A stretch of 64,000 nucleotides of DNA, taken from contig JAYWIR010000040.1 in assembly GCA_036172245.1 (NCBI GenBank), positions 248,001 to 312,000 of the forward strand, given 5' to 3'. The notes below the pieces were generated by a model. The model did not search any database and was not told where the DNA came from. It saw only the letters and a program-made list of their open reading frames with translations. The position numbers and the translations under genes were made by a program. This DNA comes from Raillietiella orientalis. Its lineage: Eukaryota. Positions 1-64,000 of this stretch are shown here, piece by piece (within the stretch, counting starts at the first letter, position 1; each line of letters starts with the position of its first letter).

Positions 1-733
1 GAGTAGATCATCAGCGTATGCCAGATGGGTAAGATGCTGGCCATCGATTGTTATGCCTTGCAGTCGTTCGCTCTTCTCGATAAAGGACGACAACGCCTCC
101 ATGTCAGTGAACACCAGCGCCAGGTTCTCGCCGGCGTATCGGCTGAGTCCGACGGTGGCTTGGGCACACTTGACATTGTCCGACATGTGACGTCCAGGGA
201 CTGCACACGTTTGGACCGGAGAGATGAGCCTCGACATGACCTTGCCTAAGCGGTTGGACCAGATCTTCGCCAACCACTTGGCATCGGAGTTCAGGATCGA
301 GATTGGCCTCCATTGAGCGACCTGCGTAAGGTCGCCTCCTTTTGGCAACAATCTCATCCGACTCTCGTAGAAGGACTGTGGAAGTCTTCCTTCTTCGCGG
401 ATGCAGAGGGTCAACTGGTGAAACAAACGCACGTAGGCATGCAGGTACCGCTGATAGTGCGTGATGGGTACACTGTCAGGGCCCGCCGCCACATCCTTGC
501 GTAGTTGACCAAACGCAGTCTTCACCTCATCTTCGGAGAACTCCTCCTCCAGTCTGTTTCGCTGGACATCGTCGGTCCTCTTCTCGAGGTAGCTCAGAAA
601 GGCCTGTTGACTAGAGCGACAGAGATGTTGTCGCCTGAAGTGTTTCGTGTAATGCCTGTGAAAGGCATCCACGATGTCCTCAGACGACTGTCGCTTTTGA
701 CCGTCGTACTGGATGCAGAAGATATCTGTTGCC
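1..733 (-). mobile_element. Family B non-LTR retrotransposon, 5'-truncated fragment (linker/RT part of ORF2), runs off window edge
   Basis: Reverse complement matches ORF2 of the B copies at 56.1-57.1 kb and 61.8-62.7 kb (TDIFCIQYDG...RLLPKGGDL...HLAYADD); has an internal deletion at ~97-104. Confidence 0.9.
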
Positions 734-1402
734 GACTCGGCAGGAGAGGAGCAATCTCCCGACTGTCAAGAAGGTGACTCCGTTGCCGCCTTTTAAAGGC
801 GTAGCGAAAGCAGCGCACCCAGAGAACGCAGCGAAAATTCCGGAGGTTTCCGCAACTACTGTCGCGGAAGCCTCCGAAAATCGCGAAGGCGAATGGAAGG
901 TTGTGGAGAGGAGGAAAGAAAGATCTCCCCAAAAAGCTTCGCAACATCCATCTCTGAGCTCTTCCAAACTAAAAAGCAGTCGCGCGAATACGAAAACACG
1001 CGCGGCTTGTGCCTCTTCCCAGGAAAAAGCCAGCGCCTTCAACGCGTGCAAGTCCGCTTCTGTGACCGCCGAGAAGACCATTCCGGTGCAATCGGACGGA
1101 TGCAAGCGCACGTCGATCGTGCGAGCATCAGACTCCGCAAAGGAGTCCGATAGCGCCGCTGAACGACGCGTAACTCGCGCGGGAGCGAGCGCCCGCAGGG
1201 CTGAAACCCTGAGGCGTGACACACTCGCCGCAAAACGGCGAGTGCTCACCCCGGAACCAACAGGTTCTGCACCCGGGGAGGAGCACTCGATTGCGTGTAG
1301 CACAGTTGAGGCCGGTGGCGACCGCGCCCTCCAGCCCGTCGTACTGCTTACTGCCCGCTCGCCGGGTGAGGCGAGCACCACGGTCTCGCTTTCCCAGCCG
1401 TG

Positions 1403-4400
1403 ATGAGGGCAATCGCGTCTTCTCGTCGTGTTGCCGTCACGTCTTGGAACGTCAACGGGCTCCAACACGAGGAGCAGAGGCGACTAGTCGCTGATGCTCT
1501 GCGCTCCTTCGACTTGACGCTCCCGCAGGAGATTCACAGGATCTCCGAAGAGCAGGCTGCCGAAATCGAACGGAGCGCGGGCGGAACGCTACTTTATAGG
1601 TGCGGCGTTGCACGTACGTGCGGCGTCGCTTTCCTCGTGCGAGGAACTTTGGTGGGAGCGGTGCGCAGCGTTCGTTTCGACACGGAAGGCCAAGTGGGAC
1701 AGCTTGTACTCAAGTGGTCCGACTCGATCGACCTTGTCGTAACCAACGTGTACGCGCCGAGCGGTGCTGGACGATGGGCCGAAAGGATTGAGTTCTTCGG
1801 TACCCTTCAAAGCCAGTGGCTCACTCGATCTCACCCTACTGTGGCCCATCTCATTGCGGGGAACTTTAACGTCCACCTGTATTCCGCGAATAGATCCCAC
1901 AAAAGGGAAAAGTTGCTAGCGGAAGAGATGTGCGCGTCCGTGCACGCGTGCAACTTGTTCGCTAGCGACCTTGTTATTGCAGCAACGCCGGACCACGTCT
2001 ACCTTGATAAACACTTGCTCTCTCGAGTGGGTCGGAGAGGTACCGTGCCGTCCGTGCTTTCAGACCACAACAGGCTCGAATTCGAGTTGCTCCCGCCAGG
2101 CAAGGGGCCTCCAAACTGTTTTTGGAGGATGCCGGCAGGCTGGCTAAACCACTTGGAGGCGGCTGAGCATCTTCGCCAGTACCTCCTCGGCTTTGCCATA
2201 AGTGAGCTCGAGGACTGGGACGATCTGAAAAGATCGATCCGCGAGTTCTGCTGCCGGTTTCCCTTGCACCAGCTTCCCCGCGGCTTCGGAGAGGGCATAT
2301 CCAACAGCGGAGATTTTCTGCAGGCCCGCTCCTTTTCCAGGCGCACGGACGTTAGTCGATTATCCGAGTACAAGGCCAAGGCCGAGCGCCAGGTCTGGCA
2401 CTCAGGGGCGACAGTTCTGCTCGACGACCAGGACCGGGAATGCTCGGCTCCAGCCGACGTGCGACGGATAGTCAGGCGCTATTACTCTTCTCTGTATGCA
2501 GAGGCACCGACGGAACGCAGCCTCTCCCGGCTGCTTCTGCCGATTGATGCACCTGTTGTAGACGAGGTGGAACGCGCGCGTCTTGATGAGCCCTTCACGG
2601 CAGAGGAAATTTCCTCGGCCATCTCTTGGCTCCAAAGACGAAAAGCACCAGGCGAAGATGGGCTCCCTGCGGAATTCTTTTAGTGTTTTGCGGCGGAGCT
2701 CATCTTCCTGGTGCTCCAACTGTCGTCGCTGATGCGAGACTCGGGCGATGTCCCCGCCTCGTTTCGATCAGCGAAGGTGCGTCTACTGCCGAAAGGCGGA
2801 GATTTGCGCCAACTGAACAACTGGCGTCCGATCACATTAGTGAATTCAGTCGTCAAGTTGTTCTCGAAACTTTGGGTGGCGCGGATGGGTAGGATCGCAA
2901 AATCCTTGGTAAGTCCGGAGCAGACGTACGCTGTTCCTGGGCGGTCCATGGACGCGAATCTCCTGTTCATCCGCACATGGCTGCAATTGCAGCATCGTTT
3001 GGCGGTGGATTGTCGTGCGGAAGCAACGCCTTCGATCTCTCACCGACGGAGGCGCGGGACGAAAAAGAAGACACCGGGAGCCTTGGCGGTTGCAGTCGAT
3101 CTGCACAAAGCTTTCGATTGCGTGAACCAAAAGCTTCTTCTTAAGCTTTTGGAATGTCTGGGTCTTTCGGCATCCCTGTTGGCGTACTTGCGCTCCTGCT
3201 GGCGCCACGCGATTACATCCATTGTTTTCAGTGGCTGTCGCGTGTACGGCGTGCCGGTACGACGAGGAATTAGGCAGGGTGATAGCTTAAGCCCGCTGCT
3301 CTTCAGCATCTATTTTGAACTGGTGCTGGAATCTTACAGGCTGACGCTTGCCAACCTGCCGAGCTCCTGTCCAGGTACGCCGGCCGTGGCAGCCTATGCC
3401 GACGACCTGCTTCTCCTGTTGCCCATGTCCACCCCGGCGACATCGCTTGAAGACTTCTTTGAGTTGATTCGTCGCGGTGCGTGCGTGAGCGTTAACAGGA
3501 GTAAGTGTATGGTTGTTCCGGTGGGTGCGACGTGAGAGGGGCAGTCCGACTGGATCGGCCTGGGGATCCCCACGGGCAGGTACCTCAGGTACCTTGGCGC
3601 GCCGTTGGGCGACTTCTGCATCTCAGAAGCGTGGTCGGACTGCCTTCGGAAGGCAGAGCGTGCACTTGGCCCGTTTTCAGGAGGCGAGTTCGTCTTGCCG
3701 GAACGGGCCTGCATCTGGAACACCTTTGTTGCCCCCCTCCTCCGCCCCTGTTTTTTGTTTGTCCATCCCCCCAGGAAGTCAAAGTCTGAGCGCAGCGCCT
3801 TCTACGCAAAGCGTTGTGGGGCGCTGCAAGGTCCCGTGTTAGACTTAAAGACTTGGTGGCGCCGCGTCAGGATACAGGCTTGGGCATCCTGGACTTAAAA
3901 AGCATCGAACTGCAGGTGCAGTTTCGCATGCTGCGGCTCTGTGCCAAGCTGTGGTGTACGCCGTGGTGCTTACCCGCACGCCTTATACTGAGGCGCTGCA
4001 CGGGAAGCGAGGGACTGCTTTCGTTGCTACCCCACTTTCGGCACACCAGAATAGGGTTTGAATTCCCACCGAAACAGCTGTCCTCACTGCTGGAAGCCTA
4101 AAGCTGGATCTCCTGCCGCCCCATGAGCATTATTGCATGGCGGCAGGAATCTTTTTCATCGTGGGCAGCTTCCGAAGGAACGCGCCCGGAAGATCTTCGA
4201 CGCCTGCTACTTCTCCTCAGTCATCAAATAGACGAAGTCATGCAGGACAAGAAGTTGTCGGATCGTCTGGCCACCACACCAATCGCCGCCGCGCTGTCTG
4301 CCCTCAGGGCGAGCAACGACGGTTGCCTACCGGCGGAATGGGAGTTCTCCTGCAAAATAGCGGGAGTCAGTAAGCTCCTCGGCAGCTGGACGACAAAGGA

Positions 4401-4971
4401 GCTGGTGCAAGCCGCCACTCCTCGGAATCGGGCGAAGGGCCTGCTTCGGTGGAGCGAACATTTAAGTGTGCCCCCCGGAGAGACAGTGCCCCCCGTTTGT
4501 TTGGACAGCTTCGTGTTCCCCCTAAAGTGGAAACAAGATGTGCTGCTCTTTTTACATTGTGCATTACACTGTAATAGGCAGCGAAGCATCGTTTCCGGGG
4601 GAGCTGCTTTGCCAAACTGTTTAAAGTGCGGAGAGATCGAGTCTTTTCCGCACCTTTTGCTGGACTGCGGTGACCTCCGGGAACTGTGGCGAAGGCTCAC
4701 TTCGGCCATCATGCCACAAAGAGGCCCTGCCATTGATGTGCTGCGGCGCTTCTTCAGCAGAAATGGACTTTCGGTTTGCGCGATTGTCGCAACCATGTGT
4801 TGCGTTCGCGCCATCGTGATGGCCGGCTACGCCCTGGAGTTGTCAGCGCAGCGAAGGGAGGCTCACCTGCTTGCAGCTCAATTCATGAAGAAGGCTTCAA
4901 GGTGGTCTCATCTTCGTGACAAGGTGAATGAGGACATCACCGGCATACATCGCCGGTTTACACAGCTTTGA
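1403..4971 (+). pseudogene. ORF2 (APE endonuclease-reverse transcriptase-CCHC), disrupted
   Basis: Collinear ORF pieces 1400-2683, 2711-3535, 3605-3898, 3814-4101, 4123-4971 separated by stops/frameshifts. Confidence 0.9.
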
Positions 4972-5294
4972 GAACGGCGTAATCCGGTGACCCCTGCGAC
5001 CTCTCGCCCACCCATACTTCGTCCCCGTTCGCTCGGTAAAATTTCCGGTGCCTATGCTTTTATCCCCGTGTCTTCCAGAGCGATCCCAAAGACCCTTATC
5101 CCGTCCTCCTTATTCATTGTTTTTATTTTATTTTGGTTTCTTTGTGTTCCACGCCCCCCCACACCGTTCGCAAAACTGTTACTCTGGCCTGCGTGCCAGC
5201 AATATTCTCTTCATTCTTGTTCAGTCGTCGGTGTGGAGTTTGGTTCTTAACTGGTTTATTTTGTAAAATTGCTTTTTTTGGTTATGTTATATGG

Positions 5295-5320
5295 AATAAA
5301 CGCCCCGGCGTGTCCGGGTG
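5295..5320 (+). terminator. Representative 3'-terminal signal: AATAAA + CGCCCCGG-N5-CCGGGTG hairpin (14 copies in the window)
   Basis: Follows every non-B ORF2 stop + U-rich UTR and precedes an abrupt switch to another element; function is inferred. Confidence 0.7.
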
Positions 5321-5324
5321 AGAA

Positions 5325-5870
5325 ATCTCCTGCGCTTGTTCTGCAGAGATCACATGGATCTCCTGCAGCAGCGCAAGGTCGAACGATCCTAGAATGGCGG
5401 CCATGTCTCGCCTTCTGCCGGCGTCTGTCATGCCGTTCACGTTCCAAACGGCGATGCGCAGACGACGGCGTGAGGGGATTACCGGCAATACTGCCGGGAA
5501 GATGACGGTGTGGGGAAACCCGCCTCTTCCGAGGCGGGTGAAATGACCATTAGGATTTCAGCCTCCTCAGGCACCTTGGGTACCTTTCCGGCTTCAACCC
5601 CCTCCATCTCCTCCGTGTCTGTGCGTGGTGGTCTCTCGGGTGACGATTCCTGGGATTCTCACACGCTCATTGCACTCTCGCAGTCCGAAGTCATCTCCAC
5701 GCCTTCAGCCTGGAGAGGGGCTATCCGGGGTTTGCTGGACTTCCTTCCAGCCTTCCGGCGGGGTGCCGCGGAGATGGAAACTTGGTTTCCGGCCTGCGCT
5801 TCGGGGTCGGAAGTTACCGACTCCTCGGTGGAGGCTGGACGCCTCACTGCCTTTTTGCAAGTCTTGAAGG
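5325..5870 (-). mobile_element. ORF1 C-terminus / ORF2 start of a D-like element, bounded by two insertions
   Basis: KKAVRRPAS...PRRKAGRKS, then RRRLRIAVWNVNGMTDAGRRRD...EQAQEI; similar to 12067-12620. Confidence 0.85.
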
Positions 5871-7977
5871 TTTACACCCGGGTACGCCCGGGGCGTTTAT
5901 TGTTAAAACTCTACATCCAAAGTACAAGGCCCCGCTCACGGCCATATACACTGGACCTGCCAGGACGCCAAGACGCAGCACAGCGTAGCGTTCCTCAGCA
6001 GCGAAGGGGGATGGGGATAAAACAAAAAGAAAAATAAAAAATAAACAGACAAAAAGAAGTTGGAGGGCAGGGAAGGGATCACTGAACGCTGTGAGGAGGA
6101 CTCATCCGTTGAAGGAAGCCCTCGAGGTCATTCCGTATATTCCCCAGTTGGGGCCATCCGGCAGCTCTCCGCATGAAGCGTTGGGCGTATGGGATGACAT
6201 CCCTCGCGTGTGGACCCACTCCTTCGTTATTGGCGTCGCTCCATGCCGCCACGATGCCACGGACACAGCACAAGGCTGCGATGGCTGCGGATGGGTGCAG
6301 TGCGTCCTTCACGAAGAGGGGCCGAAGAACGTCTCTGGGGGTGCTGCCCGTAGGGAGCCCGAGGGTCGCCCCGAACCGTTCCCAGCGGGGTCGGATGGCA
6401 GCACAGTCCACAATAAGGTGGCAGAGCGATTCCCGCTCTCCGCATTTGACACACTCAGGATCCACAGCTCCCCTTGTCCAGTAGAAGCGGCGTGCGTTGC
6501 AGGGTAAACCCAAGTGCAGCAGTAGCAACGCCGACTCTTGCCACTTAAGGGGCAGGATCCTGGATTCCTTCAGTACCGGGGGCCACTTCAGCACATCCGT
6601 AGGGATGGCGAGCAGCTCGCCCCATCTCATCAATCCACGCGGCTGGACCCTCGGGGTCGTGGCGTCCGCCAGTTCTCCTGTGGTCCAGCCGCTTAACATC
6701 TTCTCCCTGCCTGCAATCTGGCAGGTGACTTGCCACCTCGGCTTCTGGCGATCCTGAAGCGCCCTCAGGAGGTAGGGCATCGCCTTTGCAAGGGGGGTCG
6801 TCAACGCCCACCTCCGACTTCGGGGAAATCCCAGTATTTCCCGCAGGGTGCGGATGGCGTATGGGCCGATTCGCAGGCAGTTCATATTGTTTTCACTCCT
6901 CCGGTTCTGCTTAGCCCATGTGCCAGCAGACTCCTCCAACCAGGCGGAGGAGTTGACGGGGCCACAAATCATCCAATCGTTTGTCTTCGCCAGGGTTGCT
7001 ATGCGTCCGAGCATAAGGCCGCATATTCGGATCTTCCGGCCAGGGCACAGAAGAAACGACGCGAGTCCTTCGCATCGGGACAGACGCCTGGCGAGGAGGC
7101 ATGCCGGAACGCACCAAGGGGTGCTCCACATCTTCGCTGCGATGGCAAGGGTTCGCCACCGCAGCTGGATTTCCACGCGCTCCAGCGTCAGGAGGCCAAG
7201 GCCGCCGTCCCGACGCGGAGCGCACAAGTCCTTCAGAGGGACTCGGGGCCTACCCTTGCCCCAAAGGGCTATGCGGAGGAGGTTCCTTGTCCTCTTTTTG
7301 CATTCTCTGAGGGCGGAGCAAACAAAAAGCAAGAAGCGGAGGATGGGGGCCGCAAAAGCGTTCCAAAACGCGGCCTGTTCCGGCAAGTGAAACTTCCCTT
7401 CCAAGAACGGGCCGATCGATGTCTCAACTTTTTGAAGACAGCTGGACCACGCTTCCGCAGGGGAGTGGTCACCCAACGGCACACCAAGGTACTTGAGGCA
7501 CCTCGCCGTGGGGATCCCCAGACGGACCCAGTCCTGCTGCCCTGCAAACGCTGCACCTACTGGCACCACCAACGACTTCGCCCTGTTGACCTGCAGTCCG
7601 GTCCCACGGCTGAGCAGATCGAAGAAGTCTCCGACCGCCTTCGCCGGGGTAGACATAGGTAACAGGAGAAGAAGGTCGTCGGCATAGGCTGCTACGGAGG
7701 GCGTGCCGGGACACGAGCTCGGCAAGGACGCCAAAGTCACCATGTAGGCTCTCAGAACCAACTCAAAGTAGGTGCTGAAGAGCAGGGGACTCAAGCTATC
7801 TCCCTGCCTGATGCCCCGCCGCACCGTCACGCCATACACCTTCTGACTACTGAAAAAGATGGAGATAATCGCATTCCGCCAGCAAGAGCGCAGGTAGGTA
7901 ATCAAGGAGGGTGGGAAGCCCATGCGACCCAGGAGATTCAACAAAAGCCCCTGGTCAACACAGTCGAACGCCTTGTG
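5871..7977 (-). mobile_element. Family C, 3' half (RT from KAFD to 3' terminus); uninterrupted frame 7944-6079
   Basis: RQGDSLSP, YADD, CVKC..HLIVDC; AATAAA+hairpin at 5901-5875; very similar to 10000-12066. Confidence 0.92.
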
Positions 7978-8090
7978 CGCTCTAAGGTGGACGTGTTTTT
8001 TTGGTGCTCCTCGTGCCAGGAAGTCTCCCCCAGTGCAAGCGTCGTGTGGTTCGGTGGTCGATCAGGCAGCGATGCCTGACGCGATCGACG
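7978..8090 (+). mobile_element. Family D 5' terminus (5' UTR and first ORF1 codons MPD)
   Basis: ggacgtgttttt...ggtgctcctcgtgcc...ggtggtcgatcaggcagcgatgcctgac matches the reverse complement of 23600-23700. Confidence 0.85.
7989..8000 (+). promoter_or_regulatory. Representative 5'-terminal motif GGACGTGTTTTT (candidate internal promoter; 8 copies/variants)
   Basis: Lies within ~5-12 nt of the 5' junction and upstream of the ORF1 ATG in families C-G; function is inferred. Confidence 0.5.
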
Positions 8091-8754
8091 GAGTCGATTC
8101 CGGACCTACTTCTGGACTGCGGTGTCCTACAAGGACTGTGGCGTAGGCTGGCAACAGCACTAATGCATCCCGTGGACACCTCAAGAGACTTGCTGCGACG
8201 ATTTTTCACGCCGAGCGGGCTGTCACTAAGCGCAAGGATTGCAACCATAGGTTGCATACGCGCGATAGTTTCCGTCCGCCAGGCGTTGGTAATCAACGGA
8301 CAGCACCATGAGGTCATCAGCAAAGCATCCTTCTACATGGGAGCATCCGCTAGATGGCCTCATTTGACAGAGGAGACAAAAAGGAATCTCGCCGCAATAC
8401 ACCGCCGGTTTACACACCCTCAGCAGCGGCGAACCCCGTGATCATTGCCCTACCCTCCATAAACTAATTTTGTATTTTCTTTTTACACCCGCGTCCCCAT
8501 AGGCTCCGGAACATTTGAGGTGCTCATCGTTTAAATCCCCGTGAGTACGGAGCCTAACCAAAAACCCGTTACCCTTCCCTCCAGTTTTTGATTTTTGTTT
8601 GTTTCCCCTCATTCCTCCCACGCTGCGAGCGGTTTGTTTACCAGGCCTGCGTGCCGGTAATTTTTCTATGTTCTCTGTCGTTCTGTTGGTTGGGGACATT
8701 GTCCCTGACCAGTTTATTATTATTAATAAACGCCCCGGCGTGACCGGGTGATAA
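8091..8754 (+). mobile_element. 3' terminal fragment of an A/E-like element
   Basis: LLLDCG.LQGLWRRL...IHRRFT C-terminus, U-rich UTR, AATAAA+hairpin 8725-8750. Confidence 0.85.
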
Positions 8755-11700
8755 ATTTCAATCTCCGCCGGCTAACATGTGAGCCGGAAACACAGGTGAA
8801 CGCGATGAACAAGTTGTGCGCCGCCATGCGTGCGCGCAACTTGTTCGCGGGTGAGAGAGGAATGGTCCGCAGCATCGACCACGTCTTCCTCGACGCTGAC
8901 CTGTGTTCATGGGTCGGCAAACGGGGGAGGGTTGCGTCAACCTTTTCGGACCATTCCCGGTTAATTTTCGAGATGCGGCTTTGCGACAAAAAACCGCCAT
9001 CCAGGGACTGGCGTCTGCCAGGGGACTGGACGCGACTCTCAGGTGCGAAGGAACACCTTCGCGAATACCTGAGAGGCGTCACGCTCCGGAATCTCCAAGA
9101 CTGGGACCTTTTTAAGGAATCGGTCCGGGAATTCTGCGAGCAGTTCCCCCTGGACCGCCTGCCCTCCGGATTCGGCGAGGGTCCTCGCAACCATTCGGCC
9201 TATTTACAGGCCCGAAGGTACGAGCGAACCCCTAATGTCCGTCGCCTGGCCGAGTACCGCGCCGGGGCCAAACGCCAAGCCTGGCAATCCGGGTCGGTCA
9301 GCTTGCTGGACGACCAGGGCCGGGAATGTTCGTCCCCGGCGTCGGTACGGCATCTCGTGCGGAGTTATTATTCCTCCCTTTACGCCAGGGCGCCCCCGGA
9401 TCAAGATGCCTCTCGGCTATTGCTTCCGGATGGTGCCCCGGCAATAGGGGAGGAGGAGTCGTTAAGCCTCGATGAGCCTTTTACCACCGGCGAAATTCTC
9501 GCCGGTATCAAAAGGCTCAAGAGGCGGAAAGCTCCAGAGGAAGACGGCTTGCCCGCGGAGTTCTATCAGAGCTTCGCGGAAGAGCTGGCACCCCTGCTGC
9601 TTCAGCTGACAAGGCTGATCCGAGACGAAGGCGATGTTCCCGCCTCGTTTCGGTCAGCCAGAGTGAGGCTCCTTCCGAAAGGGGGAGACCTTAGGAATTT
9701 GAACAACTGGCGTCCGATCACGATTGTGAATACGGACGGCAAGTTGGTTGCCGGGCTATGGGCTTCGCGTCTGGGGCAGGTGGCAGACTCCATTATTAGT
9801 CCGGAGCAGACATATGCTGTTCCCGGGCGAAGTATGGATGCCAACCTCTTCTTCGCGAGCACATGGATGCACGCGCAGAGGTGTCAAAAGGAAGGGAAAG
9901 GAAAAATCGGCAACCCCACTTTGGGGCCGCCAGCAGGGCAGGGAATGGACTCCCGGGCGGGGAAGGGGGCCTTAGCGCTCGCAGTCGATCTCCATAAGGC
10001 GTCCGACTGTGTTGACCAGGGGCTTTTGTTGGAGCTCCTGGTTCGCATGGGCTTCCCACCCTCCCTGATCAACTACCTGCGCTCCTGCTGGCGCCATGCC
10101 ATCATTTCCGTCTCTTTCAGCAGTCAGAAGGTGCATGGCGTGCCGGTGCGGCGGGGCATCAGGCAGGGAGTTGGTGCTGAGAGCCTACAGGGTGACTTTG
10201 GCCTCCTTGCCGAGCTCGTGTCCCGGCACGCCCGCCGTAGCAGCCTAGGCCGACGACCTTCTGCTTCTGTTACCTATGTCCACCCCGGCGAATGCGGTCG
10301 GAGACTTCTTCGATCTGCTCAGCCGTGGGACCGGACTGCAGGTCAACAGGGCGAAGTCGTCGGTGGTGCCAGTAGGTGCGGCGTGGGCAGGGCACCAGGA
10401 CTGGGTCCGTCTGGGGATCCCCACGGCGAGGTGCCTCAAGTACCTTGGTGTGCCGTTGGGTGACTACTCTTCTGCGGAAGCGTGGTCCAGCTGTCTTAAA
10501 AAGTTGAGACGGCGATCGGCCCGTTCCTGGAAGGCAAGTTTCACTTGCCGGAACGGGCCGCGGTTTGGAACGCCTTCGCGGCCCCCATCCTCCGCCCCTT
10601 GCTTTTTGTTTGCCCCGCCCCCAGAGAATGCAAAAAGAGGACGAAGGACCTCCTCCGCATCGCCCTTTGGGGCAAGTGGAGGCCCCGAGTCCCTCTGCAG
10701 GACTTGTGCGCTCCGCGTCGGGACGGCGGCCTTGGCCTCCTGACGCTGGAGCGCGTGGAAATCCAGCTGCGGTGGCGAACCCTCGCCATCGCAGCGAAGA
10801 TGTGGAGCACCCCTTGGTGCGTTCCGCCCCGTCACCTCGCCAGGCGTGTCCCGATGCGATGGACTCGCGTCGTTTCTTCTGTGCCCTGGCCGGAAGATCC
10901 GAAGATGCGGCCTTATGCTCGGACGCATAGCAACCTTGGTGAAGACGAACATTTGCATGGTTTGTGGCCCCGCCAACTCCTCCGCCTGGTTATGAGTCTG
11001 CTGGCACATGGGCTAAGCTGAACCGGAGGAGGTTAAACCACATAAACTGCCTGCGAATCGGCCCATACGCCAACCGCACCCTGCGGGAAATACTGGAATT
11101 TCCTCGGAGTCGCAGGTGGGCGTTGACGACCCCCCTTGCTACGGCGATTCCCTACCTCCTGAGGGCGCTTCAGGATCGCCAGAAGCCGAGGTGGCAAGTC
11201 ACCTGCCAGATCGCAGGCAGGGAGAAGATGTTAAGCGGCTGGATCACAGGAGAACTGGCGGACGCCACGACCCCGAGCGTCCAGCCGCGTGGATTAATGA
11301 GATGGGGCGAGCTGCTCGCCATCCCTACGGATGTGCTGAAGTGGCCCCCGGTACTAAAGGAATCCAGGATCCTGCCCCTTAAGTGGCAAGAGTCGGCGTT
11401 GCTACTGCTGCACTGGGGATTACCCTGCAACGCACGCCGCTTCCACTGGACAAGGGGAACTGTGGATCCTGAGTGTGTCAGGTGCGGAGAGCGGGAATCG
11501 CTCTCCCACCTTATTGTGGACTGTGCTGCATCCGACCCCCCTGGGAACGGTTCTGGGCGACCCTAGGGCTCCCTACGAGCAGCACCCCCAGAGACGTTCT
11601 TCGGCCCCTCTTCGTGAAGGACGCACTGCAGCCAGCCGCAGCCATCGCAGCCTTGTGCTGTGTCCGTGGCATCGTGGCGGCATGGAGCGACGCCAATAAC

Positions 11701-12066
11701 GAAGGAGTGGGTCCACACGCGAGGGATGTCGTCCCATACGCCCAACGCTTCATGCGTAGAGCTGCCGGATGGCCCCAACTGGGGAATATACGGACGGACC
11801 TCGAGGGCTTCCTTCAACGGATGAACCCTCCTCACAGCGTTCAGTGATCCCTTCCCTGCCCTCCAACTTCTTTTTGTCTGTTTATTTTTTTTTATTATTT
11901 TTTTTTTTGTTTTATCCCCATCCCCCTTCGCTGCATAGGAACGCTACGCTGGGCTGCGTGTCGGCGTCCCGGCAGGTCCAGTGCATATGGCCGTGAGCGG
12001 GGCCTTGTACCGCGGATGTAGAGTTGTTTTTTAAAAATAAACGCCCCTGGCGTACCCGTGTGTAAA
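8755..12066 (+). mobile_element. Family C ORF2 from endonuclease (D)FNL to 3' terminus, frameshifted
   Basis: IDHVFLD, SDH, KAPEEDGLPAEFY, NNWRPIT, CVRC..HLIVDC; AATAAA 12036-12041 + degenerate hairpin. Confidence 0.92.
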
Positions 12067-15000
12067 CCCCCAAGGCTGGCAAGAAGGCCGTAAGGCGTCC
12101 GGCCTCCCCTCAGGAGTTCCCCACTTTCGACCCCGAGGTGGAGGCCGGAAGCGCAGCCTGCGTTTCCACGGCACCGCGCAAGAAGGCTGGACGTAAGTCC
12201 ACAAAGCCAAGGAAGCTCGTCTCCCCCGTCGAAGGGGAAGAGATGGCTTCCGCGAGCGAGGGCGCCATGAGCGTGGGAAACTCTCGGGACCCGTCGACCG
12301 AGAGACTCCCACGCGCGGACACGGAGGGGATGGAGGGGGTGGAGGCCGAACAGGTGCCTCAGGTGCCTGAGAAGGCCGAAACCCCCATGGACATCCCGCC
12401 CGCCTGGCAAGAGGCGGGCTCCCCCACACCTTAATCTTCCCAGCAGTAATGCCGGGAATCTCCTCCCGCCGTCGTCTGCGCATCGCCGTTTGGAACGTGA
12501 ACGGCATGACAGACGCCGGCAGGAGACGAGACATGGCCGCCCTTCTCGAGTCCTACGACCTTGCGCTGCTGCAGGAGATCCACGTGATCTCTGCAGAACA
12601 AGCGCAATAGATCGAACGGATCTCCGGAGGGCGGCTATGGTACAGGCGTGGGAGAGCGAAAACTTGCGGTGTCGCCTACCTGCTTCGGCCAGCCGTCGAG
12701 GCCGCGGCTAGGGGCGTGCGGTTCGACGATCACGGTCGTGTCGGCCAGCTGACTCTCAGGTGGTCCGAGTCGATTGATCTGATCGTCACGAACGTGTACG
12801 CACCGAGCGGCAAGGACCTGATGAACAGAAGGGCGAGGAAAGAGCTTTTCCTTGCCCTCCGGCGAGACTGGCTGAGCGAAGCAGGCGTGCGGAATGCCCA
12901 TCTGGTTGCTGGCGATTTCAACGTTCTCCTGAAACCAGATGAGCAGAATCCTGTGCGTGACCTGGTCAACGAGGTGTGCATGGCGGTGCACACCTGTAAT
13001 CTGTTGGCCAGTGCACCGGGGATGGAAGGCAGCATTGACCACCTGTTTCTTGACGAGCACCTGTGCCCTCGCGTGGACAGGCGCGGGAAGTTACCGTGCG
13101 AGCTGTCCGACCACCGCCCGCTAGTCCTCGAAATCCATCCGCGCGACAGGGGTCCCCCTCGTCAGCGTGGCGTCTCCCAGGAAAATGGCTGAAGCTCCCG
13201 GACGCGGCGGAACATCTCCGCACGTTCATACGGAGCTTCAGGCTGCGGACACTCCAGGATTGGGACCGCTTCAAGCGGTCGGTCCAGGAGTTTTGCGACC
13301 AGTTCCCTCTGCACCGCCTACCTACGGGTTTTGGGACCGGGGTCCTTAAGGAACGAGCCTACCTGCAGGCCTGTCGTTACGCCAGGACCCTCGACATCCT
13401 CAGGCTGGCGGAATACAAAGCGGGAGCCGAGAGGCAAGCATGGCACTCCGGATCGGCCAGCTTACTGGACGATCAGGGCCAGGAGCACACGGCACTTGCT
13501 TAAATCCGCGGCCTGCTGCGGAGTTACTACTCCTCCCTGTATGCCAGGGCACCTCCGGATAGAAACGTCTCACGACTCCTGCTTCCGGAAAGCGCTCCAG
13601 CGATCGCAAAGGAGCAGAGAAAGACCCTCGACGAGCCTTTCACGATGGACGAGATCCTCTCGGCCATCGGAAAGCTCAAAAGGCGAAAGGCTCCAGGGGA
13701 GGACGGCCTGCCCGCGGAGTTTGATCAAACTTTCGCGGCTGAGCTTAGCCCCCTGGTACAGCAACTCACCTTGCTGATACGCGAGACAGGTGACGTTCCC
13801 GCCTCGTTTCGTTCGGCAAAGGTGCGGCTCCTCCCTAAGGGAGGAGATCTGAGAAGCGTGAACAACTGGCGTCCCATCACAATAGTGAATGCGCACGCGT
13901 AGTTGATAGCCAAGATGTGGGCAGAGCGTCTGGGACGGGTTACCAACATCTTCATCAGCCCGGAACAGACATATGCTGTTCCCGGGCGAAGCATGGAGCC
14001 GAACCTGTTACACGCTTCCACCTGGCTAGAACTCCAACATGAAAGGAGCTTGGTGCGCAACCGGAATTCCGGTGCGTGCGCCGGCAAGGGGTTGGATGGT
14101 CGGGTGGGGGAGGGAGCCCTTGCGGACGCAATCGACTTGCGAAAAGCATTCGATTGCGTCGACCAGCATCTCCTTCTGGAGATTTTGGAACGCTTGGGCT
14201 GAACGGCCTCATTAGTAACCTATCTGCGCTCCTGCTGGCGCGAAGCGCTCAACAATGTTACTTTCAGCGGGCAGACCGTGCACGGCGTGCCGGTGCGGCG
14301 TGGGATCCGGCAGGGAGACAGCCTGAGCCCCTTGCTCTTCAGTACCTGCTTTGAGTTGGTACTGAGAGAGCACAGGGGAACTCTGGCGCACCTACCGCCC
14401 GACTGTCCCGGTACGCCGGCCGTTTCAGCATACGCGGACGACCTTCTGCGGCTGCTCCCTATGTCCACCCCGGCTGCGGCGGTCGAGGAGTTCTTCGACC
14501 TGCTGCATAGGGGAACCGGACTTACGGTGAACAGGGCGAAGTCGTCCGCGATGCCAGTTGATGCGGCGTGGGCAGGGCAGCAGGACTGGGTCCGTTTTGA
14601 GATCCCCACGGTGAGGTACTTCAAGTACCTTGGTGTGCCGTTGGGGGACTACTCCCTTGCGGAAGCGTGGTCCAGCTGCCTCCAAACAGTAGAGACGGCG
14701 ATCGGCCCGTTCCGACGCGGCAGGTTTTTCCTGCCTGAACGGGCCGCGGTTTGGAACACGTTCGCGGCTGTTCTCCTCCGCTTCCTTCTTTTTGTTTGTT
14801 CCCCCACAGGGAGGGACAAAAAGCGGACGAAGGACCTCCTCCGTATCGCCCTTTGAGGCAACGGGAGGGCCCGAGTCCGCCTAAAGGACTTGTGCGCTCC
14901 TCGTCGGGATAGTGGTCTGGGCCTTCTGACGCTGGAGCGGCTGGAGCTTCAGCTCCAGTTCCGCTTGTCGGCACTCGTTCCAGAGTTGTCATGCACCTGT

Positions 15001-16246
15001 TGGTGCGTCCCTGCACGTCTCCTACTTCAGCAAGCCACCGGCAAGACGGGACTGACGTCGTTTCTTGCACTCCCTCTCCGCGTCAACCGATGCGGACTCC
15101 AGCTACAAAGGGTGGCTGCGCTGTATCGGAAAAACCCAGGATTGCTCACCTGTCGCCCGTTTAACGGTAGTGCCTGGTTGCAGTAAACCGTTCGAACGTG
15201 GGGACAGTTCGGCATGCAACGCTCCCAACAGGAACGAAGGTTCCAGTTTGGGGGTTACAGAAGTTGCACGCTCGGCGATATCCTGGAGGATCCAAAGAAG
15301 AGAGCGTGAGCAGGTAGAACCATCCTCGCTGCTGCGCTGCCCTCCCTGATGGAAGATCTGGACAGCGATGTTGCGGCGAAGTGGGTGGTTACAGCAACAA
15401 TCTCCGGAAAGGAGAAGAAGATGGAAGAGTGGAAGACGAACCAGTTAACAGACGCTGCGACCCCGTGTACGCCTCCCAATGGACTTCTGAGCTGGGGCGC
15501 GCTGCTCGATGTTCCCATTGAACATCTGAAGTGGCCCACGGTGCTCATGAACACTTCCGCCCTCCCCTTAAAATGGCAGGAGTCGGCTCTCCTGTTGCAG
15601 CACCTGGGACTATCCTGCAACGCCCGGCGACACCACTGGACCTCGGAAGCGGTGGACCCCAATTGCGTCAGGTGTGAGGAACGGGAGTCCCTCACCCACC
15701 TGCTAGTGGATTGGGTTGCCTTTCGGCCCCTTTGGTTTCGCTTTGCCGCAGCCATCGGAATCCCCTGCGGCAACCCCAGGGATGCACTGAAAGCCCTCTT
15801 CTTTGCCGACGCCCTTCGGCCAGCGGCCTCGTTAGCAGCTTTGTCCTGCCTACGCGGGATTGTCACCACTTGGAGCAAGGCGACGGGAGGACAACGCGAC
15901 CAGGGTGCCATCCAGCCAGCCTCTTAGTTCCTGAGGAGGGCCTCCCGATGGCCCCACCTGGATCCAGGAATACAGAAGAAGCTTGCCGGCATCCTGAAAA
16001 GGATGCAACGGCCCCACATGCAACTGTGATCCCTCCCTTACCCTCCCAAGTTTTCTTTTCTTTTTTGTTTTGTTTTTTGTATTTCCCCCTTCCTCCTGCT
16101 GCCGTGTTGGACCGTACTGGTCTGCGAACCGGTGAAACGGCAGGCTCTGTGTTTCTTCGTGCGTAGCTGGAGCAATGGTCCAGCCACCGCACGTCGTTGT
16201 AAATGTTTATTTTACAATAAACGCCCCTGCGAAATCCGGGTGAAAA
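12067..16246 (+). mobile_element. Family D: ORF1 C-terminus, decayed ORF2 (12449-~16029), 3' terminus
   Basis: TAATG 12447-12451, WNVNG, GDFN, DLRKAFD, YADD, CVRC..HLLVD; many stops; AATAAA+hairpin 16216-16242. Confidence 0.92.
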
Positions 16247-19200
16247 TCGAACGCCTTGTGGAGATCGACTGCGACCGCCAAGGCACCTGGCGTTCCCTCC
16301 TGCCGTCGGCGCCTGTTCTTCTTGCCTGCGGCAGTGACTTTCTGAGCAGCCTGGCTCTGCTGCGCCACAACTTCCTTCAGCTGCATCCATGTACGCGCGA
16401 AAAGGATGTTCGCCTCCATGGATCGTCCCGGAACCGCGTAGGTTTGTTCCGGGCTCACCACAGATTCCGCGATACTTCCTAACCGCGCGACACACAGCTT
16501 GGAAAACAACTTCACGTCCGAGTTCACCAAGGTGATCGGACGCCAGTTGTCAAGTTGACGCAAGTCTCCGCCTTTTGGCAGGAAACGCACCTTTGCTGAG
16601 CGGAAGGAATCCGGGACATTCCCGGATTCACTCATCAGCGTCGCGAGTTTCAGCATCAAGGGAATGAGCTCCTCTGCGAAGCACTGATAAAACTCTGCAG
16701 GGAGCCCATCCTCGTCTGGCGCCTTTCGTCTCTTCAGCCCAGCGATTGCGGACGAAAATTCATCCGTCGTGAAGGGCTCGTTGAGACGTTCGCGTTCCTC
16801 CTCGCCGAAAAACCGAGCATTCTGAGACAGTAGTATCTTAGAAAGAATATCCTCCGTTGAAGATTCCGCGTACAGCGAGGAGTAGTAGCGTCTCACAATG
16901 CGGCGTACTTCGGCTGGGGCCGAACATTCTGGCCCTTGTCGTCCAACAGGCATGCTGCTCCGGTCTGCCAGACCAGGCGCTCGGCCCTCGCCTTGTACTC
17001 TGCGAGACGCCCGACATCCGCGCGTCTTGAAAACGTGCGGGCCTGCAGAAAGTCTCTACTGTTGGCCACGCCCTCTCCGAAACCGCGTGGAAGCCGGTGC
17101 AAGGGGAATTGTCAGCAGTACTCGCGGACAGATCTTTTGAGATCGTCCCAGTCCCCAAGTTCTCGAATGGCAAAGCCTCGGAGGTATCCACGTAGATGCT
17201 CCGCAGCCTCCGGTTGGCTAAGCCAATCCGCCTGCATCCTCCAGCTTTGCAACGGAGGCCCCCTGCCTGGCGGAAGAATCTCAAACTCCAACCTGTGGTG
17301 GTCAGAAAGCTCAGTCAACAATCTTCCTCTCCTACCCACACGCGAATGCAGGTTTTCATCGAGGAAAACGTGATCGAGCGATCTTTCCATTCCAGGATCG
17401 CTGACCATCAAGTTGGCGGCGTGCACGGACGCGCACATCTCGATGGGCAGCGCGCGCTCCCTCGGGCGGCTCCAATCGTCGGAGAGCAGGCGGACGTTGA
17501 AGTTTCCAGCGACGAGGTGCGCCACTTGGAAGCCGGAGTTGTTGAGCCACTGGCTCTGCACCTCACCAAAGAAAGCTACTCTTTCTTCGAGGTAGCGAGA
17601 GCCACTCGGCGCGTAGACGTTTGTAACGACGAGATCGATGGACTCGGACCACTTGATGACAAGCTGGCCTATCCGTCCGTCGTCATCGAAACGAACACTA
17701 CGCACCGCTTCCGCCATTTTTCCTCTTACGAGGAACGCGACGCCGCACGTGTGTGCGCCGCCGCACCGCCAATGTAGCGTTCCGCCTGCGCGCTCCTCGA
17801 TTTCGGCTGCCTGCTCGTCGGAGATTACGTGAATCTCCTGCAGGAGCGCGAGGTCGAAGGGGCGCAGGGCGTTGGCTACTAATCGCCTCTTCTCGTCGTT
17901 CTGTAGTCCGTTCACGTTCCAACACGTTACGGACAGACGACGAGAAGACGCGATTCCCCGCATTACTGCTGGGAAGGTGGCGGCTTTTTGCTCGCTTTAT
18001 CCGGCGAGCAGACGGCGAGCAGCACGACTGGCTGGAGGGGACGGTCGCCACCGTCCTCTGTCGTGCTGCATGCATGTAATGCCTCCACGCCAGGCTTAAC
18101 CCCGTTGGGTTTCGTGGAAACTTCGCGTGGCTTTGTGGCTAGCGTTGCCTGGCTGCCTACTTTTGATCGGCGCGCACGCGCTTTCGAACGAGTTGTCCTC
18201 GTCTCGGTGATCGGAACTGCATCCATTTCGGAGTCCGACCGGCGCATGTTCGATCGGGTTTCGGTCTTCCACGAAATAGTGACAGGTTCTGCTGGATTGA
18301 CAGCTGTCCTGTTGTTTTTTCCGTCTCGAGAGCATCGCTTTTGGTGACGGTTGCTTTCATGGCGCGCGCGTTTTCAGCGTGCTCACGCGAAGTTGCACGA
18401 GAGACCTTTGCTGAAGACTTCTTTACTTCATTACAATTCCTCACTTCGCGTGGCGCCGTAAATGGAGATTGTGCTCCATTGCCATCTTTGAAGCCATCCG
18501 CGTCTTTGGACAGGAGCACTTTCCATGGCTCCGACACGCTTGTCATGGACGCTGCCTTCGGTAGGGCTTTTAATCCCTTCGTTGGCATGGCATCCGCGTC
18601 AGTCGAGAGCTTGCTCTCCGACTGCGTCGGCGTGAGATTTTTCTCCGCTTTCGCGGTGTTGGATCGCGACGCAGATTTTTTTTTGCGGACTTTCGAAGTC
18701 GACACGGCACAACCCTTCTTACGCGATTTGGGCTTCTCAGCCACTGCGGGAGTTGAAGGAATGGATCTGACGGTACTGGAAGTGTCCTTAACGCCGTTCT
18801 CCATTGGCGTCACCGCCGGCTGCTCGAACTCCGAGAGAGCCGGGCGTGCTTGGGAAAGACCGCTATTGCGCCTAGGGGGACTTACCTTTGCCCCGGATTC
18901 CCTGCACCCTTTTTTTTGCGGCTCCCCTGCCGCGAGAGGGGGCGCGCAGGCCTTCGCATGCGAGGTTTCCTGCTGCTTTGGGGCGACATTCCGCCTCGCG
19001 TTTTTTCGGAATTTCTGCCGTGGGGTCTCCAGGTTTTTCGCAGAATTTTTCTTTTTATCCGCGCTTTCTTTTTTAAAATGGAGCTCCGCGGCTGCCTTTT
19101 TTCGCAAAAGATCCGGGCAATTTTTCAATTGGTGCCCTGATAGTTTGCAATAACGGCATTTTCCAGAGGGGCATTTATCCAAACAATGCCCCTCCTTCCC

Positions 19201-19962
19201 GCATTGCTCGCATGTTCTTACTTTGCCCACGAACCACAGGTGAACGACCGTGTCTTTCAGCTGTAGTTTGGTGGGCAGCAGACGGCGGTCCGGCATTGTA
19301 AGCCGGACTCCAGCGAATCCGCTGTGTATGGACGGGAAGTCATTGAGGTTGCTACGCACCCTCCACAGCGCATGGACCGTGGCGAATTTCGCCAACGCGT
19401 TCCGAATATCAATAACGGAGATTTGCGACTCGATGTCGAAAATCTCCGCAACAAATGAGTCGTCCATGGCGGCCGGGAAGTCCTTCTGGCCACGGATCGA
19501 CAACGGGGTGCGCAGCAAGCGTTGCACAAGTGCAGCGTCTTTGCAACGCACCTTTAAATAGCCCATGTCTTTTACGGACATAATGGCGAGAAGGTCCTCC
19601 TCCCGCACGCCAACATGGGTCAGTTCATCGTTGAACTGATTTCCGTCGCGCGCAGAAAGAAAACCACTCACCTTATATCGGAGAGCAGGTCTATAGCCTT
19701 GGGCTACGTATGCCCGCAACTCCGACTCGTCGAGTGGTTTCCCTTTGACGGCTGCTGTGGCGGCAACGTCAGCAAAACTCCTCTCCATTGGCGACAAAGA
19801 CGAAGTGGAGGCGGCCGTCGGTTCCGCGATTGCAGATCCGGATGCTGTTCCTCCAACTTCAGTAGCTTCAAGTTGGGTCAACATCGTCGTCAAAATGTAC
19901 GACGCCAAGATGAAGCGGATGAAAGCACGGAGACGAGAGCGAAGAAAAACACGTCCGCACTC
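16247..19962 (-). mobile_element. Family E, 5' part (5' UTR, ORF1, endonuclease, RT up to KAFD)
   Basis: 5' motif at 19956-19945; ORF1 with two CCHC knuckles; TAATG at 17965-17961; ORF2 CWNVNG...DLHKAFD. Confidence 0.92.
17963..19884 (-). pseudogene. Family E ORF1 (gag-like, 2x CCHC zinc knuckle, long K/S/A-rich tail), probable frameshift near 18340
   Basis: CEQCGKEGHCLDKC and CRYCKLSGHQLKNC; C-terminus (LQPVVLL..PPSQQ) lies in another frame. Confidence 0.8.
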
Positions 19963-22270
19963 GATTGAAATCTCCCGCTATCAGGTGAGGCTACCGCACG
20001 CTCGTGTTCGCCAGCCAGTCTCCCTTCAGGGATTCAAGCAGCCTGCTACGGTTGCTGTATCCCTTTTTGACCGGTTCGGACGTACACATTCGTGACGATC
20101 AGATCGATCGAGTCGGACCAGCCGACAGTCAGCTGACCGACCCGAGCGTCGTCATCGAAGCGCACGCCCTTCACGGCAGCGTCGATGGCCGGCTTGACGA
20201 AGAACGCGACCCCGCAGGTGTTGCGGATGCCGCATTGCCAGTACAGCCGACCCCCCGCGATCGCCTCGATCTCCTGGACGTCTGCCGCGTTGATCACATG
20301 GATCTCCTGCAACAGGGCCAGGTCGAACTCCCGCAGGGTGTCGGCTGTATCTCGCCTGTTACCCTCGTCGCGCAGCCCGTTGACATTCCAACAGGCCGCG
20401 CGAATCCGACGGCGACTGGCGAGCCCAGGTGTTACTCCTGGGAAGATGGCGATGAGGCGTCCGCCACCTGCTTGGGCAAGACGCTAGGTGGAGGAGGAGG
20501 GTCAGGTGCTGAAGGCACCTCGTCCCCCTCCTCCATAGGTAACGGCGCGTCGAGCCGATCAGCCACAGGTGGTGTCGCCTACCTGTTCGCCCTCCTCCAC
20601 GTGGGCGGGCTGTTCAGGCTCGGCGACTGCAGGAAGGACTTCGCCCCCCTGCTCACCCTCCTTCATAAAGGTGGCTGGCTCGACGGCTTCCGAGCGTGGG
20701 AGTTCCCCCTCTGGGATTCCCACGCTAGCGCTACCTTCCTGCTTCTCCTCCTCGCTGGTGGAAGGGAGGCGCCTCCTGGGTTTCTGGGACTTGCGTCCCG
20801 ACTTCCTGGGGGGTGCCTCCGAGGAGAAGGATGTACTTCCGGTCCCAGGTCTAACTCATCTGTGGGGGCCTTCTTCGCCGGAGCCGGCCTTCGCACGGCC
20901 TTGCGCGATGGGTTCTCACGCTCGGCCAGCGTGACCGCGAGCTCCTCCGTTGCCTGCGCGAACGCGGCGTCCGCGGCTTCGACCGCCGCTTTGTCGCGCG
21001 GCTCACCCTCTGTGTAAACAGAGGGTTCGCCGTCGCGAGCCTCGGGCGCAGCGGAAACGGCAGGGGGAGGATCGTCGCTCCGGGTGGCAACCTCGGGAAC
21101 GACGCTTCGTTCCAGTGCCACCGTGCACTCGCCAGAGTTTTCGAGCGCGGACCGGGTTTTTTCGGCTTACCGGCCGTCTTGCGCTCTTTGCTCTCCGCGG
21201 ATGGGAGTTTCTTTGGCTTTCTGGCCTCTACAAGCTGCCATCCCTCTTCGCCTTCCACCGTTTCAGAAGGTTTATCCTCCGAATTACGCGCCGGAGGTTG
21301 AGGTGTTTGCAGCTTGTGCTGGCCCTTTTCCACTTTAGGTCTAGAGACCTTTGAAGCGCGTTTCCCCTGCGCTTTTTTCGCGGCAGGGGGAACCGGGGTG
21401 GGGCGTTTGGGGCACACGCGCCGAACGTGGCCCCGCTCCCCGCACAAATGGCATTGTATATTGGGACACCTTTTACGTAGGTGTCCCACGGTATCACAAT
21501 GCCCGCAATACCGGGGCTTCCCTACATACCACAGGTCGACGTTTTCTTGCGCCACCTGTAGTTTGTGGGGAAGCCCACAATTCTCCCTTACGGTGATCCG
21601 CGCTGCAGCCTGCCCACCAAAAAGGCTATCGAAGCCGTCGAAAATGGAGGGTTCCGGCCACAGTGCGTGCACCTCACCGTTCTTTCGCAGTTCTTCACCA
21701 ACCGCTGACCGCGTCTTGCGGCTGGTGATGCCAGTCATGTGGACCACCACGGAGCGGTCCACTGATACTGGCAGGATCTTGCGGCCGTCTACGTTCAGCG
21801 GCGCATGGATTAGGCGGTGAGCCAAGGTGACATCTTTGGAGACCACCTCGACCCGCTGCCCGCCGCTGAGGACAGAGAGGCCGTCCAGATCCTTCTCAGT
21901 GACATTCGCGTCCTTCAACGCTTTGGTGAAGGCGCGCGCTGTCCGGCCGTCGAACAAGTTGCCTACCTGGTAGACCAGCGATCTCTTGTACTCAGAGGCC
22001 TTGTATGCGGCCATCTCGGCCATGGTTTCTGCGCTGGGCGCGTCCACCATGGCGCTCCATGTCCTCGGCGTGGCCGGGGATGATTCCGGGGCGGCTGCCC
22101 CTGCTCCAGTAGGCTGTGGGGGCGAACTAGCCTCCCCCAGTCCCACCTCCATCGCGGTGTCCTCTGGCGTCGTGGCCATTGGACACCGACGATGTACACA
22201 AAACACCACACACAAGAAAGCGCTTTCCTACTACCCTTTGAGGAGTGAAGGAAAAACACGTCCTCCAACT
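19963..22270 (-). mobile_element. Family C, 5' part (5' UTR, ORF1, endonuclease up to GDFN)
   Basis: Starts AGTTGGAGGACGTGTTTTT; ORF1 MATTPEDTAMEV..CGHCDTVGHLRKRC..CHLCGERGHVRRVC; ORF2 CWNVNGLRDEG..HLIAGDFN. Confidence 0.92.
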
Positions 22271-23705
22271 GGCCTTGGAGGGGGCTGGCTGCAACGATGC
22301 TGCCAGCTCCTCCGCCGCACGCTCGAAGGCGGCGTCATCGATCACCGTCTCGATTACGGACGCTTCCGCCGGTTCGCTCCCCACGCTGTTGACATTTTCA
22401 ACAGTGGATTGCTCGTCGGAAGCAGCGATTTCTACCTTGCGGCGTTCGACGAAGACGAGTTCCACGACGACACTGCATTCTTTTAAATTCTCGCTAACCT
22501 GCTGTTTTTTATTTTGGTAGGCGAGCTTTTTTTCAATTCGTCGTTCTTTCTTTGACTTTTTCTTTTTCGCTGTGGCTTCTTGCCATTCCGACACCTGACC
22601 GCTTTTGTCGATCTTTTCGGCATTCGTTGCCGGGGTGTCGGCTGAGGCCTGGAACACGGGAGTGGGTGGCACAGCTTGAGCGGCAGCCTTCGCCGCCAGC
22701 CTTTTCTGTAGCAGCCGCGCGCGTTTTTTTAGGTTCCTCGCGGAATCCACGCGCACAGCGGATTGTGGACACACTTTCTTCGTGTGGCCCATTGTCCCGC
22801 ATACCAGGCACTGTACGTTGGGGCACCTCCTTTTGAGGTGTGCCGACGTGTTGCAGAAGCCACAGTATTTGGGCTTCCCCACGTACCAGAGGTCGACGCT
22901 TTCTCCGCCGACCACCAGTTTGTGGGGATGGGTAGAGCCCTCCCGAACGGTTACACGGGCAGCCGTGAGGCCGCACTGAACTGTGGTATAGTCCTCGAAA
23001 GGACTAGGCTTGGTCCATACTGCATGGACCGTGCCTTCTTTTCCCAACACGGCGCGTAACTGTTCTTTCCGCATCCGCGCGGTAACTCCTAAAAGGTAAA
23101 CCACCATACTGTGGTCCGCCGCAACGGAAAGGAGCCTGCGTGTCCCCATTACCACGGGGGTTTTAAGCAGACGTTGGGACAGATCTGCATGTTTGCAGAT
23201 CACCTCTACGTACTGCCCCCCGCTACGAATGGTCATAGCGCACAGCTCCTCTTTAACATCGAGAGCGCGCATCCCCTTCGAAAAGGCGCGCGCACTCTCA
23301 GAAGAATACAAATTTCCTACCTTGTAGAATAGTGATGGGTTATACCCCTCTTCCACATATGCAGATAATTCCGCCGCGGCTGCAGGAGATGGCGCCGACA
23401 CGACGGCGCTCCACGCCCGCGCTGCAGCGGGGACCGGTTTTGTGGGGGCGGACGTCCCCACCTCCTTCGCCACTGAAGGCGACGTTGCCGCCGCCCCCTG
23501 GCACTTCAACATTTCTAGAGGCGACGTTGCCGCCGCCACTTGGCACTCAATTTCTTCAGGAGGCGACGTTGCCACCGCCCCCTGACACGCACTGGTGGTC
23601 GTGTCAGGCATTGCTGCCTGATCGACCACCACCACACACGAAGCCTACACCTATGGACCGTTCCCGGCACGAGGAGCACCGAGAAAACACGTCCGCTCTA
23701 GCCGA
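22271..23705 (-). mobile_element. Family D, 5' part (5' UTR and ORF1 up to LQPAPSKA)
   Basis: 5' motif ggacgtgttttc at ~23694-23683; ORF1 MPDTTTS..CGFCNTSAHLKRRC..CLVCGTMGHTKKVC. Confidence 0.9.
23478..23590 (-). repeat. Three 42-bp tandem repeats in the family D ORF1 N-terminus (CQ.AAATSP)
   Basis: ggcgacgttgcc recurs at 23478, 23520 and 23562. Confidence 0.85.
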
Positions 23706-25820
23706 CGTAAAGCTTTCGACTGCGTCGACCAGGAACACCTTTTGGAGCTCCTGGAACGCATGGGTTTCCCGGCCGTGCTCCAGTCCTACCTGCGCTCCTG
23801 CTGGCGCAAAGCGTCAATAAATATTGGTTTCAGCGGCCGGCACGTGCACGGCGTGCCAGTGCGCCGCGGTATCCGGCAGGGTGACAGCCTGAGCCCCTTG
23901 CTCTTCAGCATCTACTTCGAGTTGGTGCTGAGGGCATACAGGGTAACTCTGGCAACCCTACCGAGATCGTGTGTCGGCACGCCTGCCGTGTTGGCCTATG
24001 CAGACGATCTTCTGCTGCTGCTTCCCGGGTCCACCTAGGCGAGTGCGCTCGAGGACTTCTTCGAGTTGCTGCGCCGCGGAACGGGCCTGGAGGTGAACAG
24101 GGCGAAGTCGTCCATGGTCTTTGTGGGTTCGGCGTGGGCTGGACGGTCGGACTGGATCCGCTTGGTGATCCCCACGGGCAGGTGCTTCAAGCACCTCGGC
24201 GTACCGTTGGGGGACTTCTGCGCAGCAGAAGCCTGGTCCGACCGTCTCCAAAAGGCAGCGTTGGCGATCGGTCCGTTCCAAGAAGGCAACTTCTACTTGC
24301 AGGAACGGGCCGCGGTGTGGAACGCGTTTGCGGCTCCCCTCCTTCGCCCCCTACTTTTTGTTTGCCCCGTTCCTTATTTTATTTGGAAACGAGCAGCGGG
24401 CCTCCTGAGGACAGTCCTTTGGGGCAAAGGGAGGTCCCGTGTGAGGATCAAAGACTTGTGCGCTCCACGTAAGGACGGTGGACTTGGCGTACTTACGTTG
24501 GAGCGCATGAAACTGCAGCTTGGTTTAAGGACTCTCGCCCTCGCGGCTGAATTGTGGGACACGCCTTGGTGCGTTCCAGCACGCCTCCTGGCCCAACAAA
24601 CCTGCGGAATCGGTGGACTTTTGTCGTTTCTGTCTGCGCGCGTCTGCAGAAGAGCATACTGTGGCTCTATGCTGCGACGCATCTTCGTTGCGGTTCGGGA
24701 GAACGCCTCGATCTCCTGCCACCCAGGGAACTACTCCGCCTGGTTGCACGAGTCAGTCTCCACCTGGGAAAAGATCCACGTTCCGGCGGGCACAAGGATC
24801 ACTTGTATGAAAAGGCACGCCCGCTGGACGCTGCAGGAGATCGTGCAGTCCCACGACAAGCTTCTGTGGGCCTTGATAATCCCCCTCGCCTCAGTGCTGC
24901 CCTTCCTTGTGGATGCCAGGGACAGTAGCGAGCAGGGGAAATGGACCGTGTCCTGCACTATAGGCGGCAGGACACAATCGATAAAGGCGTGGACATCTCG
25001 GCAGCTAGCTGACGCTGCGACGCCGAGTGTCCCGCTCAACGGAATTCGACGGTGGGGCGAGCTACTCGGACTATCTCCGGAGGAGATGAAGTGGCCCCCA
25101 GCGTCCTGGAACAGTGGATCCCTCCCCCTGAAATGGCAGGATGTGGCGTTGCTTGTGGTACTCTGGGGATTACCATTCAAAGCACGCCTGCACCACACCA
25201 CCCGGGGGGCTGTGGATCCCCAGTGCGACCGCTGCGGGGAAAAAGAGACCTTCCCCCACCTTCTCATTGAGTGCAGTGCCATCCGCCCTTTATGGGATCG
25301 CCTTACGGCGATCCTGGACTTCCGCGGATGCGGCCCCAAGGACGTTTTTAGGCGCCTCTTCTGTAGTGACGCCTTGTTCCCCCCCGCTTCTGTAGCAATC
25401 CTCTGCTGCATTCGAGGGATCGTGGCGGCTTGGAACCCCACCAGGAGAAGACGTCAGCCAACTGGCAACGCCTTACGATGGACTCGCATTTTCGCGCTCA
25501 GTGTCTGCAAGTGGAGCCACTTGGGCTCTGAAAGGACTCAGCTTGTCCGGATCGTGGATAGGATCTAGAGGACCTGCCCACGCGCAACGTAATCCCTTCC
25601 CTGCCCTCCCACCCCTAAAACATTTGTTCCCCCCCCCACATTTGAACTTTTTGTTTCTTTTTGTTTGTTATTTCTCATCCCCGCGCATCGCAAGGACCTC
25701 TCCGGCATGCAGCCGGTAACCAGCAAGCTGTTTTGGAGTGGTGAACCTTCGGGTTTGCCATGCGACATTTCTATGTAATTTTATTTCTAAGAAATAAATG
25801 CCCCGGAACATCCGGGTGTG
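23706..25820 (+). mobile_element. Family J, 3' half (RT from KAFD to 3' terminus)
   Basis: KAFDCVDQ, RQGDSLSP, YADD, CDRC..HLLIEC; AATAAA+hairpin 25793-25818. Confidence 0.9.
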
Positions 25821-28800
25821 AATCGCGACGGCGCGCGTCACCATGGATGACCGGAGGCTCATGCCTTCGCAGATCCTCCTCAATGACGTCGTCGTCTATC
25901 TCCGGTTTGCCGGGCAAACCCCCGCTTGCGGCAACTGCGGGAAGGAGGGCCACCGTCCGCGGAAGTGCCCAACACGCAGTTGCCGATACTGTAAGCTGCT
26001 CGGCCACTCGATTAACGAGTGCGCCGAGCTAAAACGAAAGAGGAGGACGAGAAACCTCCTTACAACATCGCGGTCCGTGCCGACTCCATCCGCCCCGTCG
26101 TCGGGGAACTAATCCGGCGCGAACGAGGTTCCGTAGGGGACAAGCACAAAGTCCGATTGCGGGGGCGTGTCTGGGAGCAATGCTCCTCAAAAGCCCTCGC
26201 AAAAGGACAAAAAGCTTCTCCAAGCTGCTAAAAAGGAGCCCCGAGCAAAGTAGTCTGGAAAAAACCTCGGGTAGACTGCAACACCGCCGCTTCCGTTTGC
26301 TCTCGCTCGGGAACGAAATAGCGGTGGCACGCCCGGGAATTCCACCGGAGCGTCGCAAAAGCGGTCGCGCGCACCTTTGCCCGCGACAGGCAAGACGGCC
26401 TAGGCGGGCTGAACGCCAGAAAAGGCTGAAAAGCCTCGCGCGACCCCCGAGAATCCCGCCACTCTGCCCGCACCTTCCGGTAAGGAGGTGCAGAAGGCAG
26501 ACGTGGCCAAGGAGACACTGGCCTCCGTCGCCGTATCCGAGGCCTTGGAAAGGATGCGAAGGACCCTGGAAGCCCTCGCGCCCAACCGGGGCAAACAGGA
26601 AGGCGGCGAGGATGGCTGGACCTTCGTCGGGGGGAAGAAGGAGCGCAAACCGCGCGATCCTTCCCACTTCCCGATCAAAAAGGTAGGCGCGGTGAAGAGG
26701 CAGCCCCGCGCGCCAAAGAAGGCGCAAGGAAAAGCCTCTACTGCCGCCGCGCGCGCCGTCGCAAACACCCGCGGCGAGAGGAGAGCTGCCGAAGCCGTCA
26801 CCCCGAAAGGGGGATCTGCGACGAAGGCACCCTCTAAGAGTGCTGTACCAGTTCCGGGCTGCCAGCAAAAAAAGAGGCAGGCGAAACGCCCGCCGCGCGC
26901 GCGGAATTCGGACTCCGAGGTGGAGCACGAGGGCAGCGCTAAGGCTCGCCAAGCCCCGGTCAAGGCCAGGGCTGCGCGCAAGCCAAAACTTGCCAGGCAA
27001 GAGCCTGATGCCGGGAACGGTTTCCGATGCTCCTCGGAGCCCGAGGCAATGGTCCTCGACTCCACCGAGCCGGCCGCGAGCGGCGCGGCGGGGACAGGAA
27101 GCGCTTGTGCTTCCTCATCCGCCGTGCTCCCGGCTGATGCCTCGCCGGACGGGGCGAGGAACGCACCTCCATGTCCGTAGCAGCAATGCGCGGTCTCGCT
27201 TCTTCCCGTCGCGTCCGAGTGGCCTGCTGGAACGTCAACGGGCTGCAAAACAACGCGAAGAGGCGATTGGTTGCCAACGTCTTGCGCGACTTCGATCTGG
27301 CCCTGCTGCAGGAGATTCATGCACTCTCCGAGCAGCAAGCGGCCGATCTGCAAGCTCGCGCAGGCGGGACGCTCCATTGGAAGTCAGGCTCCCAGAATAC
27401 CTGCGGAGTCGCATTCCTTTTTCGGGGCAGGGTGGCGGGAGCGGTGCGGAACGTTTGTTTCGACGAGGGAGTTCGTGTGGGCCAACTTGTTCTCAAGTGG
27501 TCCGAATCGATCAACCTTGTCGTCACGAACGTGTACGCGCCGAGCGGCTCCGCGCGTCACACCGAGAAACTGGAGTTTTTCGAGAGACTGCGCGACCGCT
27601 GGCTCAGCAACTCCGGCCCCGACGTGGCTCACCTCGTAGCCGGGGACTTCAACGTCCACGCGTTATCGGAGGAGTCTCACCGTCGCCGGGAGAAACGGCT
27701 GGTGAACGAGGTGTGCGCGTCGGTGCACGCCTCGAATTTGCTGGCCGACGATCCCGGAATGCGTGCTTTGCCGGACCATGTGTTCCTCGACGATCACCTG
27801 TATTGTCGAGTGGGTCGAAGAGGTCCCGTGCCGTCCGAACTTTCCGACCACTACAGGCTGGAGTTTGAGCTAGTCCCGCCTGGCAAGGGCCCTCCGACGC
27901 ACGTCTGGAGGTTGCCGGCCGACTGGTTGAGAAATCCGGTGGCTGCGGAGCACCTCCGCCAGCATCTCCGTTCCTTTGCCGTTCGAGAGCTCGTGGACTG
28001 GGACGATCTGAAAAGATCGGTTTGCGAGTTCTGCAGCCGGTTCCCCTTGCGCCTGCTTCCCCGTGGCTTCGGGGAAGGCGTGGCCAACAGCAGAGAGTTT
28101 CTGCAGGCCCGCCAATTCTTTCGATGCCCGGACGTCCGGTACCTTGCGGAGTACAAGGCCAAGGCCGAGCGCCAGGTCTGGCAGTCAGGAGCAGCTTGTC
28201 AGCTCGACGACCAGGGCTTGGAGTGCTCGGGCGCGGCCGAAGTTCGCCGCCTCCTAAAGCGCTATTACTCCTTGTTGTACGCTAGGGAGCCGACGGAACG
28301 CAGTCTCTCGGAGCTGCTTCTGCCGGCGGATTCCCCGGCGGTCGACGAGGAGGAACGCGCCACTCTTGACTTGCCCTTCACGGCGGAAGAAGTGTCTTCC
28401 GCCATAGCGGGCCTCAAGAAGCGCAAGGCGCCAGGTGAGGATGGTCTGCCTGCGGAGTTCTTCCAGTGCTTCGCGGCGGAACTCATCCCCCTGGTGCTGA
28501 GGCTTTCTGCGCTGATGCGAGAGACGGGCAATGTCCCGGCCTCGTTTCGCTCAGCAAGGGTGCGTCTGTTGCCGAAAGGCGGAGACATGCGCCATTTAAA
28601 CAACTGGCGTCCCATCACCTTGGTGAATGCGGACGTCAAGTTGTTCTCCAGGCTGTGGGTCGTGCGCCTGGGCAGGATCGCTGGATCCGTGGTAAGTCCG
28701 GAGCAGTCTTACGCTGTTCCCGGGCGGTCCATGGAGGCGAACCTGTTCTTCGCGCGCACGTGGCTCGAGCTGCAACGCTGCGTGGCGCACGACAGCCAGG

Positions 28801-30973
28801 CAACCGCGTCTGTGGCTGCCGAGGCTAGGCGTCGCTGCATTCGGCCTGGGGAAGCGCCGGGTGCCTTGGCGGTCGCGGTCGATCTCCGCAAGGCGTTCGA
28901 TTGCGTAAATCAGGATCTCCTGCTGGAGCTCCTGGAACGCCTCGGTCTCCCGGTGCACCTCGTGACCTATTTGCGCGCTCGCTGGCGCCACGCGCTCATT
29001 TCCATCTCTTTTAGCGGCTGCCACGTGTACGGCGTGCCGGTGCGGCAAGGCATCAGGCAGGGCGACAGTTTAAGCCCGTTGCTCTTCAGAATCTTCTTTG
29101 AGCTGGTGCTGAGGGCGTACAGGCTGACGCTGGCCAACCTGCCGAGCCTTTGTCCAGGAACGCCGTTCGTGGCGGCCAATGCTGACGACCTGCTTCTCCT
29201 CTTACCCATGACCACCCGGGCGTCCAGTCTCGAGAATTTCTTCGAGCTGATTCGCCGTAGAGCATGCATGAGCGTAAACAGGAGCAAGAGGGTGGTCGTA
29301 CCCATTGGTGCGGCGTGAGAGGGGTAGTCCGACTGGATCCGCCTGGGGATCCCGACCGCTTCGTCCACCCAATATCTGGGCGTTCCGCTGTGGAACAACA
29401 GCCTAGTGGAAGTGTGGTCGGACTGCCTTCGGAAGGCTACGAGTGCTCTGAGCCCGTTCGAGCATGGAAGGTTCCTACTGTCGGAACGGGCCGCGATATG
29501 GAACACCTCCGTTGCCCCCTCTTGCGCCCCCTGTTTTTTGTTTGCCCGACCCCCTACTCGGCGAAGCTCCAGGCGCACAGACTGTTGAGGAACGCTCTCT
29601 GGGGTCCTGCGCGGTCCAGGATCCTCCTGAAAGACTTAGGCTCCGCGTCGGAATGCTGGCTTAGGCATCCTGACGCTGGAGAGAATCGAGCTGCAGGTGC
29701 AGCTTCGGATGTTGGCCTTGTGCGCCAACCTTTGGTCCACTCCGTGGTACGCTCCTGCGGGCTTGCTCCTACGGCGCTGCACCGGAAGCGACGGACTTCT
29801 GTCGCTGCGTCCGCACACGGAGCTCCCCACGACAAGTTTCGATTTCCCCTTGAAACCCCTATACCTGCTCCTGGCAGCCCAGGAATGGATCTCCTGCCTC
29901 CCAGCGAACTTTCAAGCCTGGCGGCAGGAACCGTTGTATGGCTGGGCAAAGCGCCAGCATGTTTCCCTCCTGCAACTCCGTTGCGTTAACCTCTCCCCGT
30001 ACTGCACGGTGGAAGAGGTCTGCAGCAGCCAGGAGAAGTGGACCGGCCTGGCACTCACCCCCTTCGCCGACGCACTGTCAGCCCTCAGGGCAAGATATGA
30101 CAGCTGCGAACCGGCGAGATGGGAGGTCGCCTGCACCATTGCAGGAACAACACGACCTATTGGCGGCTGGAGGACTTGCGAGCTGGCAGACGCCGCCACG
30201 CCTCGCCACATCTCGAAGGGACTCCTTCGGTGGAGCGAACACTTGAGTGTGCCCCCCGAAGAACTTGTGGTCCCTGCCTCCTGTTTGAACACTTCTGTGT
30301 TCCCCCTTTCGTGTAAGCAGGACGTCATCATGCTGGTGCATTGGGGTTTTCACTCCAACCAGCGAACGAACCGTGTTTCCGGGGGAGATGTCTCCCCAAA
30401 CTGTAAGCGGTGCGGGGAAGTGGAAACGCTCCTGCACCTGCTTTTGGACTGCGGTGCCCTCCAAGGACTTTGGCGGAGGCTGGCCTCAGCTCTTCGGCTC
30501 CAGGGGGACGCCGCGAGGGACTTGATGCGCCGCTTCTTTACGCCAGGCGGCCTGTCTTTGGGTGCTATCGTTGCAACCGTGTGTTGCACCCGCGCCATCG
30601 ACAAGGCCCACCGAGAGCTGGAGAAGCTGGCCATCGTTCGTCAGCCCACCGGATTAGCCAGCGCAAGCATGTCGTCGGCTGCCGAGTGGGCCCATGTTCC
30701 ACAGGACGTAAGGAGAGAGATCGCCGCATCCATCGCCTGTTTTGAAAGGAAGGAACGGACTCACCAAAGACCCCTGTCCCCTGCCCTCCATATTTTTTAT
30801 TTTTATTTTTTATAGTAGTGTATTTGTGGTCCCCTCCCTCCCGTTCCGCACTTTCAGCATACCGACCTGCGTGTCGGATATCCCATCCCCTTCGTTTCTT
30901 TTTTTCCCCTTTGTCCGGGAACTCTGTTCCCGGATAGTTTGTAATAGATGCCCCGGCGCACCCGGGTGACAAA
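25821..30973 (+). mobile_element. Family K (A-like): partial ORF1, ORF2 27186-~30815, 3' terminus
   Basis: CGNCGKEGHRPRKC knuckle; 715-aa EN-RT frame 27171-29318 with NADD instead of YADD; AATAGA+hairpin 30943-30968. Confidence 0.9.
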
Positions 30974-33005
30974 CAAACAGGCGACCTCCCGCGATCGTTT
31001 CGATCTCCTGGACGTCTGCCGCGGTGATCACGTGGATCTCCTGCAACAGGGTCAGGTCGAACTCCCGCAGGGTGTCGGCTGTATCTCGCCTGTTACCGTC
31101 GTCGCGCAGCCCGTTGACATTCCAACAGGCCGCGCGAATCCGACGGCGACTGGCGAGCCCAGGTGTTACTCCTGGGAAGATGGCGATGAGGCGTCCGCCA
31201 CCTGCTTGGGCAAGACGCTAGGTGGAGGAGGAGGGTCAGGTGCTGAAGGCACCTCGTCCCCCTCCTCCATAGGTAACGGCGCGTCGAGCGGATCACCCAC
31301 AGGTGGTGTCGCCTACCTGTTCGCCCTCCTCCACGTGGGCGGGCTGTTCAGGCTCGGCGACTGCAGGAAGGACTTCGCCCCCCTGCTCACCCTCCTTCAT
31401 AAAGGTGGCTGGCTCGACGGCTTCCGAGCGTGGGAGTTCCCCCTCTGGGATTCCCACGCTAGCGCTACCTTCCTGCTTCTCCTCCTCGCTGGTGGAAGGG
31501 AGGCGCCTCCTGGGTTTCTGGGACTTGCGTCCCGACTTCCTAAAGGGTGCCTCCGAGGAGGAGGATGTTCTTCCGGCCCCCAGGTCCAACTCACCTGTGG
31601 GGGTCTTTTTCGCGGGAGCCGGCCTTCGTACGGCCTTTCGCGAGGGGTTCTCACGCTCGGTCAGCGTGGCCGCGAGCTCCTACGCCGCCTGCGCAAACGC
31701 GGCGTCCTAGGCTTCGACCGTCGCTATTTCACGCGGCTCACCCTCTGTGTAAACAGAGGGTTCGTCGTCGCAAACCTCGAGCGCGGCGGAAACGGCGAGG
31801 GGAGCCTTGTCGCACCGGGTGGTAGCCTCGGGAACGACCATTCGTTCCAGTGCCACCGTGCACTCGCGCAGAGTTTTTGAGCGCGGACCGGGTTTTTTCG
31901 ATTTACCCGCCGGCCTATGCTCTTTCTTCTCAGCGGATGGTCTTTTCTTAGCCTTTCTGGCGGCAACAAGCTGCCAGCCCTTTTCTCCTTCCATTACTTC
32001 GGAAGATTTATCCTCCGGCTTTTGCGCTGGAAGTTGAGGTTCTGGCAGCTTCTGCCGGACACTTTCCACTTTAGGTCTTGCGACCTTCAAGGCACGTTTC
32101 CCCTGCGCTTTTTTGGCGGCAGGGGGAACCGGAGTGGGGCGCTTGGGGCACAGACGCCTAACTTGGCCCTTCTCCCCGCACAGGTGGCACTGGATGTTAG
32201 GACACCTCCTACGGAGGTGTCCCACGGCATCACAGTACCCGCAGTATCGTGGTTTCCACACGTACGAAAGGTCCACGCTCTCTTGCGCGACCTTCAGTTT
32301 GTGGGGAAGTCCGCAATTCTTTTTGACGGTGACCCGCGCTGCAGCCTGACCACCAAAAAGGCTACCGTAGCCGTTAAAAATGGTGGGTTTGGGCCACAGT
32401 GCGTGCACCTCCCCGAACTTTCGTAGTTCTTCTCCGACCGCAGAGCGAGTCATGCGGCTGCTAATGCCGGTAATGTGGACCACCACGGAGCGGTCCATTG
32501 ATATCGGCAGGATCTCGCGGCCGTCCACGTTCAGCGGTGCATGAATCAGGCGGTAAGCCAAGGTGACGTCTTTGCACACCACCTCGACCCGCTGCCCGCC
32601 GCTGAGGACAGAGAGGCCGTCAAGATCCTTTTCTAATATATTCGCCTCCTGCAGCGCCCTGCTAAATGCGCGTGCAGTCCTGCCGTCAAACAAGTTGCCT
32701 ACCTGGTAGACAAGCGATGGCTTGTACCCGGAGGCCTTGTATGCGGCCATCTCCGCCATGGCTTCCGCGCTGGGCGGCCACCATAACACTCCATGTCCTC
32801 GGCGTGGCCGGGGATGATTCCGGGGCGGCAGCCCCTGCTCCAGTAGGCTGTGGGGGCAAACTAGCCTCCCCACGCCTACCTCCATCGCGGTGTCCTCCGA
32901 CATCGTGGCCATTGGACACCGACGATGTACATAAAACACTACACACAAGAAAAAGCGCTTTCCTACTACTCTTTGAGGAGTGAAGGAAAAACACGTCCTC
33001 TAACT
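30974..33005 (-). mobile_element. Family C, second 5' part (5' UTR, ORF1, endonuclease up to GGRL)
   Basis: Close paralog of 20240-22270; starts AGTTAGAGGACGTGTTTTT. Confidence 0.92.
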
Positions 33006-34352
33006 GGCCTTGGGGGCGGCCGGCTGCAACGAGGCAGCGAGTTCCTCCGCGGCGCGCTCGAAGGCGACGTCATCGAGCCTACGCTCGATGACAAACGCCG
33101 CCGCCTCGCTCCCCTCCTCGTTGACTTTGTCAATGGAGGGTTGAGCAGGGGCAGCAGCGAGTTCTTTAGCGCCGCATTCGTCGATGGCGAAAATCCGCTC
33201 TACGACGACGCAGCAGCTTTTTGTTTTTTGGCGGCGCGGAGCGGTTTCGCTCCGTTTCGCGATTTTTTGTGCCTGTATGGCACTTTTCTTTTTAGAGTTG
33301 ACCTCCTACCAACCAGACTCTTGGCTGACGTCCTCAACCTCTTCGACGTTTTTAGCCGTGGTCTCGGGGCTGGCCTTCGCCTCGGTGGCGGAGGTTATCT
33401 CTTAAGCTGCAGCTCGCGTTGCCAGCTTCTTTCTTTTCTTCGCCGCGCGCTTCCTTGGGTGTTTTGCGGACACGACGCGGACTGAGTTTTGGGGGCACAC
33501 CAGACGGGTGTGCCCAGCTTGTTGGCACTGCTGGCACTGCACGCTCGGACACCTCATTTTAAGGTGACCAAAGCTGCTGCAGCAGCCGCAGAACTTGTGT
33601 TTCCCCACGTACCAAACGTCAACGGATTCACTGTTGACGGTGAGTTTGTGGGGAAACTCACACCCTTCGCGAACCGTCACTCGCGCTGCACCCAGGCCGC
33701 AAAGCACCCCGTCGTAATCAACAAAAGTAGTAGGCTTTCCCCACAGCGCGTGGACAGTTGCAAATTTTTCTAGTTCGTTCCGGACGGTTTTTTTCGTCAT
33801 CCGGAACGTAATACCGGTCAGGTGAATGATCACCGACCGGTCTTCTGTAATTGGGAGAAGCTCTGGCTGCCCATAATTACCGGGGTTCGCAAAAGTCTCT
33901 GCGCAAGAGTTGCCTCCTTGCAGATAACTTCCACAAATTGACCCCCGATTCTGACGGACATAGCCAGAAGCTCCTCCTTTTGTACGCTGAGAACGCGTAT
34001 CGCCTGCAAGAAGGCGCGCGCGTTCACGGGAGAATGTAGACCGCCTACCTTGTATAGGAGGGGTGGGTTATACCCCTCTTCCAGGTAGGCGCGCATCTCC
34101 GCCGTAACCGCTGGCGTAGGTGCCGCAGCCACGGCGTTCCAAGTCCTGGGTAGGGCCGGGCGCGCATCCGTGCTGGCGGGAGCGCCCACTGATGCGTAAG
34201 CCCCCACCTCCATTCCCTCCGGGGGCAATGGGGTCATCGCCCCCGGATCCTCACCGGTGGTGGTATCAGGCATTGCTGCCTAATCCTCCACTCACACCAC
34301 CCAAAAGCACCAACGCAAACCAAACTCAGGGGCAGCGAAAAGACACGTCCAT
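33006..34352 (-). mobile_element. Family F, 5' part (5' UTR and ORF1 up to QPAAPKA)
   Basis: ORF1 MPDTTTGEDPGAM.. nearly the same as 37554-38820; 5' motif ggacgtgtctttt at ~34350-34338. Confidence 0.9.
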
Positions 34353-37300
34353 ACGACGCTCCAGAGTCTTCCGGATTGGGACCTATTTGAGGACTCGGTC
34401 CGGGAGTTCTGCGAGCAGTTTCCTATGGAACGTCTGCCCCGGGGATTTGGCGTACGGGCTTGGAACGAACGCGCGTATTTGCACGCGCGTCGTCACGAGA
34501 GGAATCCCAATGTCCGTCGCCTGTCCGAATACCGCGCCGGAGCCGAGCGGCAAACCTGGCAATCCGGGTCAGCGAGCATGCTGGATGACTTGGCCGGGAA
34601 CGTTCGTCCCCGACTGCGGTACGGAATCTCGTGCGGTGTTTTTATTCCTCCCTATACGCCAAAACACCACCCGAACAAGACGCCTCAAGGCGATTGCTCA
34701 TGAGTAGTTCCGTAGCAATAGGGGAGGAGGAGAGAGAAAGCTTCGATGAGCATTTCACGACCGGTGAAATTCTCGCCAGTATCAAAAGGCTCAAGAGACG
34801 TAAGGCGCCAGGGGAGGACGGCTTGCCCGCGGAGTTCTTTCAGAGTTTCCCGGAAGAGCTGGCCTTCCTGGTGCTCGAGTTGAAAAGGCGAATCCGAGAC
34901 GAAGGCGATGTTCCCGCCTCGTTTCGGTCAGCCAGGGTGAGGCTCCTCCCGAAGGGAGGAGACCTCAGGAAACTTAGCAACTGGCGTCCGATGATGATTG
35001 TAAACACGGACGCCAAGTTGATCACCGGGCTGGGGGCGTCGCGATTAAGACAGGTGTCCAATTCCATAATTAGCCCGGAACAGACTTACGCTGTTCCCTT
35101 GCGAAGTATGGAGGACAACCTCTTCTTCGCGAGCACATGGATGCACGCGCAGCGGAGTAGGAAAGAAGGCAACGGGAAACTTTGCAACCCCACTTTGAGG
35201 CCGCCAGTGCGACAGGGTAGGGACACCCATGCGGGAAAATGGGGCCTTAGCGATCGCAGTCGACCCCCATAAGGCGTTCGACTGTGTTGACCAGGAACTC
35301 CTCTTGGAGCTCCTGGGCTGCATGGGCTTCCCACCCTCCTTGATTACCTACCTGCACTCTTGCTGGCGGAACGCGATAATCTCGATTACTTTCAGTGGTC
35401 AAAAGGTGTATGGCGTGCCAATGCGGCGGGGCATAATGCAGTGCAACAGCCTGATCCCCCTGCTCTTTAGCATCTACGCTGAGTTGGTGCTGAGAGCGTA
35501 CAGGGTGACTTGTGCCCCCTTGCCGAGCTCGTGCCCCGGAATGCACGCCGTAGCGGCGTATGCCGACGATCTTCTGCTCCTCTTACGTATGTCCACCCCG
35601 GCGAAGGCGGTTGGAGATTTCTTCGACATGCTTAGCCGTGGGGCCGGATTATAGGTTAACAGGGCGAAATCGTTGGTGGTGCCAGTTGTAGCGGCGTGGA
35701 AAGGGCAGCAGGACTGGGTCCGTCTGGGGATCCCAACAGTGAGGTGCATCAAGTACCTTGGTGTGCCGTTGGGGGACTTCTTCCCTGCGGAAGCGTGCTT
35801 GAGCTGCCTCCAAAAAGTCAAGACTGAAATCGGTCCCTTCCTGGAAGGCAAGTTTTACTTGCCGGAACGGGCCGCGGTTTGGAACGCCTTCGCGGCCCCC
35901 ATCCTCTGCCCCTTGCTATTTGTTTGCCCCGCCCCCGTGGAATCTAACAACCGGACGAAGGACCTCCTCCGCATAGCCCTTTGGGGCAAGGGGAGGCCCC
36001 GAGTCCCTCTGAAGGACTTGTGCGCTCCGCGTCGTGACGGCGGTCTCAGCCTTTTGACGCTGGAGCGCGTGGAATTCCAGCTGCGATTGCGAACCCTCGC
36101 CATCGCAGCGAAGATGTGGAGCACCTCTTGGTGCATTCTAGCCCGCCTCCTGGCCAGGAGTGTGTCCCGATGCGAAGGACTCGCGTCTTTCCTTCTGTGC
36201 CCCGGCCGGAAGTTCAGGAGATGCGGCCTTCTCCTTGGACGCTTGGAAGCCCTGGTGAGGGAAAACGGCTGGACGATATGCAGCCCCGCCAAGTCCTCCG
36301 CCTGGCTGGAGGAATCCGTTGCGGCGTGGGCCAAGCTGAACAACCCAGGTTCTGAAAATTGGAACCGCTTGCGATTGGGCACCAACGCTTGCTGCACCCT
36401 ACGGCGCACTCTGGAGTGTCCCGCCAGAAGCACGTGGGCGGAGACCACCCCTTTAGCTTCGACGCTGCCCTTCCTACGTAGGGCACTGACCAGCGGCCGG
36501 ACGCCAGAGTGGCAAGTCTACTGCCGAATCGCAGGAAAGGAAAAAAAGATGATCGGCTGGACCTTGGGAGAACTGGCAGACGCCACGACCCCTAGTGCCC
36601 TTCCGCGTGGACTTCTGAGATGGGGCGAGCTGCTCGGCATCCCGAAGGATGACCTGAAGTGGCCCCAAGTTCTTATCGGATCCAGGCTTCTTCCGTTAAA
36701 GTGGCAAGAGACGGCGCTGCTGCTGTCGCACTAAGGTCTACCCTGCAACGCGTGCCGCTTCTACTGGACGCGGGGAAGTGTAAGGTCTGAGTGTACCCGG
36801 TGTGGGGAGCGGAAATCGCTCCCCCACCTTACAGTTGACTGTGTTGCCCTCCGACTTCTATGGAAACGGTTTCGGGTGACCCTCGGGCTCCCGATGGGCA
36901 GCGCACCCAGAGACGTTTTTCAGCCCCTCTTCGTGCGGGACGCCCTGCATCCCGCCGCAGCTCTCGCAGCCTTCTGCTGCATCCGAGGCATCGTGGTGGC
37001 CTGGAGCGATGCCTGCGTCGGAGGAGTGGATGCCAACGAGAGGGAAGTCATCCCGTATGCTGTGAGCTTTATGCGAAGAGCTGTGAGATGGCCCCACCTG
37101 GGACAAATACAGAAGGACCTAGAGGGCATCCTGCGAAGCATATGCCCTCCTCCTAGTGGATAGTGATCCCTTCTTCCTCCAAACTCTTTTTGTTTTTTCC
37201 TTCATTTTATTTTCTGGTTGTTTTTCTCCCCCATCCCCCTCCACTGCCGGGGAGCGTCACGGCGGGCTGCGTCCCGGCGTCCCGGCAGGTCCGGTGTTGT

Positions 37301-37373
37301 GCGGCCGTAAGTGGGGCCTCGTACTACGTTTTTGTAAAGTTTCAATAAACGCCCCGAGCGTACCCTGATCGAA
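34353..37373 (+). mobile_element. Family H (C-like) ORF2 from EN-RT linker to 3' terminus, decayed
   Basis: KAPGEDGLPAEFF, HKAFD, YADD, CTRC..HLTVDC; AATAAA 37344-37349 + degenerate hairpin. Confidence 0.9.
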
Positions 37374-37472
37374 ACACCAAATTCCCGGGGCGGGCGGTGC
37401 ACGGGGAACTCCTCGCACAACTCCCGCACCGAGACTTTCATGCGGTCCCAGTCATGGAGATTCCGGAGCGTC
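37374..37472 (-). mobile_element. ~100-bp remnant of family G ORF2 linker (continuation of 43007-45611)
   Basis: TLRNLHDWDRMKVSVRELCEEFPVHR..FG; shares the target duplication with 43007. Confidence 0.8.
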
Positions 37473-37553
37473 GAGCGGACCTGTCTTTTCGTTGCTCCTG
37501 AGTTCCATTTCCGTTGGTGCTTGTGCGTGGTGTGGGTGGAGGATTAGGCAGAA

Positions 37554-39212
37554 ATGCCTAATACCACCAACGGTGAGGATCCGGGGGCGATGACCTCATT
37601 GCCCCCGGAGCAGATGGAGGTGGGAGCTCCCGCATCAGTGGAGGCTCCCGCCAGCACGGATGCGCCCCCGGCCCTACCCAGGGCTTGGAACGCCGTGGCT
37701 GCGGCACCTACGCCAGCGGCTATGGCGGAAATGCGCGCTTACCTGGAGGAGGGGTATAACCCACCCCTTCTATATAAGGTAGGCGGTCTATATTCTCCCG
37801 AGAACGCGCGCGCCTTCTCACAGGCGATGCGCGTTCTCGGCGTACAGAAAGAGGAGCTTCTGGCTATGTCCGTCAGAAGCGGGGGTCAATTTGTGGAAGT
37901 TATCTGCAAGGAGGCAACTCTTGCGCAGAGACTTCTGCGAACCCCCGTAAGTATGGGCAGCCGGAGGCTTCTCCCAATAACAGAAGACCGGTCGGTGATC
38001 ATTCACCTGACCGGTATCACGTTCCGGATGACGAAGGAGGCCGTCCGGAACAAATTGGAAAAATTCGCAACTGTCCACGCGCTGTGGGGCAAGCCTACTC
38101 CTTTTGTCGATTACGACGGGTTGCTTGGCGGTTTGGGTGCAGCGCGAGTGACGGTTCGCGAGGGATGTGAGATTCCCCACAAACTCACCGTCAACGGTGA
38201 ATCCGTTGACGTGTGGTACGTGGGGAAACCCAAGTTTTGCGGCTGCTGCCGCAGCTTTGGTCACCTTAAAATGAGGTGTCCGAGCGTGCAGTGCCAGCAA
38301 TGCAAACAAGCGGGGCACACCCGTCTGGTGTGCCCCCAAAACACAGTCCGCGTCGTGTCCGCGAAAAACGCGAGAAAGCGCGCGGCAAAAAAGAGAAAGA
38401 AGCTGGCAGCTCGTGCTGCTGCTAAGGAGGTCACCTCCGCCACCAAGGCGAAGGCCAGCCCCGAGACTTCGGCGAAAGACGCCGAAAAGGTCGAGGGCGA
38501 GGGTCAAGAGCCAGGGTGGCAGAAGGTCGACCCCAAGAAAAACTCCCATAAGAAGGGAAAGAACGTGGCGAAACGGAGCGAAACCGCTCTGCGCCGCGAT
38601 AAAATTAAAAGCTGCTGCGTCGTTGTAGAGCGGATTCCCGCCATCGACGAATGCGGCGCTAAAGAACTCGCTGCTGCCCCTGCTCAACCCTCCGTTGACA
38701 AAGTCAACAAGGAGAAGAGCGAGTCGGCGGCGTCCGTCATCGAGCCCACGCTCGATGACGTCGCCTTCGAGCGCGCCGCGGAGGAGCTGGCTGCCTCGTT
38801 CCAGCCGGTTGCCCCCAAGGCTGGCAAGAAGGCCGTCAGGCGTCCGGCTTCCCCTCAGGAGTCGGCCACTTCCGACCCCGAGGTGAAGGCCGGAAACACA
38901 GCATCCATCTTTGCGGCACCCCGCAAAAAGGCAGGACGAAAGTCCACAATGCCCCGGAAGATCGTCTCCCCCGACGAAGGGGAAGAGATGGCTTCCGGTA
39001 GCGAGGGTGCCATGAGCGTGGGAAACTCCCGGGACCCGTCGCCCGAGAGAATTCCACGCTCGGACACGGAGGGGATGGTGAGGATGGAGGCCGAACAGGT
39101 ACCCCAGGCGCCTGAAGAGGCCTCCGTCCTCGTTCCGATGGTCCTCGTACCGATGGACCTTTCGCACACCTGCCCCGCGGCAGGTGCCGCGACGCCACTT
39201 TCCCAGCCATAA
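37554..39212 (+). CDS. Family F ORF1 protein (552 aa, nucleic-acid binding, 2x CCHC zinc knuckle)
   Basis: Uninterrupted ORF; CGCCRSFGHLKMRC and CQQCKQAGHTRLVC; stop overlaps the ORF2 ATG. Confidence 0.88.
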   Translation: MPNTTNGEDPGAMTSLPPEQMEVGAPASVEAPASTDAPPALPRAWNAVAAAPTPAAMAEMRAYLEEGYNPPLLYKVGGLYSPENARAFSQAMRVLGVQKEELLAMSVRSGGQFVEVICKEATLAQRLLRTPVSMGSRRLLPITEDRSVIIHLTGITFRMTKEAVRNKLEKFATVHALWGKPTPFVDYDGLLGGLGAARVTVREGCEIPHKLTVNGESVDVWYVGKPKFCGCCRSFGHLKMRCPSVQCQQCKQAGHTRLVCPQNTVRVVSAKNARKRAAKKRKKLAARAAAKEVTSATKAKASPETSAKDAEKVEGEGQEPGWQKVDPKKNSHKKGKNVAKRSETALRRDKIKSCCVVVERIPAIDECGAKELAAAPAQPSVDKVNKEKSESAASVIEPTLDDVAFERAAEELAASFQPVAPKAGKKAVRRPASPQESATSDPEVKAGNTASIFAAPRKKAGRKSTMPRKIVSPDEGEEMASGSEGAMSVGNSRDPSPERIPRSDTEGMVRMEAEQVPQAPEEASVLVPMVLVPMDLSHTCPAAGAATPLSQP

Positions 39213-42200
39213 TGCCGGGAATCGCCTCTCGCCGTCGTCTTCTGATCGCCTGTTGGAACGTGAACGGGCTAAGCGACGACGGCAAGAGGCGTGACGTGGC
39301 CGCCACCCTGGCATCCTTCGACCTGGTGCTGCTGCAGGAGATCCACGTGATCTCCGCAGATCAAGCCCGGGAGATCGAACGGATCTCGCGTGGGCGGCTG
39401 TTGTGGCGTTGCGGCACCGCGAAATCAAGCGGTGTCGTCTTCCTGCTTCGGCCAGCCATCGAGACCGCAATAAAGGACGTTCGGTTCGATGACGCAGGTC
39501 GCGTCGGTCAGCTGACTCTCAGCTGGTCCGACTCTATCGACCTGGTCGTCACCAACCTATACGCTCCTAGCGGAAATAACGCGTTGAAGGCGAAGGCAAG
39601 AAGGGAATTCTACCTTGCCCTGAGACGCGATTGGCTGACCGATGCAGGAGTTCGCAAAGCGCACCTGATCGCAGGTGATTTCAACCTGCGCCTGCTTTCA
39701 GGTGCGCCGGATACGCTGAACGACCGCGTCAACGAGTTGTGCGCAGAAATGAACACGCGCAACTTGTTGGCAGGGGACACGGCCATGGAAAGCAGCATCG
39801 ATCACGTGTACCTTGATCAGCACCTATGCTCTCGGGTGGGCAGGCGCGGCAAGGTACCACCCGAGCTGTCGGACCATGGTCGGATCATGTTCGAAGTGCG
39901 TCCGCGCGACAAGGGCCCCCCCTCGTCAGCGTGGCGTCTGCCAGGGGACTGGCTGAAGTTTCCCGACGCGGCGGAGCACCTCCGCGCGTTTATTCGGAGC
40001 TTCAGGATGCAGACACTTCAGGACTGGGACCGCTTCAAGCGGTCGGTCCAGGAGTTCTGCGATCAGTTCCCCCTGCATCGCCTACCTGCGGGTTTTGGGG
40101 AGGGGCCGCGTAACGACAGGTGCTATCTTCAGGCCCGACGTTACGCGAGAACCCCCGACATGCGCAGGTTAGCAGAGTACCGAGCGGGAGCCGAGAGGCA
40201 AGCCTGGCAATCCGGATCGGCCAGCTTGCTGGACGACCAGGGCCGGGAGCACTCGGTTCCCGCTCAGAAACGCGGGATAGTAAGAAAATTTTACTCCTCC
40301 CTGTACGCCAGGGCGCCTCCGGAGCGAGACGTCTCACGAATTCTGCTTCCGGAAGGTGCTCCAGCGATCGGGGAGGAGGAGAAAAGAAGCCTCGACGAGC
40401 CTTTCACGATGGACGAGATCCTCTCGGCCATCGGAAAGCTCAAGAGGCGGAAGGCTCCAGGGGAGGACGGCCTGCCCGCGGAGTTTTACCAAACTTTCGC
40501 GGCTGAGCTTACTCCCCTGGTACATCAGCTCACCTTGCTGATCCGTGAAACAGGTGACGTACCCACCTCGTTTCGTTCAGCAAAGGTGCGGCTCCTCCCG
40601 AAGGGAGGAGACCTAAGGAGCATGAACAACTGGCGTCCCATCACAATAGTGAATGCGGACGCCAAGTTGATAGCCAAGATGTGGGCAAAGCGCCTGGGAC
40701 GGGTCGCCAACATCTTCATCAGCGCGGAACAGACTTATGCTGTTCCCGGGAAGGAGCATGGAGGCGAACCTGTTCCACGCTTCCACATGGTTAGAGCTCC
40801 AACAAGGAAGGGGCTTATTGAGCAGCCGGAATTCCGGTGCGTCCGTTGGCGGGAGACGGAACGGTTGGGTGGGGAAGGGAGCCCTTGCGGTCGCTGTCGA
40901 CTTGCGTAAAGCATTCGACAGCGTCGACCAGAATCTCCTGCTGGAGCTTCTGGAACGCGTGGGCTTCCCGGCCTCTTTGTTGGCCTACCTGCGCTCCAGC
41001 TGGCGCGACGCGCTCATTAATGTTCTTTTCAGCGGGCAAACCGTGCACGGAGTACCGGTGCGACGCGGCATACGGCAGGGAGACAGCCTGAGCCCCCTGC
41101 TCTTTAGCGCGTTTTTCGAATTGGTGCTGAGAGCGTACAGGGAGACTCTTGCGCACCTGCCGTGCGATTGCCCCGGTACGCCTGCGGTTTCGGCGTACGC
41201 GGACGATCTTCTGCTGCTGCTGCCTATGTCCACCCCGGCCTCGGCGGTCGAGGACTTCTTCGACCTGCTGAGTCGTGGAACAGGACTGACGGTGAACAGG
41301 GCGAAGTCGTCCGTAATGCCAGTCGGAGCGGCGTGGGCAGGGCAGCAGGACTGGGTCCGTTTGGGGATCCCCACGGTGAGGTACTTCAAGTACCTTGGTG
41401 TGCCGTTGGGGGACTACTCCCCTGCGGAAGCGTGGTCCGGCTGCCTTCAGAAGGCTCAGGCGGCGATCGGCCCGTTCCAGGACGGCAGGTTCTACCTACA
41501 GGAACGGGCCGCGGCGTGGAACGCGTTTGCGGCCCCCCTCCTTCGCTCCTTGCTTTTTGTTTGCCCCCCCTCAGCGGAGTCAAAGAAGAGGACGAAGGAC
41601 CTCCTGAGGATCGCCCTTTGGGGCAGAGGGAGGCCCCGAGTCCGTCTTTCGGACTTGTGCGCTGCTCGTCGGGATGGTGGTCTGGGCCTCCTGACGTTGG
41701 AGCGGCTGGAGCTACAGCTCCAGTTCCGAGTTGTTGCCTTTATGGCAGGAAATTGGTGCACCCCTTGGTGCTTCCCTGCACGTCTCCTCGTCGAGCGGGC
41801 CACCGGCAATGCGGGACTCTCGTCCTACTTTGCACTCCGAAGCCCCATCTGCCACTGCGGACTTCAACTTCGGAGGGCGGCCAAGCTCGTGAAGAACAAC
41901 TCGGCGCGGATCCTCGTACGCCCCGCGAACGGTCCTGCCTGGTTGCAGGAAACCGTCCGCACGTGGGCGATGATTCAGGAGCAGAGCCCGCAACACGAGC
42001 GAATAGCTCTGTTCGGGCCGCATGCCCGCCACACGCTCCGAGAAATCATCGAGAATCCCCGAAGGAGAGCGTGGGCACAAAGAACCTCCCTTGCTGCGGT
42101 ACTGCCTACCCTACGGGAACATCTGGGCAGCGACGTCGCGGCACAATGGGAGGTAACTGTGAAGATCGCCAGCAGGGCAAAGAAGATCGGGGATTGGAGA

Positions 42201-42794
42201 ACGGGTCAGCTCACCAACGCTGCGACCCCGAGGACCACCCCAAATGGACTTTTGCGCTGAAGAGAGCTACTGGATGTTCCAGAGGAACATCTCGAGTGGC
42301 CTCCGGTGCTCATGGACTCGCGCACCCTCCCCATGAAGTGGCAACAGTCGGCACTGATGGTGTTGCATTGGGGGCTTCCTTGCAACGCCCGCCGACACCA
42401 CTGGACGCGGGGGGGTGTCAACCCTAATTGTGTCAGGTGCGGGGAGAAGGAATACCTCCCCCACCTGTTAGTGGATTGTGTTGCCCTCCATCCCTTGTGG
42501 GAACGCTTTGCCGCAGCCCTGGGGATCCCCGGAGGCAACCCCAGAGACGCTTTGCGCCCCCTCTTCGTCCGTGACGCCCTGCCTCCAGCGGCCTCGCTTG
42601 CAGCCCTGTGCTGCCTACGCGGGATCATCGTGGCATGGAGCAAAGCGACGGGAGGATCCAGCGACAGGGATGCCAACGTGTATGCTGCCCGTTTCCTCAG
42701 GATGGCGACGCGATGGCCCCATCTGGAACCACACAAGCAGAAACAGCTTGCCGGCATCCTCCAGAGGATGACGGACCCTCCCAGCAGACTGTGA
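39212..42794 (+). pseudogene. Family F ORF2 (APE-RT-CCHC, ~1190 aa), one frameshift near 40750 and one stop at 42258-42260
   Basis: ORF pieces 39212-40909, 40737-42260 and 42306-42794 carry all motifs in order. Confidence 0.9.
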
Positions 42795-43006
42795 TCCCTT
42801 CCCGCTCCCTCCCTGATTTTTGTTTATTTTTTGTTTTCTTTTTGTTTCGTTCCCCCTCCCCTCTGCTGCCGAGGTCGACCGCGCAGGTCTGCGCACCGGT
42901 AGCCCGGCAGGCTATATCTTTCCAGGGCGTGGCTGGACTACTGGCCCAGTCACAGATTGTATAAGTTTATTCGTTAGAATAAACGTCCCGGCGCACCCGG
43001 GTTTCA

Positions 43007-45611
43007 ATGGAGATTCCGGAGCATGACGCCTCCCAGTACTTGGCTGAGATGTTCCGCCGCACCTGAGATGCGCGTTTAGTCCCCGGGGAGACGCCATGCC
43101 CTGGATGGTGGTCCTTTGTCGCAAGGCATAACCTCGAATATCAACCGGAAGTGGTCCGATAGCGTCGACGGAAGTTTCCCTCGTCTGCCGACCAGTGGGC
43201 ACAGGTCGGCGTCAAGGAAGACGTGGTCTACTCTTTGGACCATTCCCAGTAGGTCCCCCAACAAGTTGCGCGTGCGCATAGCAGCGCACAGCTCATTGGC
43301 TGCGTCTTTTTGCCCGCAAGGCACACCTGAGAGCAGGCGGATGTTGAAATCCCCACCGATCAGATGCACTTTGCATACGTTTGTATCCGCCAGCCAGTCG
43401 CGTTTAAGGTTTGCGAGGAACCGGGAACGTTCCCCGTACCCGCATCCTCCGCTCGGAGCGTACACATTGGTCACGACAAGGTCGATCGAGTCGGGCCACC
43501 TAAGGATGAGCTGGCCAACCCGACTGTGGTTGTCGATGCGTACGTCCTTGACGAAGGCGGCGACTGCTGGCTTCATAAAAAAGGCGACGCCACAGGTGTT
43601 GCGAGCGCCGCATTGCCAAAACAGACGACCCCCTGCGATCCTCTAGATCTCCTGGGCGTTCTCCGCGGTGATCACGTGGATCTCCTGCAGGAGCGCCAGG
43701 TCGAAGTCGCGCAGGGTGTCGGCCGTATCCCGCCTGTTGCCGTCGTCGCGCAGCCCGTTGACGTTCCAGCAGGCTACGCGGATCCTACGGCGACAGGCGA
43801 GCCCAGGTGTTAATCCTGGGTAAGTGGCAATGGGACTCCCGCCACATTGTCGGACTGGACGCTAGGAGAAGGGGGTGCGTCGCGCACCGCTTCTCCCTCC
43901 TCCACGGGGGCCGAGTCTTCGTCAGGGCGTGCAGAGGAAGGGGGGTTTCACCCACCTGTACTTCCTCCTCCATGGGAGTCGCCAGCTGCAAGGTGTCGGG
44001 GAATGAGATATTCCCACCCTCGCCTCCCACGCTGCCAACTTCCCCCTCGGGGGCCGATTCATCCTCCTCCTTATTGATCCGGATGCGTTTCCTGGGATTC
44101 TGCGACTTGCTTCCCGTCTTCTTTGGTGGCGCCTCCGTTGAGGAGGAAGCACTTCCGGCATCCGGTTCGGCCTCACCTGCATCCGGAGCCTTCCTCGCGG
44201 GCGGCCTTCGTAAGCCTTTCCGGGAGTTCTTTTCACGGCCTTGCAGTTCAGCCGTGAGTTCTTCCACCGCCTGCTGGAAGGCGGCCTCCTCGATCGCGTC
44301 GAGCGCAGCGCGCGGTTCCCCCTGTTTCCCCAGAGGGTTCGCCATCGACCGTCGCGGCTTCGGCGGACGCGAGGGGTGGATTGCTCCCCCGGCGGCGGCA
44401 CCGGGTGCCTCCACACGTTCTAATTTTACCGAACACGCGCGGAGCTTTTCGCGGCACGGTTTTTCGCTCTGCGTTTTTGTTTTCACCGAGTTTCGTTCGG
44501 GACTCCCGGGTTTTCTTCGTGGCTGTACCGTCTGCCAGCCTTCGCCGTCACCAGCATCGTCGGGAGTGTTCTCAACCGACGTTTGCTGTGAGGGCTTAGG
44601 GACTGGCATCTGGGTGTTTACAGCCTGTTTCTGTTTATGCGTCTCTCCCGTGCGTTTCCCCTTTGCCTTTTTTGCAGCGGATGGGGGCGGGATTTCTCTT
44701 CTTGGGCACACCTTACGGATGTGGCCCTTATTTCCACATAAGTGGCATTGGATGTTAGGGCACCGCTTTTTTAGATGTAGCATCGCAATGGCCACAATAC
44801 TTGGGCTTACCCACGTACCAAACATCGACTTTTTCTTCGCCGATATTCAGTTTGTGGGGAAGCCAACCATTCTCTGGTAGGGTGACGCGGGCTGCGGCCA
44901 TCCCACTGAATAGCCTTCCGTAAGTTCGGAAGACATTGGATTTGGCCCAATACGCGTGCACACTACTATGCTTCGACAACTCCTCATGGACGCTGGTTTT
45001 GTCCATTCGGAGTGATACACCTGTGAGGTGGACCACGACGGAGCGGTCCTCCGTCACAGGGAAGATCCTGCGGCCGTCCACCGTAATAGGGGTGTTCAGC
45101 AGTCGCTGCACCAGACTTGCCTCTTTGCATGTCAGCTCAACTCGCTGGCCCCCACTAAGGACGGATAGGCCTAAAAGGTCTTCCTCCCTCACGTTAAACC
45201 TTTGCAGCTCCATTTCGAAGGAGCGTGCAATTTTTTCATCAAACACACTGCCTACCTTATAGATCAGAGACATCTTGTAGCCGCTGTCCTTGTAGGCAGT
45301 CTGCTCCGCTACTGCATCCGGAGATGGTGCAGCAACGACGTCACTCCAACTCCTCGCCAATGGCGAAGAGGGTCGCGAAGGGGCGGTTGCCCCCGATTCC
45401 GATGGGGCAGGTGCCCCGGATTCCGTGAGGGCGGATGCCCCCACTTTCATTGGTGGAGGAGAGCATGTCGCTTCTCCTCCTCCAACTTCCATCGCGGTGT
45501 CCTCAGGCATTTCTGCCATGGGACACCGGTGCTCCCACACACCAGACAACCAACGAAAAGCTTCCCACTAACCAGTCCGTGGAGCGATGCCAAACCACGT
45601 CCGCTCCCTAG
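43007..45611 (-). mobile_element. Family G (C-related), 5' part: 5' UTR, frameshifted ORF1, endonuclease
   Basis: ggacgtggttt at ~45602-45592; MAEMPEDTAMEV; CHLCGNKGHIRKVC; CWNVNG, GDFN, SDH. Confidence 0.9.
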
Positions 45612-46233
45612 AACGACACCGGGAAGAGTAAATCCTGCGTGTGCCAGGTGTGGGGAGCGGGAGTCGCTCCCCCACCACTTATTTGATTGCCCTGCCGTCC
45701 GGATTTTTTGGGGTGTCTTAGAACGGCCCTTGGGATACCGGATAGTAGCAATCCCAGAGGCGTGTACAGTCTTCTCTTCGTGCGGGACGCCCTCAGTCCA
45801 GCCACAGCCCTGGCAGCACTTTGCTGCATTCGTGGTATCGTGGAGGCCTGGAGTGATTCCGAAGATGAAGATTGCATCGTGAGAGACGTCATCGAGTATA
45901 ATGTTCGCTTCCTGCAGAGAGCTGCCCGATGGCCCTATCTGGGAAGAATGAAAATGGAACTCCAAGGCATCTTGCAAAGAATGGGCCCTCCCAGCAGTTG
46001 TCTGTGATCCCTTCCCGGCCCTCCAAACTCCTTTTGTATTTTTTTTTTCTTGTTTTATTTTATTTTTGTTTTCTCCCCCATCCCCTTCCACTGCCGAGGA
46101 GAGACACAGGGGGCTGCGTCTCGGTGTCCCGGCAGCTCCGGTTTTGCGTGGCCGTCAGTGGGGTCTTGTACCACGTTCTTGAATGACGGAAGAAATGTTT
46201 TTTAATAAACGTCCCGGCGTACCCGGGTGGCAT
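45612..46233 (+). mobile_element. 3' terminal fragment, H-like 3' UTR
   Basis: CARC..HHLFDC, U-rich UTR, AATAAA+hairpin 46204-46229. Confidence 0.88.
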
Positions 46234-46828
46234 CGACGAAACCTATAGGAAGTTGATGGAGGGGAAACTGGTCGCAGAACTCTCGGACTGAGCGTTTTTT
46301 TTGGTCCCAGTCAGCGAGAGTCTGCAGTTCGCAACAACGCAGGAATGCACCCAGATGTTCGCGCGCTCCTGCGAGTCGCAACCAGTCTCCCGGCAGGCGC
46401 AATGCTTCGTAAGGTGGACCTCTGTCGCGCGGATGGATGGTGAACACTAGCCGAGGGTGATCGGACAGCTCCGACGCGAGGGCGCCTCGAGTCCCCACCC
46501 GCGTGCACAGGTGGTTATCGAGGAACACGTGGTCGATTCTGCGTCTCACGTCGGCTTCATCGGCCAAGTTGCGTGCGTGCATCGTCGCACACAACTCGTT
46601 GACCAGTTGTGCTCTTATGTCGGGCGCTTCCGACAGCAGGCGGACGTTGAAGTCTCCCGGTATCAGATGCGCACGCCGTACGCCTGCTTCGGCCAACCAG
46701 TCTCTTTGCAGGGCTTCGAAGGCAGTGCGTTCTCCGCGCCTGTGGCTGATGCAGGGCGAGTATACGTTCGTCAGCACGACGTCGATCGATTCGGACCACT
46801 TTAGGACAAGTTGCCCAACTCGTCAAAC
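46234..46828 (-). mobile_element. Endonuclease/linker fragment (FD..VGQLVL to LPIGFV)
   Basis: NVYSP, GDFN, IDHVFLD, SDH. Confidence 0.88.
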
Positions 46829-47243
46829 TGCAGCCAGTCGCTGTAATAGCAGCTCTCTGCTGCGTACTCGGTATTGTGGCAGCTTGGAATGGATCCGACG
46901 AACAGAAGGAATGCCATAAAGTATGCAGCTCGATTTCTGCGAATAGCATCCCGATGGCCCCACCTGGGAAATCTGCACAAGGACCTCGTCGGCATCCTGC
47001 AAAGGATGGAAGCTCCACAAAACGGAGCGTGATCCCTTCCCGGCCCTCCCAATGACCAGTGTTTCTACATTTTATTTTTTTTATTTTTGTTTTTTTCCCT
47101 CACCCCATCCGTTGACGTGGAGTGTTATGTCGGTCTGTGCACTGACCACCAGACAGCTCCAAAGAACTATTGGCCGCAGCGGGGCCTTGTACCGCAAATA
47201 CTGTTAGTTTTTAAATAAACGCCCCGGCTTGACCGGGTGAAAA
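46829..47243 (+). mobile_element. Short, heavily 5'-truncated insertion (ORF2 end + 3' terminus)
   Basis: LCCVLGIVAAW..WPHLG; AATAAA+hairpin 47214-47239. Confidence 0.85.
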
Positions 47244-47369
47244 CATCGAACTGTACACTGCGCACTGCCTTTGCGACGGCTGGCTCCAGCAGGAAGGCCA
47301 CTCCGCGGGAGTGGTCTCCACCGGATCGCCAAAGTAGCCTTCCCCTGTGAGCCTCTCCATCTCCTGCGC
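47244..47369 (-). mobile_element. Endonuclease fragment (AQE..ERL to VRSVQFD)
   Basis: GRLLWRSGG..GVAFLL..VRSVQFD; upstream continuation of 46234-46828. Confidence 0.8.
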
Positions 47370-49158
47370 TGGGAGGGGCAGTCCGACTGGATCCGCCTGG
47401 GGATCCCCACGGGCAGGTACCTAAGGTACCTTGGCGTGCTGTTGGGCGACTTCTGCATCTCAGAAGCGTGGTCGGACTGCCTTCGGAAGGCAGAGCGTGC
47501 ACTTGGTTCGTTCTCAGGAGGCGAGTTCGTCTTGCCGGAACGGGCCAGCATCTGGAACACCTTCGTTGCCCCCCTCCTCCGCCCCCTGTTTTTTGTTTGT
47601 CCATCCCCCCAGGAAGTCAAAGTCTGGGCGCAGCGCCTTCTACGCAAAACGTTGTGGGACGCTGCAAGATCCCGCGTAAGACTTAAATACTTGGTGGCGC
47701 CGCGTCAGGATGCAGGCTTGGGCATCCTGGACTTAAAAAGCATCGAGCTGCAGCTGCAGTTTCGAATGCTGCGGCTCTGTGCCAAGCTGTGGTGTACGCC
47801 ATGGTGCTTACCAGCACGACTTATACTAAGGTGCTGCACGGGAAGCGAGGGACTGTTTTCGTTGCTACCCCACTTCCGGCACACCAGAATAGGGTTTGGC
47901 TTCCCGCTGAGGCAGCTGTCCTCACTGCTGGAAGCCCAATGTTGGATCTCCTGCCACCCCATGAACATTAATGCATAACGGCAGGAATCTTTTTCATCGT
48001 GGGCAGCTTCCGCAGGAACGCGCCCGGAAGATCTTCGACGCCTGCTATTTCTCCTCAGTCATCAAATGGACGAAGTCATGCATGACAAGAAGTTGTCGGA
48101 TCGTCTGGCCGCCACACCACTCGCCGCAGCGCTGTCTGCCCTCAGGGCAAGCAACGACGGTTGCCTACCGGCGGAATGGGAGTTCTCCTGCAAAATAGCG
48201 GGAGTCAGTAAGCTCCTCGGCAGCTGGACGACAAAGGAGCTGGTGCAAGCCGCCACACCTCGGAATCGGACGAAGGGCCTGCTTCGGTGGAGCGAACATT
48301 TAAGTGTACTCCCCGAAGAGATAGTGATCCCCCCGTTTGTTTGGACAGCTCCGTGTTCCCCCTAAAGTGGAAACAAAAATGTGCTGCTCTTTTTACATTG
48401 TGCATTACACTGTAATAGGCAGCGAAGCATCGTTTCCGGGGGAGCTGCTCCGCCAAACTGTTTGAGGTGCGGGGAGATCGAGTCTTTTCCGCACCTCTTG
48501 ATGGACTGCGGTGACCTCCGTGAACTGTGGCGTAGGCTGATTCCAGCCATCCTGCCGCAGGGAGGCACTGCCATTGATGTGCTGCGGCGCTTCTTCAGGA
48601 GGAATGGATTTTCGGTAGGCGCGATTGTCGCAACCATGTGTTGCATTCTCGCCATCGTGAAGGCCCGCTACGCACTGGAGTTGTCAGCGCAGCGAAGGGA
48701 GGCTCACCGGTTTGCAGCAGAATCCATGAAAAACGCTGCTAGGTGGTCTCATCTTCGTGACAAGGTCAAAGAGGACATCGCCGGCATCCACCGCCGGTTT
48801 ACCGACTTTTGGGAACGGCTTAATCCGGTGACCACTACGTCCTGAAGCCCACCCATACCCCTACCCGCTCGCTCTGCTAAAATACCGGTGCCATTACTAT
48901 TATTCCGGAGAGAACAAGAGCGATCCAAAAGCCCCTTGTCCCCGCGTCCCCCGTTGATTTCTTTTTCTTTTGTTTTTGTTTGTTTGTTTTCCCAGTTCCC
49001 ACAAACCGTTCTGTGTAATTCTGACCTGCGTGCTAGCAGTATTCTCCTGATACTTGTGCCGTCGTCGGCTGGGGGCATAGTACCCAACTGGTTTATTTTA
49101 TATATTTATTTCTGTTGTATTTATATGAAATAAACGCCCCGGCGTGATCGGGTGAGAA
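47370..49158 (+). mobile_element. Family A, 5'-truncated copy with 3' terminus
   Basis: Close paralog of 3535-5324; AATAAA+hairpin 49129-49154. Confidence 0.92.
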
Positions 49159-50459
49159 ATCTCCTGGACGTCCTTTCCCCTGAGGGCGTGAACCTCTTAG
49201 AGAACTGCCAGGTCGAAAGGTCGCAGGGTGTCGGCCACGCTACGCCTCTTGCTTTCGCTACGCAGCCCCTTGACATTCCAACAGGCTATACGCAGTTGCC
49301 GGCAAGAGTTGATTCCACGCATCATGCTAATGATGGTGGTGGCGATTGTGTAGCCGCATCCTGTTCGGGAGGCGGCTGGTCGATGTCCACCTGCATGGAC
49401 GGCGTTTCGGCAACGACCGGAAGGTCGGCAGCCGGACTGAGGTCGATCAGAAGATCGGACCGGGCGGTTTCCACGTAGGAATCCCGCGACCTCGCGGACA
49501 TCGGCTCCTCGCTACACGAGCGCATTTCCTCCTCCTCAGCCTGAGGGGGAGCGACGCGCATAGGGTTGCGGGACTTCCGGCCCGCCTTCCTCTTCGGGAG
49601 GGCGACGGTGGGAGCGTTTCCGGTTTTCGCCTCGAACACTGAAGTTTCCGGTCCTTTGGCTTCCGCCGGTCATCTCACGGCCTTCTTTGCAGCCTTAGGC
49701 GGCTGCATTAAGGTGGCCGCAAGTTCCTCCGCCGCCTTCGCGAAGTTTTTCTCGTCGCTGCTGCTCGCGTTCTTGTCGCAGATTTCCTGCGGCGGTTCCG
49801 CGGCGTTTGCGACAGTTGCGGAAGTCGCGTTTGCCGATCGACGTTCGATCGACGGAACGCGCTCGATGTTAACGCGGCATTCCTTTCTTATTTCGCGCGG
49901 CGTAAATTCTTTTGCGCCGTTTGCGGTTTTTATTGATTTGCTCGCGTTCTGATCTGTAGATTTTTTAGGTTTTTCATTATTGGAATTTTGATTTTTTGTT
50001 TTTTCGTTTGCGACTAATTTCCAGCCTTTTTCGCGGACGGTTAGATCAGAAGTCTCCTTTTGATTCTCCTGTTCCTTTTGTTTGGCTTCTGATTTTAGCT
50101 GTTGGTCGCTGTATGTTTGTTTTTCTGCCTTCTTCGCCTCTTTTAAAATAGCGGTTTGAAGCGTTGTAGCGGCCTTTTTCTGGCACACAACGTTTATGTG
50201 GCCCTTAGCGCCGCACGTTGGGCATGTGGCGTCCGGGCATCTCTTTTTGAAATGACCAAACGTGTTGCACAGCCCGCAGTATTTTTCTTTCCCTACGTAC
50301 CAGAGATCAACGAGCTTGTCGTTAATCTCCAGCTTGTGGAAAATTTCAATGTTTTCGCGGAGAGTTACGCGAGCGGCAAGTTGCCCATTAAATGCGCCTC
50401 TATATGTGAAGGCGTTGCGCTTCTTCCACATCGCGTAAATCTCTGCGAATTTATTGATT
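49159..50459 (-). mobile_element. Family I: ORF1 (AT/lysine-rich, 2x CCHC) and ORF2 start
   Basis: CGLCNTFGHFKKRC, CPTCGAKGHINVVC; TGATG at 49324-49320; CWNVKG. Confidence 0.88.
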
Positions 50460-51415
50460 ATGTGGGCTTTGATAACCCCCCTTGCCCCAGTGCTGCCCTT
50501 TCTCATCAGTGCCAGGGACACTAGGGAGCTGGGGAAATGGACCGTGTCCTGCACCGTAAACGGAAGGACACAACCGATAAAGGCGTGAACATCTCGGCAG
50601 CTAGCGGACGCTGCGACGCCGAGTGTCCCGCCCAAAGGAATTCGACGCTGGGGCGAGCTACTCGGACTATCTCCGGAGGAGATGAAGTGGCCCCCAGCGT
50701 CCTGGAACAGTGGATCTCTCCCCCTTAAATGGCAGGAGGTGGCGTTGCTTGTAATACATTGGGGTTTACCCTGTAAAGCACGCCTGTATCACAACACCCG
50801 GGGGGCTGTGGATCCCCAGTGAGACAGGTGCGGGAAAAAGATACCTTCCCCTACCTTCTCATTGAGTGCAGTGCCATCCGCCCTTCATGGGATCGCCTTA
50901 GGGCGATCCTGGACTTGCGCGGATGCGGCCCCAAGGACGTTTTCAGGCGCCTCTTCTGTAGTGACGCCTTGTTCCCCCCCGCTTCTGTAGCAATCCTCTG
51001 CTGCATTCGAGGGATCGTGGCGGCTTGGAACGCCACCAGAAGAAGACGTCAGCCAACTGGCAACGCCTTACGACGGACTAGCCTATTCGTGCGAGCTGTA
51101 TGCAAGTGGCGCCACTTAGGCGCACATAGGACTCAGCTTGTCCGGATCCTGAATAGGATCTAGAAAACCTATCCGGGCGCATAGTGATCCTTTCCATGCC
51201 CTCCCATCCCTAAAACATTTATCCCCTCCCGTATTTAAACTTTTTGTTTGTTTTTTTTTTTCTGTCCCAACCCCCGCGCATCGGAAGGACCTCTCCGGCA
51301 TAGCGCCGGGAACCAGCAAGCTGTTTTGGCGTGGTGCAGCTTCGGGTTCTCCACTCGAAAAATTAATGTATTTTTTATTTTTTGAAATAAATGCCCCGGC
51401 ATATCCGGGTGAAAA
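50460..51415 (+). mobile_element. Family J, 5'-truncated copy with 3' terminus
   Basis: Paralog of 24865-25820; AATAAA+hairpin 51386-51411. Confidence 0.9.
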
Positions 51416-52094
51416 CGCAAACGCCGCGGAACCGCCGCAGGAAAGCTGGGACAAAGACGCGAGCAGCAGCGACGACAAAAGTTTCGAGAAGGCGACGGAG
51501 GAACTCGCGGCCACCTTAATGCAGCCGCTTAAGGCTGCAAAGAAGGCTGTGAGACGTCCGGTGGAAGCCCAAGGACCGGAAACTCCAGTGTCCGAGGCGG
51601 AAACCGGAAATGCTCCCACCGTCGCCCTCCCGAAGAGGAAGGCGGGCCGGAAGTCCCGCAACCCTATGCGCGTCGCTCCCCCTCAGGCTGAGGAGGAGGA
51701 AATGCGCTCGTGTAGCGAGGAGCCGATGTCCGCGAGGTCGCGGGATTCCTACGTGGAAACCGCCCGGTCCGATCTTCTGATCGACCTCAGTCCGGCTGCC
51801 GACCTTCCGGTCGTTGCCGAAACGCCGTCCATGCAGGTGGACATCGACCAGCCGCCTCCCGAACAGGATGCGGCTACACAATCGCCACCACCATCATTAG
51901 CATGATGCGTGGAATCAACTCTTGCCGGCAACTGCGTATAGCCTGTTGGAATGTCAAGGGGCTGCGTAGCGAAAGCAAGAGGCGTAGCGTGGCCGACACC
52001 CTGCGACCTTTCGACCTGCCACTTCTCCAAGAGGTTCACGCTCTCAGGGGAGAGGACGTCCAGAAAATCGAGAGGCTCACAGGGGGGAGGCAAA
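51416..52094 (+). mobile_element. Family I: ORF1 C-terminus and ORF2 start
   Basis: Inverted paralog of 49159-49810; TGATG 51903-51907. Confidence 0.88.
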
Positions 52095-52704
52095 TTGTGC
52101 GAGGTGTGGAGCCCTAATTGTGCGAGTTGTGGAGAACGGTATTCCCCTCCTTTTGCATTTTGTGGCTCTTCGGCACCCTTGGAACCGTTTTGCCGCGTCA
52201 ATTCGTATCCCCTGTGGCAACCCCAGAGACGGAGTTAGATCTCTCTTCTTTTTCGACGCCCTTCGGCCTTCGACCTCGTTTGCAGCCCTGGACTGCTTTC
52301 GCGGGATAGTCGCTGCATGAAGCAAGACAACGGGAGAACCACGCGATAAAGTTGCCGTCCAGTGCGCAGCCAAATTTAGGGAGACGGCGACAGGATGGAC
52401 CCATCTGAATTCAACAATCCAAAAACAGCTTGCCGGCATCCTGCAAAGGATGAAACGGCCCCACAGCAGACTCTGATCCCTTCCCGAGCTCCCCAGATCT
52501 TTTTTTTATATATTTCTCATTTTTCGTTTTATGTTTTTGTTTTGTCCTTGCCCCCTCTGCTGTCGTGGTGGACCGTACCGGAATACGAACCGGTGACCCG
52601 GCAGGCTTAATTTTGTGTACCAGTGCGTGGCCGGACCACCAGGTCAGCCACCAACGCTTGTTTTATTCGAAAGAATAAACGCCCCGGCGCAACCGGGTGA
52701 AAAA
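52095..52704 (+). mobile_element. 3' terminal fragment with F/D-like 3' UTR
   Basis: PNCASCGER..; AATAAA+hairpin 52674-52699. Confidence 0.85.
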
Positions 52705-54202
52705 CGAGCTCACTTATGGCTAAGCCGCGGAGGTACTGGCGCAGATGCTCCGCCGCCTCCAGGTAACTTAGCCAGTCTGCCGGCATCCTCCAAACACAAT
52801 TTGGAGGCCACTTGCCTGCGGGGAGCAACTCGAACTCGAGCCTGTTGTGTTCTGAAAGCACGGACGGCATGGGACCTCTCCGACCCACTCGAGAGTGCAA
52901 GTGTTCGTAAAGGAATACATGGTCCGGTGATGTTGCCATAACAGGGTCGTTAGCGGACAAGCTGCACGCGTGCACGGACGCGTACATCTCTTTTACTAGC
53001 AACTTTTCCCATTTGTGTGCGCTATTCTCGATCAACAGGTGGACGTTAAAGTCCCCCGCAATGAGATGCGCCACAGTAGGGTGAGATCGAGTGAGCCACT
53101 GGCTTTGAAGGGTACCGAAGAACTCAATCCTTAGGGCCCATCGTCCAGCACCGCTCGGCGCGTACACGTTGGTTACGACAAGGTCGATCGAGTCGGACCA
53201 CTTGAGTACAAGCTGTCTCACTCGGCCTTCCGTGTCGAAGCGAACGCCGCGCACCGCTCCCGCCAAAAATCCTCGTACGAGGAAAGCGACACCTCACGTA
53301 CGTGCGACTCCGCACCTATAATGCAGTTCTCCGCCGGCGCGTTGTTCGATTTCAGCAGCATGCTCTTCAGGTATGCCGTGAATCTCCTGCAGGAGCGTCA
53401 ACTCGAAGGCGCGCAGAGCGTCAGCCACTAGTCGCCTCTTCTCCTCGTGTTGGAGCCCGTTGACGTTCCAAGACGTTACGGCAACACGACGAGAAGACGC
53501 GATTGCCCTCATCACGGCTGGGAAAGCGAGGCCGTGGAGCTCGCCTCACCCGGCGAGCGGGCAGTAAGCAGCACGACGAGCTGGAGGGCGCGGTCGCCAC
53601 CGGCCTCCACCGTGCTGCGCGTAATCTAGTGCTCCTCCCTGGGTGCAGAATCTGTGGGTTTCGGGTTGAGCACTCGCCGTTTCCCGGCGAGTGTGTAAAG
53701 CCTCAGAGCTTCCGCCCTGAGGGCGATCGCTCCCGCGCGAGTTACACGTCGTTCAGCGTCGTTATCGGACTCCTTTACGGAGTCTGACGCTCGCACGATG
53801 GACGTGCGCTTGCATCCGTCCGATCGCACCGGAATCGTCTTTTCGGCGGTCACAGCGGCGGAGTTGCACGCGTTGAAGGCGCCGGCGTTTTCCAAAGCAG
53901 AAAAACCCTCCGCGCGTCTTTTCTTGTTCACGCGGCTGTTCTTTGCCTTCAAAGAGCTAACGGATGGAGGTTGCGCAGCCTTCTTGGGAGATTTTTCTTT
54001 TCTCCTCTCCACAACCTTCCATTCGCCTTACCGATTTTCGCACAGTTCCGCGACTTTCGTCTCCGAAACCTCAGGAGTTTTCGCTACCGCCTCTGAGTGC
54101 ATCGCTTTTGCCACGCCTTTTAAAGGAGGCATCGCAGTCACCTTTGTGGCAGACGGGAGATTGCTCCTCTCTTGCCGAGTCCGCGACCTTGCTTCGCGGC
54201 TC
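52705..54202 (-). mobile_element. Family A: ORF1 C-terminus and endonuclease
   Basis: Paralog of 731-2210; TGATG at 53514-53510. Confidence 0.9.
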
Positions 54203-57200
54203 ATTGCATTTTATAGCGACATGATCGCCAAGATGAAGATGAAGGAGGGAGCTGTTATACCTGGGTTGGCGTTCATTGACGAACAATCCCAGGGAGTGAA
54301 CGTGCGCTACCAATAACAGCCGGTATTCTGCACCGGGTGCAAGCAGTTCGACCACAGGGCGGGCACTTGCCCAACATGCCGTTGCTTCCGCTGCGGCAAA
54401 GAAGGACATCAAGTCCGAAACTGCCCGCAACCGAAGTTGGCTCCTCCTGCAAGAAGCACAGACATGCTAAATGGAGCTGTCCGGAATTCGCCAATTGCAG
54501 AAGGATTCGAGGACTCTCCCGTGACAGAAACATCAAGGCGGCCGAACAGCCTCAGAAGTTGGCAGCAAGTCCGAACAAGGTGAAGGAAGCCGTCCATGTA
54601 TCGACGGACGGCTTCATTGAGGTAGGAACGAAAGGAAATAGGAGGATGCTCGTCAACGAGAAAGAAACCCCTCTTATTCTAGAAGGAGCAGCGCAGGAAG
54701 GCGTAAAGATGGAGGTAGCGCAGGAACGTGCGAAAGAAGGAAACCAGGAAGCCACTCCAGTGTCGCAGGAGGACCTGCAGTCCACGGAGGAGTTGGCAAC
54801 ACTAGCGGAGGAAGTTAAGGAGGTGCAAAGCGGGCCTCAGCAAGAGAAAATCTTGAGAACATCTGCAATGCACACGAGAAGGTGAACCGGGTTGTGGAGG
54901 TCACCGGCGCGAGACCTTAGAAGAACAGCTTCTCGACGTAAAGGCGAACTTCTGCGCAAAGGTCGAGATAGAGGCGCTATCTCGAAAATTGATCGGGCGG
55001 GCCGAACACTTTACGGAGGAGGCGGAAGTAACCGACCTCACCGGAACGGAGAGTGACGCCGGCAGCGAGAAGCCCGCTGCTTCTTCATCGTCTGGAAGAG
55101 CACGCTCTTTCAGACAGAAGAAGCTCAGGAAGGCCAGGAAATAGGTCTTCCCCTTTTATGGCCTCTTGCCTATCGACCGCCAAGAGGCTGAACATCGCCT
55201 CCTGGAATGTAAACGGTGTGGTCGACCAGGGAAAAAGAAAAAGGATTGTGCGGACCATCGCACAACAAGACCCACAAGATGGATCTCGAGATTAGTCAGC
55301 GAATGGAACGGCGATTCAACGGGCAGATGTTCGTCAGCGAGGGAGAACGGAACACGCAGGGTGTGGCGGTCCTAATGAAGAAACACTTTGCCACCACTAT
55401 TCTGGAAGTGTTCTGTCCCCAACCCGGACGAATCATCCGCGTGCGACTGGCCTGGTCCGCGACTGTTCCCCTTATCCTGGTGAACGTGTACGGGCCCCAC
55501 AGGCTAAAACATCGTTGTGCGGAGGCGCTGCATGCAGCACTCCGTGAAAAGGTCGCCCCCAAGGACGTCGTGATTGTTGCTGGCGATCTCAACATATTGG
55601 ATGAGATCACTCATTCCCAAGAAGCCAGAGGAAGGACGGCGTATCGGCGGCTATCCGACGAGTTCGGACTGGTGTGGCGGACAGCAAGTCGCAAGCTGAT
55701 CGATCACGTACTCCACAGCACCGAACTAGGGAATCGCATTCAGGGTTTTCGAGACACATTGACCACTCTGTCCGATCGCCCGTTGATGCGGTTTTCCCTA
55801 AGAACGGAAAATCCTCGGCGGAGGCAAGGCACCAGGGCGGCGCTCATCAGCATGCCCGCCTGGTTCGAGACACATCCTGGACATCAGCAGGTCCTGGAGA
55901 CGATTCTGAAGACCACAAAAAATCATAAGAGTCACCGACTGGGACAGCTTGAAACACAGGATACACCTGTTTGCAAATATGCAATTCGGGGATAGGCACT
56001 TGAGGCAGGAGGCGAACCGGGAGCTGAACATCCAAGATCCCTCACTCTTAAAGTACTTCGAACAGTACGAGAGTCGGTACGTATTCAACAACATAAAAGA
56101 GGAACTCGGCGTGCTGGAGAAGAGAAATCTGGCAACAGATATCTTCTGCATCCAGTACGACGGTCAAGAGCGACAGTCGTCCGAAGATATAGTGGAAGCC
56201 TTTCACAGGCATCACATGAAACACTTCAGGCGACAACATCTCTGTCGCTCTAGTCAACAAGCCCTTCTGAGCTATCTCCAGAACAGGACCGACGATCTCC
56301 AACGAAACAGACTGGAGGAGGAGTTCTCCGAAGATGAGGTGAAGACTGCGTTTGGTCAACTACGCAAGGATGTGGCAGCGGGCCCTGACAGTGTACCCAT
56401 CACGCACTATCAGCGGTACCTGCATGCCTACCTGCGTTTGTTCCACCAGTTGAACCTCTGCATCCGCGAAGAAGGAAGCCTTCCACAGTCCTTCTACGAG
56501 AGTCGGATGAGATTGTTGCCAAAAGGAGGCGACCTCACGCAGGTCGCTCAATGGAGGCCAATCTCGATCCTGAACTCAGACGACAAGTGGTTGGCGAAGA
56601 TCTGAATCCAACCGCTTAGGCAAAGGTCATGTCGAGGCTCATCTCTCCGGTCCAAACGTGTGCAGTCCCTGGACGTCACATGTCGGACAATGTCAAGTGT
56701 GCCCAGGCCACCGTCGGACTCAGCCGATACGTCGGCGAGAACCTGGCGCTGGTGTTCACTGACATGGAGAATGCTTTCGACTCCATAGACCATGGGATGC
56801 TGCTGAAGGTTCTGGAGAAGCTAGGCCTTCCGGAACACTTCAGCAACTTCGTGGGGGTGGTACTCCAGAACTAGTACTGCCGAATCAAAATCTACGGCCA
56901 GGAGACGGCAGCAATCCGGATGGAATTCGGAGTCCGGCAGGGCGATTCGCGAAGTCCGATGCTGTTCGTCATCTACATGGAGGCGTTGTCGTCCTTTATC
57001 GAGAAGAGCGAACGACTGCAAGGCATAACGATCGATGGCCAGCGTCTTACCCATCTGGCATACGCAGATGATCTACTCTTCTTTATCAAGGGAGAGAGAA
57101 ATCAACGAGCGTTTCTGGATGTGGTAGACCTGATGGATCAAGGCCTCGCTCTAAAGATCAACGCCCAGAAAAGCCAGCTCTTGCCCGTTGGAATCCTCGA

Positions 57201-58792
57201 TCTCTCCGCTCTAGCGGAAAGAGGATTCCGAACGGTGGACAAGGCCAAGTACCTGGGTGTCTACATTGGCGACGTCTCCGCGTCGAAGCTATTGTGGACC
57301 GAGATCCTAGGGAAAACGGCCAAGGAAGCAGCCAAGTACACCCGAACGGACCTTGGAATGAAGCGAAAGGCCAACATATGGAACGGAGTACTCCTTCCAA
57401 AAGTGCTCTTCGGGGCGGCCTTCGCGAGGATGAACAAGGAAACCACGAGGGAGTTCGACAAGCTGCAGAGAAAAACACTGTGGGGCCACTATCGCCCAAG
57501 AGTCCGACTAAAACCCCTGTGTCGTCCCAAGGAAGAAGGCGGTTCCGGGATGAAGTCGCTTGCACATTCCATGGAAATCATGGATACGCGACACATCCTG
57601 GACATTGCCACTTACTGGGATGACTGGCCGTATGCGGCGCACAGGGCCTACGCGTTGTTGCTTAACAACTCGAAAGGCCTGATGACTGCGCTGCTAGGCA
57701 TAGCAGGCAAATGAAACAAAATCGACCCCACCTGGACGAGGAAGCAACGGCTGGTGCGGAAGCACCAAATCAAGATCGTGCCGCGAAGCAGGGAACTCTG
57801 GCAGGACGAGTCCATCCTGGTGATCCCTTGGTTGCTTCCTGTCCCGCCGGACACGAGAAGCTGGATCTACCAGCGATCCAGAGTTACCCTACTGCAAATC
57901 CAGGAGTGGAGGCGAGGAGGCTACCTAAATCAAACACGTATACTTCGGTATACAGAGATGATATTAGGAAGGTTTACCCACAGGACCTGCGAAGTGTGGT
58001 TCAACCACAACGACTTCGCATGGTCGAGGGTAACCAGAACAAACCTCCGAAGGCTTATCCAAGAAAACGACCGTGACACCAGTGCCCTCCAGGAAGCCAC
58101 CGAACGCTACGGGAGTGAACGGTTCAACCTGTTAGCGATCGGCACGACGCTCTGGAGGAGTGACCTTCAACCGGGCACCCAGGATGACCTCCTGATGTTT
58201 TATCACGGAGGAATCCAGAGTGGGTCCCGATTGCAGCACATCACAGGAAGACGGGAAGACCGAGACTGCGCAGCATGTGGAGACGACGACACGAGACTTC
58301 ACGTCTTGACGTGTCCACACTCCTGCATGACTAGCTGATCCTGAAAAGGATCATAGGACTTACCAAGAAGTCCGTTATGAAGATCCTCGCCGGGATGTTT
58401 CATGGGGATGGTAATGTTCCCTGTTACAATCCCATGGTGAGGACGACCATAGCCCTCTTCATCAACGCCATACTTGTGCGATGGTGAAAAATGAGGAAAG
58501 CCAGGAGAGTCGCACCACCGATGGAGATCCAACAAGGGTTCTTGAAGAGGGAAATCGGCATCACGAACTGCGGGAAGATCCACGCCTGGACGTACCGATT
58601 CATCCTGAAGAGGATTTAGGACGACGCCCGGGACCATCCAGCTGGAAGTCCCCCCTGAAAAGCAGAGCTCTAGTGCAACCCCAGGACCCCCAAGTGCAAA
58701 AGGTTTGTATTGAGTGAATGAGAGTGCGAATGTAAATTTTGTATTTTTGTAGAAAAATAAACTTACCCCACCCCTTGTGGGACTTGGAGAAA
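54203..58792 (+). mobile_element. Family B (more divergent L1/Tx1-like), 5'-truncated decayed copy with 3' terminus
   Basis: ORF1 knuckles, ASWNVNG, NVYGP, GDLN, AFDSIDH, RQGD, YADD, CAAC..HVLTC; AATAAA 58756-58761. Confidence 0.92.
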
Positions 58793-58976
58793 CCTGCCGA
58801 GTCGGTGAACTTGCTTCGCGGCTCCAAGTATTGTGCGCTCGACAACATAATCTGTTAAATTGTGCTCGTGTGTGCCCGAAGAGGGAAGTTTTCCAGACGA
58901 AACTACAAAAGAAGCGGCGAGGAGACCGCGGCAAAAGACCTGGCAGTGGTCCCGTGCAGCAAGACCAGCTGCCAGG

Positions 58977-60764
58977 ATGCAGGCACATGGAGGAGGAGTG
59001 GAGAGACCGTCGTCCCCCATGGAAGCCAGGGAGGTAACGTGCGGCAACGGCGAGGCGGTGGCAGGCATGCCAAGGATCGCGCCCGCGGCGGGCTTTGCTG
59101 CGCCGGCGGCGGCGATGCCAAGGGTCGTGCCCGCGGCGACGACGGCGGAGGTCGTGCCCGCGGCGGCGACGCCGAGGATCGTGCCCGCGGCGGGGAAGGT
59201 CGCGATTGCGGCAGCGATGCCGAGTGTGCCGCCTGCGGCGGCAACGGTGGCGACGTCGAGGGTTGCGCTCGCGGCGGCGGCGTCCCAGGCAGGACCCGCG
59301 GGCGTCGACGCGGTTCAGGGCGAGACGCCATCTTGTTCGGCTGCGGCGGCGCAGCCCTTTTGCTATGCGTCGGTGGCGGCTGGACAAGCGAGTGTCCACA
59401 CACCAAGAAAATTCGGGAAGCCGCTATGCGGTAAAGTCCATAAGGTCGATCGGCCGATCGTGGAGTTAGGGCCCAATGTGAAGCCCATCATTTTTAAGAC
59501 TGGGCTGATCACGTTCAGTAATACCAGGGAGGTGTATCTGTCCCTCGATAAGACGGATATCAATTTTGATCGCATACAGGCGATCATACCGGCAAATAAC
59601 GGGTTCACAGTCTTCACAGACTGTGAAAATATTAGAGAGCGATTGATCCTGAAGGGGATCAATATACAAGGGAGGATGGTTTGTGGTATTGGCGAAATGC
59701 CATACACAACCGTCTTTCTGAACGGCATCTCCATCCTCACACCGCAACTAACGGAGTGGAACTTTTTGGAGCAGTATGGGGAAGTTCTGGACCTTGAATT
59801 CCATAACTTCTCTGGAAATATATTTTCTGGCGACATGATCGCCAAAATAAAGTTGAAAGAGGGAGCTGTGATCCCTGGATTAGCCGTTCTTGACGAACAA
59901 TCTCAGCGAGTGAACGTGCATTACCGGCAACAGCCGATATTCTGCACCAGGTGCAAGCAGTTCGGCCACAGGGCCGGCGCTTGCCCAACGTGTCGTTGTT
60001 TCCGCTGCGGCAAAGTTGGACATCAAGTTCGAAACTGCCCGCAGCCGGAGGTGTGCTCCTTCTGCAAGAAACACAGACATGCCAAATGGAGCTGTCCGGA
60101 GTTTGCAAACTGCAGAAGGATTCGAGGTCTCTCTCCCGTGAGAGAGAGAAACACCAAGGAGGCGGAACAGCCTCAGAAGGCAGGAAGGCCGAAGAAGGTG
60201 AAAGAAGCCGTCCCGGTATCGGAAGACGGCTTCATACAGGTAGGGAAGAAAGGAAAGAGAAGGATGCTCGTCAAGGAGCAAGAAACCCCTCTTATCCTGG
60301 AAGGTGAAGAGCAAGTAGGCGAGAAGATGGAGGTAGCGCAGGAAGGCGCGGAAGAAGAAAAAGCCGAAGCCACTCCGGCGTCGCAGGAGGCCCTGCAATC
60401 TACGGAGGAGTTGGCATCACTAGCTAATGAAGTCTTAGAGGTGCAGAGCGGTCCCCAGCAAGAGAAAATCTTGCAGAAAAGCTGCAATGCACAGGAGAAG
60501 GTCAACCAGGTTGTGGAGGTCACCGAGCGCGAAAAGCTAGAGGAACAGCTTCTCGACGTAAAGGCGAACTTCTGCGCCAAGGTCCAGATAGAGACGCTAT
60601 CTCGAAAACTGATCGAGCGGGCCGAACACTCGACGGAGGAGGCGGACGTAACCGACCTCACCGGAACAGAGAGTGACGCCGGCAGCGAGAAGCCCGCTGC
60701 TTCTTCATTGTCTGGAAGAGCACGCTCTCTCAGACAGAAGAAGCTCAGGAAGGCCAAAAAATAG
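58977..60764 (+). CDS. Family B ORF1 protein (Ala-rich N-terminal repeats, 3x CCHC zinc knuckle, Glu-rich tail); start codon uncertain
   Basis: CTRCKQFGHRAGAC, CFRCGKVGHQVRNC, CSFCKKHRHAKWSC in an open frame 58860-60764; first ATG at 58977. Confidence 0.8.
   Translation: MQAHGGGVERPSSPMEAREVTCGNGEAVAGMPRIAPAAGFAAPAAAMPRVVPAATTAEVVPAAATPRIVPAAGKVAIAAAMPSVPPAAATVATSRVALAAAASQAGPAGVDAVQGETPSCSAAAAQPFCYASVAAGQASVHTPRKFGKPLCGKVHKVDRPIVELGPNVKPIIFKTGLITFSNTREVYLSLDKTDINFDRIQAIIPANNGFTVFTDCENIRERLILKGINIQGRMVCGIGEMPYTTVFLNGISILTPQLTEWNFLEQYGEVLDLEFHNFSGNIFSGDMIAKIKLKEGAVIPGLAVLDEQSQRVNVHYRQQPIFCTRCKQFGHRAGACPTCRCFRCGKVGHQVRNCPQPEVCSFCKKHRHAKWSCPEFANCRRIRGLSPVRERNTKEAEQPQKAGRPKKVKEAVPVSEDGFIQVGKKGKRRMLVKEQETPLILEGEEQVGEKMEVAQEGAEEEKAEATPASQEALQSTEELASLANEVLEVQSGPQQEKILQKSCNAQEKVNQVVEVTEREKLEEQLLDVKANFCAKVQIETLSRKLIERAEHSTEEADVTDLTGTESDAGSEKPAASSLSGRARSLRQKKLRKAKK
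59060..59250 (+). repeat. Degenerate GC-rich ~27-bp repeats encoding (M/T)PR(V/I)VPAA
   Basis: tcg(t/c)gcccgcggcg recurs four times. Confidence 0.75.
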
Positions 60765-60777
60765 GTCTTCCCCTTTT

Positions 60778-63700
60778 ATGGACTCTTCCCTATCGACCGC
60801 CAGGAGGATAAACATCGCCTCCTGGAACGTAAACGGTGTGGTCGACCAGGGAAAAAGAAGAAGGATTGTGCGGACCATCGCACAACAAGACATCGTGTGC
60901 CTGCAGGAGACCCACAGGATGGGTCTCGAGATAAGCCAGCGAATAGAACAGCGATTCAACGGGCAGATGTTCGTCAACGAAGGAGAACGGAACACGAAGG
61001 GTGTGGCGGTGCTAATAAAGAACAACTTAGCCCCCACTATTCTGGAAGTGTTCTGTCCCCAACCCGGACGAATCATCGGCGTGCGACTGGCCTGGTCCGC
61101 GACTGTTCACCTTATCCTGGTAAACGTGTACGGGCCGCACAGGCTAAAACATCGTTGTGCGGAGGCGCCGCATGCAACACTCCGGCAAAAGGTCGCCCCT
61201 AAGGACGTCGTGATTGTTGCTGGCGATCTCAACATCTTGGATGAGATCATTCATTCGGAAGACGCCAGAGGAAGGACGGCGTATCGACGGCTATCCGAGG
61301 AGTTCGGACTGGTCTGCGAACAGCAAGCCACAAGCCATTCGATCACGTCCTGCACAGCACCGAACTTAGGAACCGTATCCAGGGGTTTCGCGACACTATG
61401 ACTACGGTGTCCGATCACCCCCTGGTGCGGTTTTCCCTAAGAACGGAGAATCCTCGGCGGAGGCAAGGCACCAGGGCAGCGCTCATCAGCATGCCCGCCT
61501 GGTTCGAAACCCATCCCGGACATCAGGCTGTCCTGGAGGCGATTCTGAGGGCAACAACAATCCGAAGAGTCGCCGACTGAGACAGCCTGAAACACAGGAT
61601 ACACCTGTTTGCAAACATGCAGTTCGGGGATAGGCGCTTGAGGCAAGAGGCGTACCGGGAGCTGAACATCCAAGATCGCTCCCTCTCAAAGTACTTCGAT
61701 CAGTACGAGAGTCGGTACGTCCTCAATAACATAAAAGGGGAAGTCGGCGTGCTTGAGAAGAGAAATCTGGAAACAGATATCTTCTGCATCCAGTACGACG
61801 GCCAAAAGCGACAGTCGTCTGAGGACATCGTGGATGCCTTTCACAGGCATTACACAAAACACTTCAGGCGACAACAGCTGTGTCGCTCTAGTCAACAGGC
61901 CTTCTTGAGCTATCTCGAGAAGAGGACCGACGACCTCCAGCGGAACAGACTGGAGGAGGAGTTCTCCGAAGAAGAGGTGAAGACTGCGTTTGGGCAACTA
62001 CGCAAGGACGTGGCAGCGGGCCCTGACAGTGTACCCATCTCTCACTATCAGCGGTACTTGCATGCCTACCTGCGTTTGTTCCACCAGTTGACCCTCTGCA
62101 TCCGTGAAGAAGGAAGACTTCCACAGTCCTTCTACGAGAGTCGGATGAGATTGTTGCCAAAAGGAGGCGACCTCACGCAGGTCGCTCAATGGAGGCCAAT
62201 CTCGATCCTGAACTCGGATGCCAAGTGGTTGGCGAAGATCTGGTCCAACCGCTTAGGCAAGGTCATGTCGAGGCTCATCTCTCCGGTCCAAACGTGTGCA
62301 GTCCCTGGACGTCACATGTCGGACAATGTCAAGTGTGCCCAGGCCACCGTCGGACTCAGCCAATACGTCGGCGAGAATCTGGCGCTGGTGTTCACTGACA
62401 TGGAGAAGGCTTTCGACTCCATCGACCATAAGATGCTGCTGATGGTTCTGGAAAAGCTCGGACTTACGGAACACTTCAGCAACTTCGTGAGAATGGTACT
62501 CCAGAACCAGTACTGTTGAATCAAAATCAAAGGCCAGGAGGCGGCAGCAATCCGGATGGAACGGGGAGTCCGGCAGGGCGATTCGTTTAGTCCTATGCTG
62601 TTCGTCATCTACATGGAGGCGTTGTGGTCCTTTATCGAGAAGAGCGGACGACTGCAAGGCATAACAATAGATGGCCAGCGTCTTACTTATCTGGCATACG
62701 CTGATGATCTACTCTTCTTTATCAAGGGAGAGAGAAATCAACGAGCGTTTCTTTATGTGGTAGACCTGATGGATCAAGGCCTCGGTCTAAAGAGCAACGC
62801 CCATAAAAGCCAGCTCTTGCCCGTTGGAATCCTCGATCTCTCCACTCTAGCAAGGAGAGGATTCCGAACGGTGGACAAGGCCAAGTACCTGGGTGTCTAC
62901 ATTGGCGACGTCTCCGCGTCGAAGCTATTGTGGACCGAGATCCTAGGGAAAACGCCCAAGGAAGCAGCCAAGTACACCCGAACGGACCTTGGAATGAAGC
63001 GAAAGGCCAACATATGGAACGAAGTACTCCTTCCAAAAGTGCTCTTCGGGGCGGCCTTCGCGAGGATAAACAAGGACACTACTAGGGAGTTCGACAAGCT
63101 GCAAAGAAAAACACTCTGGGGCCACTATCGCCCAAGAGTAAGACTGAAACCCCTGTGTCGTCCCAGGGAAGAAGGCGGTTCCGGGATGAAGTCGCTTGCA
63201 CACTCCATAGAAATCATGGATACGCGACACATCCTGGACATTGCCACTCACTGGGATGACTGGCCGTATGCGGCGCACAGGGCCTACGCGTTGTTGCTTA
63301 ACAACTCGAAAGGCCTTATGACTGCGCTGCTAGGCCGAGCAGGCAAATGGAACAAAATCGACCCCACCTGGACGAGGAAGCAACGGCTGGTGCGGAAGCA
63401 CCAAATCAAGATCGTGCCGCGAAGCAGGGAACTCTGGCAGGACGAGTCCATCCTGGTGATCCCTTGGTTGCTTCCTGTCCCGCCGGACACGAGAAGCTGG
63501 ATCTACCAGCGGTCCAGTGTTACCCTACTACAAATCCAGGAGTGGAGGCGAGGAGGCTACCTACATCAAACACGTATACTTCGGTATACAGAGATGATGT
63601 TAGGAAGGTTTACCCACAGGACCCGCGAAGTGTGGTTCAACCACAACGACTTCGCATGGTCGAGGGTAACCAGAACAAACCTCCAAAGGCTTATCAAAGA

Positions 63701-64000
63701 AAACGACCGTGACACCAGTGCCCTCCAGGAAGCCACCGAACGCTACGGGAGTGAACGGTTCAACCTGTTAGCGATCGGCACGACGCTCTGGAGGAGTGAC
63801 CTTCCGCCGGGCACCCAGGATGACCTCCTCATGTTTGATCACGGAGGAATCCAGAGTGGGTCCCGATTGCAGCACTTCACAGGAAGACGGGAAGACCGAG
63901 ACTGCGCAGCATGTGGAGACGACGACACGAGACTTCACGTCTTGACGTGTCCCACACTGCTGCATGACTGGCTGATCCTGAAAAGGATCATAGGACTTAC
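60778..64000 (+). pseudogene. Family B ORF2 (APE-RT), disrupted
   Basis: ASWNVNG, CLQETH, DMEKAFD, YADD; frameshift near 61330, stops near 61578 and 62517. Confidence 0.88.

What the first reader, a model, noticed from the sequence alone, without database searches (positions are those of the whole stretch)
731..58824. A community of non-LTR retrotransposons that insert site-specifically into each other's coding sequences
Seen: after mapping 5' and 3' termini, over 20 junctions fall on only 8 recurring homologous positions, each with a fixed orientation. These are ORF1 PxKA (sense, 4 junctions), EN QEI (antisense, 3), EN VxFD (antisense, 2), EN GDFN (sense, 2), linker LRNL/ISEL (antisense, 4), linker GFG (antisense, 2), RT KAFD (antisense, 3) and family A ORF1 DSA (antisense, 4). 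At a given site the host flanks are often clearly diverged while the inserted ends are similar, which argues for independent insertions rather than segmental duplication. Known: Tx1-group APE elements are often sequence-specific (tRNA/U2/5S genes, microsatellites, Tx1L into Tx1D) and Zepp nests into itself. Inference: here many co-existing families have divided conserved sites of their relatives into private landing pads. I know of no described multi-family network like this but cannot search the literature.
Basis: partly seen in the sequence, partly recalled or inferred. Interest (0 to 1): 0.95.

Follow-up and report, generated by a model that had tools for sequence, protein, structure and literature searches.

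The report
LINE families that insert into each other
This window is a deep nest of related LINE retrotransposons in which each lineage has inserted, again and again, at its own fixed position and orientation inside the protein-coding sequence of the other lineages, a mutual targeting pattern I could not find described.

Summary
The window (58% GC) consists almost wholly of about 30 fragments of APE-endonuclease/RT non-LTR elements. They have a CCHC ORF1, a GGACGTGTTTTT 5' end, and a 3' end of AATAAA, a CCCGG/CCGGG hairpin and TGA(A)n. I mapped 31 junctions. Six do not.

Random placement of 21 mappable events gives on average 1.14 same-orientation pairs within 30 nt. I observed 17, a value reached in 0 of 100,000 simulations.

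Segmental duplication is excluded. In 7 of 7 same-site pairs, identity steps at the junction (inserts 69-95%, hosts 52-74%).

Three events show target-site duplications or an empty-site paralog, and junction geometry fits target-primed reverse transcription throughout.

In trees of the element ends, 7 of 8 sister pairs share a site, so site use follows lineage. The W/W' pair is the exception.

Thirteen successive insertions form one nested chain.

Self-nesting of Zepp elements is published. A multi-lineage, position-specific network was not found in five literature searches, but the two primary Zepp papers were unreadable here.

All evidence comes from one window, since no genome was available. 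Endonuclease-encoded specificity is inferred, not shown.

The parts
97..733 (-). A-lineage fragment, 5'-truncated. It abuts the b-type ORF1 tail at the 'DSA' position.
   Evidence: 95-96% identical to 56131-56769 and 61769-62405.
728..5323 (+). b: QEI-a lineage. ORF1 tail, complete ORF2 region and 3' hairpin end. Its 3' end abuts host c at ref 2003, antisense.
5324..5868 (-). c: host fragment, ref 1441-2003, cut at QEI by b and at PxKA by d.
5869..7988 (-). d: PxKA lineage, ref about 3526 to the 3' end. Its 3' end sits in c at PxKA (sense). It is cut at KAFD by e1.
7989..8752 (+). e: about 100 nt of a KAFD-lineage 5' end (e1) fused near 8090 to a GDFN-lineage 3' end (e2, ref about 5077 to the end).
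8753..12062 (+). P: PxKA lineage, ref 2303 to the 3' end. It is host of e2 at GDFN (sense), and its 3' end sits in Q at PxKA.
12063..16241 (+). Q: KAFD lineage, ref 1435 to the 3' end. Its 3' end sits in T at KAFD, antisense.
16242..19956 (-). T: GDFN lineage, from its 5' end (GGACGTGT at 19956) to ref 3550. Its ORF1 of 606 aa is open.
19957..22263 (-). U: PxKA lineage, 5' end to ref 2319. Host of T at GDFN (sense).
22264..23694 (-). V: KAFD lineage, 5' end to ref 1456. Host of U at PxKA (sense).
23695..25818 (+). W: ref about 3527 to the 3' end. Host of V at KAFD (antisense). Its 3' end abuts Z ORF1 just before the zinc knuckles, which is not a recurrent site.
25819..30974 (+). Z: ORF1 from the knuckle region onward, ORF2 (726-aa open stretch carrying EN and RT) and 3' end. 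Its 3' end sits in U' at ref 2030, antisense.
30975..32998 (-). U': PxKA lineage, 5' end to ref 2030.
32999..34350 (-). X': L1-site lineage (about 90% identical to E1), 5' end to ref 1456. Host of U' at PxKA.
34351..37365 (+). P': GFG lineage, ref 2626 to the 3' end. Host of X' at the linker site (antisense). Its 3' end sits in H at GFG.
37366..37476 (-). H2: piece of host H, ref 2626-2736, lying between the P' 3' end and the E1 5' end. It holds the left copy of the E1 target-site duplication (37454-37469).
37477..43002 (+). E1: full-length element of 5.5 kb, used as reference. ORF1 is open (554 aa). ORF2 has one frameshift and one in-frame stop. It is flanked by a duplication with an exact 16-nt core.
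43003..45602 (-). H1: host H from its 5' end (45602) to ref 2652. It holds the right copy of the duplication (43007-43022).
45603..46229 (+). G1: GFG lineage, ref about 5019 to the 3' end. Its 3' end sits in J at GFG. It abuts the 5' end of H, which is not a recurrent site.
46230..46822 (-). J: part of host JKM, ref 2119-2731.
46823..47244 (+). G2: 5'-truncated insert at VxFD (antisense), flanked by J and K.
47245..47368 (-). K: part of host JKM, ref 1994-2117.
47369..49157 (+). b': QEI-a lineage, 5'-truncated insert flanked by K and M, which share the duplicated CAGGAGAT.
49158..50458 (-). M: part of host JKM, ref 682-2003.
50459..51411 (+). W': 5'-truncated relative of W (87%). Its 3' end sits in the M' ORF1 tail, which is not a recurrent site.
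51412..52105 (+). M': inverted paralog of M (96%) that runs uninterrupted through the b' insertion point. The right boundary is approximate.
52106..52705 (+). G3: relative of E1 at the 3' end. Its 3' end sits in b'' at the linker site (ref 2645), antisense. The left boundary is approximate.
52706..54202 (-). b'': QEI-a lineage (85-87% identical to b), from the ORF1-tail 'DSA' break to ref 2645.
54203..58794 (+). A1: A-lineage insert, 5'-truncated within ORF1. It is followed by 58795-58824, which repeats 54173-54202 (27/30).
58825..64000 (+). A2: A-lineage element starting directly after the duplicated 30 nt. ORF1 of 637 aa is open with CCHC knuckles. ORF2 is in pieces and runs off the window.

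Best explanation
The window is an island made of at least eight related lineages of APE-endonuclease non-LTR (L1-like) retrotransposons. They insert by target-primed reverse transcription. Each lineage nicks one particular short stretch, in one orientation, inside the DNA copies of other lineages.

Most targets encode conserved residues:
- the endonuclease GDFN motif;
- the RT KAFD motif;
- the QEI/REI and VxFD stretches of the endonuclease;
- the DWD-adjacent linker;
- a PxKA stretch of ORF1.

Such targets are shared across lineages and slow to mutate away. The first nick fixes the 3' junction. A second nick about 8-30 bp away gives the duplication and fixes the 5' junction.

Because every new copy brings fresh targets, insertions pile into earlier insertions. 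This yields a chain of 13 successive nestings and keeps the elements confined to the island.

Shown here: recurrent positions, fixed orientation, independence of events, duplications, and lineage-to-site correspondence.

Inferred: that the endonuclease domain, possibly with other parts of ORF2 or ORF1, carries the specificity; that confinement to the island follows from it; and that the island may be centromere-like, as Zepp clusters are.
For: Family identity. Exo_endo_phos, RVT_1, zf-RVT and zf-CCHC domains are present. The endonuclease is closest to human L1 endonuclease among solved structures.

Canonical ends sit at the junctions.

Recurrence. 25 of 31 junctions lie on 8 positions. There are 17 close same-orientation pairs against a mean of 1.14 (0 of 100,000 simulations). 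Orientation is uniform within every site used more than once.

Geometry. At every antisense site the insert's 3' end abuts the upstream part of the host and the 5' end abuts the downstream part. At sense sites the reverse holds.

Target-site duplications. E1 has an exact 16-nt core, about 26 nt with mismatches. A1 has 27/30.

Empty forms. A contig in run X1 joins 37456 to 43010. M' lacks b'.

Independence. Identity steps at the junction in 7 of 7 pairs at 80-nt resolution.

Lineage specificity. The pairs (b,b'), (d,P), (P',G1), (E1,G3), (E1,X') and (U,U') each share a site, and e1 with its nearest relative V does too.

The short core [TG]TCGA[TC] occurs 2-9 times per element on the sense strand, yet only particular instances are used.
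Against: Everything comes from one 64-kb window, with 1 to 4 events per site.

No genome was available. The metagenome motif scan gave only 9 unrelated loci with no element homology. The public-run contigs were too short to survey junctions.

The W/W' sisters use different ORF1 positions. Six junctions fit no site.

The linker site is hit in hosts whose sequence at the nick differs strongly (H/P' against b''). That argues against simple recognition of the duplicated stretch itself.

GFG, VxFD and KAFD flanks all begin with ATCGA, so some of the eight sites may reflect one looser specificity.

A 500-bp stretch of 97-100% identity between U and U' shows that gene conversion or recent exchange occurs in the array.

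Exact 5' junction positions are uncertain by a few nt, and by up to 12 nt in d, because hosts carry indels and junctions may carry extra bases.
Confidence: 0.78

Rival explanations
1. Regional targeting plus a weak nick preference. The elements are drawn to the island by chromatin or by some feature of existing copies. The endonuclease only prefers short motifs such as ATCGA or TTCAAT, which happen to sit at a few conserved codons. The match between lineage and site is then a small-sample effect, or reflects bursts into whichever copies were available.
For: The flanks of GFG, VxFD and KAFD 3' junctions all start with ATCGA. The E1 and e2 flanks both start with TTCAAT. GFG hits occur only in the two hosts that carry TCGAT there, while 7 unhit copies lack it. 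The W/W' pair has no fixed site.
Against: 7 of 8 sister pairs share a site. The core motif occurs 2-9 times per element, but junctions recur at the same instance, to the nucleotide in (U,U'), (E1,X') and (b,b'). The PxKA and QEI flanks lack either motif.
Confidence: 0.13
2. A few ancestral junctions were copied by segmental duplication, unequal exchange or gene conversion within a satellite-like array, so recurrence reflects copying rather than repeated insertion.
For: Such arrays do change by unequal exchange in Chlamydomonas (PMC9977147, passage read). M and M' are a 96% inverted duplication. U and U' share a 97-100% identical 500-bp stretch.
Against: Duplication predicts equal identity on both sides of a junction. 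In 7 of 7 pairs the insert side is more similar than the host side, with the step at the junction. The same site is also seen once as a 3' junction and once as a 5' junction in unrelated hosts, offset by a consistent amount.
Confidence: 0.05
3. Assembly artefact: a repeat-rich region was stitched together wrongly at conserved motifs.
For: The region is wholly repetitive. The contigs of the public run are 200-400 nt and cannot confirm the long-range order.
Against: Misjoins at conserved motifs would join homologous sequence to homologous sequence. They would not join canonical 5' or 3' termini to internal positions with target-site duplications and a consistent strand rule.
Confidence: 0.04

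Closest known systems
Zepp (Chlorella/Coccomyxa) and ZeppL (Chlamydomonas) L1-type LINEs
   Same: GC-rich L1-type LINEs found almost only in clusters of nested copies. New copies target existing copies. There is one cluster per chromosome, thought to be the centromere (passages read in PMC3446292, PMC8226300, PMC9940879, PMC11005252).
   Different: The passages I could read describe one family per species (or one or two), frequent 5' truncation, tandem 3' ends and a poly(A) tail (PMC3747384, Table 3). They give no fixed positions within the element. Here there are at least 8 lineages, many full-length 5' ends, a hairpin plus short A-run instead of poly(A), and lineage-specific positions and orientations. 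Kinship to Zepp was not tested because no Zepp sequence was at hand. Higashiyama 1997 and Yamamoto 2003 could not be read.
Sequence-specific APE-type LINEs: Tx1 group (Tx1L in Tx1D, Keno, Mutsu, Kibi and others), R1, TRAS/SART
   Same: These have an APE endonuclease, precise targets in repeated sequences, defined duplications and many full-length copies. One member (Tx1L) targets another transposon. This is recalled knowledge, plus the search listings for PMC4640811 and PMC1919474.
   Different: Their targets are host multicopy genes, microsatellites, telomeric repeats or a DNA transposon. Here the targets are the coding sequences of sibling LINE lineages, and several lineages are reciprocally host and guest.
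Telomere or centromere-specialised retroelement communities (Drosophila HeT-A/TART/TAHRE; DIRS-1 in Dictyostelium)
   Same: Several element lineages share one chromosomal niche and build arrays out of themselves. Recalled; only search listings for PMC5537684 and PMC13534243 were seen.
   Different: Those arrays arise by end attachment or regional preference. They do not arise by nicking fixed internal coding positions with duplications.

Membership tests
APE-type non-LTR retrotransposon (L1-like) | N-terminal apurinic/apyrimidinic-type endonuclease domain in ORF2 | tested here: met
   PF03372 at E=3e-17, 3.5e-15 and 1.2e-7 in three copies. The best solved relatives are human L1 endonuclease and its loop-grafted variants, E=2e-6 to 1e-5.
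APE-type non-LTR retrotransposon (L1-like) | Reverse transcriptase domain downstream of the endonuclease, followed by a Cys-rich C-terminal domain | tested here: met
   PF00078 in 6 of 15 ORFs scanned. PF13966 (zf-RVT) in 24039-25568.
APE-type non-LTR retrotransposon (L1-like) | ORF1 with CCHC zinc knuckles | tested here: met
   PF00098 in 58851-60764 and 20851-22227. Knuckle motifs are visible in the ORF1 translations of E1, T and Z.
APE-type non-LTR retrotransposon (L1-like) | Target-site duplication flanking an insertion without terminal repeats | tested here: met
   E1 has an exact 16-nt core. A1 has 27/30.
APE-type non-LTR retrotransposon (L1-like) | 3' poly(A) tail | tested here: not met
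   The 14 ends finish in a conserved hairpin followed by TG and 1-5 A. This resembles 'stringent' LINEs with a specific 3' end.
Tx1 group of the L1 clade (sequence-specific) | Insertion at one defined sequence in one orientation | tested here: met
   Recurrent positions per lineage. The W lineage is an exception.
Tx1 group of the L1 clade (sequence-specific) | Phylogenetic placement of the RT within the Tx1 group | not tested
   No named Tx1, Keno or Mutsu sequences were available from a tool. The database relatives are unnamed.
Zepp / Zepp-like elements | RT and endonuclease phylogeny groups with Zepp and ZeppL-1_cRei | not testable with these tools
   No Zepp sequence was obtainable. The nearest database protein is an unnamed 63%-identical metagenome fragment, and the rest are at or below 32%. 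The atlas search lists one Chlorophyta-rich cluster among its top hits, which is only a lead.
Zepp / Zepp-like elements | Occurrence as clusters of copies nested in one another | tested here: met
   30 fragments and a chain of 13 nested insertions in 64 kb.
Zepp / Zepp-like elements | One cluster per chromosome, at the centromere | not testable with these tools
   No genome is held for this window.

The most novel reading that the evidence does not exclude
A closed retrotransposon ecosystem. Sibling LINE lineages have evolved distinct endonuclease specificities for DNA that encodes each other's indispensable protein motifs. Each lineage then lives only inside its competitors, disables the copy it enters, and cannot be escaped without loss of function. 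This mutual parasitism both confines the elements to one island and makes the island grow by itself. That would give a sequence-level mechanism for how Zepp-type LINE clusters, the presumed centromeres of several green algae, arise and stay single.
Probability: 0.45. Interest if true: 0.88.

Novelty: new variant of a known kind. Interest (0 to 1): 0.78.

Why it matters
Site-specific LINEs are the textbook case of transposons that spare their host by using a safe, conserved, multicopy target. Here the safe target would be other transposons of the same superfamily, partitioned among lineages.

That would be a clear case of niche partitioning and interference competition among genomic parasites. 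It would also provide a natural set of closely related APE endonucleases with different long recognition sites, which is useful for studying how LINE target specificity evolves.

It could further explain mechanistically why Zepp-type elements occur only in one self-nested cluster per chromosome, a question the centromere papers I read leave open. The explanation is directly testable with nicking assays and a genome-wide junction map.

Tried and rejected
- Whole genome: none is held, so the genome-wide junction census could not be done.
- Metagenome scan with the 3' hairpin motif: 9 loci, all unrelated. The motif sits in other sequence and there were 0 tblastn hits to E1 proteins. This used the only metagenome scan.
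- Public runs: one run (X1) holds 44% of the sampled words of E1. Its contigs are mostly 200-400 nt, and the loose-end table was truncated (253 rows not shown), so no profile of junction hot spots could be read. X2 and X3 matched only a short low-complexity stretch near 42823-42861.
- Protein homolog search: the best hit, P0001 (63%), is a contig-edge fragment without a junction. The other hits are at or below 32% and unnamed.
- Atlas search: generic endonuclease/RT clusters only.
- Earlier findings of this scan: three look-ups, nothing held.
- Hairpin covariation: 5 predicted pairs, none with compensatory change, because the sequence is simply conserved.
- First idea that the 5' region of b and b'' is an antisense A-type 3' fragment: rejected. 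The + frame encodes an ORF1-tail motif (GEWKVVERRKER-like) shared with E1, Z and A2, and the 30 nt shared with the end of A1 is better read as a target-site duplication.
- First idea that d|c and P|Q are one duplicated junction (89% overall): rejected. Inserts are 95% identical and hosts 74%.
- Reading M'+G3 and e1+e2 as single internally deleted elements: left open.
Full report
**What is there**

The window is 54-63% GC throughout. It is filled with long open frames on both strands.

Fifteen of the longest frames were scanned against Pfam. Three carry the APE-type endonuclease domain and six the reverse transcriptase domain, with one frame carrying both. One carries the zinc-binding zf-RVT domain, and two carry CCHC zinc knuckles.

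The endonuclease of the reference copy is closest, among solved structures, to human L1 endonuclease. The elements are therefore L1-like non-LTR retrotransposons with a CCHC ORF1.

No whole genome is held for the window, so all structural evidence is internal to these 64 kb.

**Ends of the elements**

- 5' ends read GGACGTGTTTTT. There are 6 exact GGACGTGT against 2.0 expected, and 9 plausible ends with up to 2 mismatches.
- 3' ends read AATAAA(C/T)G(C/T)CCCGG...CCGGGTG followed by one to five A. There are 14 such ends, 13 of them on the + strand.
- The hairpin is conserved in sequence, without compensatory changes.
- There is no poly(A) tail.
- A more distant lineage (A1/A2, 54203-64000) has its own ends.

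**Map**

One copy, E1 (37477-43002, +), is full length. Its ORF1 is open, and its ORF2 has one frameshift and one stop. I used it as the coordinate system.

I combined three lines of evidence to divide 97-64000 into 30 segments with 31 junctions; the segments are listed under 'parts':
- tblastn with its reading frames;
- self-blastn;
- translated mapping of every flank.

**Recurrence**

| Position | E1 ref nt | Orientation | Junctions |
|---|---|---|---|
| ORF1 PxKA | 1435-1456 | sense | 4 |
| EN QEI | 1994-2003, plus one at 2030 | antisense | 4 |
| EN VxFD | 2117-2119 | antisense | 2 (two sides of one event) |
| EN GDFN | 2303-2319 | sense | 2 |
| Linker LRNL/ISEL | 2626-2652 | antisense | 4 |
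| Linker GFG | 2731-2736 | antisense | 2 |
| RT KAFD | 3526-3550 | antisense | 3 |
| 'DSA' in the b-type ORF1 tail | not on E1 coordinates | antisense | 4 |

Six junctions fit no recurrent site: 25818, 45602, 50458, 51411, about 52105 and about 8090.

For the simulation I counted events rather than junctions. I dropped the three A-into-b events, which cannot be placed on E1 coordinates. I also dropped the three junctions that are not clean element ends. That leaves 21 events:
- Within 30 nt, 17 of the 210 pairs lie in the same orientation. Random placement gives a mean of 1.14 and a maximum of 10, and 0 of 100,000 simulations reach 17.
- Within 10 nt there are 6 pairs against a mean of 0.39, reached in 3 of 100,000 simulations.

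Every site used more than once shows a single orientation.

**These are insertions, not copies of a junction**

If shared junctions descended from one event, the two sides of the junction should be equally diverged. They are not. In 7 of 7 same-site pairs the insert side is more similar than the host side:

| Pair | Site | Insert identity | Host identity |
|---|---|---|---|
| b / b' | QEI-a | 75% | 52% |
| d / P | PxKA | 95% | 74% |
| E1 / X' | linker | 90% | 73% |
| E1 / G3 | linker | 69% | 53% |
| P' / G1 | GFG | 76% | 65% |
| e1 / V | KAFD | 78% | 72% |
| U / U' | PxKA | 89% | 66% |

In 80-nt windows the step lies at the junction.

Three events have both sides or an empty form:
- E1 is flanked by ATGGAGATTCCGGAGC on both sides (37454-37469 and 43007-43022). 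The repeat extends to about 26 nt with mismatches. One contig of public run X1 joins 37456 to 43010 with 12 shared letters, which is the form without E1.
- A1 is flanked by a 30-nt repeat, 27/30 identical.
- M', a 96% identical paralog of host M, runs straight through the point where b' separates M from K. M and K share the duplicated CAGGAGAT.

**Geometry**

At all antisense sites the insert's 3' end abuts the part of the host upstream of the site, and its 5' end abuts the downstream part. At sense sites it is the other way round.

Where a site is seen from both sides in different events, the 5' junction is displaced from the 3' junction in the direction a staggered second nick would give:
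- about 24 nt at KAFD;
- about 26 nt at the linker site;
- about 15-21 nt at PxKA;
- about 16 nt at GDFN.

The last three values carry uncertainty. Hosts have indels (d appears to lack 12 nt present in its 95% relative P), and 5' junctions may hold extra bases. This geometry is what target-primed reverse transcription predicts, as established for L1, R1 and R2. That comparison is background knowledge and was not tested here.

**Lineage and site**

In a tree of the last 400 nt of the 14 hairpin-ended copies there are five sister pairs. Four share a site:
- (b, b'), QEI-a;
- (d, P), PxKA;
- (P', G1), GFG;
- (E1, G3), linker.

(W, W') do not. Their next relatives use other sites: e2 uses GDFN, Z uses ref 2030, Q uses KAFD and G2 uses VxFD.

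In a tree of the first 1200 nt of seven copies with 5' ends, (E1, X') share the linker site and (U, U') share PxKA. The 105-nt e1 is closest to V (81/105), and both sit at KAFD.

Site use therefore follows descent in 7 of 8 comparisons. The hosts are mostly other lineages. PxKA-lineage copies sit in Q, c, V and X'. Linker-lineage copies sit in H, P' and b''. KAFD-lineage copies sit in T, d and W. Several lineages are both guest and host.

I cannot say whether a lineage ever enters its own kind. P' in H is at least a within-clade case (73-77% identity).

**Targets**

Five of the sites encode conserved residues of the enzyme: GDFN, KAFD, the QEI/REI and VxFD stretches, and the residues next to a conserved DWD. 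They are alignable in nearly all lineages, including the distant A lineage.

The PxKA stretch exists only in the E1/Q/V/X'/c/M group and is absent from the PxKA lineage's own ORF1 (U') and from H.

In insert orientation, the flanks of GFG, VxFD and KAFD junctions begin with ATCGA. The two hosts hit at GFG are the only ones of nine that carry TCGAT there. The core [TG]TCGA[TC] occurs 2-9 times per element on the sense strand, so it cannot by itself explain the recurrence.

At the linker site, the duplicated stretch differs strongly between hosts H/P' and b''. The adjacent GACTGGGAC is shared. What exactly is recognised remains open.

**Shape of the nest**

Reading leftward from host JKM, each element is interrupted by the next:

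JKM > G1 > H > P' > X' > U' > Z > W > V > U > T > Q > P > e2

That is 13 successive insertions. Only the right-hand halves are present. This explains why 13 of 14 3' ends are on the + strand and 7 of 9 5' ends on the - strand.

Side branches appear as whole inserts: E1 in H, and G2 and b' in JKM.

The left end of the window (A fragment, b, c, d, e1) does not supply the missing halves. The odd e element (7989-8752) joins a KAFD-lineage 5' end to a GDFN-lineage 3' end, so a deletion there is likely.

**What is known**

Papers I could read in passages state the following:
[quoted passage not shown] These arrays change by unequal exchange (PMC9977147).
- Chlorella centromeres hold several TE families (PMC11005252).

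None of these passages mentions fixed positions within the element or several lineages with different positions. Five full-text searches found no such description. The primary Zepp papers (Higashiyama 1997; Yamamoto 2003) are not held and may bear on this.

Sequence-specific APE-type LINEs (the Tx1 group, R1, TRAS/SART) are well known. I saw only listings for PMC4640811 and PMC1919474, and the rest is recalled.

**Verdict**

It is a new variant of known kinds (site-specific LINEs; self-nesting Zepp-type clusters). The new feature is reciprocal, partitioned targeting among sibling lineages.

The main weakness is the sample: one window, a few events per site, and no biochemical or genome-wide test.

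Noticed in passing
20296-20796 and 31030-31530: Within the U/U' pair, which is otherwise 77-92% identical, a stretch of about 500 bp is 97-100% identical. This suggests recent gene conversion or exchange between two copies 10 kb apart.
   Followed up: partly
49164-49811 and 51416-52063: A 96% identical inverted duplication (M and M') flanks W'. M' is the uninterrupted form of the host that b' split. How M(-), W'(+) and M'(+) came to lie together is not explained by simple insertion.
   Followed up: partly
7989-8752: A 764-bp element joins about 100 nt of a KAFD-lineage 5' end to about 660 nt of a GDFN-lineage 3' end. Its left flank (d at KAFD) and right flank (P at GDFN) belong to different hosts. 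It is either a deletion between two inserts or a chimeric non-autonomous element.
   Followed up: partly
45603, about 52106 and about 8091: Three 3' fragments (G1, G3, e2) all begin near ref 5019-5077, just upstream of the C-terminal Cys motif (NPxCxxCG). This may be a further hot spot or a preferred stop of reverse transcription. At M'|G3 the two sides share a 19-nt near-repeat, AATTGTGCGAG(G/T)TGTGGAG.
   Followed up: no
7960-7988 compared with 9985-10030: Copy d lacks 12 nt (four codons, VDLH of RT motif A) that are present in its 95% identical relative P, right next to the e1 junction.
   Followed up: no
1-102 and 97-733: The A-lineage fragment at the window start lacks about 207 nt relative to A1. 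Positions 1-102 match A1 56977-57078 and positions 97-733 match 56131-56769.
   Followed up: no
54203-58824 and 58825-64000: A1 and A2 lie head to tail, separated only by the 30-nt duplicated target. Repeated insertion at a target that the duplication regenerates would build tandem arrays.
   Followed up: partly
42823-42861: Runs X2 and X3 pile very high contig depth (thousands) on this 39-nt stretch of the E1 3' region, with poly-C or poly-T loose ends. This looks like a low-complexity artefact rather than the element.
   Followed up: no

Follow-up and report, generated by a model that had tools for sequence, protein, structure and literature searches.

The window, that is, the whole 64,000-nucleotide stretch of Raillietiella orientalis DNA analysed here, is populated by elements that are probably L1/Tx1-like LINEs, an assignment made by domains and by the best solved relative. 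The representative ORF2 of family D (27138..30812, plus strand), which is frameshifted, encodes an APE endonuclease, a reverse transcriptase (RT) and a C-terminal cysteine region. Pfam domains were Exo_endo_phos, RVT_1 and zf-RVT in ORF2 and a zf-CCHC zinc knuckle in ORF1, as is typical of the L1 clade, and the 5'-truncated copies with target-site duplications are likewise an L1-clade trait; an NCBIfam search added nothing. The best solved relative is human L1 ORF2p (141 bits), with R2 at 61 bits. Only two relatives, both metagenome proteins, exceed 60% identity, and the others lie at about 22-39%. The general picture of the L1/Tx1 clade is outlined in part of PMC5203782.

These LINEs share a 3' terminus of AATAAA, a GC hairpin and a few further bases, and all 14 positions at which the first-pass annotation had placed it contain the motif or a decayed form. 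The exact AATAAA-YGYCCCGG-N5-CCGGGTG is present at seven of them (5295, 8725, 25793, 46204, 47214, 51386 and 52674), the other seven being variant or decayed, and the 5+5+5 stem is perfect at nine. A 6-nt spacing occurs at 5901, 12036, 16216 and 37344, the last three with stem substitutions in addition. Family A ends at 5295..5324 (+) with AATAAA, a CCCGG-N5-CCGGG hairpin and the tail GAGAA, and its target, from 5325, is the endonuclease gene of a sibling LINE in antisense; a family-A-like terminus at 49129..49158 (+) has the same tail and one stem change (G-U possible), at a target site homologous to that of 5295 in another host family. Both family C termini have the tail GTAAA and the same target site; one (5871..5901, minus strand) is inserted in a sibling ORF1 in sense, and the other (12036..12066, plus strand) has two stem substitutions. 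For the hairpin at 5871..5901, an alternative 6-bp stem with a 4-nt loop is possible. The terminus at 8725..8754 (+; tail GATAA) lies in a sibling ORF2 in sense, and its AAUAAAC is predicted to pair with a U-rich strand upstream, while that at 16216..16246 (+; one stem substitution, tail GAAAA) lies in a sibling RT region in antisense. The family D terminus at 30943..30976 (+) reads AATAGA in this copy, carries the tail GACAA plus four extra bases and likewise lies antisense in a sibling LINE's endonuclease gene. Termini of the AATAAAT type are located at 25793..25822 (+; tail GTGAA) and 51386..51415 (+; tail GAAAA), and a decayed one at 37344..37374 (+; tail CGAAA). A full-length family B element is framed by a 16-bp target-site duplication (5' copy 37454..37469, plus strand; 3' copy 43007-43022), and its terminus (42978..43006, +) passes from CCGGGT-TTCA directly into the duplication. 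Further termini lie at 46204..46232 (+; 4-nt tail GGCA), 47214..47243 (+; tail 5-7 nt, with an unsure boundary and an empty host only 82% alike) and 52674..52704 (+; tail GAAAAA). A 15th tail-less end, missing from the earlier list, belongs to the T lineage (58756..58792, +) and has AATAAA, a different bulged hairpin and AAA, followed by a 13-bp target from 58793.

A pattern search of the window with up to three mismatches gave 11 matches against a shuffle mean of 0.02, and the genome holds 1,683 exact motifs and 0 matches to the reversed control, so a chance origin of the motif is ruled out. Relaxed genome matches to the terminus number at least 2,820, of which the 165 ends analysed are a small part. 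The motif is confined to LINE ends in this sample, 163 of the 165 being linked to ORF2 or to 3' UTRs of such LINEs, and no SINE with the same tail is among the 165 (two unassigned). Pattern searches of viral contigs returned 0 motif matches, and an Rfam search of the window returned 0 matches. Eleven metagenome pattern matches were set aside as unrelated, with 0 beside an L1-like ORF and 0 preceded by a U-rich tract.

The end of the element was placed by target-site duplications and empty-site comparison at 4-6 (mostly 5) bases past CCGGGT. Non-tandem duplications (n = 22) are 12-21 bp long with a mode of 14 and flank copies of about 50 to 7,300 bp. Divergence from the empty site begins at exactly offset 5 for 44 of 73 ends, family A supplying 26 of these 44. 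At all 165 ends, the longest run of A's to begin no more than 8 nt past the hairpin measures 1-7 nt (mode 3), which bears out the earlier statement that poly(A) tails are lacking. The same statement had described a short tail of about 2-5 nt, identical within families A and C; the 4-6 nt after CCGGGT are indeed element-derived, but the constant bases beyond them are target DNA. The 3' poly(A) and T-rich nick of relaxed mammalian-type L1s are not seen, given A-runs of at most 7 and a C or T as the first target base at 9 of the 14 window sites, and a tandem array like the terminal repeats of L2-type elements was found at none of the ends. The LINE end is poly(A)-free and lies at a fixed distance past the hairpin.

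The DNA past this end is target sequence that differs by family and is often one particular coding position of a sibling LINE. It had been suggested that the short tail could help to prime on the target, and this was rejected for the visible tail: in the empty-site comparison the 5-nt tail does not resemble the bases replaced, and since C or T is the first target base at those nine window sites, an A-ending tail could not pair with the primer end there. Among the best-matching copies, which are not a random draw, one target accounts for 28 of 30 copies in family A (three tandem), 14 of 30 in family D and 24 of 28 readable ones in family T, each above the 20% of flanks in one target by which target-specific Tx1 elements are recognized (PMC4494074, in part). 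All 30 family A copies, two off-target ones included, are followed by the same five target bases, and about 15 residues are missing from the main-clade endonuclease at the place of its relatives' DNA-probing hairpin (three of three window families, compared with three outside proteins). Both observations would suit read-through transcripts whose donor target sequence, behind the hairpin, anneals at the nick, which would account for the exact end and the site preference together. Such a route is nevertheless very unlikely, as family A copies in C-type (14) and B-type (11) hosts, two host types whose sequences differ right after the shared five bases, intermingle in the phylogeny (permutation p 0.86, on a star-like and weak tree), and family D uses one site in hosts with differing first bases. 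Co-duplication as the source of the identical family A flanks was rejected on the same mixing of two host types and on a single identical pair among the 30 copies.

The explanation that we favour, with somewhat more confidence than doubt, is that AAUAAA sets the cleavage site and that ORF2p binds the hairpin, starts copying at a fixed distance and skips the tail, as 'stringent' LINEs do. In an animal lineage of the L1/Tx1 clade, the terminus would then be a module with two purposes. AAUAAA would guide ordinary cleavage and polyadenylation by the Pol II machinery to an A that lies 23-25 nt downstream, immediately past the hairpin, and ORF2p seated on the hairpin would begin target-primed reverse transcription at a fixed 5-6 nt past the stem, at the border of element and poly(A), so that at most one or two A's are copied and pairing with the target is not needed. 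Several results support this reading. In 646 kb, the main motif follows 84 and the T-type motif 19 of 126 ORF2 C-termini (103 together); 18 of the 22 non-tandem duplications begin at offset 4-5 after CCGGGT, and the 44 ends that diverge at offset 5 agree with such a fixed point; the first target base is C or T at nine window sites; and host actin carries AATAAA on its own, with no hairpin (AATAAA at one of two actin ends). A precedent is zebrafish L2 ORF2p, which has been reported to read the stem generally and the loop specifically (PMC4176376, in part).

The hairpin might also serve host 3' processing only, by spacing or strengthening a poly(A) site without a constant element downstream of it, while RT reads something else. 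The fixed distance between AAUAAA and hairpin and the change of downstream DNA with each insertion are consistent with this, as is HTLV-1, where RNA folding joins AAUAAA and the cleavage site in space (PMC2645353, in part). We regard it as unlikely, for it leaves unexplained both the base-exact stem and the short A-runs at 165 of 165 ends, and the motif is seen at LINE ends only (the 163 of 165). The tail would in that case be lost for another reason, for example through deadenylated templates.

Conservation of the terminus spans two deep clades. In this larger alignment of 55 family representatives, the columns of the stem and of AATAAA show 89-100% constancy while variation affects four of the loop's five columns, which also favours recognition of the hairpin by ORF2p; the earlier description of the stem as invariant is too strong for single copies, given the nine perfect stems among the 14 sites. 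A 3'-terminal sequence conserved across diverged families is itself typical of stringent-type LINEs. Against the favoured reading, no more than 30 of 53 families have a predicted stem whose pairs average a probability of 0.5 or higher, one loop is common to different families, and a SINE with the shared tail is missing from the 165 ends. Among 51 distinct family ends, compensatory changes were seen at 0 of 6 pairs of the main-clade stem, whose covariation score was also attained in 500 of 500 shuffles; as no pair changed on both sides in the 51 rows, the main-clade hairpin is a predicted fold only. An extra pair Y9-G26 around a bulged U was unsupported (paired in 41 of 51, 0 double changes). 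That the main clade keeps the sequence itself, beyond pairing, would be expected if CCCGG-N5-CCGGG were a protein-bound DNA palindrome (a terminator, silencer or antisense promoter) rather than an RNA hairpin. This is extremely improbable in view of the 6-nt spacing in the hairpin of two families and of the sister lineage, in which a stem of different sequence, bulged on one side, still pairs, and it leaves the fixed end unexplained.

That sister is the T lineage, a distant one at about 22-32% protein identity to the other families, whose ends combine AATAAA with the different bulged hairpin and no poly(A). In its hairpin 83% of cells are paired, a value reached in 0 of 500 shuffles, and three of eight pairs show compensation, two of them at family level (A-U/U-A and G-C/C-G switches), amounting to about two events in related sequences. 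Structural support for a hairpin thus appears to come from the T lineage. The earlier proposal of a shared RT-recognition or 3'-processing element agrees with the reading favoured here and draws on this support; it is carried by inference, and in the main clade by none of the compensatory pairs sought in 51 rows.

AAUAAA itself may be engaged in pairing. AAUAAAY pairs with the upstream 30 nt at 0.47 versus 0.26 for shuffled sequence (50 families, Wilcoxon p about 1e-4), and AATAAAC goes with an upstream GTTT and AATAAAT with ATTT (18/3 versus 2/7, p 0.002 for 85% clusters; 28 of 59 families have another or no partner, and two more neither C nor T). In 27 of 44 families the predicted fold has AAUAAAY in a paired state, which would be an obstacle to its working as a poly(A) signal and speaks against the favoured reading. 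The excess pairing over shuffled sequence and the upstream association could instead mean that the RNA is unpolyadenylated, with AAUAAAY held in an upstream A-U helix, the GC hairpin defining or shielding a tail-less end as in histone mRNA, and RT copying from the last base; HIV-1, in which AAUAAA is masked in a hairpin, offers a precedent (PMC2645353, in part). We think this improbable. The association falls to p 0.10 for 75% clusters, six of the 11 U-type tree rows lie within one clade, the helix is absent in many families, and T2 and T3 keep AATAAA with a purine-rich upstream sequence.

Histone mRNAs end in a stem-loop with a 6-bp stem, a U-rich tetraloop and no AAUAAA. The actin and histone ends mark the host as a metazoan. 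Host histone genes have this canonical stem-loop at nine of nine ends, unlike the LINE hairpin, which also counts against an unpolyadenylated RNA; a histone-type end for the LINEs was rejected on these nine ends and on the lack of an Rfam match in the window.

A broader and more tentative reading, which we consider possible but doubtful, joins three parts: that an animal L1/Tx1 lineage kept or regained fully stringent template choice, with the hairpin as a ruler from which ORF2p starts five bases past and needs neither poly(A), terminal repeat nor primer pairing; that the hairpin is a common trans-mobilisation handle, broken copies included, since dozens of mutually gene-breaking families share the stem and often the loop; and that the upstream helix masking AAUAAA may switch between processing and copying. 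How L1 shifted from a structured 3' end to poly(A) recognition is an open question, and the stringent L1 examples described in the papers cited here are from plants and algae. With its 30-nt tag, its exact end and its family-specific targets, this large radiation of L1/Tx1 elements in an animal offers a small, direct test case and, if the reading is true, a natural example of an L1-type enzyme that inserts tail-free copies with precise ends at preferred sites.

LINEs with a structured 3' tail, or with none, are in themselves well known, which limits the surprise, although the tail-less strategy is rare among L1 relatives (9 of 233 plant and 5 of 15 algal families; PMC3472496, in part). No published description of an AATAAA-plus-hairpin terminus was found, in a literature in which subscription papers and Repbase reports were thinly covered. 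The stringent L1-clade elements are monocot group 1a (LINE1-1_ZM with ZmSINE2/3) and Chlamydomonas L1-1_CR (Ohshima 2012, PMC3472496; PMC3747384). As far as PMC3472496 describes them, they resemble the present LINEs in belonging to the L1 clade and in a last stretch (45-80 nt in theirs) conserved amid divergence, the monocot tail being a hairpin. However, their stem varies with compensation and their loop is conserved, whereas here the stem is base-invariant and the loop variable; they have partner SINEs and L1-1_CR ends in poly(A), neither of which is seen here; and here AATAAA adjoins the hairpin in an animal host. The L2 LINEs ZfL2-1, ZfL2-2 and UnaL2 similarly have a 3' stem-loop near the end, a stem common to related families and no poly(A), but also terminal short tandem repeats and family-specific loops in place of a shared loop without repeats, and compared with their stem-loops the function of the present hairpin is predicted from sequence (PMC4176376, in part). 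APE and RT domains, a zinc-knuckle ORF1 and strong target preference are shared with Tx1L, Keno, Kibi, Koshi and Tx1-Mar, and a Tx1-clade target can be another transposon; unlike these elements as PMC4494074 partly describes them, the present LINEs target coding sites of sibling LINEs, and the SINEUs moved by Tx1-Mar carry the poly(A) that these LINE ends lack. Nested piles of L1-clade elements are also formed by Zepp and ZeppL of green algae (10.1101/2025.03.28.645958, in part); Zepp ends in poly(A) (PMC3472496, Table 1), while here the ends are poly(A)-free and many families cross-target each other.

Non-LTR retrotransposons inserted inside one another make up the window, with open reading frames carrying APE endonuclease, RVT_1, zf-RVT and zf-CCHC domains. 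The closest solved protein to these reading frames is human L1 ORF2p (141 bits, with R2 at 61 bits), and only two ORF2 relatives, both metagenome proteins, exceed 60% identity, the remainder lying at about 22-39%. The host genome searched (G000; 491 contigs, 210 Mb) has actin and histone 3' ends of metazoan type. The terminus, AATAAA followed by a CCCGG-N5-CCGGG hairpin, belongs to an unsampled animal L1/Tx1 lineage, an assignment that holds at the L1/Tx1 level and does not separate Tx1 from other L1 branches.

All 14 termini listed in the first-pass annotation (5295 to 52704) carry the motif, intact or worn, but its stated pattern is exact at only seven, the other seven differing or being worn. 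The 5-bp stem is perfect and its loop 5 nt long at nine sites; 6-nt spacing occurs at four (and characterises two families), and stem substitutions at four. At up to three mismatches, the window holds 11 motif matches against 0.02 expected. Genome-wide, the exact motif has 1,683 matches (reversed control 0), the motif without AATAAA 2,261 (control 1), and the motif with six stem positions freed 2,820 (control 4). In 646 kb of DNA picked mostly as LINE-rich, 103 of 126 ORF2 C-termini have a terminus downstream, comprising 84 with the main motif and 19 with that of a distant sister lineage, T; at least five of the other 23 have a worn or different terminus, and none was found within range in the rest. 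Among 165 distinct ends, ORF2 lies upstream in the family of 156, seven more match such 3' UTRs and two are unassigned. The terminus is real and clade-wide. Two ends on contig C40 have neither an ORF2 C-terminus nor a known 3' UTR upstream: L044 (G000:C40:237744) is seemingly fused to RT-coding sequence, and L182 (G000:C40:332059) is unassigned.

The absence of poly(A) proposed earlier was borne out, the longest nearby A-run being 1-7 (mode 3) across the 165 ends. A direct repeat was found upstream at 25 ends, and removal of three tandem copies left 22 target-site duplications of 12-21 bp (mode 14), of which 18 start 4 or 5 nt past CCGGGT. Empty homologous sites at least 88% alike were found for 73 of the 165 ends; divergence from them begins exactly at offset 5 after CCGGGT in 44 (26 of these from family A), at 4 or 6 in seven, and elsewhere in 22, for which host divergence can be the cause. 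From the duplication starts and these divergence points, the element tail is G-N-N-A-(A). The element ends 23-25 nt past AAUAAA, a distance inside the range normal for a cleavage site. In two related-family copies (G000:C1:8032198 and L021/L022), one 5'/3' mismatch falls at the second duplication base, and four additional bases occur at the 30943 junction; both may reflect slippage when copying was initiated.

A fixed end, no poly(A), duplications, and conservation spanning two deep clades plus the sister lineage were observed. For the shared RT-recognition or 3'-processing element put forward in the first-pass annotation, the fixed end and conservation stand as observations, while the role itself we infer. 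On balance we lean towards a model in which AAUAAA would determine where the RNA ends and a hairpin-anchored ORF2p would begin copying at a fixed distance from the hairpin, skipping the tail. An RNA that is tail-less, with its AAUAAA masked, is an unlikely alternative, and so is a hairpin that serves processing only. AAUAAAY is predicted to pair with an upstream U-rich tract (0.47 vs 0.26 in shuffles, 50 families), with 27 of 44 families reaching a pairing probability of at least 0.5. Fine clustering makes the C/G versus U/A association significant (p 0.002), coarse clustering does not (p 0.10), and six of 11 U-type tree rows fall within one clade. This upstream helix is possibly a modulator and not a universal component, and the tract may be no more than an enhancer of polyadenylation placed upstream.

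The earlier description of a kept stem and varying loop agrees with 55 family representatives, in which constancy is 89-100% in the AATAAA and stem columns and four of five loop columns vary. Since none of the six pairs is changed on both sides among 51 distinct main-clade rows, this is sequence conservation, which does not prove folding. Predicted structures of six of eight main-clade window ends contain the stem, and for 30 of 53 families its mean predicted pair probability is 0.5 or higher. Several families also have an extra predicted hairpin, GC-rich and family-specific, 10-60 nt before AATAAA (e.g., 30912-30938, 8688-8712 and 42930-42953). In the T terminus (58756-58792), absent from the first-pass list, AATAAA is followed by a hairpin whose outer stem and 3-bp inner stem are separated by a bulge on the 3' side; the loop has 5 nt, and 3-5 A's come last. 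Its 23-row alignment combined 7 of 30 T copies with 16 of 20 fetched relatives, whose inferred exact ends rest on copy divergence points rather than on duplications; four relatives were excluded (one motif-less, one degraded, two shifted by an indel). Pairing holds in 83% of cells (slid controls at most 59%), two pairs are switched between families (A-U/U-A and G-C/C-G), and the score was equalled in 0 of 500 shuffles; because related rows inflate this score, the covariation is worth about two events. By these alignments, the T hairpin has better folding support than that of the main clade, and a mere DNA palindrome is scarcely credible.

The family-constant bases past the tail are target DNA, and the 5' duplication of a full-length family A copy opens with those same five bases. 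Among best-matching rather than randomly drawn copies, 28 of 30 in family A (25 direct, three tandem) share one antisense site in a sibling's endonuclease gene, 14 of 30 in family D share a site eight codons away, and 24 of 28 readable T copies share a single 13-mer. The T target lies antisense in ORF1 of family A, and head-to-tail T copies occur with the 13-bp target between them (54208-64000, L045). L1 coding sequence occupies 11 flanks of the first 30 exact matches (contig C1), and across all 165 flanks L1 ORFs account for 110, of which 86 are antisense. Fixed coding sites in sibling families are thus insertion targets, mostly antisense (e.g., 5325, 30977, 49159 and 58793; L057-L146), and such sibling-gene targeting is arguably more unusual than the hairpin. 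Family A copies from two host types intermingle on the tree (p 0.86), indicating separate insertions. This argues against a read-through RNA annealing to the target, a very unlikely alternative kept open by the main-clade endonuclease (27195-27890, 39233-39910 and 1430-2110), which is missing about 15 residues at the position of the DNA-probing beta-hairpin seen in three outside relatives. The suggestion that the short tail primes on the target was not sustained: across the 14 window termini, tail and replaced bases are dissimilar and the target begins with C or T at nine, so pairing of the visible tail is not needed for priming. Of the 51 ends with offsets 4-6, 39 have a target that begins with A, mostly in families A and D.

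By analogy, the terminus may work like those of stringent LINEs; ZfL2 proteins show general recognition of the stem and specific recognition of the loop (PMC4176376). Also described are stringent L1-clade lineages in monocots and Chlamydomonas (PMC3472496; PMC3747384), tail-less L1s as a minority in one listing (PMC3472496), Tx1 elements targeting other transposons (PMC4494074), and nested Zepp clusters. Unlike mammalian-type L1, the terminus has no poly(A); unlike L2 tails, it has no terminal repeats; and it does not qualify as a histone stem-loop. A literature search, outside which most subscription papers and Repbase reports lay, returned no description of such a terminus, which would represent a new form of stringent 3'-end recognition with a putative function.

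Moreover, five of six full-length-sized copies (window 37470-37495; others in C1, C96 and C129) share a start motif, approximately GAC(G/C)TGYTY, that lies no more than about 15 nt from the 5' duplication and is possibly an internal core promoter. Many partial 18S rRNA copies are scattered over L036 and other contigs; the single copy examined, at L036, has no A-tail or LINE terminus on its 3' side. In addition, G000:C1:8140001-8170000 and 8190001-8200000 form an apparent inverted duplication, with the same ends on opposite strands.

Follow-up and report, generated by a model that had tools for sequence, protein, structure and literature searches.

Target-specific LINEs take refuge in host genes present in many copies, in simple repeats or at telomeres, and Tx1L inserts in the DNA transposon Tx1D. 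L1-type TPRT leaves 5' truncations and short target-site duplications (TSDs); its 5' junctions carry microhomology or filler, and target DNA on that side is occasionally lost. In Drosophila, the telomeric HeT-A and TART elements are chained head to tail, so that each element's 3' end lies against the 5' end, often a truncated one, of its neighbour. Zepp-type LINEs pile into their own clusters. In the excerpts of the literature considered here, Zepp (Chlorella and Coccomyxa) and ZeppL-1_cRei / L1-1_CR (Chlamydomonas) are described as L1-clade LINEs that insert into their own copies, forming nested, LINE-only clusters with many 5'-truncated 3' parts that are GC-rich compared with the genome (PMC3446292, PMC8226300). 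Poly(A) is the 3' end listed for Zepp and L1-1_CR (Table 1, PMC3472496). The excerpted Zepp descriptions give neither a nucleotide-level target in a coding motif nor an antisense rule (PMC3446292, PMC8226300). In the corresponding excerpts, APE LINEs from the Tx1 and R1 clades (Keno in U2 snRNA genes, R1 in 28S rDNA, TRAS and SART in telomeric repeats) each enter a multicopy target at a single defined sequence, and their 3' junctions are reproducible (PMC4640811); in R1Bm the endonuclease (EN) domain itself carries the specificity (PMC4640811, PMC1919474).

The whole 64-kb stretch of DNA analysed here (the window) consists of nothing but eukaryote-type non-LTR retrotransposons with an APE endonuclease and RT, densely nested in one another. 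As in Zepp clusters, the copies are inserted into each other; unlike the self-nesting in the excerpted Zepp descriptions, at least six diverged LINE families take part. The elements also differ from Zepp and L1-1_CR, as listed in the excerpt, at their 3' ends. Poly(A) ends were not found among the window LINEs (one family has a GACAAACAAACA tail), which instead carry a fixed hairpin box followed by a tail of 3-5 nt (GAGAA, GTAAA, GAAAA and similar), and 12 of the 14 LINE 3' ends in the window lie 30-31 nt past AATAAA. Like HeT-A and TART, elements on the (+) strand form head-to-tail chains (8028-16246, 23706-30979, 34356-43007 and 50457-52704), each element's 3' end adjoining the 5' end, often truncated, of its successor; unlike in HeT-A and TART arrays, antisense elements truncated at the 3' end lie between these chains, and the window shows no chromosome end. 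Many of the junctions are one-sided. Recombination-prone repeats are abundant across the window.

Three copies of one family, A, lie in the window, two of them with an intact 3' end. These copies and the sister family A2 are located as follows:

734-5324, + strand: A copy 1, full length as judged against copy 3
5295..5324, + strand: 3' box of A copy 1, with AATAAA, the GC hairpin CCCCGG..CCGGG and the tail TGAGAA
47370-49158, + strand: A copy 2, 5'-truncated at about position 2800 of A, with its 3' end in common with copy 1
52705-54181, - strand: A copy 3, reduced to its 5' 1.48 kb, with 87% identity to copy 1
25822..30979, + strand: sister family A2, with ~70% nucleotide identity to A and the tail GACAAACAAACA

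PF03372 (EN) matched A at 1370-2683 (E = 1.2e-7; 32.2 bits against a cut-off of 24.5), as it did the sister elements A2 and H, and PF00078 (RT) matched downstream of it at 2684-3535 (E = 6.9e-19). Self-BLAST of the window returned no LTR-like direct repeats bounding A. With its EN, its RT and its 5'-truncated copy, family A is, on sequence evidence, a ~4.6-kb APE-type non-LTR retrotransposon. The ORFs of copy 1 are interrupted by stops, and no ORF1 homologous to those of the sister families was found in this copy. A domain search did not find zf-RVT (PF13966) in family A; this domain matched the sister family Y (E = 4.9e-6), which may be an L1-like hint, and was below the cut-off in A2. The closest proteins in the database are unnamed, the best being at most 63% identical and the rest at most 32%.

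Both intact A 3' ends read GGGTGAGAA followed by ATCTCCTG (2/2), with copy 1 ending 30 nt from the start of its AATAAA. The initial annotation had noted one shared junction followed by different flanks, and this was borne out. The 17-mer GGGTGAGAAATCTCCTG occurs exactly twice, on the + strand at 5316-5332 and 49150-49166, and none of 100 shuffles contained two or more matches to it. Past copy 1 (at 5325), ATCTCCTG is followed by CGCTTGTTC, and past copy 2 (at 49159) by GACGTCC, so that the flanks diverge directly after the 8-mer, the only sequence common to both. The flanks belong to EN genes of two other LINEs:

5325..5866, - strand: host 1, a 5' fragment of an H-type LINE, with the C-terminal part of ORF1 and EN up to ..EQAQEI
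5325..5332, - strand: target 8-mer CAGGAGAT, codons Q-E-I, 'site 2' of host 1, adjoining the tail of A copy 1
46233..50458, - strand: host 2, from another LINE family, with a 5' truncation in ORF1
47359..47366, + strand: 5' copy of the 8-bp TSD of A copy 2, ATCTCCTG
49159..49166, + strand: 3' copy of the TSD, ATCTCCTG, host 2 codons Q-E-I on the minus strand
52061..52068, + strand: empty homologous site in the host 2 paralog, GACGTCCAGAAAATCGAGAGGCTCACAGGGG

Host 1 is cut off at the A junction and is 90% identical to an uninterrupted paralog, H2, in which the homologous site (12605-12612) reads CAATAGAT, then CGAACGG. Host 2 lies in three pieces (49159-50458, 47245-47366 and 46233-46825), with A copy 2 and an antisense insert, W (46826-47243), lying between them; its paralog (51416-52086) is 96% identical and uninterrupted. 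On the minus strand, host 1 reads ..FDLALLQEIHVISAEQAQEI and host 2 reads ..FDLAVL*EVHALRGKDVQEI up to the junction, and in both hosts the sequence next to A reads, in antisense, the codons ..QEI that lie 33 nt beyond the catalytic LQEIH. The two insertions thus entered diverged EN genes in antisense, at homologous nucleotides within the second QEI, as the initial annotation had proposed, although the peptide it gave for host 2, EDVQEI, has to be corrected to KDVQEI (the paralog encodes GEDVQKI at 51947). It was also right to place the hosts in different families: they share 59% identity over 200 nt of EN, and also in the upstream part, compared with 89.6% between A copies 1 and 2. This difference in identity indicates that the two A junctions are independent events. 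With a reproducible 3' junction in n = 2 events, family A may resemble the APE-endonuclease LINEs of the R1 and Tx1 clades. The targets given for those clades in the excerpts are host multicopy genes or simple repeats, whereas the putative target of A is a coding motif in the EN genes of other LINEs, entered antisense.

At copy 2, the ATCTCCTGCGC reported in front of the truncated element was found at 47359-47369, directly preceding 47370. It consists of the 5' TSD copy and 3 nt, cgc (47367-47369), that are filler or microhomology. Removal of 47367-49166 restores GACGTC-CAGGAGAT-GGAGAGGCTCACAGGGG in one reading frame, 16 of the 17 nt beyond the site match the paralog, and EN protein homology crosses the rejoined site (H_EN aa 92-125 at 47346-47245, E = 1e-7). 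The uninterrupted, 96%-identical paralog site at 52061..52068 shows that the flanks of copy 2 once formed one continuous sequence. ATCTCCTG is common in the window and also occurs inside A (47946-47953); the duplication is therefore convincing only together with this host contiguity. Copy 1 has no TSD. Its 5' end (734) adjoins a reversed internal piece of family C (1-733), so this event was not a simple insertion, and neither host 1 sequence, nor ATCTCCTG, nor a target duplication was found on its 5' side. At 52704, copy 3 gives way to the 3' end of a different element in place of its own 3' part, and this makes the copy uninformative on the target of A. Family A is like L1-type TPRT in the 5' truncation, 8-bp TSD and 5' filler or microhomology of copy 2, and unlike it in having no poly(A), a fixed RNA 3' end of the stringent type, and 2/2 events at one homologous site.

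Several observations indicate that the 8-mer ATCTCCTG is host target DNA and not the end of A itself, the case that the initial annotation had named as refuting its reading: the in-frame, conserved QEI codons of both hosts need these 8 nt, A stops where 12 of the 14 LINE ends stop (30-31 nt past AATAAA), and ATCTCCTG stands on both sides of copy 2, where the host frame rejoins. We consider it extremely improbable that a single ancestral junction was copied by recombination or gene conversion, or that the 8-mer is A's end or a 3' transduction. The alignment between the A copies does extend through the 8-mer (5332 against 49166), and the recombination-prone repeats that fill the window would favour copying, but any crossover must fall inside the 8-mer, right after which the flanks diverge, and the A copies differ by 10%, one of them being 5'-truncated with its own 5' junction. 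Ownership of the 8-mer by A is contradicted by the host codons, by the 8-mer that host 2 keeps at the opposite end of copy 2 and by the ends of all families, which stop where A stops. These readings are largely refuted; an A copy ending ..GAGAAATCTCCTG before non-EN DNA would revive them.

On balance, family A probably has a strong preference for 5'-CAGGAGAT^CGA-3' on the sense strand of the EN-coding region of sister LINEs (codons ..Q-E-I|E-R, 33 nt past the catalytic LQEIH), which it would enter by a nick and TPRT. The A endonuclease would nick the host sense strand after the T, and the freed 3'-OH would prime reverse transcription at the fixed 3' end of the A RNA (AATAAA, GC hairpin, ..GAGAA). 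Because the sense-strand 3'-OH primes at this end, the new copy would lie antisense to its host, and a cut of the other strand 8 bp away would give the 8-bp duplication ATCTCCTG. What is observed directly is that the two independent junctions fall on one nucleotide, that copy 2 has a TSD and a contiguous host, and that the element end is fixed. We infer the nick positions, the inclusion of the CGA after the nick in the site, and a specificity that comes from the endonuclease itself and not from RNA pairing or chromatin. The CGA part is not secure, because the base after the 5' TSD copy in host 2 is G where the paralog has C. All intact A 3' ends in the 64-kb window are at CAGGAGAT (2/2), and that these are the only two informative events, the 3' end of copy 3 being lost, counts against the model. 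These n = 2 visible events point to family A as a site-preferring 'parasite of parasites'.

Further copies of the target motif stand empty in the window:

5358-5365, - strand: unused CAGGAGAT of the catalytic LQEIH, 'site 1' of host 1, followed by CCA, not CGA
20269..20276, - strand: unoccupied site 2 of element Z1, CAGGAGATCGA
31003-31010: unoccupied site 2 of element Z2, CAGGAGATCGA
43647-43654: unoccupied site 2 of element Z3, CAGGAGATCTA

The window contains 27 occurrences of CAGGAGAT, the 'site 2' class making up ~5 of the 26 distinct ones, and a perfect CAGGAGATCGA is unoccupied at three places (20266-20276, 31000-31010 and 24708-24718), which, like the empty CAGGAGATCTA of Z3, counts against the model. 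The two copies of the 8-mer that the initial annotation ascribed to the hosts are present in host 1, 33 nt apart, but in host 2 the site 1 position reads CTCTAAGAGGTT. Its suggestion that more than the core sequence is read agrees with site 1 of host 1 being unused; this is one case, host 2 having no second CAGGAGAT. The used GAGAT^CGA and the unused GAGAT^CCA differ just past the nick, and site 1 lies in a hairpin-capable near-palindrome.

The register could instead be set by RNA pairing, with a non-specific endonuclease. Read-through A transcripts, extending into the antisense-EN flank of a master copy, would anneal via the conserved AUCUCCUG to ends in ..CAGGAGAT on a nicked or broken host sense strand, giving a constant start junction. 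Homology-guided priming is known in other target-specific LINEs, the conserved 8-mer is the sole sequence common to the two flanks, and many one-sided junctions, as seen in the window, are expected if broken ends prime. We nevertheless regard this explanation as very unlikely. The conserved AATAAA 24 nt before the element end and the 12 of 14 fixed ends suggest defined RNA 3' ends, not read-through; pairing would not distinguish sites 1 and 2 of host 1, both of which are ATCTCCTGC on the A strand; and the clean 8-bp duplication at copy 2 is typical of two staggered endonuclease cuts.

The antisense junctions of all families were compared along ORF2. All eight lie in its 5' half, seven of them within the first ~320 codons (~aa 71, 71, 79, ~109, 285, 286, 320 and 588 in A2 numbering), and a regional or strand preference common to all families may explain part of the pattern. 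It is unlikely that such a preference accounts for all of it, with every family priming loosely on the sense strand of 5' ORF2 at a weak ..GAT^ and the A pair a coincidence picked out by a reader scanning for coincidences. Five of the 14 junctions are indeed compatible with a primer that ends in ..GAT (both of A, H2, W and I3/Y, with a 1-nt shift allowed), and perfect sites are still empty, but GAT is far too frequent for homologous hits to be likely (GAGAT alone occurs 166 times in the window). Moreover, two coincident pairs were observed, each within one insert superfamily. When eight junctions were modelled as uniform over the first 960 nt of ORF2, one coincident pair had p = 0.084 and two disjoint pairs had p = 0.0019. 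The second pair, formed by the unrelated insertions of Hfull into Z3 (43007/43008) and of another element into A copy 3 (52704/52705), falls at most 1 nt apart at the ORF2 site ..L(Q/E)|DWD. As this unrelated pair reuses its site within 1 nt, reuse of ORF2 sites looks general in the window.

If the preferred reading, site preference of family A, is true, A recognises a short, selection-protected coding motif in the EN genes of other LINEs. This would represent a new natural APE-endonuclease specificity and would explain, at the sequence level, how centromere-like LINE arrays come to nest in themselves. It would also make A a TE that parasitises other TEs and is inherently immune to its own attack. 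The locus would then show a new form of target-specific, Zepp-like self-nesting, with an EN coding motif as its target. More tentatively, and with considerable doubt, the window may hold a guild of LINE families living on each other, in which each endonuclease reads a conserved sense-strand motif in the ORF2 of the others and inserts antisense. Family A would target ..QEI^ER and the H-type families ..L(Q/E)^DWD, jointly building a polar, LINE-only array, and the target would have been chosen because purifying selection on the victims' endonuclease preserves it. A would be spared by its own nuclease, its own EN having AAEIE (GCCGAAATCGAA) at the site; the EN genes of A and its relatives carry GCCGAAATCGAA or similar at site 2, without the 8-mer. 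The A2 3' end meets the EN of Z2 in antisense orientation, 23-28 nt beyond site 2 of Z2.

All 64 kb of the window consist of eukaryote-type non-LTR retrotransposons, with a GC content of about 58%. Self-comparison and tblastn within the window resolved at least six diverged families in nested and chained arrangements. Pfam searches of the long ORFs identified Exo_endo_phos and RVT_1 domains. Two families (C and Z) also have zf-CCHC, in gag-like ORFs that lie upstream, and one family has zf-RVT. Family A is an APE-type LINE, A2 and A3 are separate relatives of it, and hosts 1 and 2 are LINEs that carry A junctions in their endonuclease (EN) genes.

Elements of the window (approximate coordinates, strand, element)
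1-733, minus: C, internal piece
734-5324, plus: A1 (A copy 1)
5325-5866, minus: host 1
5871-7977, minus: X'
8028-8755, plus: #4
8756-12066, plus: element X2
12067-16246, plus: H2
16247-~19977, minus: A3
19964-23644, minus: Z1
23706-25822, plus: Y
25822-30979, plus: A2
30980-34453, minus: Z2
34356-37374, plus: element X
37375-43007, plus: Hfull, 5.6 kb, ORF1 and ORF2
43008-~45600, minus: Z3
45604-46232, plus: I3
46233-50458, minus: host 2, containing W and A copy 2
46826-47243, plus: W, inside host 2
47370-49158, plus: A copy 2, inside host 2
50457-51415, plus: Y2
51416-52086, plus: host 2 paralog
~52087-52704, plus: 'el', fused to the host 2 paralog
52705-54181, minus: A copy 3
54208 onward, plus: C, in tandem

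The shared A 3' junction, the 17-mer GGGTGAGAAATCTCCTG, occurs exactly twice in the window, and none of 100 shuffles contained two matches. Each flank, on the minus strand, is the N-terminal part of an EN gene, reading WNVNGMTDAGRRRDMAAILGSFDLALLQEIHVISAEQAQEI up to the junction in host 1 and WNVKGLRSESKRRSVADTLRPFDLAVL*EVHALRGKDVQEI in host 2. The initial annotation held that A inserts antisense at QEI codons of different host families. QEI is present in both hosts, although the context that had been read as EDVQEI is KDVQEI in the minus-strand translation, and the hosts do represent different families (59% identical, inside EN and upstream alike). Identity between the A copies is 89.6% (1597 of 1782 aligned positions); they are therefore much younger than the host split, and each junction arose in an event of its own. 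This confirms the insertion of A at QEI codons, in two independent events, one of which carries the full insertion signature.

Fourteen elements, spanning all families, share a 3' box, AATAAACGCCCCGG..CCGGGTG, followed at a fixed distance by a short A-rich tail of 3-5 nt (14 matches versus 0.52 expected; e.g., 5295-5324, 47214-47243, and 52674-52704). In 12 of the 14, 30-31 nt separate the first A of AATAAA from the last tail base; in the other two the distances are 29 and 37 nt. Family A ends in ..CCGGGTGAGAA, at 30 nt, in both copies with a 3' end. As A stops where the other elements do, the adjoining 8-mer ATCTCCTG lies outside the element. The box is a stringent-type 3' end that diverged families share, and could permit cross-mobilisation. 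The 3' hairpin has five conserved pairs with no compensatory changes, which neither supports nor refutes the structure.

A copy 2 is a genuine insertion: it has an 8-bp target-site duplication and, at its truncated 5' junction, three nucleotides (cgc). ATCTCCTG is found on both sides (47359-47366 and 49159-49166), one minus-strand flank reads ..GACGTC CAGGAGAT and the other CAGGAGAT GGAGAGGCTCACAGGGG, and EN protein homology runs on across the join (H_EN aa 92-125 at 47346-47245). The host 2 paralog (51416-52086, 96% identical) is uninterrupted and reads GACGTC CAGAAAAT CGAGAGGCTCACAGGGG, with the empty site at 52061-52068. H2, a 90%-identical paralog of host 1, has CAATAGAT CGAACGGATCTCC at the corresponding position (from 12605), which indicates that the 8-mer is host 1's own codon string too. 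The case named in the initial annotation as its refutation, an 8-mer that forms the end of A itself, is thus not what the sequence shows. An identical junction could also reflect a single ancestral event, or an 8-mer that belongs to A, but the duplication, the uninterrupted paralog, H2, and the relative ages of copies and hosts make this very improbable. The cgc (47367-47369) matches either side poorly as an extension of the duplication, and may be derived from A (GCGACG in copy 1).

We lean towards site-preferring integration as the mechanism of family A. The A endonuclease would nick the host sense strand after ..CAGGAGAT, target-primed reverse transcription would start at the fixed end of the A RNA, and a second cut 8 bp away would complete the insertion. 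Pairing between the RNA and the flank might set the junction instead, which we consider quite unlikely. Pairing of the A tail with the primer end was rejected, as their complementarity is at most 1 nt.

On the primed (host sense) strand, the used site (site 2, the second QEI codons) reads (G/C)CAGGAGAT^ (caret, junction) followed by CGA in the paralogs, Z1, Z2, and Hfull. The same 8-mer in the catalytic LQEIH codons, 33 nt upstream (site 1), reads CTGCAGGAGAT^CCA. The suggestion that more than the core 8-mer is read would fit host 1, where site 2 was used and not site 1, but this is one case, and host 2 has no second 8-mer; the original interpretation of the A insertions is thus supported in part. 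Both 8-mers are present only in host 1, so a preference for site 2 draws on that case together with class counts: site 2 accounts for about 5 of the 26 distinct CAGGAGAT in the window, and two hits in that class would have a probability of roughly 0.04 if only the 8-mer mattered. Perfect CAGGAGATCGA sites are left unoccupied at 20266-20276, 31000-31010, and 24708-24718; the target-site strings for comparing filled and empty sites are CAGGAGATCGA and CAGGAGATCCA. Within the EN genes of the A group, site 2 is GC(C/T)GAAATCGA in A, A3, and copy 3 and GCCGATCTGCA in A2, and family A's own sequence there is GCCGAAATCGAA. The LLQEIHVIS codons (12563-12597, 39326-39360, and 5340-5374 on the minus strand) form a near-palindrome, CTGCAGGAGATCCACGTGATCTCTGCAG, of -9 to -10 kcal/mol over 35 nt when folded as DNA, with the unused site 1 in the stem.

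All eight antisense attachments of a plus-strand 3' end to a minus-strand element lie in the 5' half of ORF2, at about aa 71, 71, 79, ~109, 285, 286, 320, and 588 in A2-ORF numbering. A second site is reused among them. The Hfull tail joins Z3 (43007/43008) at ..CTCCGGAATCTCCA, beyond which the Hfull homolog reads GGACTGGGAC, and the 'el' tail joins A copy 3 (52704/52705) at ..AGTGAGCTCG, beyond which A1 reads AGGACTGGGAC. The two junction positions differ by 1 nt, within ..L(Q/E)^DWD; in host sense they read ..CTCCA^GGACTGGGAC (Z3) and ..GCTCG^AGGACTGGGAC (A copy 3), or ..CTC(C/G)(A)^(A)GGACTGGGA as a combined form of this H-type site. The inserts, two different H-type elements, share ~70% identity, and their hosts come from different families. 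A loose regional preference combined with chance would suit the shared confinement to the 5' half of ORF2; in simulations of eight junctions placed uniformly over 960 nt, one coincident pair (within 1 nt) had p = 0.084 and two had p = 0.0019, and we regard this alternative as doubtful. Site reuse therefore seems real and to extend beyond family A, whose case is cleaner than the second pair because it has an identical junction and, in one event, a duplication.

At 8755/8756, the A-like element #4 (tail GATAAA) adjoins, in sense, an element 5'-truncated exactly at GDFN codons (TTTCAATCTCCGCC). One contig of the related sequencing run X1 carries this junction with one mismatch. In run X1, 32% of the sampled words of 3500-5900 were present, and next to none in runs X2 and X3. 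Of the 130 X1 contigs on 46900-54300, 103 are less than 95% alike to the window, and hence belong to a relative or to other copies. None of the X1 pieces listed spans an A junction, and only one of the loose ends listed lies at an A 3' end (49160, one contig); it continues TTCAATCTCCGCCTGCT, the junction type of 8755/8756 and not A in QEI. A further 89 loose ends lie on 46900-54300, and those listed have no bearing either way on the A target.

The A 3'-end pattern had no loci in metagenome_contigs. The general 3'-box pattern matched one metagenome_contigs locus, which by its sequence is GC-rich coding DNA that lacks LINE features and matches by chance, and one genome_contigs locus in a Caulobacteraceae MAG, likewise attributed to chance. 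Protein and Atlas searches yielded only distant RT relatives from eukaryotes, and assigned neither clade nor taxon. As far as the available parts of the sources go, the window resembles the self-nesting, LINE-only arrays of Zepp/ZeppL (PMC3446292, PMC8226300), but its elements lack the poly(A) end of Zepp and L1-1_CR (PMC3472496 Table 1). No coding-motif target of Zepp is described in the portions consulted of PMC3446292, PMC8226300, 10.1101/2022.06.16.496473, 10.1101/2025.03.28.645958, and 10.1101/2024.02.27.582245. Family A, an APE-type LINE, would resemble Tx1- and R1-clade LINEs (PMC4640811, in part) in having a defined target; unlike theirs, this target would be the coding motif of another retrotransposon, in antisense. 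A limited search of partly accessible literature found no description of a LINE that targets EN codons of other LINEs, which leaves absence unproven. It is plausible that family A is a new form of target-specific, self-nesting LINE.

Antisense junctions in the window are mostly one-sided, with host on both sides only for A copy 2 and W. The duplication at W is 8-10 bp, C(G/A)TC(A/G)AACTG, the sides differing by CpG-type transitions. Host 1 DNA is absent on the 5' side of A copy 1, at odds with a simple insertion: at 733/734 other C copies continue from ..ATCTGTTGCC into AGATTTC, and here ..ATCTGTTGCC is followed by GACTCGGCAGG, the A 5' end. A search of the window for the missing 3' part of host 1 gave a sole EN fragment starting near aa 88, which is host 2's own piece. 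A copy 3 lies head-to-head with a 5'-truncated C copy, with 26 nt between them (54182-54207); A copies 1 and 3 are each in this arrangement, at different C positions.

The architecture is polar, with 13 of 14 intact 3' ends on the plus strand. All minus-strand elements except X' lack their 3' part and are cut exactly at an antisense-attached plus-strand 3' end (5324/5325, 16246/16247, 30979/30980, 43007/43008, 46232/46233, and 52704/52705). Their 5' ends are head-to-head with the 5'-truncated starts of the next plus-strand chain, at about 733/734, 7977/8028, 23644/23706, 34356-34453, 45600/45604, 50457/50458, and 54181/54208. Simple nested insertion fails to explain this; paired priming at both break ends and terminal additions are possible alternatives.

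Family C (gag-like zf-CCHC ORF, EN, and RT; 1-733 and 54208-64000) forms a head-to-tail tandem with a period of 5614 nt and 91% identity. The segments 5325-7977 (minus) and 9993-12612 (plus) are one composite present twice (89% identity), in which the 3' end of an X element adjoins an H element whose 5' truncation falls at the same ORF1 position in both; the A insertion is in one of them only. The explanation is either copying of an entire chimeric unit or duplication of a segment of DNA. At about 52086/52087 the host 2 paralog is fused in sense to the final ~600 nt of the LINE 'el'. The fusion (51416-52704) resembles a single element that has lost a large internal segment, from 17 nt beyond the QKI site as far as the C-terminal zinc-finger region. 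Z-type elements (20854-23644 and 31589-34300, both minus) have two tandem ORF1-like ORFs with ~40% identity between them. The upstream ORF and its 5' UTR share 88% nucleotide identity with the single Hfull ORF1 region (33007-34453 versus 37374-38821), which suggests that the 5' region of these elements is chimeric.

Follow-up and report, generated by a model that had tools for sequence, protein, structure and literature searches.

A gene-free island of sibling LINEs

Positions 734-54200 of the window (the whole 64-kb stretch of DNA that was analyzed) consist exclusively of sibling L1-type non-LTR retrotransposons. No genes were found in this island, and our map of the whole window shows a nested LINE-in-LINE cluster (Table 1). 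At least eight families are present, grouped as two superfamilies, A/E-type and C/D-type, with endonuclease nucleotide identities of 0.67-0.92 inside A/E-type, 0.65-0.76 inside C/D-type and 0.55-0.62 between the two. The CpG observed/expected ratio is 0.99, which speaks against a vertebrate host with CpG methylation in spite of the fish and turtle matches reported below.

Judged by their AP-endonuclease, reverse transcriptase (RT) and zf-RVT domains, the elements are L1-type APE non-LTR retrotransposons. These domains follow one another in that order in ORF2, with ORF1 upstream. An N-terminal AP-like endonuclease is matched by PF03372 on 17112-17963 (E 6.2e-12), and the closest solved structures to this domain are human L1-EN and loop variants thereof (E 1e-5 to 5e-5). 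PF00078 (RT), downstream of the endonuclease, reaches the cut-off in three ORFs and falls slightly under it in one, and the C-terminal PF13966 (zf-RVT) on 24066-25568 scores 27.6 bits (cut-off 27.5). The score of PF00098 (CCHC zinc knuckle) on ORF1 (19.7 bits) is under its cut-off of 20.8, with CX2CX4HX4C strings legible in the ORF1 translations.

The 3' ends carry a conserved hairpin followed by TG(A/T)AAA and just two to four A, poly(A) and simple-repeat tails being absent. The string AATAAACGCCCCGG..CCGGGTG is common to 13 element 3' ends in the window, and GGACGTGT(T/C)TTT to eight element 5' ends. The stem of the hairpin (CCCCGG-loop-CCGGG) is unvaried in 11-12 of the 13 3' ends, and because of this invariance no covariation was found in the stem among them. 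When metagenomes were scanned for the 3' end motif, nine loci came up, none of them homologous to the window, which are therefore chance matches. Protein searches with the window elements found one relative that is 63% identical, while all named relatives are about 25-35% identical; the best of these, from fish, turtle, pseudoscorpion and Closterium, show about 30% identity, and a high-scoring turtle match is an RT fragment in tandem repeats (32% identity). No Zepp sequences were among the matches from these searches, and a protein atlas search gave generic EN/RT clusters only.

Nested layers and their junctions

Table 1. Coordinates of the elements and element parts in the window
Feature	Position	Strand	Description
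A1, A-type	728..5324	+	3' end cuts D2 short at 'AQEI', antisense
D2 (outer D), continuation	5325..5870	-	PxKA to endonuclease residue ~55-64, where A1 3' end cuts off
C (outer), 3' part	5871..7977	-	KAFD to 3' end; intact 621-aa ORF, 3' hairpin, TGTAAA
D3 (inner D), 5' end	7978..8090	+	GGACGTGTT motif, 5' UTR, first codons; stops ~8084-8091
A/E-type (E-like) tail	8091..8754	+	Terminal ~660 nt, ends GGGTGATAA at inner C GDFN
C (inner)	8755..12066	+	GDFN to 3' end; starts ATTTCAATCTC
D3 (inner D), 3' part	12067..16246	+	PxKA to 3' end; antisense in KAFD
E	16247..19962	-	5' end CGAGTGCGGACGTGTT, intact ORF1 (583 aa), endonuclease, RT up to KAFD
C (outer), 5' part	19963..22270	-	5' end CAGTTGGAGGACGTGTT, intact ORF1 (454 aa), endonuclease up to GDFN
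D2 (outer D), 5' part	22271..23705	-	5' end, 5' UTR, ORF1 up to PxKA
F, host of D2	23706..25826	+	From KAFD to own 3' end; tblastn match starts at KAFD
Third C copy, 5' part	30976..33005	-	Inserted at PxKA of third D copy; junction CCCCCAAGGC/CAGTTAGAGGACG
Third D copy (D1 type)	33006..34355	-	5' end to PxKA; 5' end adjoins DWD site of C'
Dref, full-length D1-type	37477..43002	+	Empty PxKA; in host H1

The outermost host is F, which has its 3' motif at 25793-25826. At the F/D2 junction, CG/TAAAGCTTTCGAC (here and below a slash marks the boundary), the antisense D2 5' end adjoins F and bears at 23705 the common 5' motif GGACGTGTT. ORF1 residues 1-423 of D2 read from 23611 to 22271 without stops and match Dref ORF1 aa 1-423 by tblastn. 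The reading picks up from 5870 to 5325 with the next residue of the uninterrupted Dref, the piece at 5325-5870 matching Dref ORF1 aa 422-533 and ORF2 aa 1-55. Between these two parts lies the outer C, from its 5' end at 22270 to its 3' end at 5871, flanked in D2 by 10-bp duplications (CCTCCAAGGC at the end of the upstream flank, CCTTCAAGAC at the start of the D2 continuation); this common D2 target site is the sole link between the 5' and 3' halves of outer C. The 3' end of A1 enters D2 as GGGTGAGAAA/TCTCCTG, at an AQEI site that is used again by A3 at 49160, and the A1 flanks come from different hosts, the L family at 733 (5') and D2 at 5325 (3').

Further inward, the 5' end of E at 19962 comes after ...GGAGATTTCAAT (GDFN) of outer C. 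The 3' end of D3, GGGTGAAAA/TCGAACGCCTTGTG at 16246, adjoins the reverse complement of VDLHKAFD in E, while its 5' end at 7978, which aligns with the D2 5' end, adjoins ...KAFD of a C-type 3' half; a rearrangement must therefore be assumed. Both flanks of the D3 insert carry the identical 14-mer CACAAGGCGTTCGA, with E's CAC codon on the C side where the other two C-type copies have CAT. The 3' part of D3 is 77% identical to Dref positions 1447-5628. Inner C, which has at least two frame changes, ends GTGTAAA/CCCCCAAGGC at 12066 in PxKA of D3, and the E-like tail stops within inner C at 8754, on ATTTCAAT (GDFN). This tail carries the 3' motif and matches the A-type ORF2 C-terminus by tblastn. 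Its identity is 57-60% with the tails of A-type elements and 45-54% with those of C, D, F and G. It is of the A/E-type, and its original assignment to E proper stays conjectural.

All junctions named in the initial annotation, element ends as well as host sites, were located within a few bases of where it had placed them, and the proposed nesting of D2, C, E, D3, C and E-like layers holds physically. The same annotation proposed linking separated halves through uninterrupted copies. For D, the window supplies one (Dref); no uninterrupted C or E copy was found in the 64 kb, and the 3' half of E was not identified there.

Recurrent target sites

Among 14 element 3' ends (the 13 motif-bearing ends plus Aref), 10 use one of six recurrent sites in siblings, in different host copies. 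The six are reused at the exact nucleotide and in a fixed orientation, in diverged hosts. Two of them are entered in the sense orientation: C elements target CCCCCAAGGC in D ORF1 (PxKA), with a 10-bp duplication, and E-type elements target (G)ATTTCAAT in the C endonuclease (GDFN), where the putative duplication (about ATTTCAAT) combines flanks taken from two separate C copies. The other four are entered antisense. D2 and D3 use CACAAGGCGTTCGA in the RT (KAFD), with a 14-bp duplication. D1-type elements (Dref and the third D copy), and likewise G4, insert directly before GACTGGGAC (DWD), with a 15-16-bp duplication that reads TGGAGATTCCGGAGC at the flanks of Dref in H1. A1 and A3 insert after CAGGAGA (AQEI), and C' and G1 share the GFG site. 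Two groups differ from their own targets: E has AACTTCAAC in place of the GATTTCAAT that it targets, and A-type elements, which target CAGGAGATCGA, themselves read GCCGAAATCGA.

Insertion of C into D at PxKA, of E into C at GDFN and of D into E, C and F at KAFD is in each case documented by several junctions, all in one orientation. The direction of these insertions is as the initial annotation had it, and its observation that every insert brings in fresh target sites was borne out. The layers do contain one another in the order D > C > E > D > C > E-like, so that a cycle exists. It is not the non-transitive, rock-paper-scissors loop that had been envisaged: targeting between C and D is mutual, both are also targets of A-type elements, and one A-type copy is the target of a D-type element, so the relations form a many-to-many network. 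Nor is 'D' a single family, as it comprises at least two, one (D2 and D3) directed to KAFD and the other (Dref, the third D copy and G4) to DWD.

Junctions as independent insertions

Complete element termini adjoin internal host sites, and insertions at PxKA, KAFD and DWD are flanked by the duplications given above. Comparison of the outer with the inner copies gives an identity of 93.9% for the C parts and of 78.9% for the D parts next to them; between the outer and third copies, the corresponding values are 89.2% and 63.5%. Because identity jumps exactly at the C/D junction, C must have hit the same nucleotide in three D copies independently. The junctions are thus true insertion sites and not a recombination mosaic. 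A model in which the inner C and D continue the outer 5' halves after an inversion was rejected, as the D3 3' end lies exactly on KAFD with a 14-bp duplication and D3 is 79% identical to D2.

One DNA run (X1) was listed as sharing words with the window (share 0.19), and no RNA run was listed. One of its contigs joins 5855 directly to 22272, skipping 16,416 nt (side 67, with 4 other letters between), and another joins 12067 to 22287; both represent empty sites. A further contig of 3,755 nt covers 16247-19989 with 122 differences. Junctions 19962 and 8754 were not bridged by X1 contigs with 31 letters on each side.

Proposed mechanism

We consider it likely that families with site-specific endonucleases insert into the coding sequence of their siblings, so that copies stack into a promiscuous network. 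The AP-type endonuclease of each family would nick one short sequence within the coding region of other families of this guild, and insertion would then proceed by target-primed reverse transcription in one orientation, usually leaving a target-site duplication. Insertions would stack because each new copy carries sites that other families recognize. Specificity is presumably set by the endonuclease, and the 3' hairpin (CCCCGG-loop-CCGGG, then TG(A/T)AAA) may be the recognition element of the RT.

In the order that we favor, D2 would have inserted into F, C into D2 and E into C, after which about 3.3 kb between the KAFD sites of E and C would have been lost. D3 would then have entered the resulting hybrid KAFD site, followed by C into D3 and an E-like element into inner C, and finally an internal deletion (~8084-8091) would have removed the 5' parts of three inner layers. 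What the two deletions were, and when each took place, is the more conjectural part of this scheme. Two rearrangements had been postulated from the outset, and two deletions are retained here. The perfect 14/14 duplication with E's CAC on the C side is better explained by a single deletion between the E and C KAFD sites preceding one D3 insertion than by two D insertions and a recombination between them.

Age of the layers and alternative explanations

Inner layers had been expected to be younger, and this was not what we found. In a relative-rate test, outer C and inner C have 54 and 53 private substitutions, without codon-position bias, and the layer most decayed is D3, with seven in-frame stops and one frame change in 3.4 kb; E and outer C have one of each, and D2 has 0-1. 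Neither the C relative-rate test nor the census of stops and frameshifts across layers yielded an inner-younger gradient, and the decay of D3 is unpredicted by a simple inner-is-younger order.

These observations bear on the strongest alternative, in which the inner block did not grow where it now lies. A D3 locus elsewhere, already carrying C, the E-like element and the deletion, would have been transcribed from one D3 terminus to the other (5' to 3') and retrotransposed as a whole (8.3 kb) into KAFD, making the junctions real and the inner layers older than their shell. Such an origin accords with the complete D 5' end, complete D 3' end and perfect 14-bp duplication of 7978-16246, and with D3 and inner C being more broken than the enclosing layers (five coding indels in inner C, none in outer C). 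LINEs usually copy their own functional RNA, however, which counts against it, as do the equal substitution branches of inner and outer C and the failure to see a second copy of the 8084-8091 joint in the window; X1 contigs, among the joints listed, also continue differently at 8083/8084. We regard a composite origin as unlikely.

Still less probable is an assembly chimera at the two odd joins, that is, between the D 5' end and the E-like tail (~8084-8091) and between the E 5' half and C 3' half around D3. The region consists entirely of repeats, and neither join is bridged by the listed X1 contigs with 31 letters on each side, X1 having a loose end at 8083 and a joint with another continuation at 8084. 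Those contigs derive for the most part from diverged paralogs, with 34 of the 308 pieces at or above 99%, and therefore cannot test this locus, whereas the exact 14-bp duplication flanking D3 is expected of a real insertion.

Guidance by chromatin, for example by centromeric nucleosomes, would make this a Zepp-like centromere with coincidentally common sites, and is suggested by the lack of genes in the island and by Zepp/ZeppL clusters, which two reports describe as centromeric and nested (PMC8226300, PMC3446292); we find it very improbable given that six sites are reused nucleotide-exactly and in fixed orientation in diverged hosts. Least credible of all is a mosaic without sequence-specific insertion, in which segmental duplications, inversions and unequal recombination between repeats would have produced the pattern. 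In its favor, 5325-7977 is 89% identical to 9993-12612 in inverted orientation, and every model requires two rearrangements. Against it, identity shifts abruptly exactly at element ends, so that the recurring junctions cannot all descend from a single event, complete termini are joined to internal host sites with duplications, and the same sites recur across hosts of different families.

Insertion by site-specific families thus remains our preferred reading, and a broader version of it can be put forward tentatively, with somewhat more against it than for it. The elements might form a closed guild of at least eight L1-type families whose diversified endonucleases each home to a different conserved codon block of the siblings (GDFN, KAFD, DWD, GFG, AQEI and PxKA), the family's own block differing, and thereby build a self-feeding cyclic network. 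If true, guild activity would be confined to one gene-free island, with families coexisting through mutual knock-out, and a centromere-like region made of transposons could grow in this way. Were the pattern genome-wide, it would offer a natural series of related AP-endonucleases with at least six DNA specificities for learning how LINE endonucleases read sequence. It would also illustrate how transposons that damage one another but spare the host compete and coexist, and would explain in concrete terms how islands built of transposons alone, algal centromeres among them, can expand and leave genes untouched.

Comparison with known systems

A literature search, from which the original Zepp description was absent, turned up no account of LINE families whose coding motifs serve as targets for one another. 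In the telomeric arrays of Drosophila, several LINE families (HeT-A, TART and TAHRE) add onto each other in a dedicated array, yet they attach head-to-tail at chromosome ends and, unlike the elements of the window, are not known to enter internal coding sites or to leave duplications. Homing introns and inteins are selfish elements aimed at a highly conserved coding motif that is hard for the target to mutate away. They differ in mechanism and element class, and in the window insertion destroys the target copy.

Closer counterparts are Zepp of Chlorella and Coccomyxa and ZeppL of Chlamydomonas, L1-type LINEs that enter existing copies and form gene-free nested clusters (PMC8226300, PMC3446292, PMC9940879). 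The window shares with them L1-type LINE-in-LINE nesting and a gene-free cluster, a likeness in organization as these papers describe it. As described there, Zepp involves one or few families targeting itself and arrays of mostly 3' ends, whereas here at least eight families use nucleotide-exact sites in others and many inserts are full-length. The target-specific APE LINEs of the Tx1 and R1 clades (Tx1L in the Tx1D transposon; R1, TRAS, SART, Keno and Mutsu) have a fixed target and orientation in multicopy targets including transposons (PMC4640811), and resemble the window elements in these respects and in their AP-type endonuclease. Their known targets are rRNA, snRNA or 5S genes, microsatellites, telomeric repeats and a DNA transposon; those in the window are conserved codon blocks of sibling LINEs, used reciprocally, a distinction made by target and not by phylogeny. 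The window lies between target-specific LINEs and Zepp-type clusters, and is richer than either.

Nested insertions

Every junction named in the initial annotation of the nest at 5325-23705 was found at its place (Table), and the mapped junctions confirm the nesting D2 > C > E > D3 > C > E-like, D2 and D3 being the outer and inner copies of the D-element, one of several sibling L1-type non-LTR retrotransposons. The two outer D halves are likewise one element, as had been proposed, since the 22271 and 5870 sides are consecutive residues of Dref, an uninterrupted D1-type copy (37477-43002) that served as the reference for joining them.

Table. Element junctions, 3' ends and target sites (window coordinates)
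Feature	Position	Strand	Detail
D2, 5' piece	23705->22271	-	ORF1 residues 1-423, zero stops
D2, resumed piece	5870->5325	-	Takes up at next residues of Dref
Outer C, 5' end	22270		CAGTTGGAGGACGTGTT; between D2 pieces
Outer C, 3' end	5871		...GGGTGTAAA; between D2 pieces
E, 5' end	19962		Splits C after GGAGATTTCAAT (GDFN)
D3, 3' end	16246	+	Splits E at GTCGATCTCCACAAGGCGTTCGA (VDLHKAFD)
D3, 5' end	7978	+	Normal D 5' end plus first codons
A/E-type (E-like), 3' end	8754		On ATTTCAAT of inner C
Inner C, 3' end	12066		On CCCCCAAGGC of D3
3' ends with motif	5323, 5871, 8754, 12066, 16246, 25826, 43002, 46235, 47245, 49160, 51420, 52705
PxKA site	5871, 12066, 33005		C
GDFN site	19962; 8754		E; E-like
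KAFD site	16246/7978; 23705		D3; D2 in host F
Site just before DWD	43002/37477; 34355; 52705		Dref; third D; G4
AQEI site	5323; 49160		A1; A3
GFG site	37365; 46235		C'; G1
Singleton junctions (n=4)	25826, ~30962-30975, 47245, 51420

The nest junctions are real, independent insertions. At the outer and inner C-in-D junctions, identity is 93.9% in C but just 78.9% in the neighbouring D sequence; between the outer junction and the third (33005) the values are 89.2% and 63.5%. This contrast at three junctions indicates that the hosts are different D copies and that C inserted at one and the same nucleotide on three occasions. The PxKA site is empty in Dref, and contigs of a public DNA sequencing run (X1; mostly diverged paralogues, with at least 99% identity in 34 of 308 placed pieces) connect 5855 straight to 22272 and 12067 to 22287, representing D copies without the insert. 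Target duplications flank the outer C (CCTCCAAGGC / CCTTCAAGAC, 2/10 mismatched), D3 (exact 14 bp, CACAAGGCGTTCGA, 0/14 mismatched) and Dref (15-16 bp), whose host H1 is present in both halves (37366-37476; 43003 onward). Matched against 5001-24500, X1 contigs also link paralogous reverse transcriptase positions of different copies (10548->24321, 14681->24263), suggesting that some copies in that sample are hybrid or arranged in another way.

Rearrangements and relative ages

The initial annotation required two rearrangements, of which the deletion near 8090 is retained. At ~8084-8091, D3 switches abruptly into the final ~660 nt of an A/E-type element; X1 contigs run on differently on both sides, and the break is best explained as a deletion inside D3. 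The other, a recombination between two KAFD-inserted D copies, concerns the D3 insertion, which is flanked by E-type sequence at one end and C-type sequence at the other. The E and C KAFD sites have AAGGCGTTCGA in common and could both be cut by the D endonuclease. Both duplicated 14-mers around D3 have CAC, as E does, while inner C and C' (the other two C-type copies) have CAT. On this one diagnostic base, a loss of ~3.3 kb between the two sites ahead of a single D3 insertion is modestly preferred to two D insertions followed by recombination and to a lone insertion that bridges both cuts. The flanks of A1 show a similar mismatch (L-family LINE sequence at 733, D2 at 5325), so target DNA may often be lost here where the 5' end joins.

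Inner layers had been expected to be younger, and no such gradient was found. Measured against the outgroup C', private substitutions number 54 in outer C and 53 in inner C and show no bias by codon position, and the duplication mismatches are higher at outer C than at D3. Within 3.4 kb, D3 has seven in-frame stops and one frame change; inner C has two or more frame changes, and stops plus frame changes number 1+1 in E, 1+1 in outer C and 0-1 in D2. Substitutions, decay and duplication mismatches are compatible with rapid successive insertions and later decay. The greater decay of D3 leaves room for arrival of the inner block as a ready-made composite copy.

Element families and borders of the island

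From 734 to ~54200 the sequence consists solely of related non-LTR retrotransposons, complete or in pieces; G+C content is 58% across the whole window, and CpG is not depleted (observed/expected 0.99). Long ORFs match Pfam models of an AP-type endonuclease (PF03372, E 6e-12), reverse transcriptase (PF00078) and a zf-RVT zinc domain (PF13966); the ORF1 CCHC knuckle scores slightly below the Pfam cut-off. The solved structures nearest to the endonuclease are those of human L1-EN, and protein searches returned named proteins at most ~35% identical and one metagenome protein at 63%. Endonuclease identity is 0.67-0.92 within an A/E-type group (E, A1, H6, Aref), 0.65-0.76 within a C/D-type group (Dref, D3, C, H1) and 0.55-0.62 between them. 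Eight full-length copies start with GGACGTGT(T/C)TTT. All families share the 3' end AATAAACGCCCCGG-loop-CCGGGTG(A/T)AAA (13 matches, 12 on the + strand), which has AATAAA and a CCCCGG/CCGGG hairpin with invariant stem and variable loop, and no poly(A) tail.

The island is bordered on both sides by family L (1-733, -; 54208-58363 and 59822-64000, +), which is more AT-rich (54% G+C) and has ~22-31% amino acid identity to the island families. The right side holds two tandem copies that share 91% identity; the left fragment, in opposite orientation, matches them at 95-96%. Near the borders, A1 (728-1400, +) and H6 (53515-54187, -), with 92% identical endonucleases, share the 5' boundary GACTCGGCA(G/A)GAGAGGAGCAATCTCCCG, lack the GGACGTGTT start and ORF1, and have only ~670 nt ahead of ORF2; they may form an ORF1-less subfamily.

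A network of target sites

We mapped all 14 element 3' ends within the window, namely the 13 motif matches and Aref, whose motif is diverged. For 10 of them the host site is reused by another junction in a different host copy, and each site is entered in one fixed orientation. The "D" of the initial annotation comprises two or more families, with D2 and D3 using KAFD and the D1 type DWD; C (PxKA) is distinct from C' (GFG), as are A1 and A3 (AQEI) from Aref, inserted 30 nt downstream of their site. The Aref 3' end (30925-30975; AATAGATGCCCCGG...GGGTGACAAAC) lies in the third C copy. The stretch 43003-53600 is another dense pile, built of short host and donor pieces (H1-H6, G1-G4, A3). Here the 5'-truncated A3, with CAGGAGA at either side, seems to have split a single element into H4 (49161-49326, endonuclease residues 1-64) and H3 (47245-47346, residues 60-93).

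The containment order means that C enters D, D enters E and E enters C, so the proposed loop does close. It is not strictly non-transitive: the 5' flank of D3 is C-type, D1-type elements insert in C' and in H6 (92% identical to A1), and A-type elements in D2 and C. The whole is a many-to-many homing network, and cycles are to be expected in it.

Own-site differences hint that some donors may spare themselves: E's own GNFN codons are AACTTCAAC and its target GATTTCAAT, and A/E-type copies have GCCGAAATCGA where A1 and A3 target CAGGAGATCGA. In contrast, donors at KAFD and DWD have own sites closely resembling their targets.

Comparison with known elements

Insertion would proceed by target-primed reverse transcription with site-specific AP-type endonucleases, as in R1, TRAS or Tx1-type elements; the endonuclease probably sets site specificity, and the common 3' hairpin is probably the reverse transcriptase's handle on its RNA. 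An idea from work on R1/R2-type elements is that a donor copy inside its own target yields a read-through transcript with target sequence, which could guide precise priming. Donor copies here are also located in their own targets, so read-through transcripts would include target sequence and are a candidate guide.

In the literature covered, which did not include the original Zepp description, we found no account of sibling LINE families in which each homes to its own conserved coding motif within the rest. Nested LINE arrays are also described for the Zepp and ZeppL clusters, formed by targeting of existing copies (PMC8226300, PMC3446292, PMC9940879).

Follow-up and report, generated by a model that had tools for sequence, protein, structure and literature searches.

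A LINE family of Raillietiella orientalis inserts at one site in the ORF1 of sister LINEs and probably carries a copy of its target

Site-specific APE-type LINEs are few, and their targets, which are slow to change, are rDNA, snRNA, tRNA arrays, microsatellites, telomeres, and DNA transposons. Insertion of Tx1-type elements into other transposons is already known (PMC4494074, PMC4640811). Members of this clade include Tx1L in Tx1D, Tx1-Mar in Mariner-N4_AMi, Tx1-8_Crp and Tx1-4_AMi in LTR retrotransposons, and Tx1-9_AMi in Harbinger (PMC4494074, PMC1950540). Transcripts of melanogaster-group R1 elements were inferred to carry 6 to 27 nt of upstream target, which anneal and give precise 5′ junctions, and older R1 copies receive new insertions in the target copy at their 5′ end (PMC2718515). 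In the authors' models, the target sequence carried by R1 and R2 primes second-strand synthesis (PMC2718515, PMC3774820). The R2 element of an earwig self-cleaves upstream in the 28S sequence and has propagated a 22-bp downstream duplicate with substitutions (PMC3774820). In green algae, the L1 elements Zepp and ZeppL build nests by targeting existing copies (PMC8226300).

The window, i.e., the whole 64-kb stretch of DNA that was analyzed, lies in a 210-Mb assembly of 491 contigs and is a nest of non-LTR retrotransposons that are related to each other, with CCHC in ORF1 and APE-RT-zf-RVT in ORF2. The 3′ ends of the nest families have AATAAA, a hairpin, and 2 to 5 A in common, and their 5′ ends share GGACGTG. 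We kept the family letters C, D, and F of the original prediction for this locus and added D1/D2, G, A, H, and K; C and its sister families are referred to below as the guild. Frames in the window matched the Pfam families Exo_endo_phos, RVT_1, zf-RVT, and zf-CCHC, the last in ORF1 of C copy 1 below the cutoff (E = 0.00094). Family C shows the features of an APE-type LINE of the L1 group: an N-terminal APE, an RT, and a C-terminal zinc-binding domain in ORF2, an ORF1 upstream, no LTRs, a defined 3′ end with a polyadenylation signal, and target-primed junctions. Its ORF2 matched human L1 ORF2p (E = 3e-44); the best named protein match was an alligator "transposon TX1" protein (30%), and one close database protein (P0001, 68%) came with no genomic context. 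None of 41 pattern matches in metagenome contigs was confirmed as a relative with flanks. In an RT tree whose references were without curated Tx1L, Keno, Kibi, and Koshi, the guild formed a clade (99) that shared an open fork with the TX1/Channa group containing the alligator protein, and this tree does not place it within Tx1.

Like Tx1-clade elements, C encodes APE, RT, and zf-RVT in ORF2 and CCHC in ORF1, and it inserts sequence specifically at one preferred site inside another, multicopy mobile element, with tandems around a target copy. Unlike them, it has its target in coding sequence, that of three sister LINE families simultaneously; targeting in the guild is mutual (D in the RT of C, G in its endonuclease, and F in its linker), and the endonuclease of C is about 18 residues shorter. 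With melanogaster-type R1, C shares the APE-type endonuclease, site specificity, and reuse of the 5′ target copy, and its DNA pattern would fit a carried upstream target. However, R1 belongs to another clade and targets 28S rDNA, whereas the target of C is a LINE ORF1 and its nearest proteins are L1/Tx1-like; moreover, the piece carried by R1 stops 9 bp upstream of the site and results in a deletion, whereas that of C would span the site and result in an apparent duplication. As in upstream-cleaving R2, a substituted target duplicate would be inherited in the RNA (which for C we infer from DNA) with uniform 5′ junctions. R2 elements use a restriction-like endonuclease and an HDV-like ribozyme (PMC3774820), whereas C has an APE domain and no HDV-like ribozyme among its Rfam matches. 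Here, as with Zepp, LINEs of the L1 type pile up in nests by targeting existing copies, but Zepp targets itself and forms mostly 5′-truncated arrays with one cluster per chromosome (PMC8226300), whereas C spares the ORF1 of its own family, inserts at a single base position of other families, and retains its 5′ end. Within the open-access literature, we found no LINE for which a fixed codon in other LINE families is the target. Tx1-type targeting of transposons, R1/R2 carry-over, and Zepp nesting are known parts; added here are a census of C across the genome and strong statistical support for a carried leader.

The original prediction had placed four junctions of family C at one ORF1 target in the window. 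All four junction strings and the empty site were found where it had placed them (Table 1), and exact CCYCCAAGGC occurs in the window only at 12067, 22281, 33016, and the empty 38812; 183 of 128,000 window positions lie within two mismatches of this 10-mer, i.e., 0.0014 per random junction. The four strings are real, but they belong to three insertions rather than four independent events. An empty D2 copy (L222) tiles positions 23764 to 22272 and 5870 to 5325 with a 10-nt overlap, and the C pieces at 22281 to 19963 and 7977 to 5863 are colinear parts of one element; therefore, the junctions at 22271 and 5870 mark both ends of a single copy. Its middle was replaced by nested G and D1, and its D2 host itself lies antisense at the KAFD motif of another ORF2. 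The three hosts come from different families, as had been proposed: D2, D1 (12067), and an F-type copy (33006). The bodies of C are also closer to each other than their flanks are (93 to 95% versus 75 to 80% identity for the 3′ bodies and 86 to 93% versus 72 to 75% for the 5′ bodies), in agreement with the prediction and not with equal identity of flank and body. A duplication of about 11 bp had been proposed as well. The overlap exists but measures 10 bp (22272 to 22281 and 33007 to 33016); 11 bp was rejected because hosts have T and the element has C at the 11th base, and the upstream copy seems to be often or largely carried by the element instead of being a fresh duplicate.

Table 1. Features of the three family C insertions and of the empty site in the window.
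Feature	Position	Strand	Remarks
Host D2 downstream of C: end of ORF1, start of ORF2	5325..5870	-	95% to empty L222, 1489-2034
Interruption of host D2 piece by antisense family A 3′ end	5325		
Downstream target copy, insertion 1	5861..5870	-	2 mismatches to usual 10-mer
C copy 1, 3′ half: RT from KAFD, zf-RVT region, 3′ UTR	5871..7977	-	94% to complete copy L094; RVT_1 match
C copy 1, 3′ terminus: AATAAA, hairpin, AAA	5871-5901	-	
Family G 3′ end adjoining C copy 2	8755		
C copy 2, from endonuclease GDFN motif to 3′ end	8756..12066	+	95% to L094
Downstream target copy, insertion 2, in host D1 ORF1	12067..12076	+	Host 3′ end at ~16246
Family G 5′ half inside C copy 1 at GDFN motif	16247..19962	-	Itself interrupted at RT KAFD motif by D1
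C copy 1, 5′ part: 5′ UTR, ORF1 with CCHC knuckle, start of ORF2	19963..22271	-	94% to L094
GGACGTG, DPE-like, common to sister-family 5′ ends	22257..22263	-	Putative DPE role (PMC4748587)
Upstream target copy, insertion 1	22272..22281	-	
Nine host-like bases between predicted start and site	22282..22290	-	Suggested by spacing and mismatch profile
Predicted transcription start, insertion 1 (A)	22290	-	27 nt before DPE-like G
Host D2, 5′ part: 5′ end and most of ORF1	22282..23712	-	95% to L222, 1-1498
C copy 3, 5′ part	30977..33006	-	87% to L094; interrupted within endonuclease by antisense 3′ end of another family
Upstream target copy, insertion 3, in F-type ORF1	33007..33016	-	Host 5′ end near 34350
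Predicted transcription start, insertion 3 (A)	33025	-	
Empty site (codons A-P-K-A) in ORF1 of the full-length F copy at about 37477-43002	38812..38821	+	

That family C inserts site specifically in the ORF1 of sister LINEs can be regarded as established, with little room for doubt; the proposed targeting of P-S/P-K-A codons held genome-wide, with empty sites and without a single origin. The site, CCYCCAAGGC, lies in ORF1 of D1, D2, or F; alternatively, C uses the copy of this site that precedes another C. In searches with the C body only, which were blind to flanks, 30 of 30 5′ loci and 27 of 30 3′ loci (30 fetched of 40 listed) were at the site, each set including the copy of the window itself. 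These 30 3′ loci comprised 20 in a host ORF1 (16 D1, 3 D2, and 1 F), 7 in front of another C (i.e., tandem), 2 elsewhere, and 1 at a contig end. The genome search for further termini that the original prediction called for gave 41 exact matches to the 3′-terminus pattern (control, 0), of which 36 were at the site (35 directly and L190 after an extra A), 4 were off-site (L032, L043, L198, and L199), and 1 was not seen. C ends at unrelated sites, the outcome that would have contradicted the prediction, did not emerge as a pattern, although these 4 termini lie elsewhere. Matches within two mismatches numbered 194, sister families among them; the flanks of C375:3329 and of most one-mismatch termini lie outside this census. 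For 5′ ends, the body motif matched 96 times and the 10-mer plus leader 94 times (control, 0). All C counts are lower bounds, since many contigs break inside C. A search with the downstream host flank only found 8 of 30 D1, 9 of 30 D2, and 1 of 30 F sites occupied and 72 empty. F copies are younger (97 to 99% alike), and the lower F occupancy may reflect this age.

The 3′ end of C consists of AATAAA, a hairpin, and AAA joined straight to the target (2 to 5 A and no long poly(A)), and tandem C-C junctions show that recognition requires neither positions 6 and 7 nor anything beyond +10. In six C copies, the site had no sense match within one mismatch, and the ORF1 of C has lost the site. Self-insertion was confined to the leader (tandems) and one off-site case, L043, the sole C insertion in the ORF1 of C itself, which has an extra C at its 3′ junction and a site resembling a GCG leader variant. 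We rejected a second hotspot in this ORF1, suggested by 11 of 40 matches that stop at a contig end ~535 nt into C: the one junction there is L043, and we read these contig ends as an assembly break at a collapsed repeat.

The upstream 10-mer often travels with C, and a carried leader is strongly supported at the DNA level. Positions 6 and 7 were GC or AC in 24 of 34 nontandem 5′ junctions; C at position 7 occurred in 24 of these 34 versus 0 of 72 empty sites and 0 of 45 3′ flanks (Fisher P = 3e-20), and a hand tally of the genome-wide matches to the 10-mer plus leader gave 53 of 94. Leader variants were found in D1, D2, and F hosts and therefore travel with C. The two ends of complete insertions differed at positions 6 and 7 in 10 of 12 cases. 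A perfect duplicate was seen at 10 of 34 5′ junctions and in 2 of 12 complete copies; plain duplication explains these as well. Letters discordant with the host were in excess from -9 to +10 (0.115 per base versus 0.019 at empty sites) and not from -30 to -10 (0.027 versus 0.030), as evaluated on 28 junctions (7 dropped for indels or tandem arrangement) and 69 empty sites (3 dropped); the excess was confined to about -5 to +7. A carried stretch of 20 nt or more, which L086 had suggested, is not general, with no excess upstream of -9. Family D is also one-sided, with a leader variant in four different hosts, a sense-strand insertion (L238), and the start in L073.

The DPE of insect LINEs lies at +28 to +32 (PMC4748587), and GGACGTG resembles a DPE. 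Taken as a DPE at +28, this motif predicts a start 9 nt upstream of the C site. A CA with its A 27 nt before GGACGTG was present in 28 of 35 C, 46 of 57 D, and 24 of 29 F 5′ ends and absent from G (0 of 10), K (0 of 5), H, and three singletons; C has a second CA, at 23 nt, in 28 of 35. A duplicated D end in L073 begins at exactly the predicted-start A. The 5′ end of C looks like a Pol II Inr/DPE promoter, and on this spacing the C RNA probably starts ~9 nt upstream of the site and includes the target copy. A 5′ ribozyme was dismissed (four Rfam matches at chance level, none to a ribozyme family). A short helix of 3 to 8 bp around GGACGTG forms on paper in most families, and the DPE reading of this motif is preferred.

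Sister families insert into each other, each at a target of its own. We mapped guild 5′ and 3′ ends on the ORF2 of C or the ORF1 of F; D and F ends were found by element body, and the counts of A and most G ends are biased, because these ends came to light through their proximity to C or its hosts. The 5′ ends of D are antisense to the RT and lie at its KAFD motif: 53 of 59 share one codon, 3 are nearby or inverted, and 3 are unmapped. F ends lie antisense in the linker (29 of 32, with 3 tandem), G ends in sense at GDFN (10 of 10 and 12 of 12), and all 27 A ends antisense within the endonuclease. At the GFG motif there are several H-type families, and other sites hold 1 to 5 copies. One G insertion recurs across several C copies. 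Targeting is reciprocal, with C in D and F and with D, F, and G in C. Among the well-sampled sister families, of which there are at least five, the five targets are unrelated, and every one of them lies in a gene of another family. F and G differ in their own sequences at their target sites. The endonucleases of six guild families are 49 to 66% identical. The modeled fold of the C endonuclease is that of L1-EN (Z = 22; root mean square deviation, 3.0; 205 aligned residues), but the span from GDFN to DH is 43 to 46 aa in all measurable guild proteins versus 63 in human L1, and the YT(W/F) anchor of eight homologues (the Thr of the betaB6-betaB5 hairpin loop) was absent from guild proteins. The pLDDT in the shortened region was 62 to 76, with gap placement ambiguous between loop tip and connector. 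This region is that of the minor-groove hairpin, deletion of which abolished significant nicking by L1-EN (PMC1950540). The ~18 residues are missing where studied relatives read their target, which counts against the account of site recognition favored below.

In the account that we favor and consider likely, C is a site-specific APE-type LINE of the L1 group that inserts in sense orientation at CCYCC-NN-GGC in the ORF1 of D1, D2, and F and bears an RNA-carried leader; the best reading is protein-determined targeting with RNA-assisted 5′ joining. The target zone is the lysine/proline-rich tail of the host ORF1, and insertion would inactivate the host. The ORF2 endonuclease would nick the bottom strand where the 10-mer begins, and the fixed 3′ hairpin plus AAA would be the starting point of reverse transcription. 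Transcription would begin ~9 nt upstream of the site, in host sequence, set by the internal DPE-like motif at +28, and the RNA would thus bear ~19 nt of the previous target. The end of the cDNA may then anneal to the new target and prime the second strand. Such annealing would produce uniform, mostly full-length 5′ junctions in which the "duplication" can show the letters of the donor, and reuse of the regenerated upstream target copy would produce C-C tandems. These data point to C as a site-specific retrotransposon living inside its relatives, with mobile elements serving as each other's safe harbor and inactivator. The guild offers a natural series for asking how an APE retrotransposon gains a new target and how large a part the RNA ends play in this, which bears on retrotransposon-based gene insertion.

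An ordinary 10-bp target-site duplication, with upstream variants as later mutations spread by gene conversion or recombination, has a small chance of being correct. The 10 upstream copies that match their host, including F-type letters in F hosts (L061 and L071), fit it, gene conversion could spread leader variants, and the dense arrays of 90 to 97% identical copies would permit this; ancestral-type R1 likewise makes plain duplications and tandem arrays (PMC2718515). Conversion tracts, however, are expected to reach variable distances into the host, whereas the variants are limited to the upstream copy (-5 to +7) with no excess further up, are found in 0 of 117 other target copies, and recur as a one-sided pattern in D. 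A different use of the leader, in which pairing of the carried RNA or cDNA with DNA guides a trimmed, less specific endonuclease and the target is inherited via the leader, seems to us doubtful. The unrelated targets of endonucleases as similar as those of the guild, the shortening of all those examined by 17 to 20 residues between GDFN and DH, the site and extra C of L043, and the excess of 5′ ends over 3′ ends speak for such guidance. Against it, leaders with two mismatches still occur in three hosts at a site that has kept AAG, L043 stands alone and its 5′ end was not seen, and the 35 to 50% divergence of the proteins is ample for new specificities; in R1 and R2, carry-over serves second-strand priming and the protein picks the site (PMC2718515, PMC3774820). 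Equally doubtful is its extension to a split promoter, with the initiator from the target and the DPE from the element, whose transcript would begin with the last landing site and guide the trimmed endonuclease, a rare off-site landing founding a new family. If RNA did guide the choice, C would be a naturally reprogrammable, homology-guided LINE that gains new self-perpetuating targets.

Multiplication of a few ancient insertions as host-plus-C composites or segmental duplications, without real targeting, is highly improbable and already largely refuted. It would accommodate the near-identical pairs that exist among the copies (L069/L076 and L117/L122) and the G insertion shared by several C copies. 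But C sits at the homologous base of three host families that are 72 to 87% alike, occupied and empty hosts are intermingled, every type of host has leader variants, and tandem insertions reuse the site. In trees built on 500 nt of host flank, occupied hosts formed one clade in 0 of 200 bootstrap trees for both D1 (30 rows) and D2 (28 rows). All trees, including that of the C 3′ bodies described next, have a star-like shape, with 46 of 58 and 19 to 20 of 25 to 26 branches open, which excludes a single origin while leaving the number of independent events unfixed. The occupied/empty label changed 7 times (D1) and 6 times (D2), like shuffled labels. On a tree of 61 C 3′ bodies, which includes one non-C row and three chimeric long branches, the host label changed 28 times versus a shuffled mean of 30.3, a value as low being reached in 28 of 200 shufflings.

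The related families of non-LTR retrotransposons (LINEs) nested in the window form a guild, in which each family has its own target inside the genes of the others. Family D enters ORF2 antisense at the codons of the reverse transcriptase (RT) motif KAFD in many hosts, and 53 of 59 5' ends fall at one codon; a sense-orientation insertion, at locus L238, lies at a near-palindromic version of this site. The antisense insertion point of family F is in the ORF2 linker, immediately 5' of the DWD motif, and three tandem F|F junctions were found among these insertions. Two further targets lie in the endonuclease. At least five complete copies of family C contain a sense-oriented family G at the GDFN motif, either as separate hits or as a co-mobilised composite, and in D1, D2, and F, family A and a sister family are inserted antisense 12 codons past QEIH (27 + 3 ends).

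Guild insertions at each target
Insertion	Target	Orientation	Window positions	Other loci
Family D	K-A-F-D	antisense	7960-7990, 16230-16262, 23685-23725	
Family F	ORF2 linker	antisense	34350-34380, 37477-37500, 42978-43020	L160-L189
Family G	GDFN of C	sense	8725-8765, 19950-19985	L100-L109
Family A and sister family	after QEIH	antisense	5295-5340, 49129-49175	

Many contigs end 526 to 537 nt into C (L065, L069, L071, L073, L076-L078, L080, L089, and L090), at the ORF1 spot where another locus, L043, bears a C 3' end; these ends are probably assembly breaks at a collapsed young repeat. In L198 and L199, an older subfamily has C-type 3' termini at 1498; CC starts both flanks, and the insertion sites matched none of the guild proteins.

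Some 20 kb to the left of the window, L127 (G000:C40:218901-228900, same contig) is AT-rich and lacks guild termini; the nest apparently stops there. Window positions 54208-64000 hold two copies, 91% identical, of a more distant LINE family (protein identity of about 30%), which the RT tree places as the guild's sister; its 3' end differs, and further pieces lie at 1-733. Another family forms a tandem junction at L126 (9144-9200), where the target copy resembles a short telomere-type repeat unit (a single case).

Follow-up and report, generated by a model that had tools for sequence, protein, structure and literature searches.

Antisense junctions of L1-like LINEs at two fixed ORF2 sites suggest target-specific insertion into other LINEs within a nested cluster

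The window, that is, the whole 64-kb stretch of DNA analyzed here, contains L1-like non-LTR retrotransposons nested in one another, whose pieces cover it between 734 and 54181; a further LINE family, Z, is present at either end (Table 1). A Pfam search of the ORFs in the window revealed Exo_endo_phos, RVT_1, and zf-RVT; the stretch 27171-29318 matched both Exo_endo_phos (E 2.9e-17) and RVT_1 (5.7e-16), and other copies carried matching pieces. Among solved proteins, the ORF2 of the D element was closest to human LINE-1 ORF2p (E 6e-32) and L1 endonucleases, and no R1/TRAS endonuclease was found among its solved relatives at E ≤ 0.01. The ORF1 of element F showed a weak match to zf-CCHC (19.7 bits, under the 20.8 cut-off), and Cys/His knuckle patterns were seen by eye in the translated ORF1 of D and F. 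Judged by these domain matches, the elements are APE-type L1-like LINEs, predicted to encode an ORF1 with zinc knuckles, an APE endonuclease, a reverse transcriptase (RT), and a C-terminal zinc-binding domain. The 3′ ends (n = 14) showed a conserved hairpin signature followed by short A tails, 5′-truncated copies were numerous, and three inverted duplications were present (5331-7977 / 9993-12606, 33007-34453 / 37374-38821, and 49164-49811 / 51416-52063). Protein searches returned 10 and 2 matches, the sole close relative being P0001 at 63-64%. The Atlas clusters matched were generic APE+RT clusters; one of them had Chlorophyta as its commonest phylum, which we treat as a lead only. Scanning metagenomes with the 5′ pattern of Da gave 0 matches, and when they were scanned with the D ORF1 alignment, 279 pattern stretches matched and 0 were confirmed by tblastn.

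Table 1. Repeats and LINE pieces discussed in the text, in order of position in the window.
Feature	Position	Strand	Remarks
D ORF1 tail and APE start (Da-down)	5325..5866	-	after FX 3′ end, site O
FX (X1) ORF2, KAFD to stop, plus 3′ end	5866..7977	-	633 codons open
14-mer copy 1	7964..7977	+	antisense of codons H-K-A-F-D; adjoins D 5′ end
Da-type 5′ end, only 107 nt	7978..8084	+	78.6% identical to 23701-23599
E1/Y-clade (probably U-type) LINE, 3′ terminal part	8090..8755	+	ends in 3′ signature
FX (X1) LINE, APE motif GDFN (residue 160) to 3′ end	8756..12066	+	KAFD at 9993 intact
D-type, ORF1 tail (site O) via ORF2 to 3′ end	12067..16246	+	77.7% identical to full-length D
14-mer copy 2	16247..16260	+	immediately past D-type 3′ end
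Element U: 5′ end, ORF1 (583 aa), APE, RT to KAFD	16247..19956	-	E1/Y grouping
F (5′ part of FX): 5′ end, ORF1 (zinc knuckles), APE to GDFN	19957..22274	-	
Da 5′ part: 5′ UTR and ORF1 to site O	22275..23705	-	5′ end adjoins H2 KAFD codons
H2 LINE ORF2, KAFD to 3′ end	23706..25820	+	one internal stop
Db copy 3, 5′ part	33010..34355	-	5′ end adjoins same host nucleotide (host begins GCTCC)
X2-like LINE, host beside Db copy 3	34356-37373	+	
Full-length Db	37470..43006	+	antisense in host W, ORF2 residues 270-275
D-clade 3′ part, 5′-truncated	52103..52704	+	3′ end adjoins antisense E1-like ORF2, residue 274

Seven termini of the D clade lie in the window, comprising four 5′ ends (7978, 23705, 34355, and 37470) and three 3′ ends (16246, 43006, and 52704; clade support 0.994 in the 3′-end tree). 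All seven are antisense in an ORF2, three at residues 573-577 and four at ~270-275. The first position, referred to as site A, is the (H/R)KAFD of RT motif A (numbering from the reference ORF2 at 27171); the second, site B, lies in the linker between APE and RT and is not a catalytic motif. KAFD, the motif at which the initial annotation placed D insertions, is only one of two sites. In this small sample the D termini are confined to these two positions, within ~2 nt, in hosts of different clades; in this single 64-kb window the counts amount to 2-3 events for site A as against 3 for site B, and each site has 2-4 junctions.

At site A, the 14-mer TCGAACGCCTTGTG is present in the window as two perfect copies and no more, one on either side of the stretch 7978-16246, where the initial annotation had placed them. 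Allowing ≤2 mismatches, we found 7 matches against 0.62 expected, a number reached in 0 of 100 shuffles. The earlier placement of the two copies next to a D 5′ end and a D-type 3′ end was borne out, since over 103 nt the sequence starting at 7978 matches the reverse complement of 23599-23701 with 78.6% identity and the element ending at 16246 bears the 3′ signature AATAAACGCCCC...CCGGGTGAAAA. Another D 5′ end, on the minus strand at 23705, had likewise been said to abut the corresponding KAFD codons of a further LINE, and it does: it directly adjoins CGTAAAGCTTTCGA, which occurs only once in the window (23706-23719). Both 14-mers represent, in antisense or sense, the ORF2 reverse transcriptase codons (H/R)-K-A-F-D; they are homologous but not identical and, in our reading, differ at 4 of 14 positions. 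The three site-A termini are flanked by members of the FX, H2, and U (E1/Y-like) clades, and for the D element at 23705 the other junction lies outside the window.

The two hosts adjoining D 5′ ends at KAFD (7977>6079 and 23706>25568) differ with a dS of ~1.1 and a dN/dS of 0.33 over 619 codons, the latter being 0.17 over the 119 codons nearest the junction. These hosts have thus diverged under purifying selection, and divergence of this extent (dS ~1.1, dN/dS 0.17-0.33) indicates that the KAFD hits are independent events.

The 8.3-kb insert between the two 14-mers is composite, consisting of four LINE pieces on one strand (Table 1), and its flanks do not match each other. The left flank (7977>5866, minus strand) is of the X/FX clade, with 92% identity to the copy at 9993 and 91-98% to 9993-12066, whereas the right flank (16247-19956, minus strand) shares 70-72% identity with E1/Y and only 59-61% with X-like elements. 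Because the flanks differ in clade, the host is chimeric at the site, and the insert does not represent one simple insertion in one element. The earlier reading therefore stands as to the antisense position of D at KAFD, the 14-nt stagger, and the involvement of more than one host family, but not as to the repeat being the duplication left by one simple insertion, which sequences with mixed-clade flanks do not prove. When the insert and one 14-mer were removed in silico, an 897-codon open frame spanning the site was obtained; we dropped this frame as proof of a simple insertion in a single host because the flanks differ in clade and because the reading frame persists whichever two halves of ORF2 meet at a given codon. 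No clean single-host KAFD insertion was seen in the window, the sole site-A duplication being the one with mixed-clade flanks. Two other arrangements were rejected: H2 as the insert beside the D 5′ end is without a flanking duplication and its truncation point would need to match the first junction, and twin priming on one RNA would not yield inverted pieces that stem from different families.

Reads of a related strain were available from one DNA run, which contained 19% of the sampled words and in which 32 of 633 contigs were at ≥99% identity. Among the related-strain joints listed, one contig weakly links 12067 to 22287, which corresponds to an uninterrupted D across site O, and one, also weakly, links 8084 to 23584. 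Contig record 3 of this strain ends at 16247, possibly for no other reason than that a repeat has its boundary there.

At site B, the full-length Db is flanked by an exact 16-bp duplication, ATGGAGATTCCGGAGC (37454-37469 and 43007-43022), which has two perfect copies in the window, with 0.66 matches expected at ≤3 mismatches. The hosts at this site are X2-like, W, and E1-like elements; the Db 5′ parts are 84-95% identical to each other, the adjacent 100 nt of host 75%, and no more than 2 nt separate the junction at 52704 from that of the Db 3′ end. The different hosts and the lower identity beside the junction speak for independent events at site B. The A-tails between the D 3′ ends and the target vary in length (GTGAAAA, GTTTCA, and GTGAAAAA), and such unequal tails are easier to reconcile with priming close to a poly(A) tail than with a copied read-through flank. 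In the 3′-end tree, the site-A user ending at 16246 is the sister of the site-B user ending at 52704, a placement that does not fit a simple picture of one lineage, one endonuclease, and one site. The only motif that sites A and B had in common was GACC, 7-8 nt past the nick, which was identified post hoc and rejected as too weak.

Other families in the window also use fixed sites more than once, in APE as well as in the tail of ORF1. The F element sits in sense orientation at site O of Da, and Da-down is cut at 5329/5330 by the 3′ end of an E1 element. Identity steps sharply at the shared junctions, from 80-100% for F to ~60% for its D host, and from 91-98% for X to 64-79% for D-down. Reuse of this kind makes the targeting of repeated DNA look like a general behavior.

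The observed junctions, duplications, orientations, host clades, and selection signature are probably explained by target-specific insertion, in which L1-like LINEs of the D clade use other LINEs as targets at two fixed antisense sites in ORF2. Integration would proceed through target-primed reverse transcription, the two strands being cut with a stagger of 14-16 nt, and D would always lie antisense to another LINE's ORF2, at site A or site B. By analogy with the R1 and Tx1 groups, the APE endonuclease of D itself may recognize both sites and would then be the determinant of specificity. As for the 8.3-kb insert, the D transcript would have been composite, with older pieces nested in it, and would have landed where U-type and FX-type copies each offered KAFD; we infer one of two orders of events. 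Either the first cut was made in U and the second in FX, with the intervening DNA being deleted, or the U and FX copies recombined at the conserved KAFD stretch first and a simple insertion would have followed. Insertions with large target-site deletions or 5′ chimeras are known for human L1; their two ends are joined to stretches of target DNA that were not contiguous. Events of this kind would explain the chimeric flanks, although here both breaks would fall in the same motif of two neighboring LINE copies.

Homology could instead have guided D RNA or cDNA to its sites without a specific nuclease, through pairing of a read-through flank or through recombination at the most conserved stretch of ORF2, in which case the site would be inherited from the location of the parent copy and not set by an endonuclease. 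The 40 nt through the KAFD codons are indeed the best conserved around the site (14-19 of 20 positions identical across families in the bin -20..-1), the chimerism of the host falls exactly at this stretch, and site use follows the 3′-end tree poorly. Nevertheless, A-tails of unequal length separate the D 3′ ends from their targets, the site-B hosts are only 75% identical beside the junction, and the junction is exact although the 14-mers hit differ at 4 of 14 positions and the 16-mers hit at 5 of 16 in our reading, all of which makes homology-guided homing unlikely.

The splitting of the FX, H2, and U RT genes at KAFD by D could also suggest that D evolved to strike this motif because doing so disables the RTs of competitor LINEs while sparing D itself. 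We consider this quite improbable, as four of the seven D termini lie at the non-catalytic site and the ORF1 tail and APE likewise hold sites that other families use repeatedly. Self-avoidance by D, for which a check of its own KAFD codons had been proposed, was not seen: 13 of the 14 positions of these codons at 40905 (CGTAAAGCATTCGA) agree with CGTAAAGCTTTCGA, one of the targets that were hit. Moreover, seven intact KAFD copies persist in the window, two of which share downstream sequence with a hit host, and target-specific LINEs are usually explained as using multicopy DNA as a harmless place to land, in the part of the literature cited here (PMC4640811).

A few old junctions might, without any targeting, have been copied by segmental or inverted duplication or by composite retrotransposition in a repeat cluster. 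The window does hold three inverted duplications, the 7977/7978 and 23706/23705 junctions are ~72% identical on either side, and the insert 7978-16246 shows that composites move; composite elements have evidently been mobilized, and some shared junctions could be inherited. As a general account, however, copying is very improbable: the site-A host flanks keep long open frames with a dN/dS of 0.17-0.33, unlike neutral decay after duplication, identity steps sharply at the other shared junctions (F/D host, X/D-down, and Db/flank, the last from 84-95% to 75%), and the flanks are of different clades. A group II intron, prompted by GTGCG at 7974, was rejected, with 0 Rfam matches at the gathering threshold, 4 weak unrelated ones at E ≤ 1, and ORFs that are those of APE+RT LINEs.

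Beyond target-specific insertion by D, we tentatively propose, as a possible though somewhat doubtful extension, that the whole cluster was built by a 'grammar' of mutually specific LINE families, each landing inside another family. Under such a grammar, D would take RT motif A or the linker of ORF2 as its site, in antisense orientation; FX would insert in sense into the ORF1 tail of D; U-type elements in sense into the APE motif GDFN of FX; E1/Y antisense into APE residues 58-69; and X2 antisense into residues 300-301. Family-specific landing sites would therefore produce a recurring Russian-doll order, with D containing FX containing U containing D, and cuts in the same motif of neighboring copies would drive deletions and chimeras.

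Clusters of LINEs within LINEs have precedents. Zepp and ZeppL of green algae are described as L1-type LINEs forming clusters of nested, often 5′-truncated copies (Craig et al.), and nested Zepp clusters were reported by Blanc et al. (2012; PMC3446292). By these descriptions they resemble the present cluster in their LINE-in-LINE nesting, whereas a fixed nucleotide position, antisense orientation, and rules across families are not described for Zepp in the passages cited. Cnl1 of Cryptococcus is reported to be a LINE that prefers insertion into itself and forms nested arrays, in tandem (same) orientation and near telomere repeats (PMC9942834, as far as the cited text goes), while D in the window is always antisense, the families strike one another, and the targets are coding motifs. 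Transposons are among the targets listed for target-specific LINEs in the cited part of one paper (PMC4640811). The features shared with the Tx1 and R1 groups are an APE-type endonuclease, precise recurrent junctions in a repeated target, and target-site duplications; the differences are that the D ORF2 is closest to human L1 ORF2p and L1 EN among solved proteins, and that what is targeted in the window codes for protein in other LINEs, RT motif A being part of it.

Self-targeting LINE clusters such as those of Zepp, ZeppL, and Cnl1 are thus already known, and in green algae they are reported to mark putative centromeres; the passages cited above give no nucleotide-level rule by which new copies find old ones. 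The junctions described here suggest precise, family-specific target sites in LINE coding sequence, including a highly conserved RT motif. If this holds genome-wide, it would provide a testable mechanism for cluster growth, would add a naturally occurring series of L1-like endonucleases whose sequence specificities are new, and would explain chimeric LINE copies at conserved motifs. If the proposed grammar is true, self-feeding clusters made only of LINEs, as at algal centromeres, would be able to grow and turn over without hitting genes.

The window (G+C 58% across 64 kb) is tiled by non-LTR retrotransposon pieces. Its long open reading frames matched the Pfam families Exo_endo_phos (APE endonuclease), RVT_1 and zf-RVT, one ORF1 gave a weak zinc knuckle match, and a tblastn map with the ORF2 at 27171–30815 as ruler, to which residue numbers refer, placed ~60 ORF2 pieces across the two strands. 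The solved proteins nearest to the ORF2 of D-type elements, the LINE clade whose termini were followed, were human LINE-1 ORF2p (E 6e-32) and L1 endonucleases. Family Z is a more distant LINE (25–30% amino-acid identity to the other families). An Rfam search of the window returned nothing relevant, and therefore a group II intron starting at GTGCG (7974) was ruled out.

The initial annotation described family D as inserted antisense into the RT KAFD motif with a 14-bp duplication, and this description was correct. The 14-mer TCGAACGCCTTGTG occurs exactly twice, at 7964–7977 and 16247–16260. A D-type 5′ end begins at 7978 (78.6% identity over 103 nt to the reverse complement of 23599–23701), and 16246 is a D-clade 3′ end that clusters with those at 43006 and 52704 (support 0.994). 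A second D 5′ end, at 23705 on the minus strand, adjoins CGTAAAGCTTTCGA. Both 14-mers are the (H/R)KAFD codons of RT motif A (site A, residues 573–577), where the junctions agree in nucleotide position to within 1 nt and the three D termini are flanked by sequence of three clades (FX, H2 and U). Between the FX and H2 flanks, dS was 1.1 and dN/dS was 0.33 over 619 codons and 0.17 over the 119 codons nearest the junction; the open frame of the FX flank runs for 633 codons, and one stop interrupts the H2 flank (the H2 piece has a single in-frame stop near 24033). These values indicate that the divergence accrued under selection, before the RT-splitting insertion, and for this reason the site-A junctions are read as independent hits, not as one old junction copied.

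D termini were also found at a second position, in the APE–RT linker (site B, residues ~270–275). The sole full-length D in the window (37470–43006) lies antisense in LINE W at residues 270–275, with an exact 16-bp duplication, ATGGAGATTCCGGAGC, on both sides. A second 5′ end of this copy type (Db), at 34355 on the minus strand, sits at the same host nucleotide in an X2-like LINE, and both hosts begin with GCTCC; the element there is 84–95% identical to Db, and the adjoining 100 nt of host 75%. The D-clade 3′ end at 52704 adjoins an antisense E1-like ORF2 at residue 274, at most 2 nt from the Db 3′ junction. All seven D-clade termini in the window are antisense in ORF2 (three at site A, four at site B). 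By rough arithmetic, the chance of five or six independent events falling in two 5-nt windows among ~7,200 strand-specific ORF2 positions is ~1e-8. The pattern described in the initial annotation is real and is not a product of chance. The full-length D has an ORF2 frameshift near 40750 (ruler residue ~518; stretch 40737–40909), and is therefore probably not autonomous.

The insert between the two 14-mers is not a single element; it consists of four pieces, all on the plus strand. Removing it in silico with one 14-mer left an 897-codon open frame over the site. This frame is no proof of a single host, because flank identity switches clade at the insert. Sliding identity to the X-type copy at 8756–12066 dropped sharply at KAFD, from 91–98% in the left flank (7977 to 5866) to 49–71% in the right flank (from 16247). 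Compared over 700 nt, the left flank clustered with X copies (92% and 83%) and the right flank, element U, with E1 and Y (70–72%). At nucleotide resolution the switch fell within −21 to +14 of the 14-mer, where the insert lies. F and X appear to be halves of a single family, FX; an F-like element, W, and an X copy overlap at 77.7%. The minus-strand order fits a nest in which Da carries FX in the ORF1 tail, FX in turn carries U at GDFN, and the stretch from the U KAFD to the FX KAFD would be missing exactly at the place of the D composite. Two histories fit equally well: both cuts of a single D integration may have fallen in the neighbouring KAFD sites, one in each, or the two conserved motif-A stretches may first have recombined and then received a simple insertion that made a true 14-bp duplication.

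Features and junctions of the window and of related-strain contigs
Feature	Position	Strand or orientation	Detail
Insert: D 5′ end	7978–8084	+	107 nt
Insert: E1/Y-clade LINE	8090–8755	+	3′ part
Insert: X-type LINE	8756–12066	+	APE motif GDFN to 3′ end
Insert: D-type element	12067–16246	+	ORF1 tail to 3′ end
Nest: Da	23705–22275	−	5′ part
Nest: F	22274–19957	−	5′ end to GDFN
Nest: U	19956–16247	−	5′ end to KAFD
Nest: insert	16246–7978		between U and X
Nest: X	7977–5866	−	KAFD to 3′ end
Nest: Da	5866–5325	−	rest
GGACGTGT(T/C)TTT	7989, 19945, 22252, 23683, 32987, 34339, 37477		at full-length 5′ ends
Run contig join	12067 to 22287		D unbroken over site O; one contig, among joints listed
Run contig join	8084 to 23584		Da 5′ region intact; one contig, among joints listed
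Run contig join	8754 to 20243		E1/Y-type 3′ end on antisense F APE near residue 69; one contig, among joints listed
Site O, D ORF1 tail (CCCCCAAGGC...)	22274, 33009; 12066, 5866	sense	F 5′ ends; X 3′ ends
APE residues 58–59	5329, 49160	antisense	E1-type 3′ ends
APE residue 69	30973	antisense	Y 3′ end
Residues 300–301	37373, 46235	antisense	X2-type 3′ ends
APE motif GDFN		sense	one U 5′ end, one E1/Y-clade 3′ end
Z copies	54208–58363 and 59822–64000		91% identity
Z fragment	97–733		95% identity
Inverted repeat pair 1	5331–7977 / 9993–12606		~91% identity
Inverted repeat pair 2	33007–34453 / 37374–38821		~88% identity
Inverted repeat pair 3	49164–49811 / 51416–52063		~96% identity

One public DNA run from a related strain contains 19% of the words sampled from the window, and 32 of 633 contigs from it reached at least 99% likeness. 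Its tabulated joins, at 80% likeness, lend weak outside support. Among the joints listed, contigs also change family at conserved ORF2 positions (9586/16619, 14681/24263, 24247/10511 and 24293/10546), which hints that recombinant, mosaic LINE lineages are common in the organism.

Other families likewise reuse fixed sites, with 2–4 junctions each. Identity steps at site O (F 80–100% versus D ~60%; X 91–98% versus D 64–79%). Termini with no partner site in the window are the 3′ ends at 25820, 47245 and 51416, the W 5′ end and both E1 5′ ends; E1-type 5′ ends at 734 and 54181 both adjoin antisense Z, at different Z positions. ORF1 residue ~197–198 may be a further recurrent site, with two junctions from different families (25821–26058, an H2 3′ end then sense ORF1; 54209–54451, an E1-like 5′ end beside Z ORF1). 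Of the three inverted repeat pairs (spacers 1.6–2.9 kb), pairs 1 and 2 are accounted for by independent insertions that reused the same sites in opposite orientations. Two F copies (20219–20818 and ~30977–31575) are 97–100% identical over ~600 nt and 78–92% elsewhere, suggesting recent gene conversion or mosaic origin.

The 3′ end signature comprises AATAAACGCCCC, a short CCCGG...CCGGG hairpin, TG and a few A. AATAAACGCCCC gave 18 matches in the window at up to 2 mismatches, versus 3.8 expected; 14 were taken as element 3′ ends, and four (7940, 10019, 19168 and 39983), with no hairpin-and-A-tail end after them, were left out. The 14 ends, within 5295–52704, carry AATAAA(C/T)G(C/T)CCC, the hairpin, TG and 1–5 A, in LINE families otherwise 45–70% identical, which suggests that they share a 3′ recognition element and that cross-mobilisation is possible. 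In families D, F and U, GGACGTGT(T/C)TTT lies 0–11 nt from the end wherever the 5′ end is full-length. Alone it is no rarer than chance (13 matches, reached in 16 of 100 shuffles); all seven matches with 0–1 mismatch fall at alignment break points, and the families may share it as a start or promoter element.

The duplications are staggered by 13–16 nt, orientation is strict, positions are exact and the hosts belong to different clades. The D APE endonuclease is inferred to recognise both sites. A-tails ahead of the target vary in length among D 3′ ends, which favours priming near the poly(A) tail over read-through copying of flanks. Homology-guided homing, rather than an endonuclease-set site, is still the main rival, because nucleotide conservation in the vicinity is highest in the KAFD stretch, the host is chimeric at KAFD, and site use is out of step with the 3′-end tree.

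The initial annotation had also proposed that D disables a competitor's RT, and had named self-avoidance as a point to check. Its interpretation is partly right: KAFD is probably a D target, and is one of two D sites. No self-avoidance was seen: 13 of the 14 positions in D's own KAFD codons (40905) are identical to a hit target. Seven intact KAFD copies are left in the window (two share their downstream sequence with a hit host), and more than half of D termini use a non-catalytic site. No evidence of competitor killing was seen either. The standard explanation for target-specific LINEs, in passages of PMC4640811, is that multicopy DNA is a harmless landing site; these passages place target-specific APE LINEs in the Tx1 and R1 clades.

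The LINE-in-LINE nest is akin to Zepp/ZeppL, for which passages of PMC8226300 and PMC3446292 report nested self-targeting, and to Cnl1, which self-inserts in tandem according to part of PMC9942834. Among the full-text literature covered, no account was found of LINEs that target coding motifs of other LINE families antisense and with nucleotide precision; the original Zepp papers may hold one. The broader picture, from few junctions in one window, is of LINEs that land at fixed sites within other LINEs, which is of wider interest than the KAFD finding by itself.
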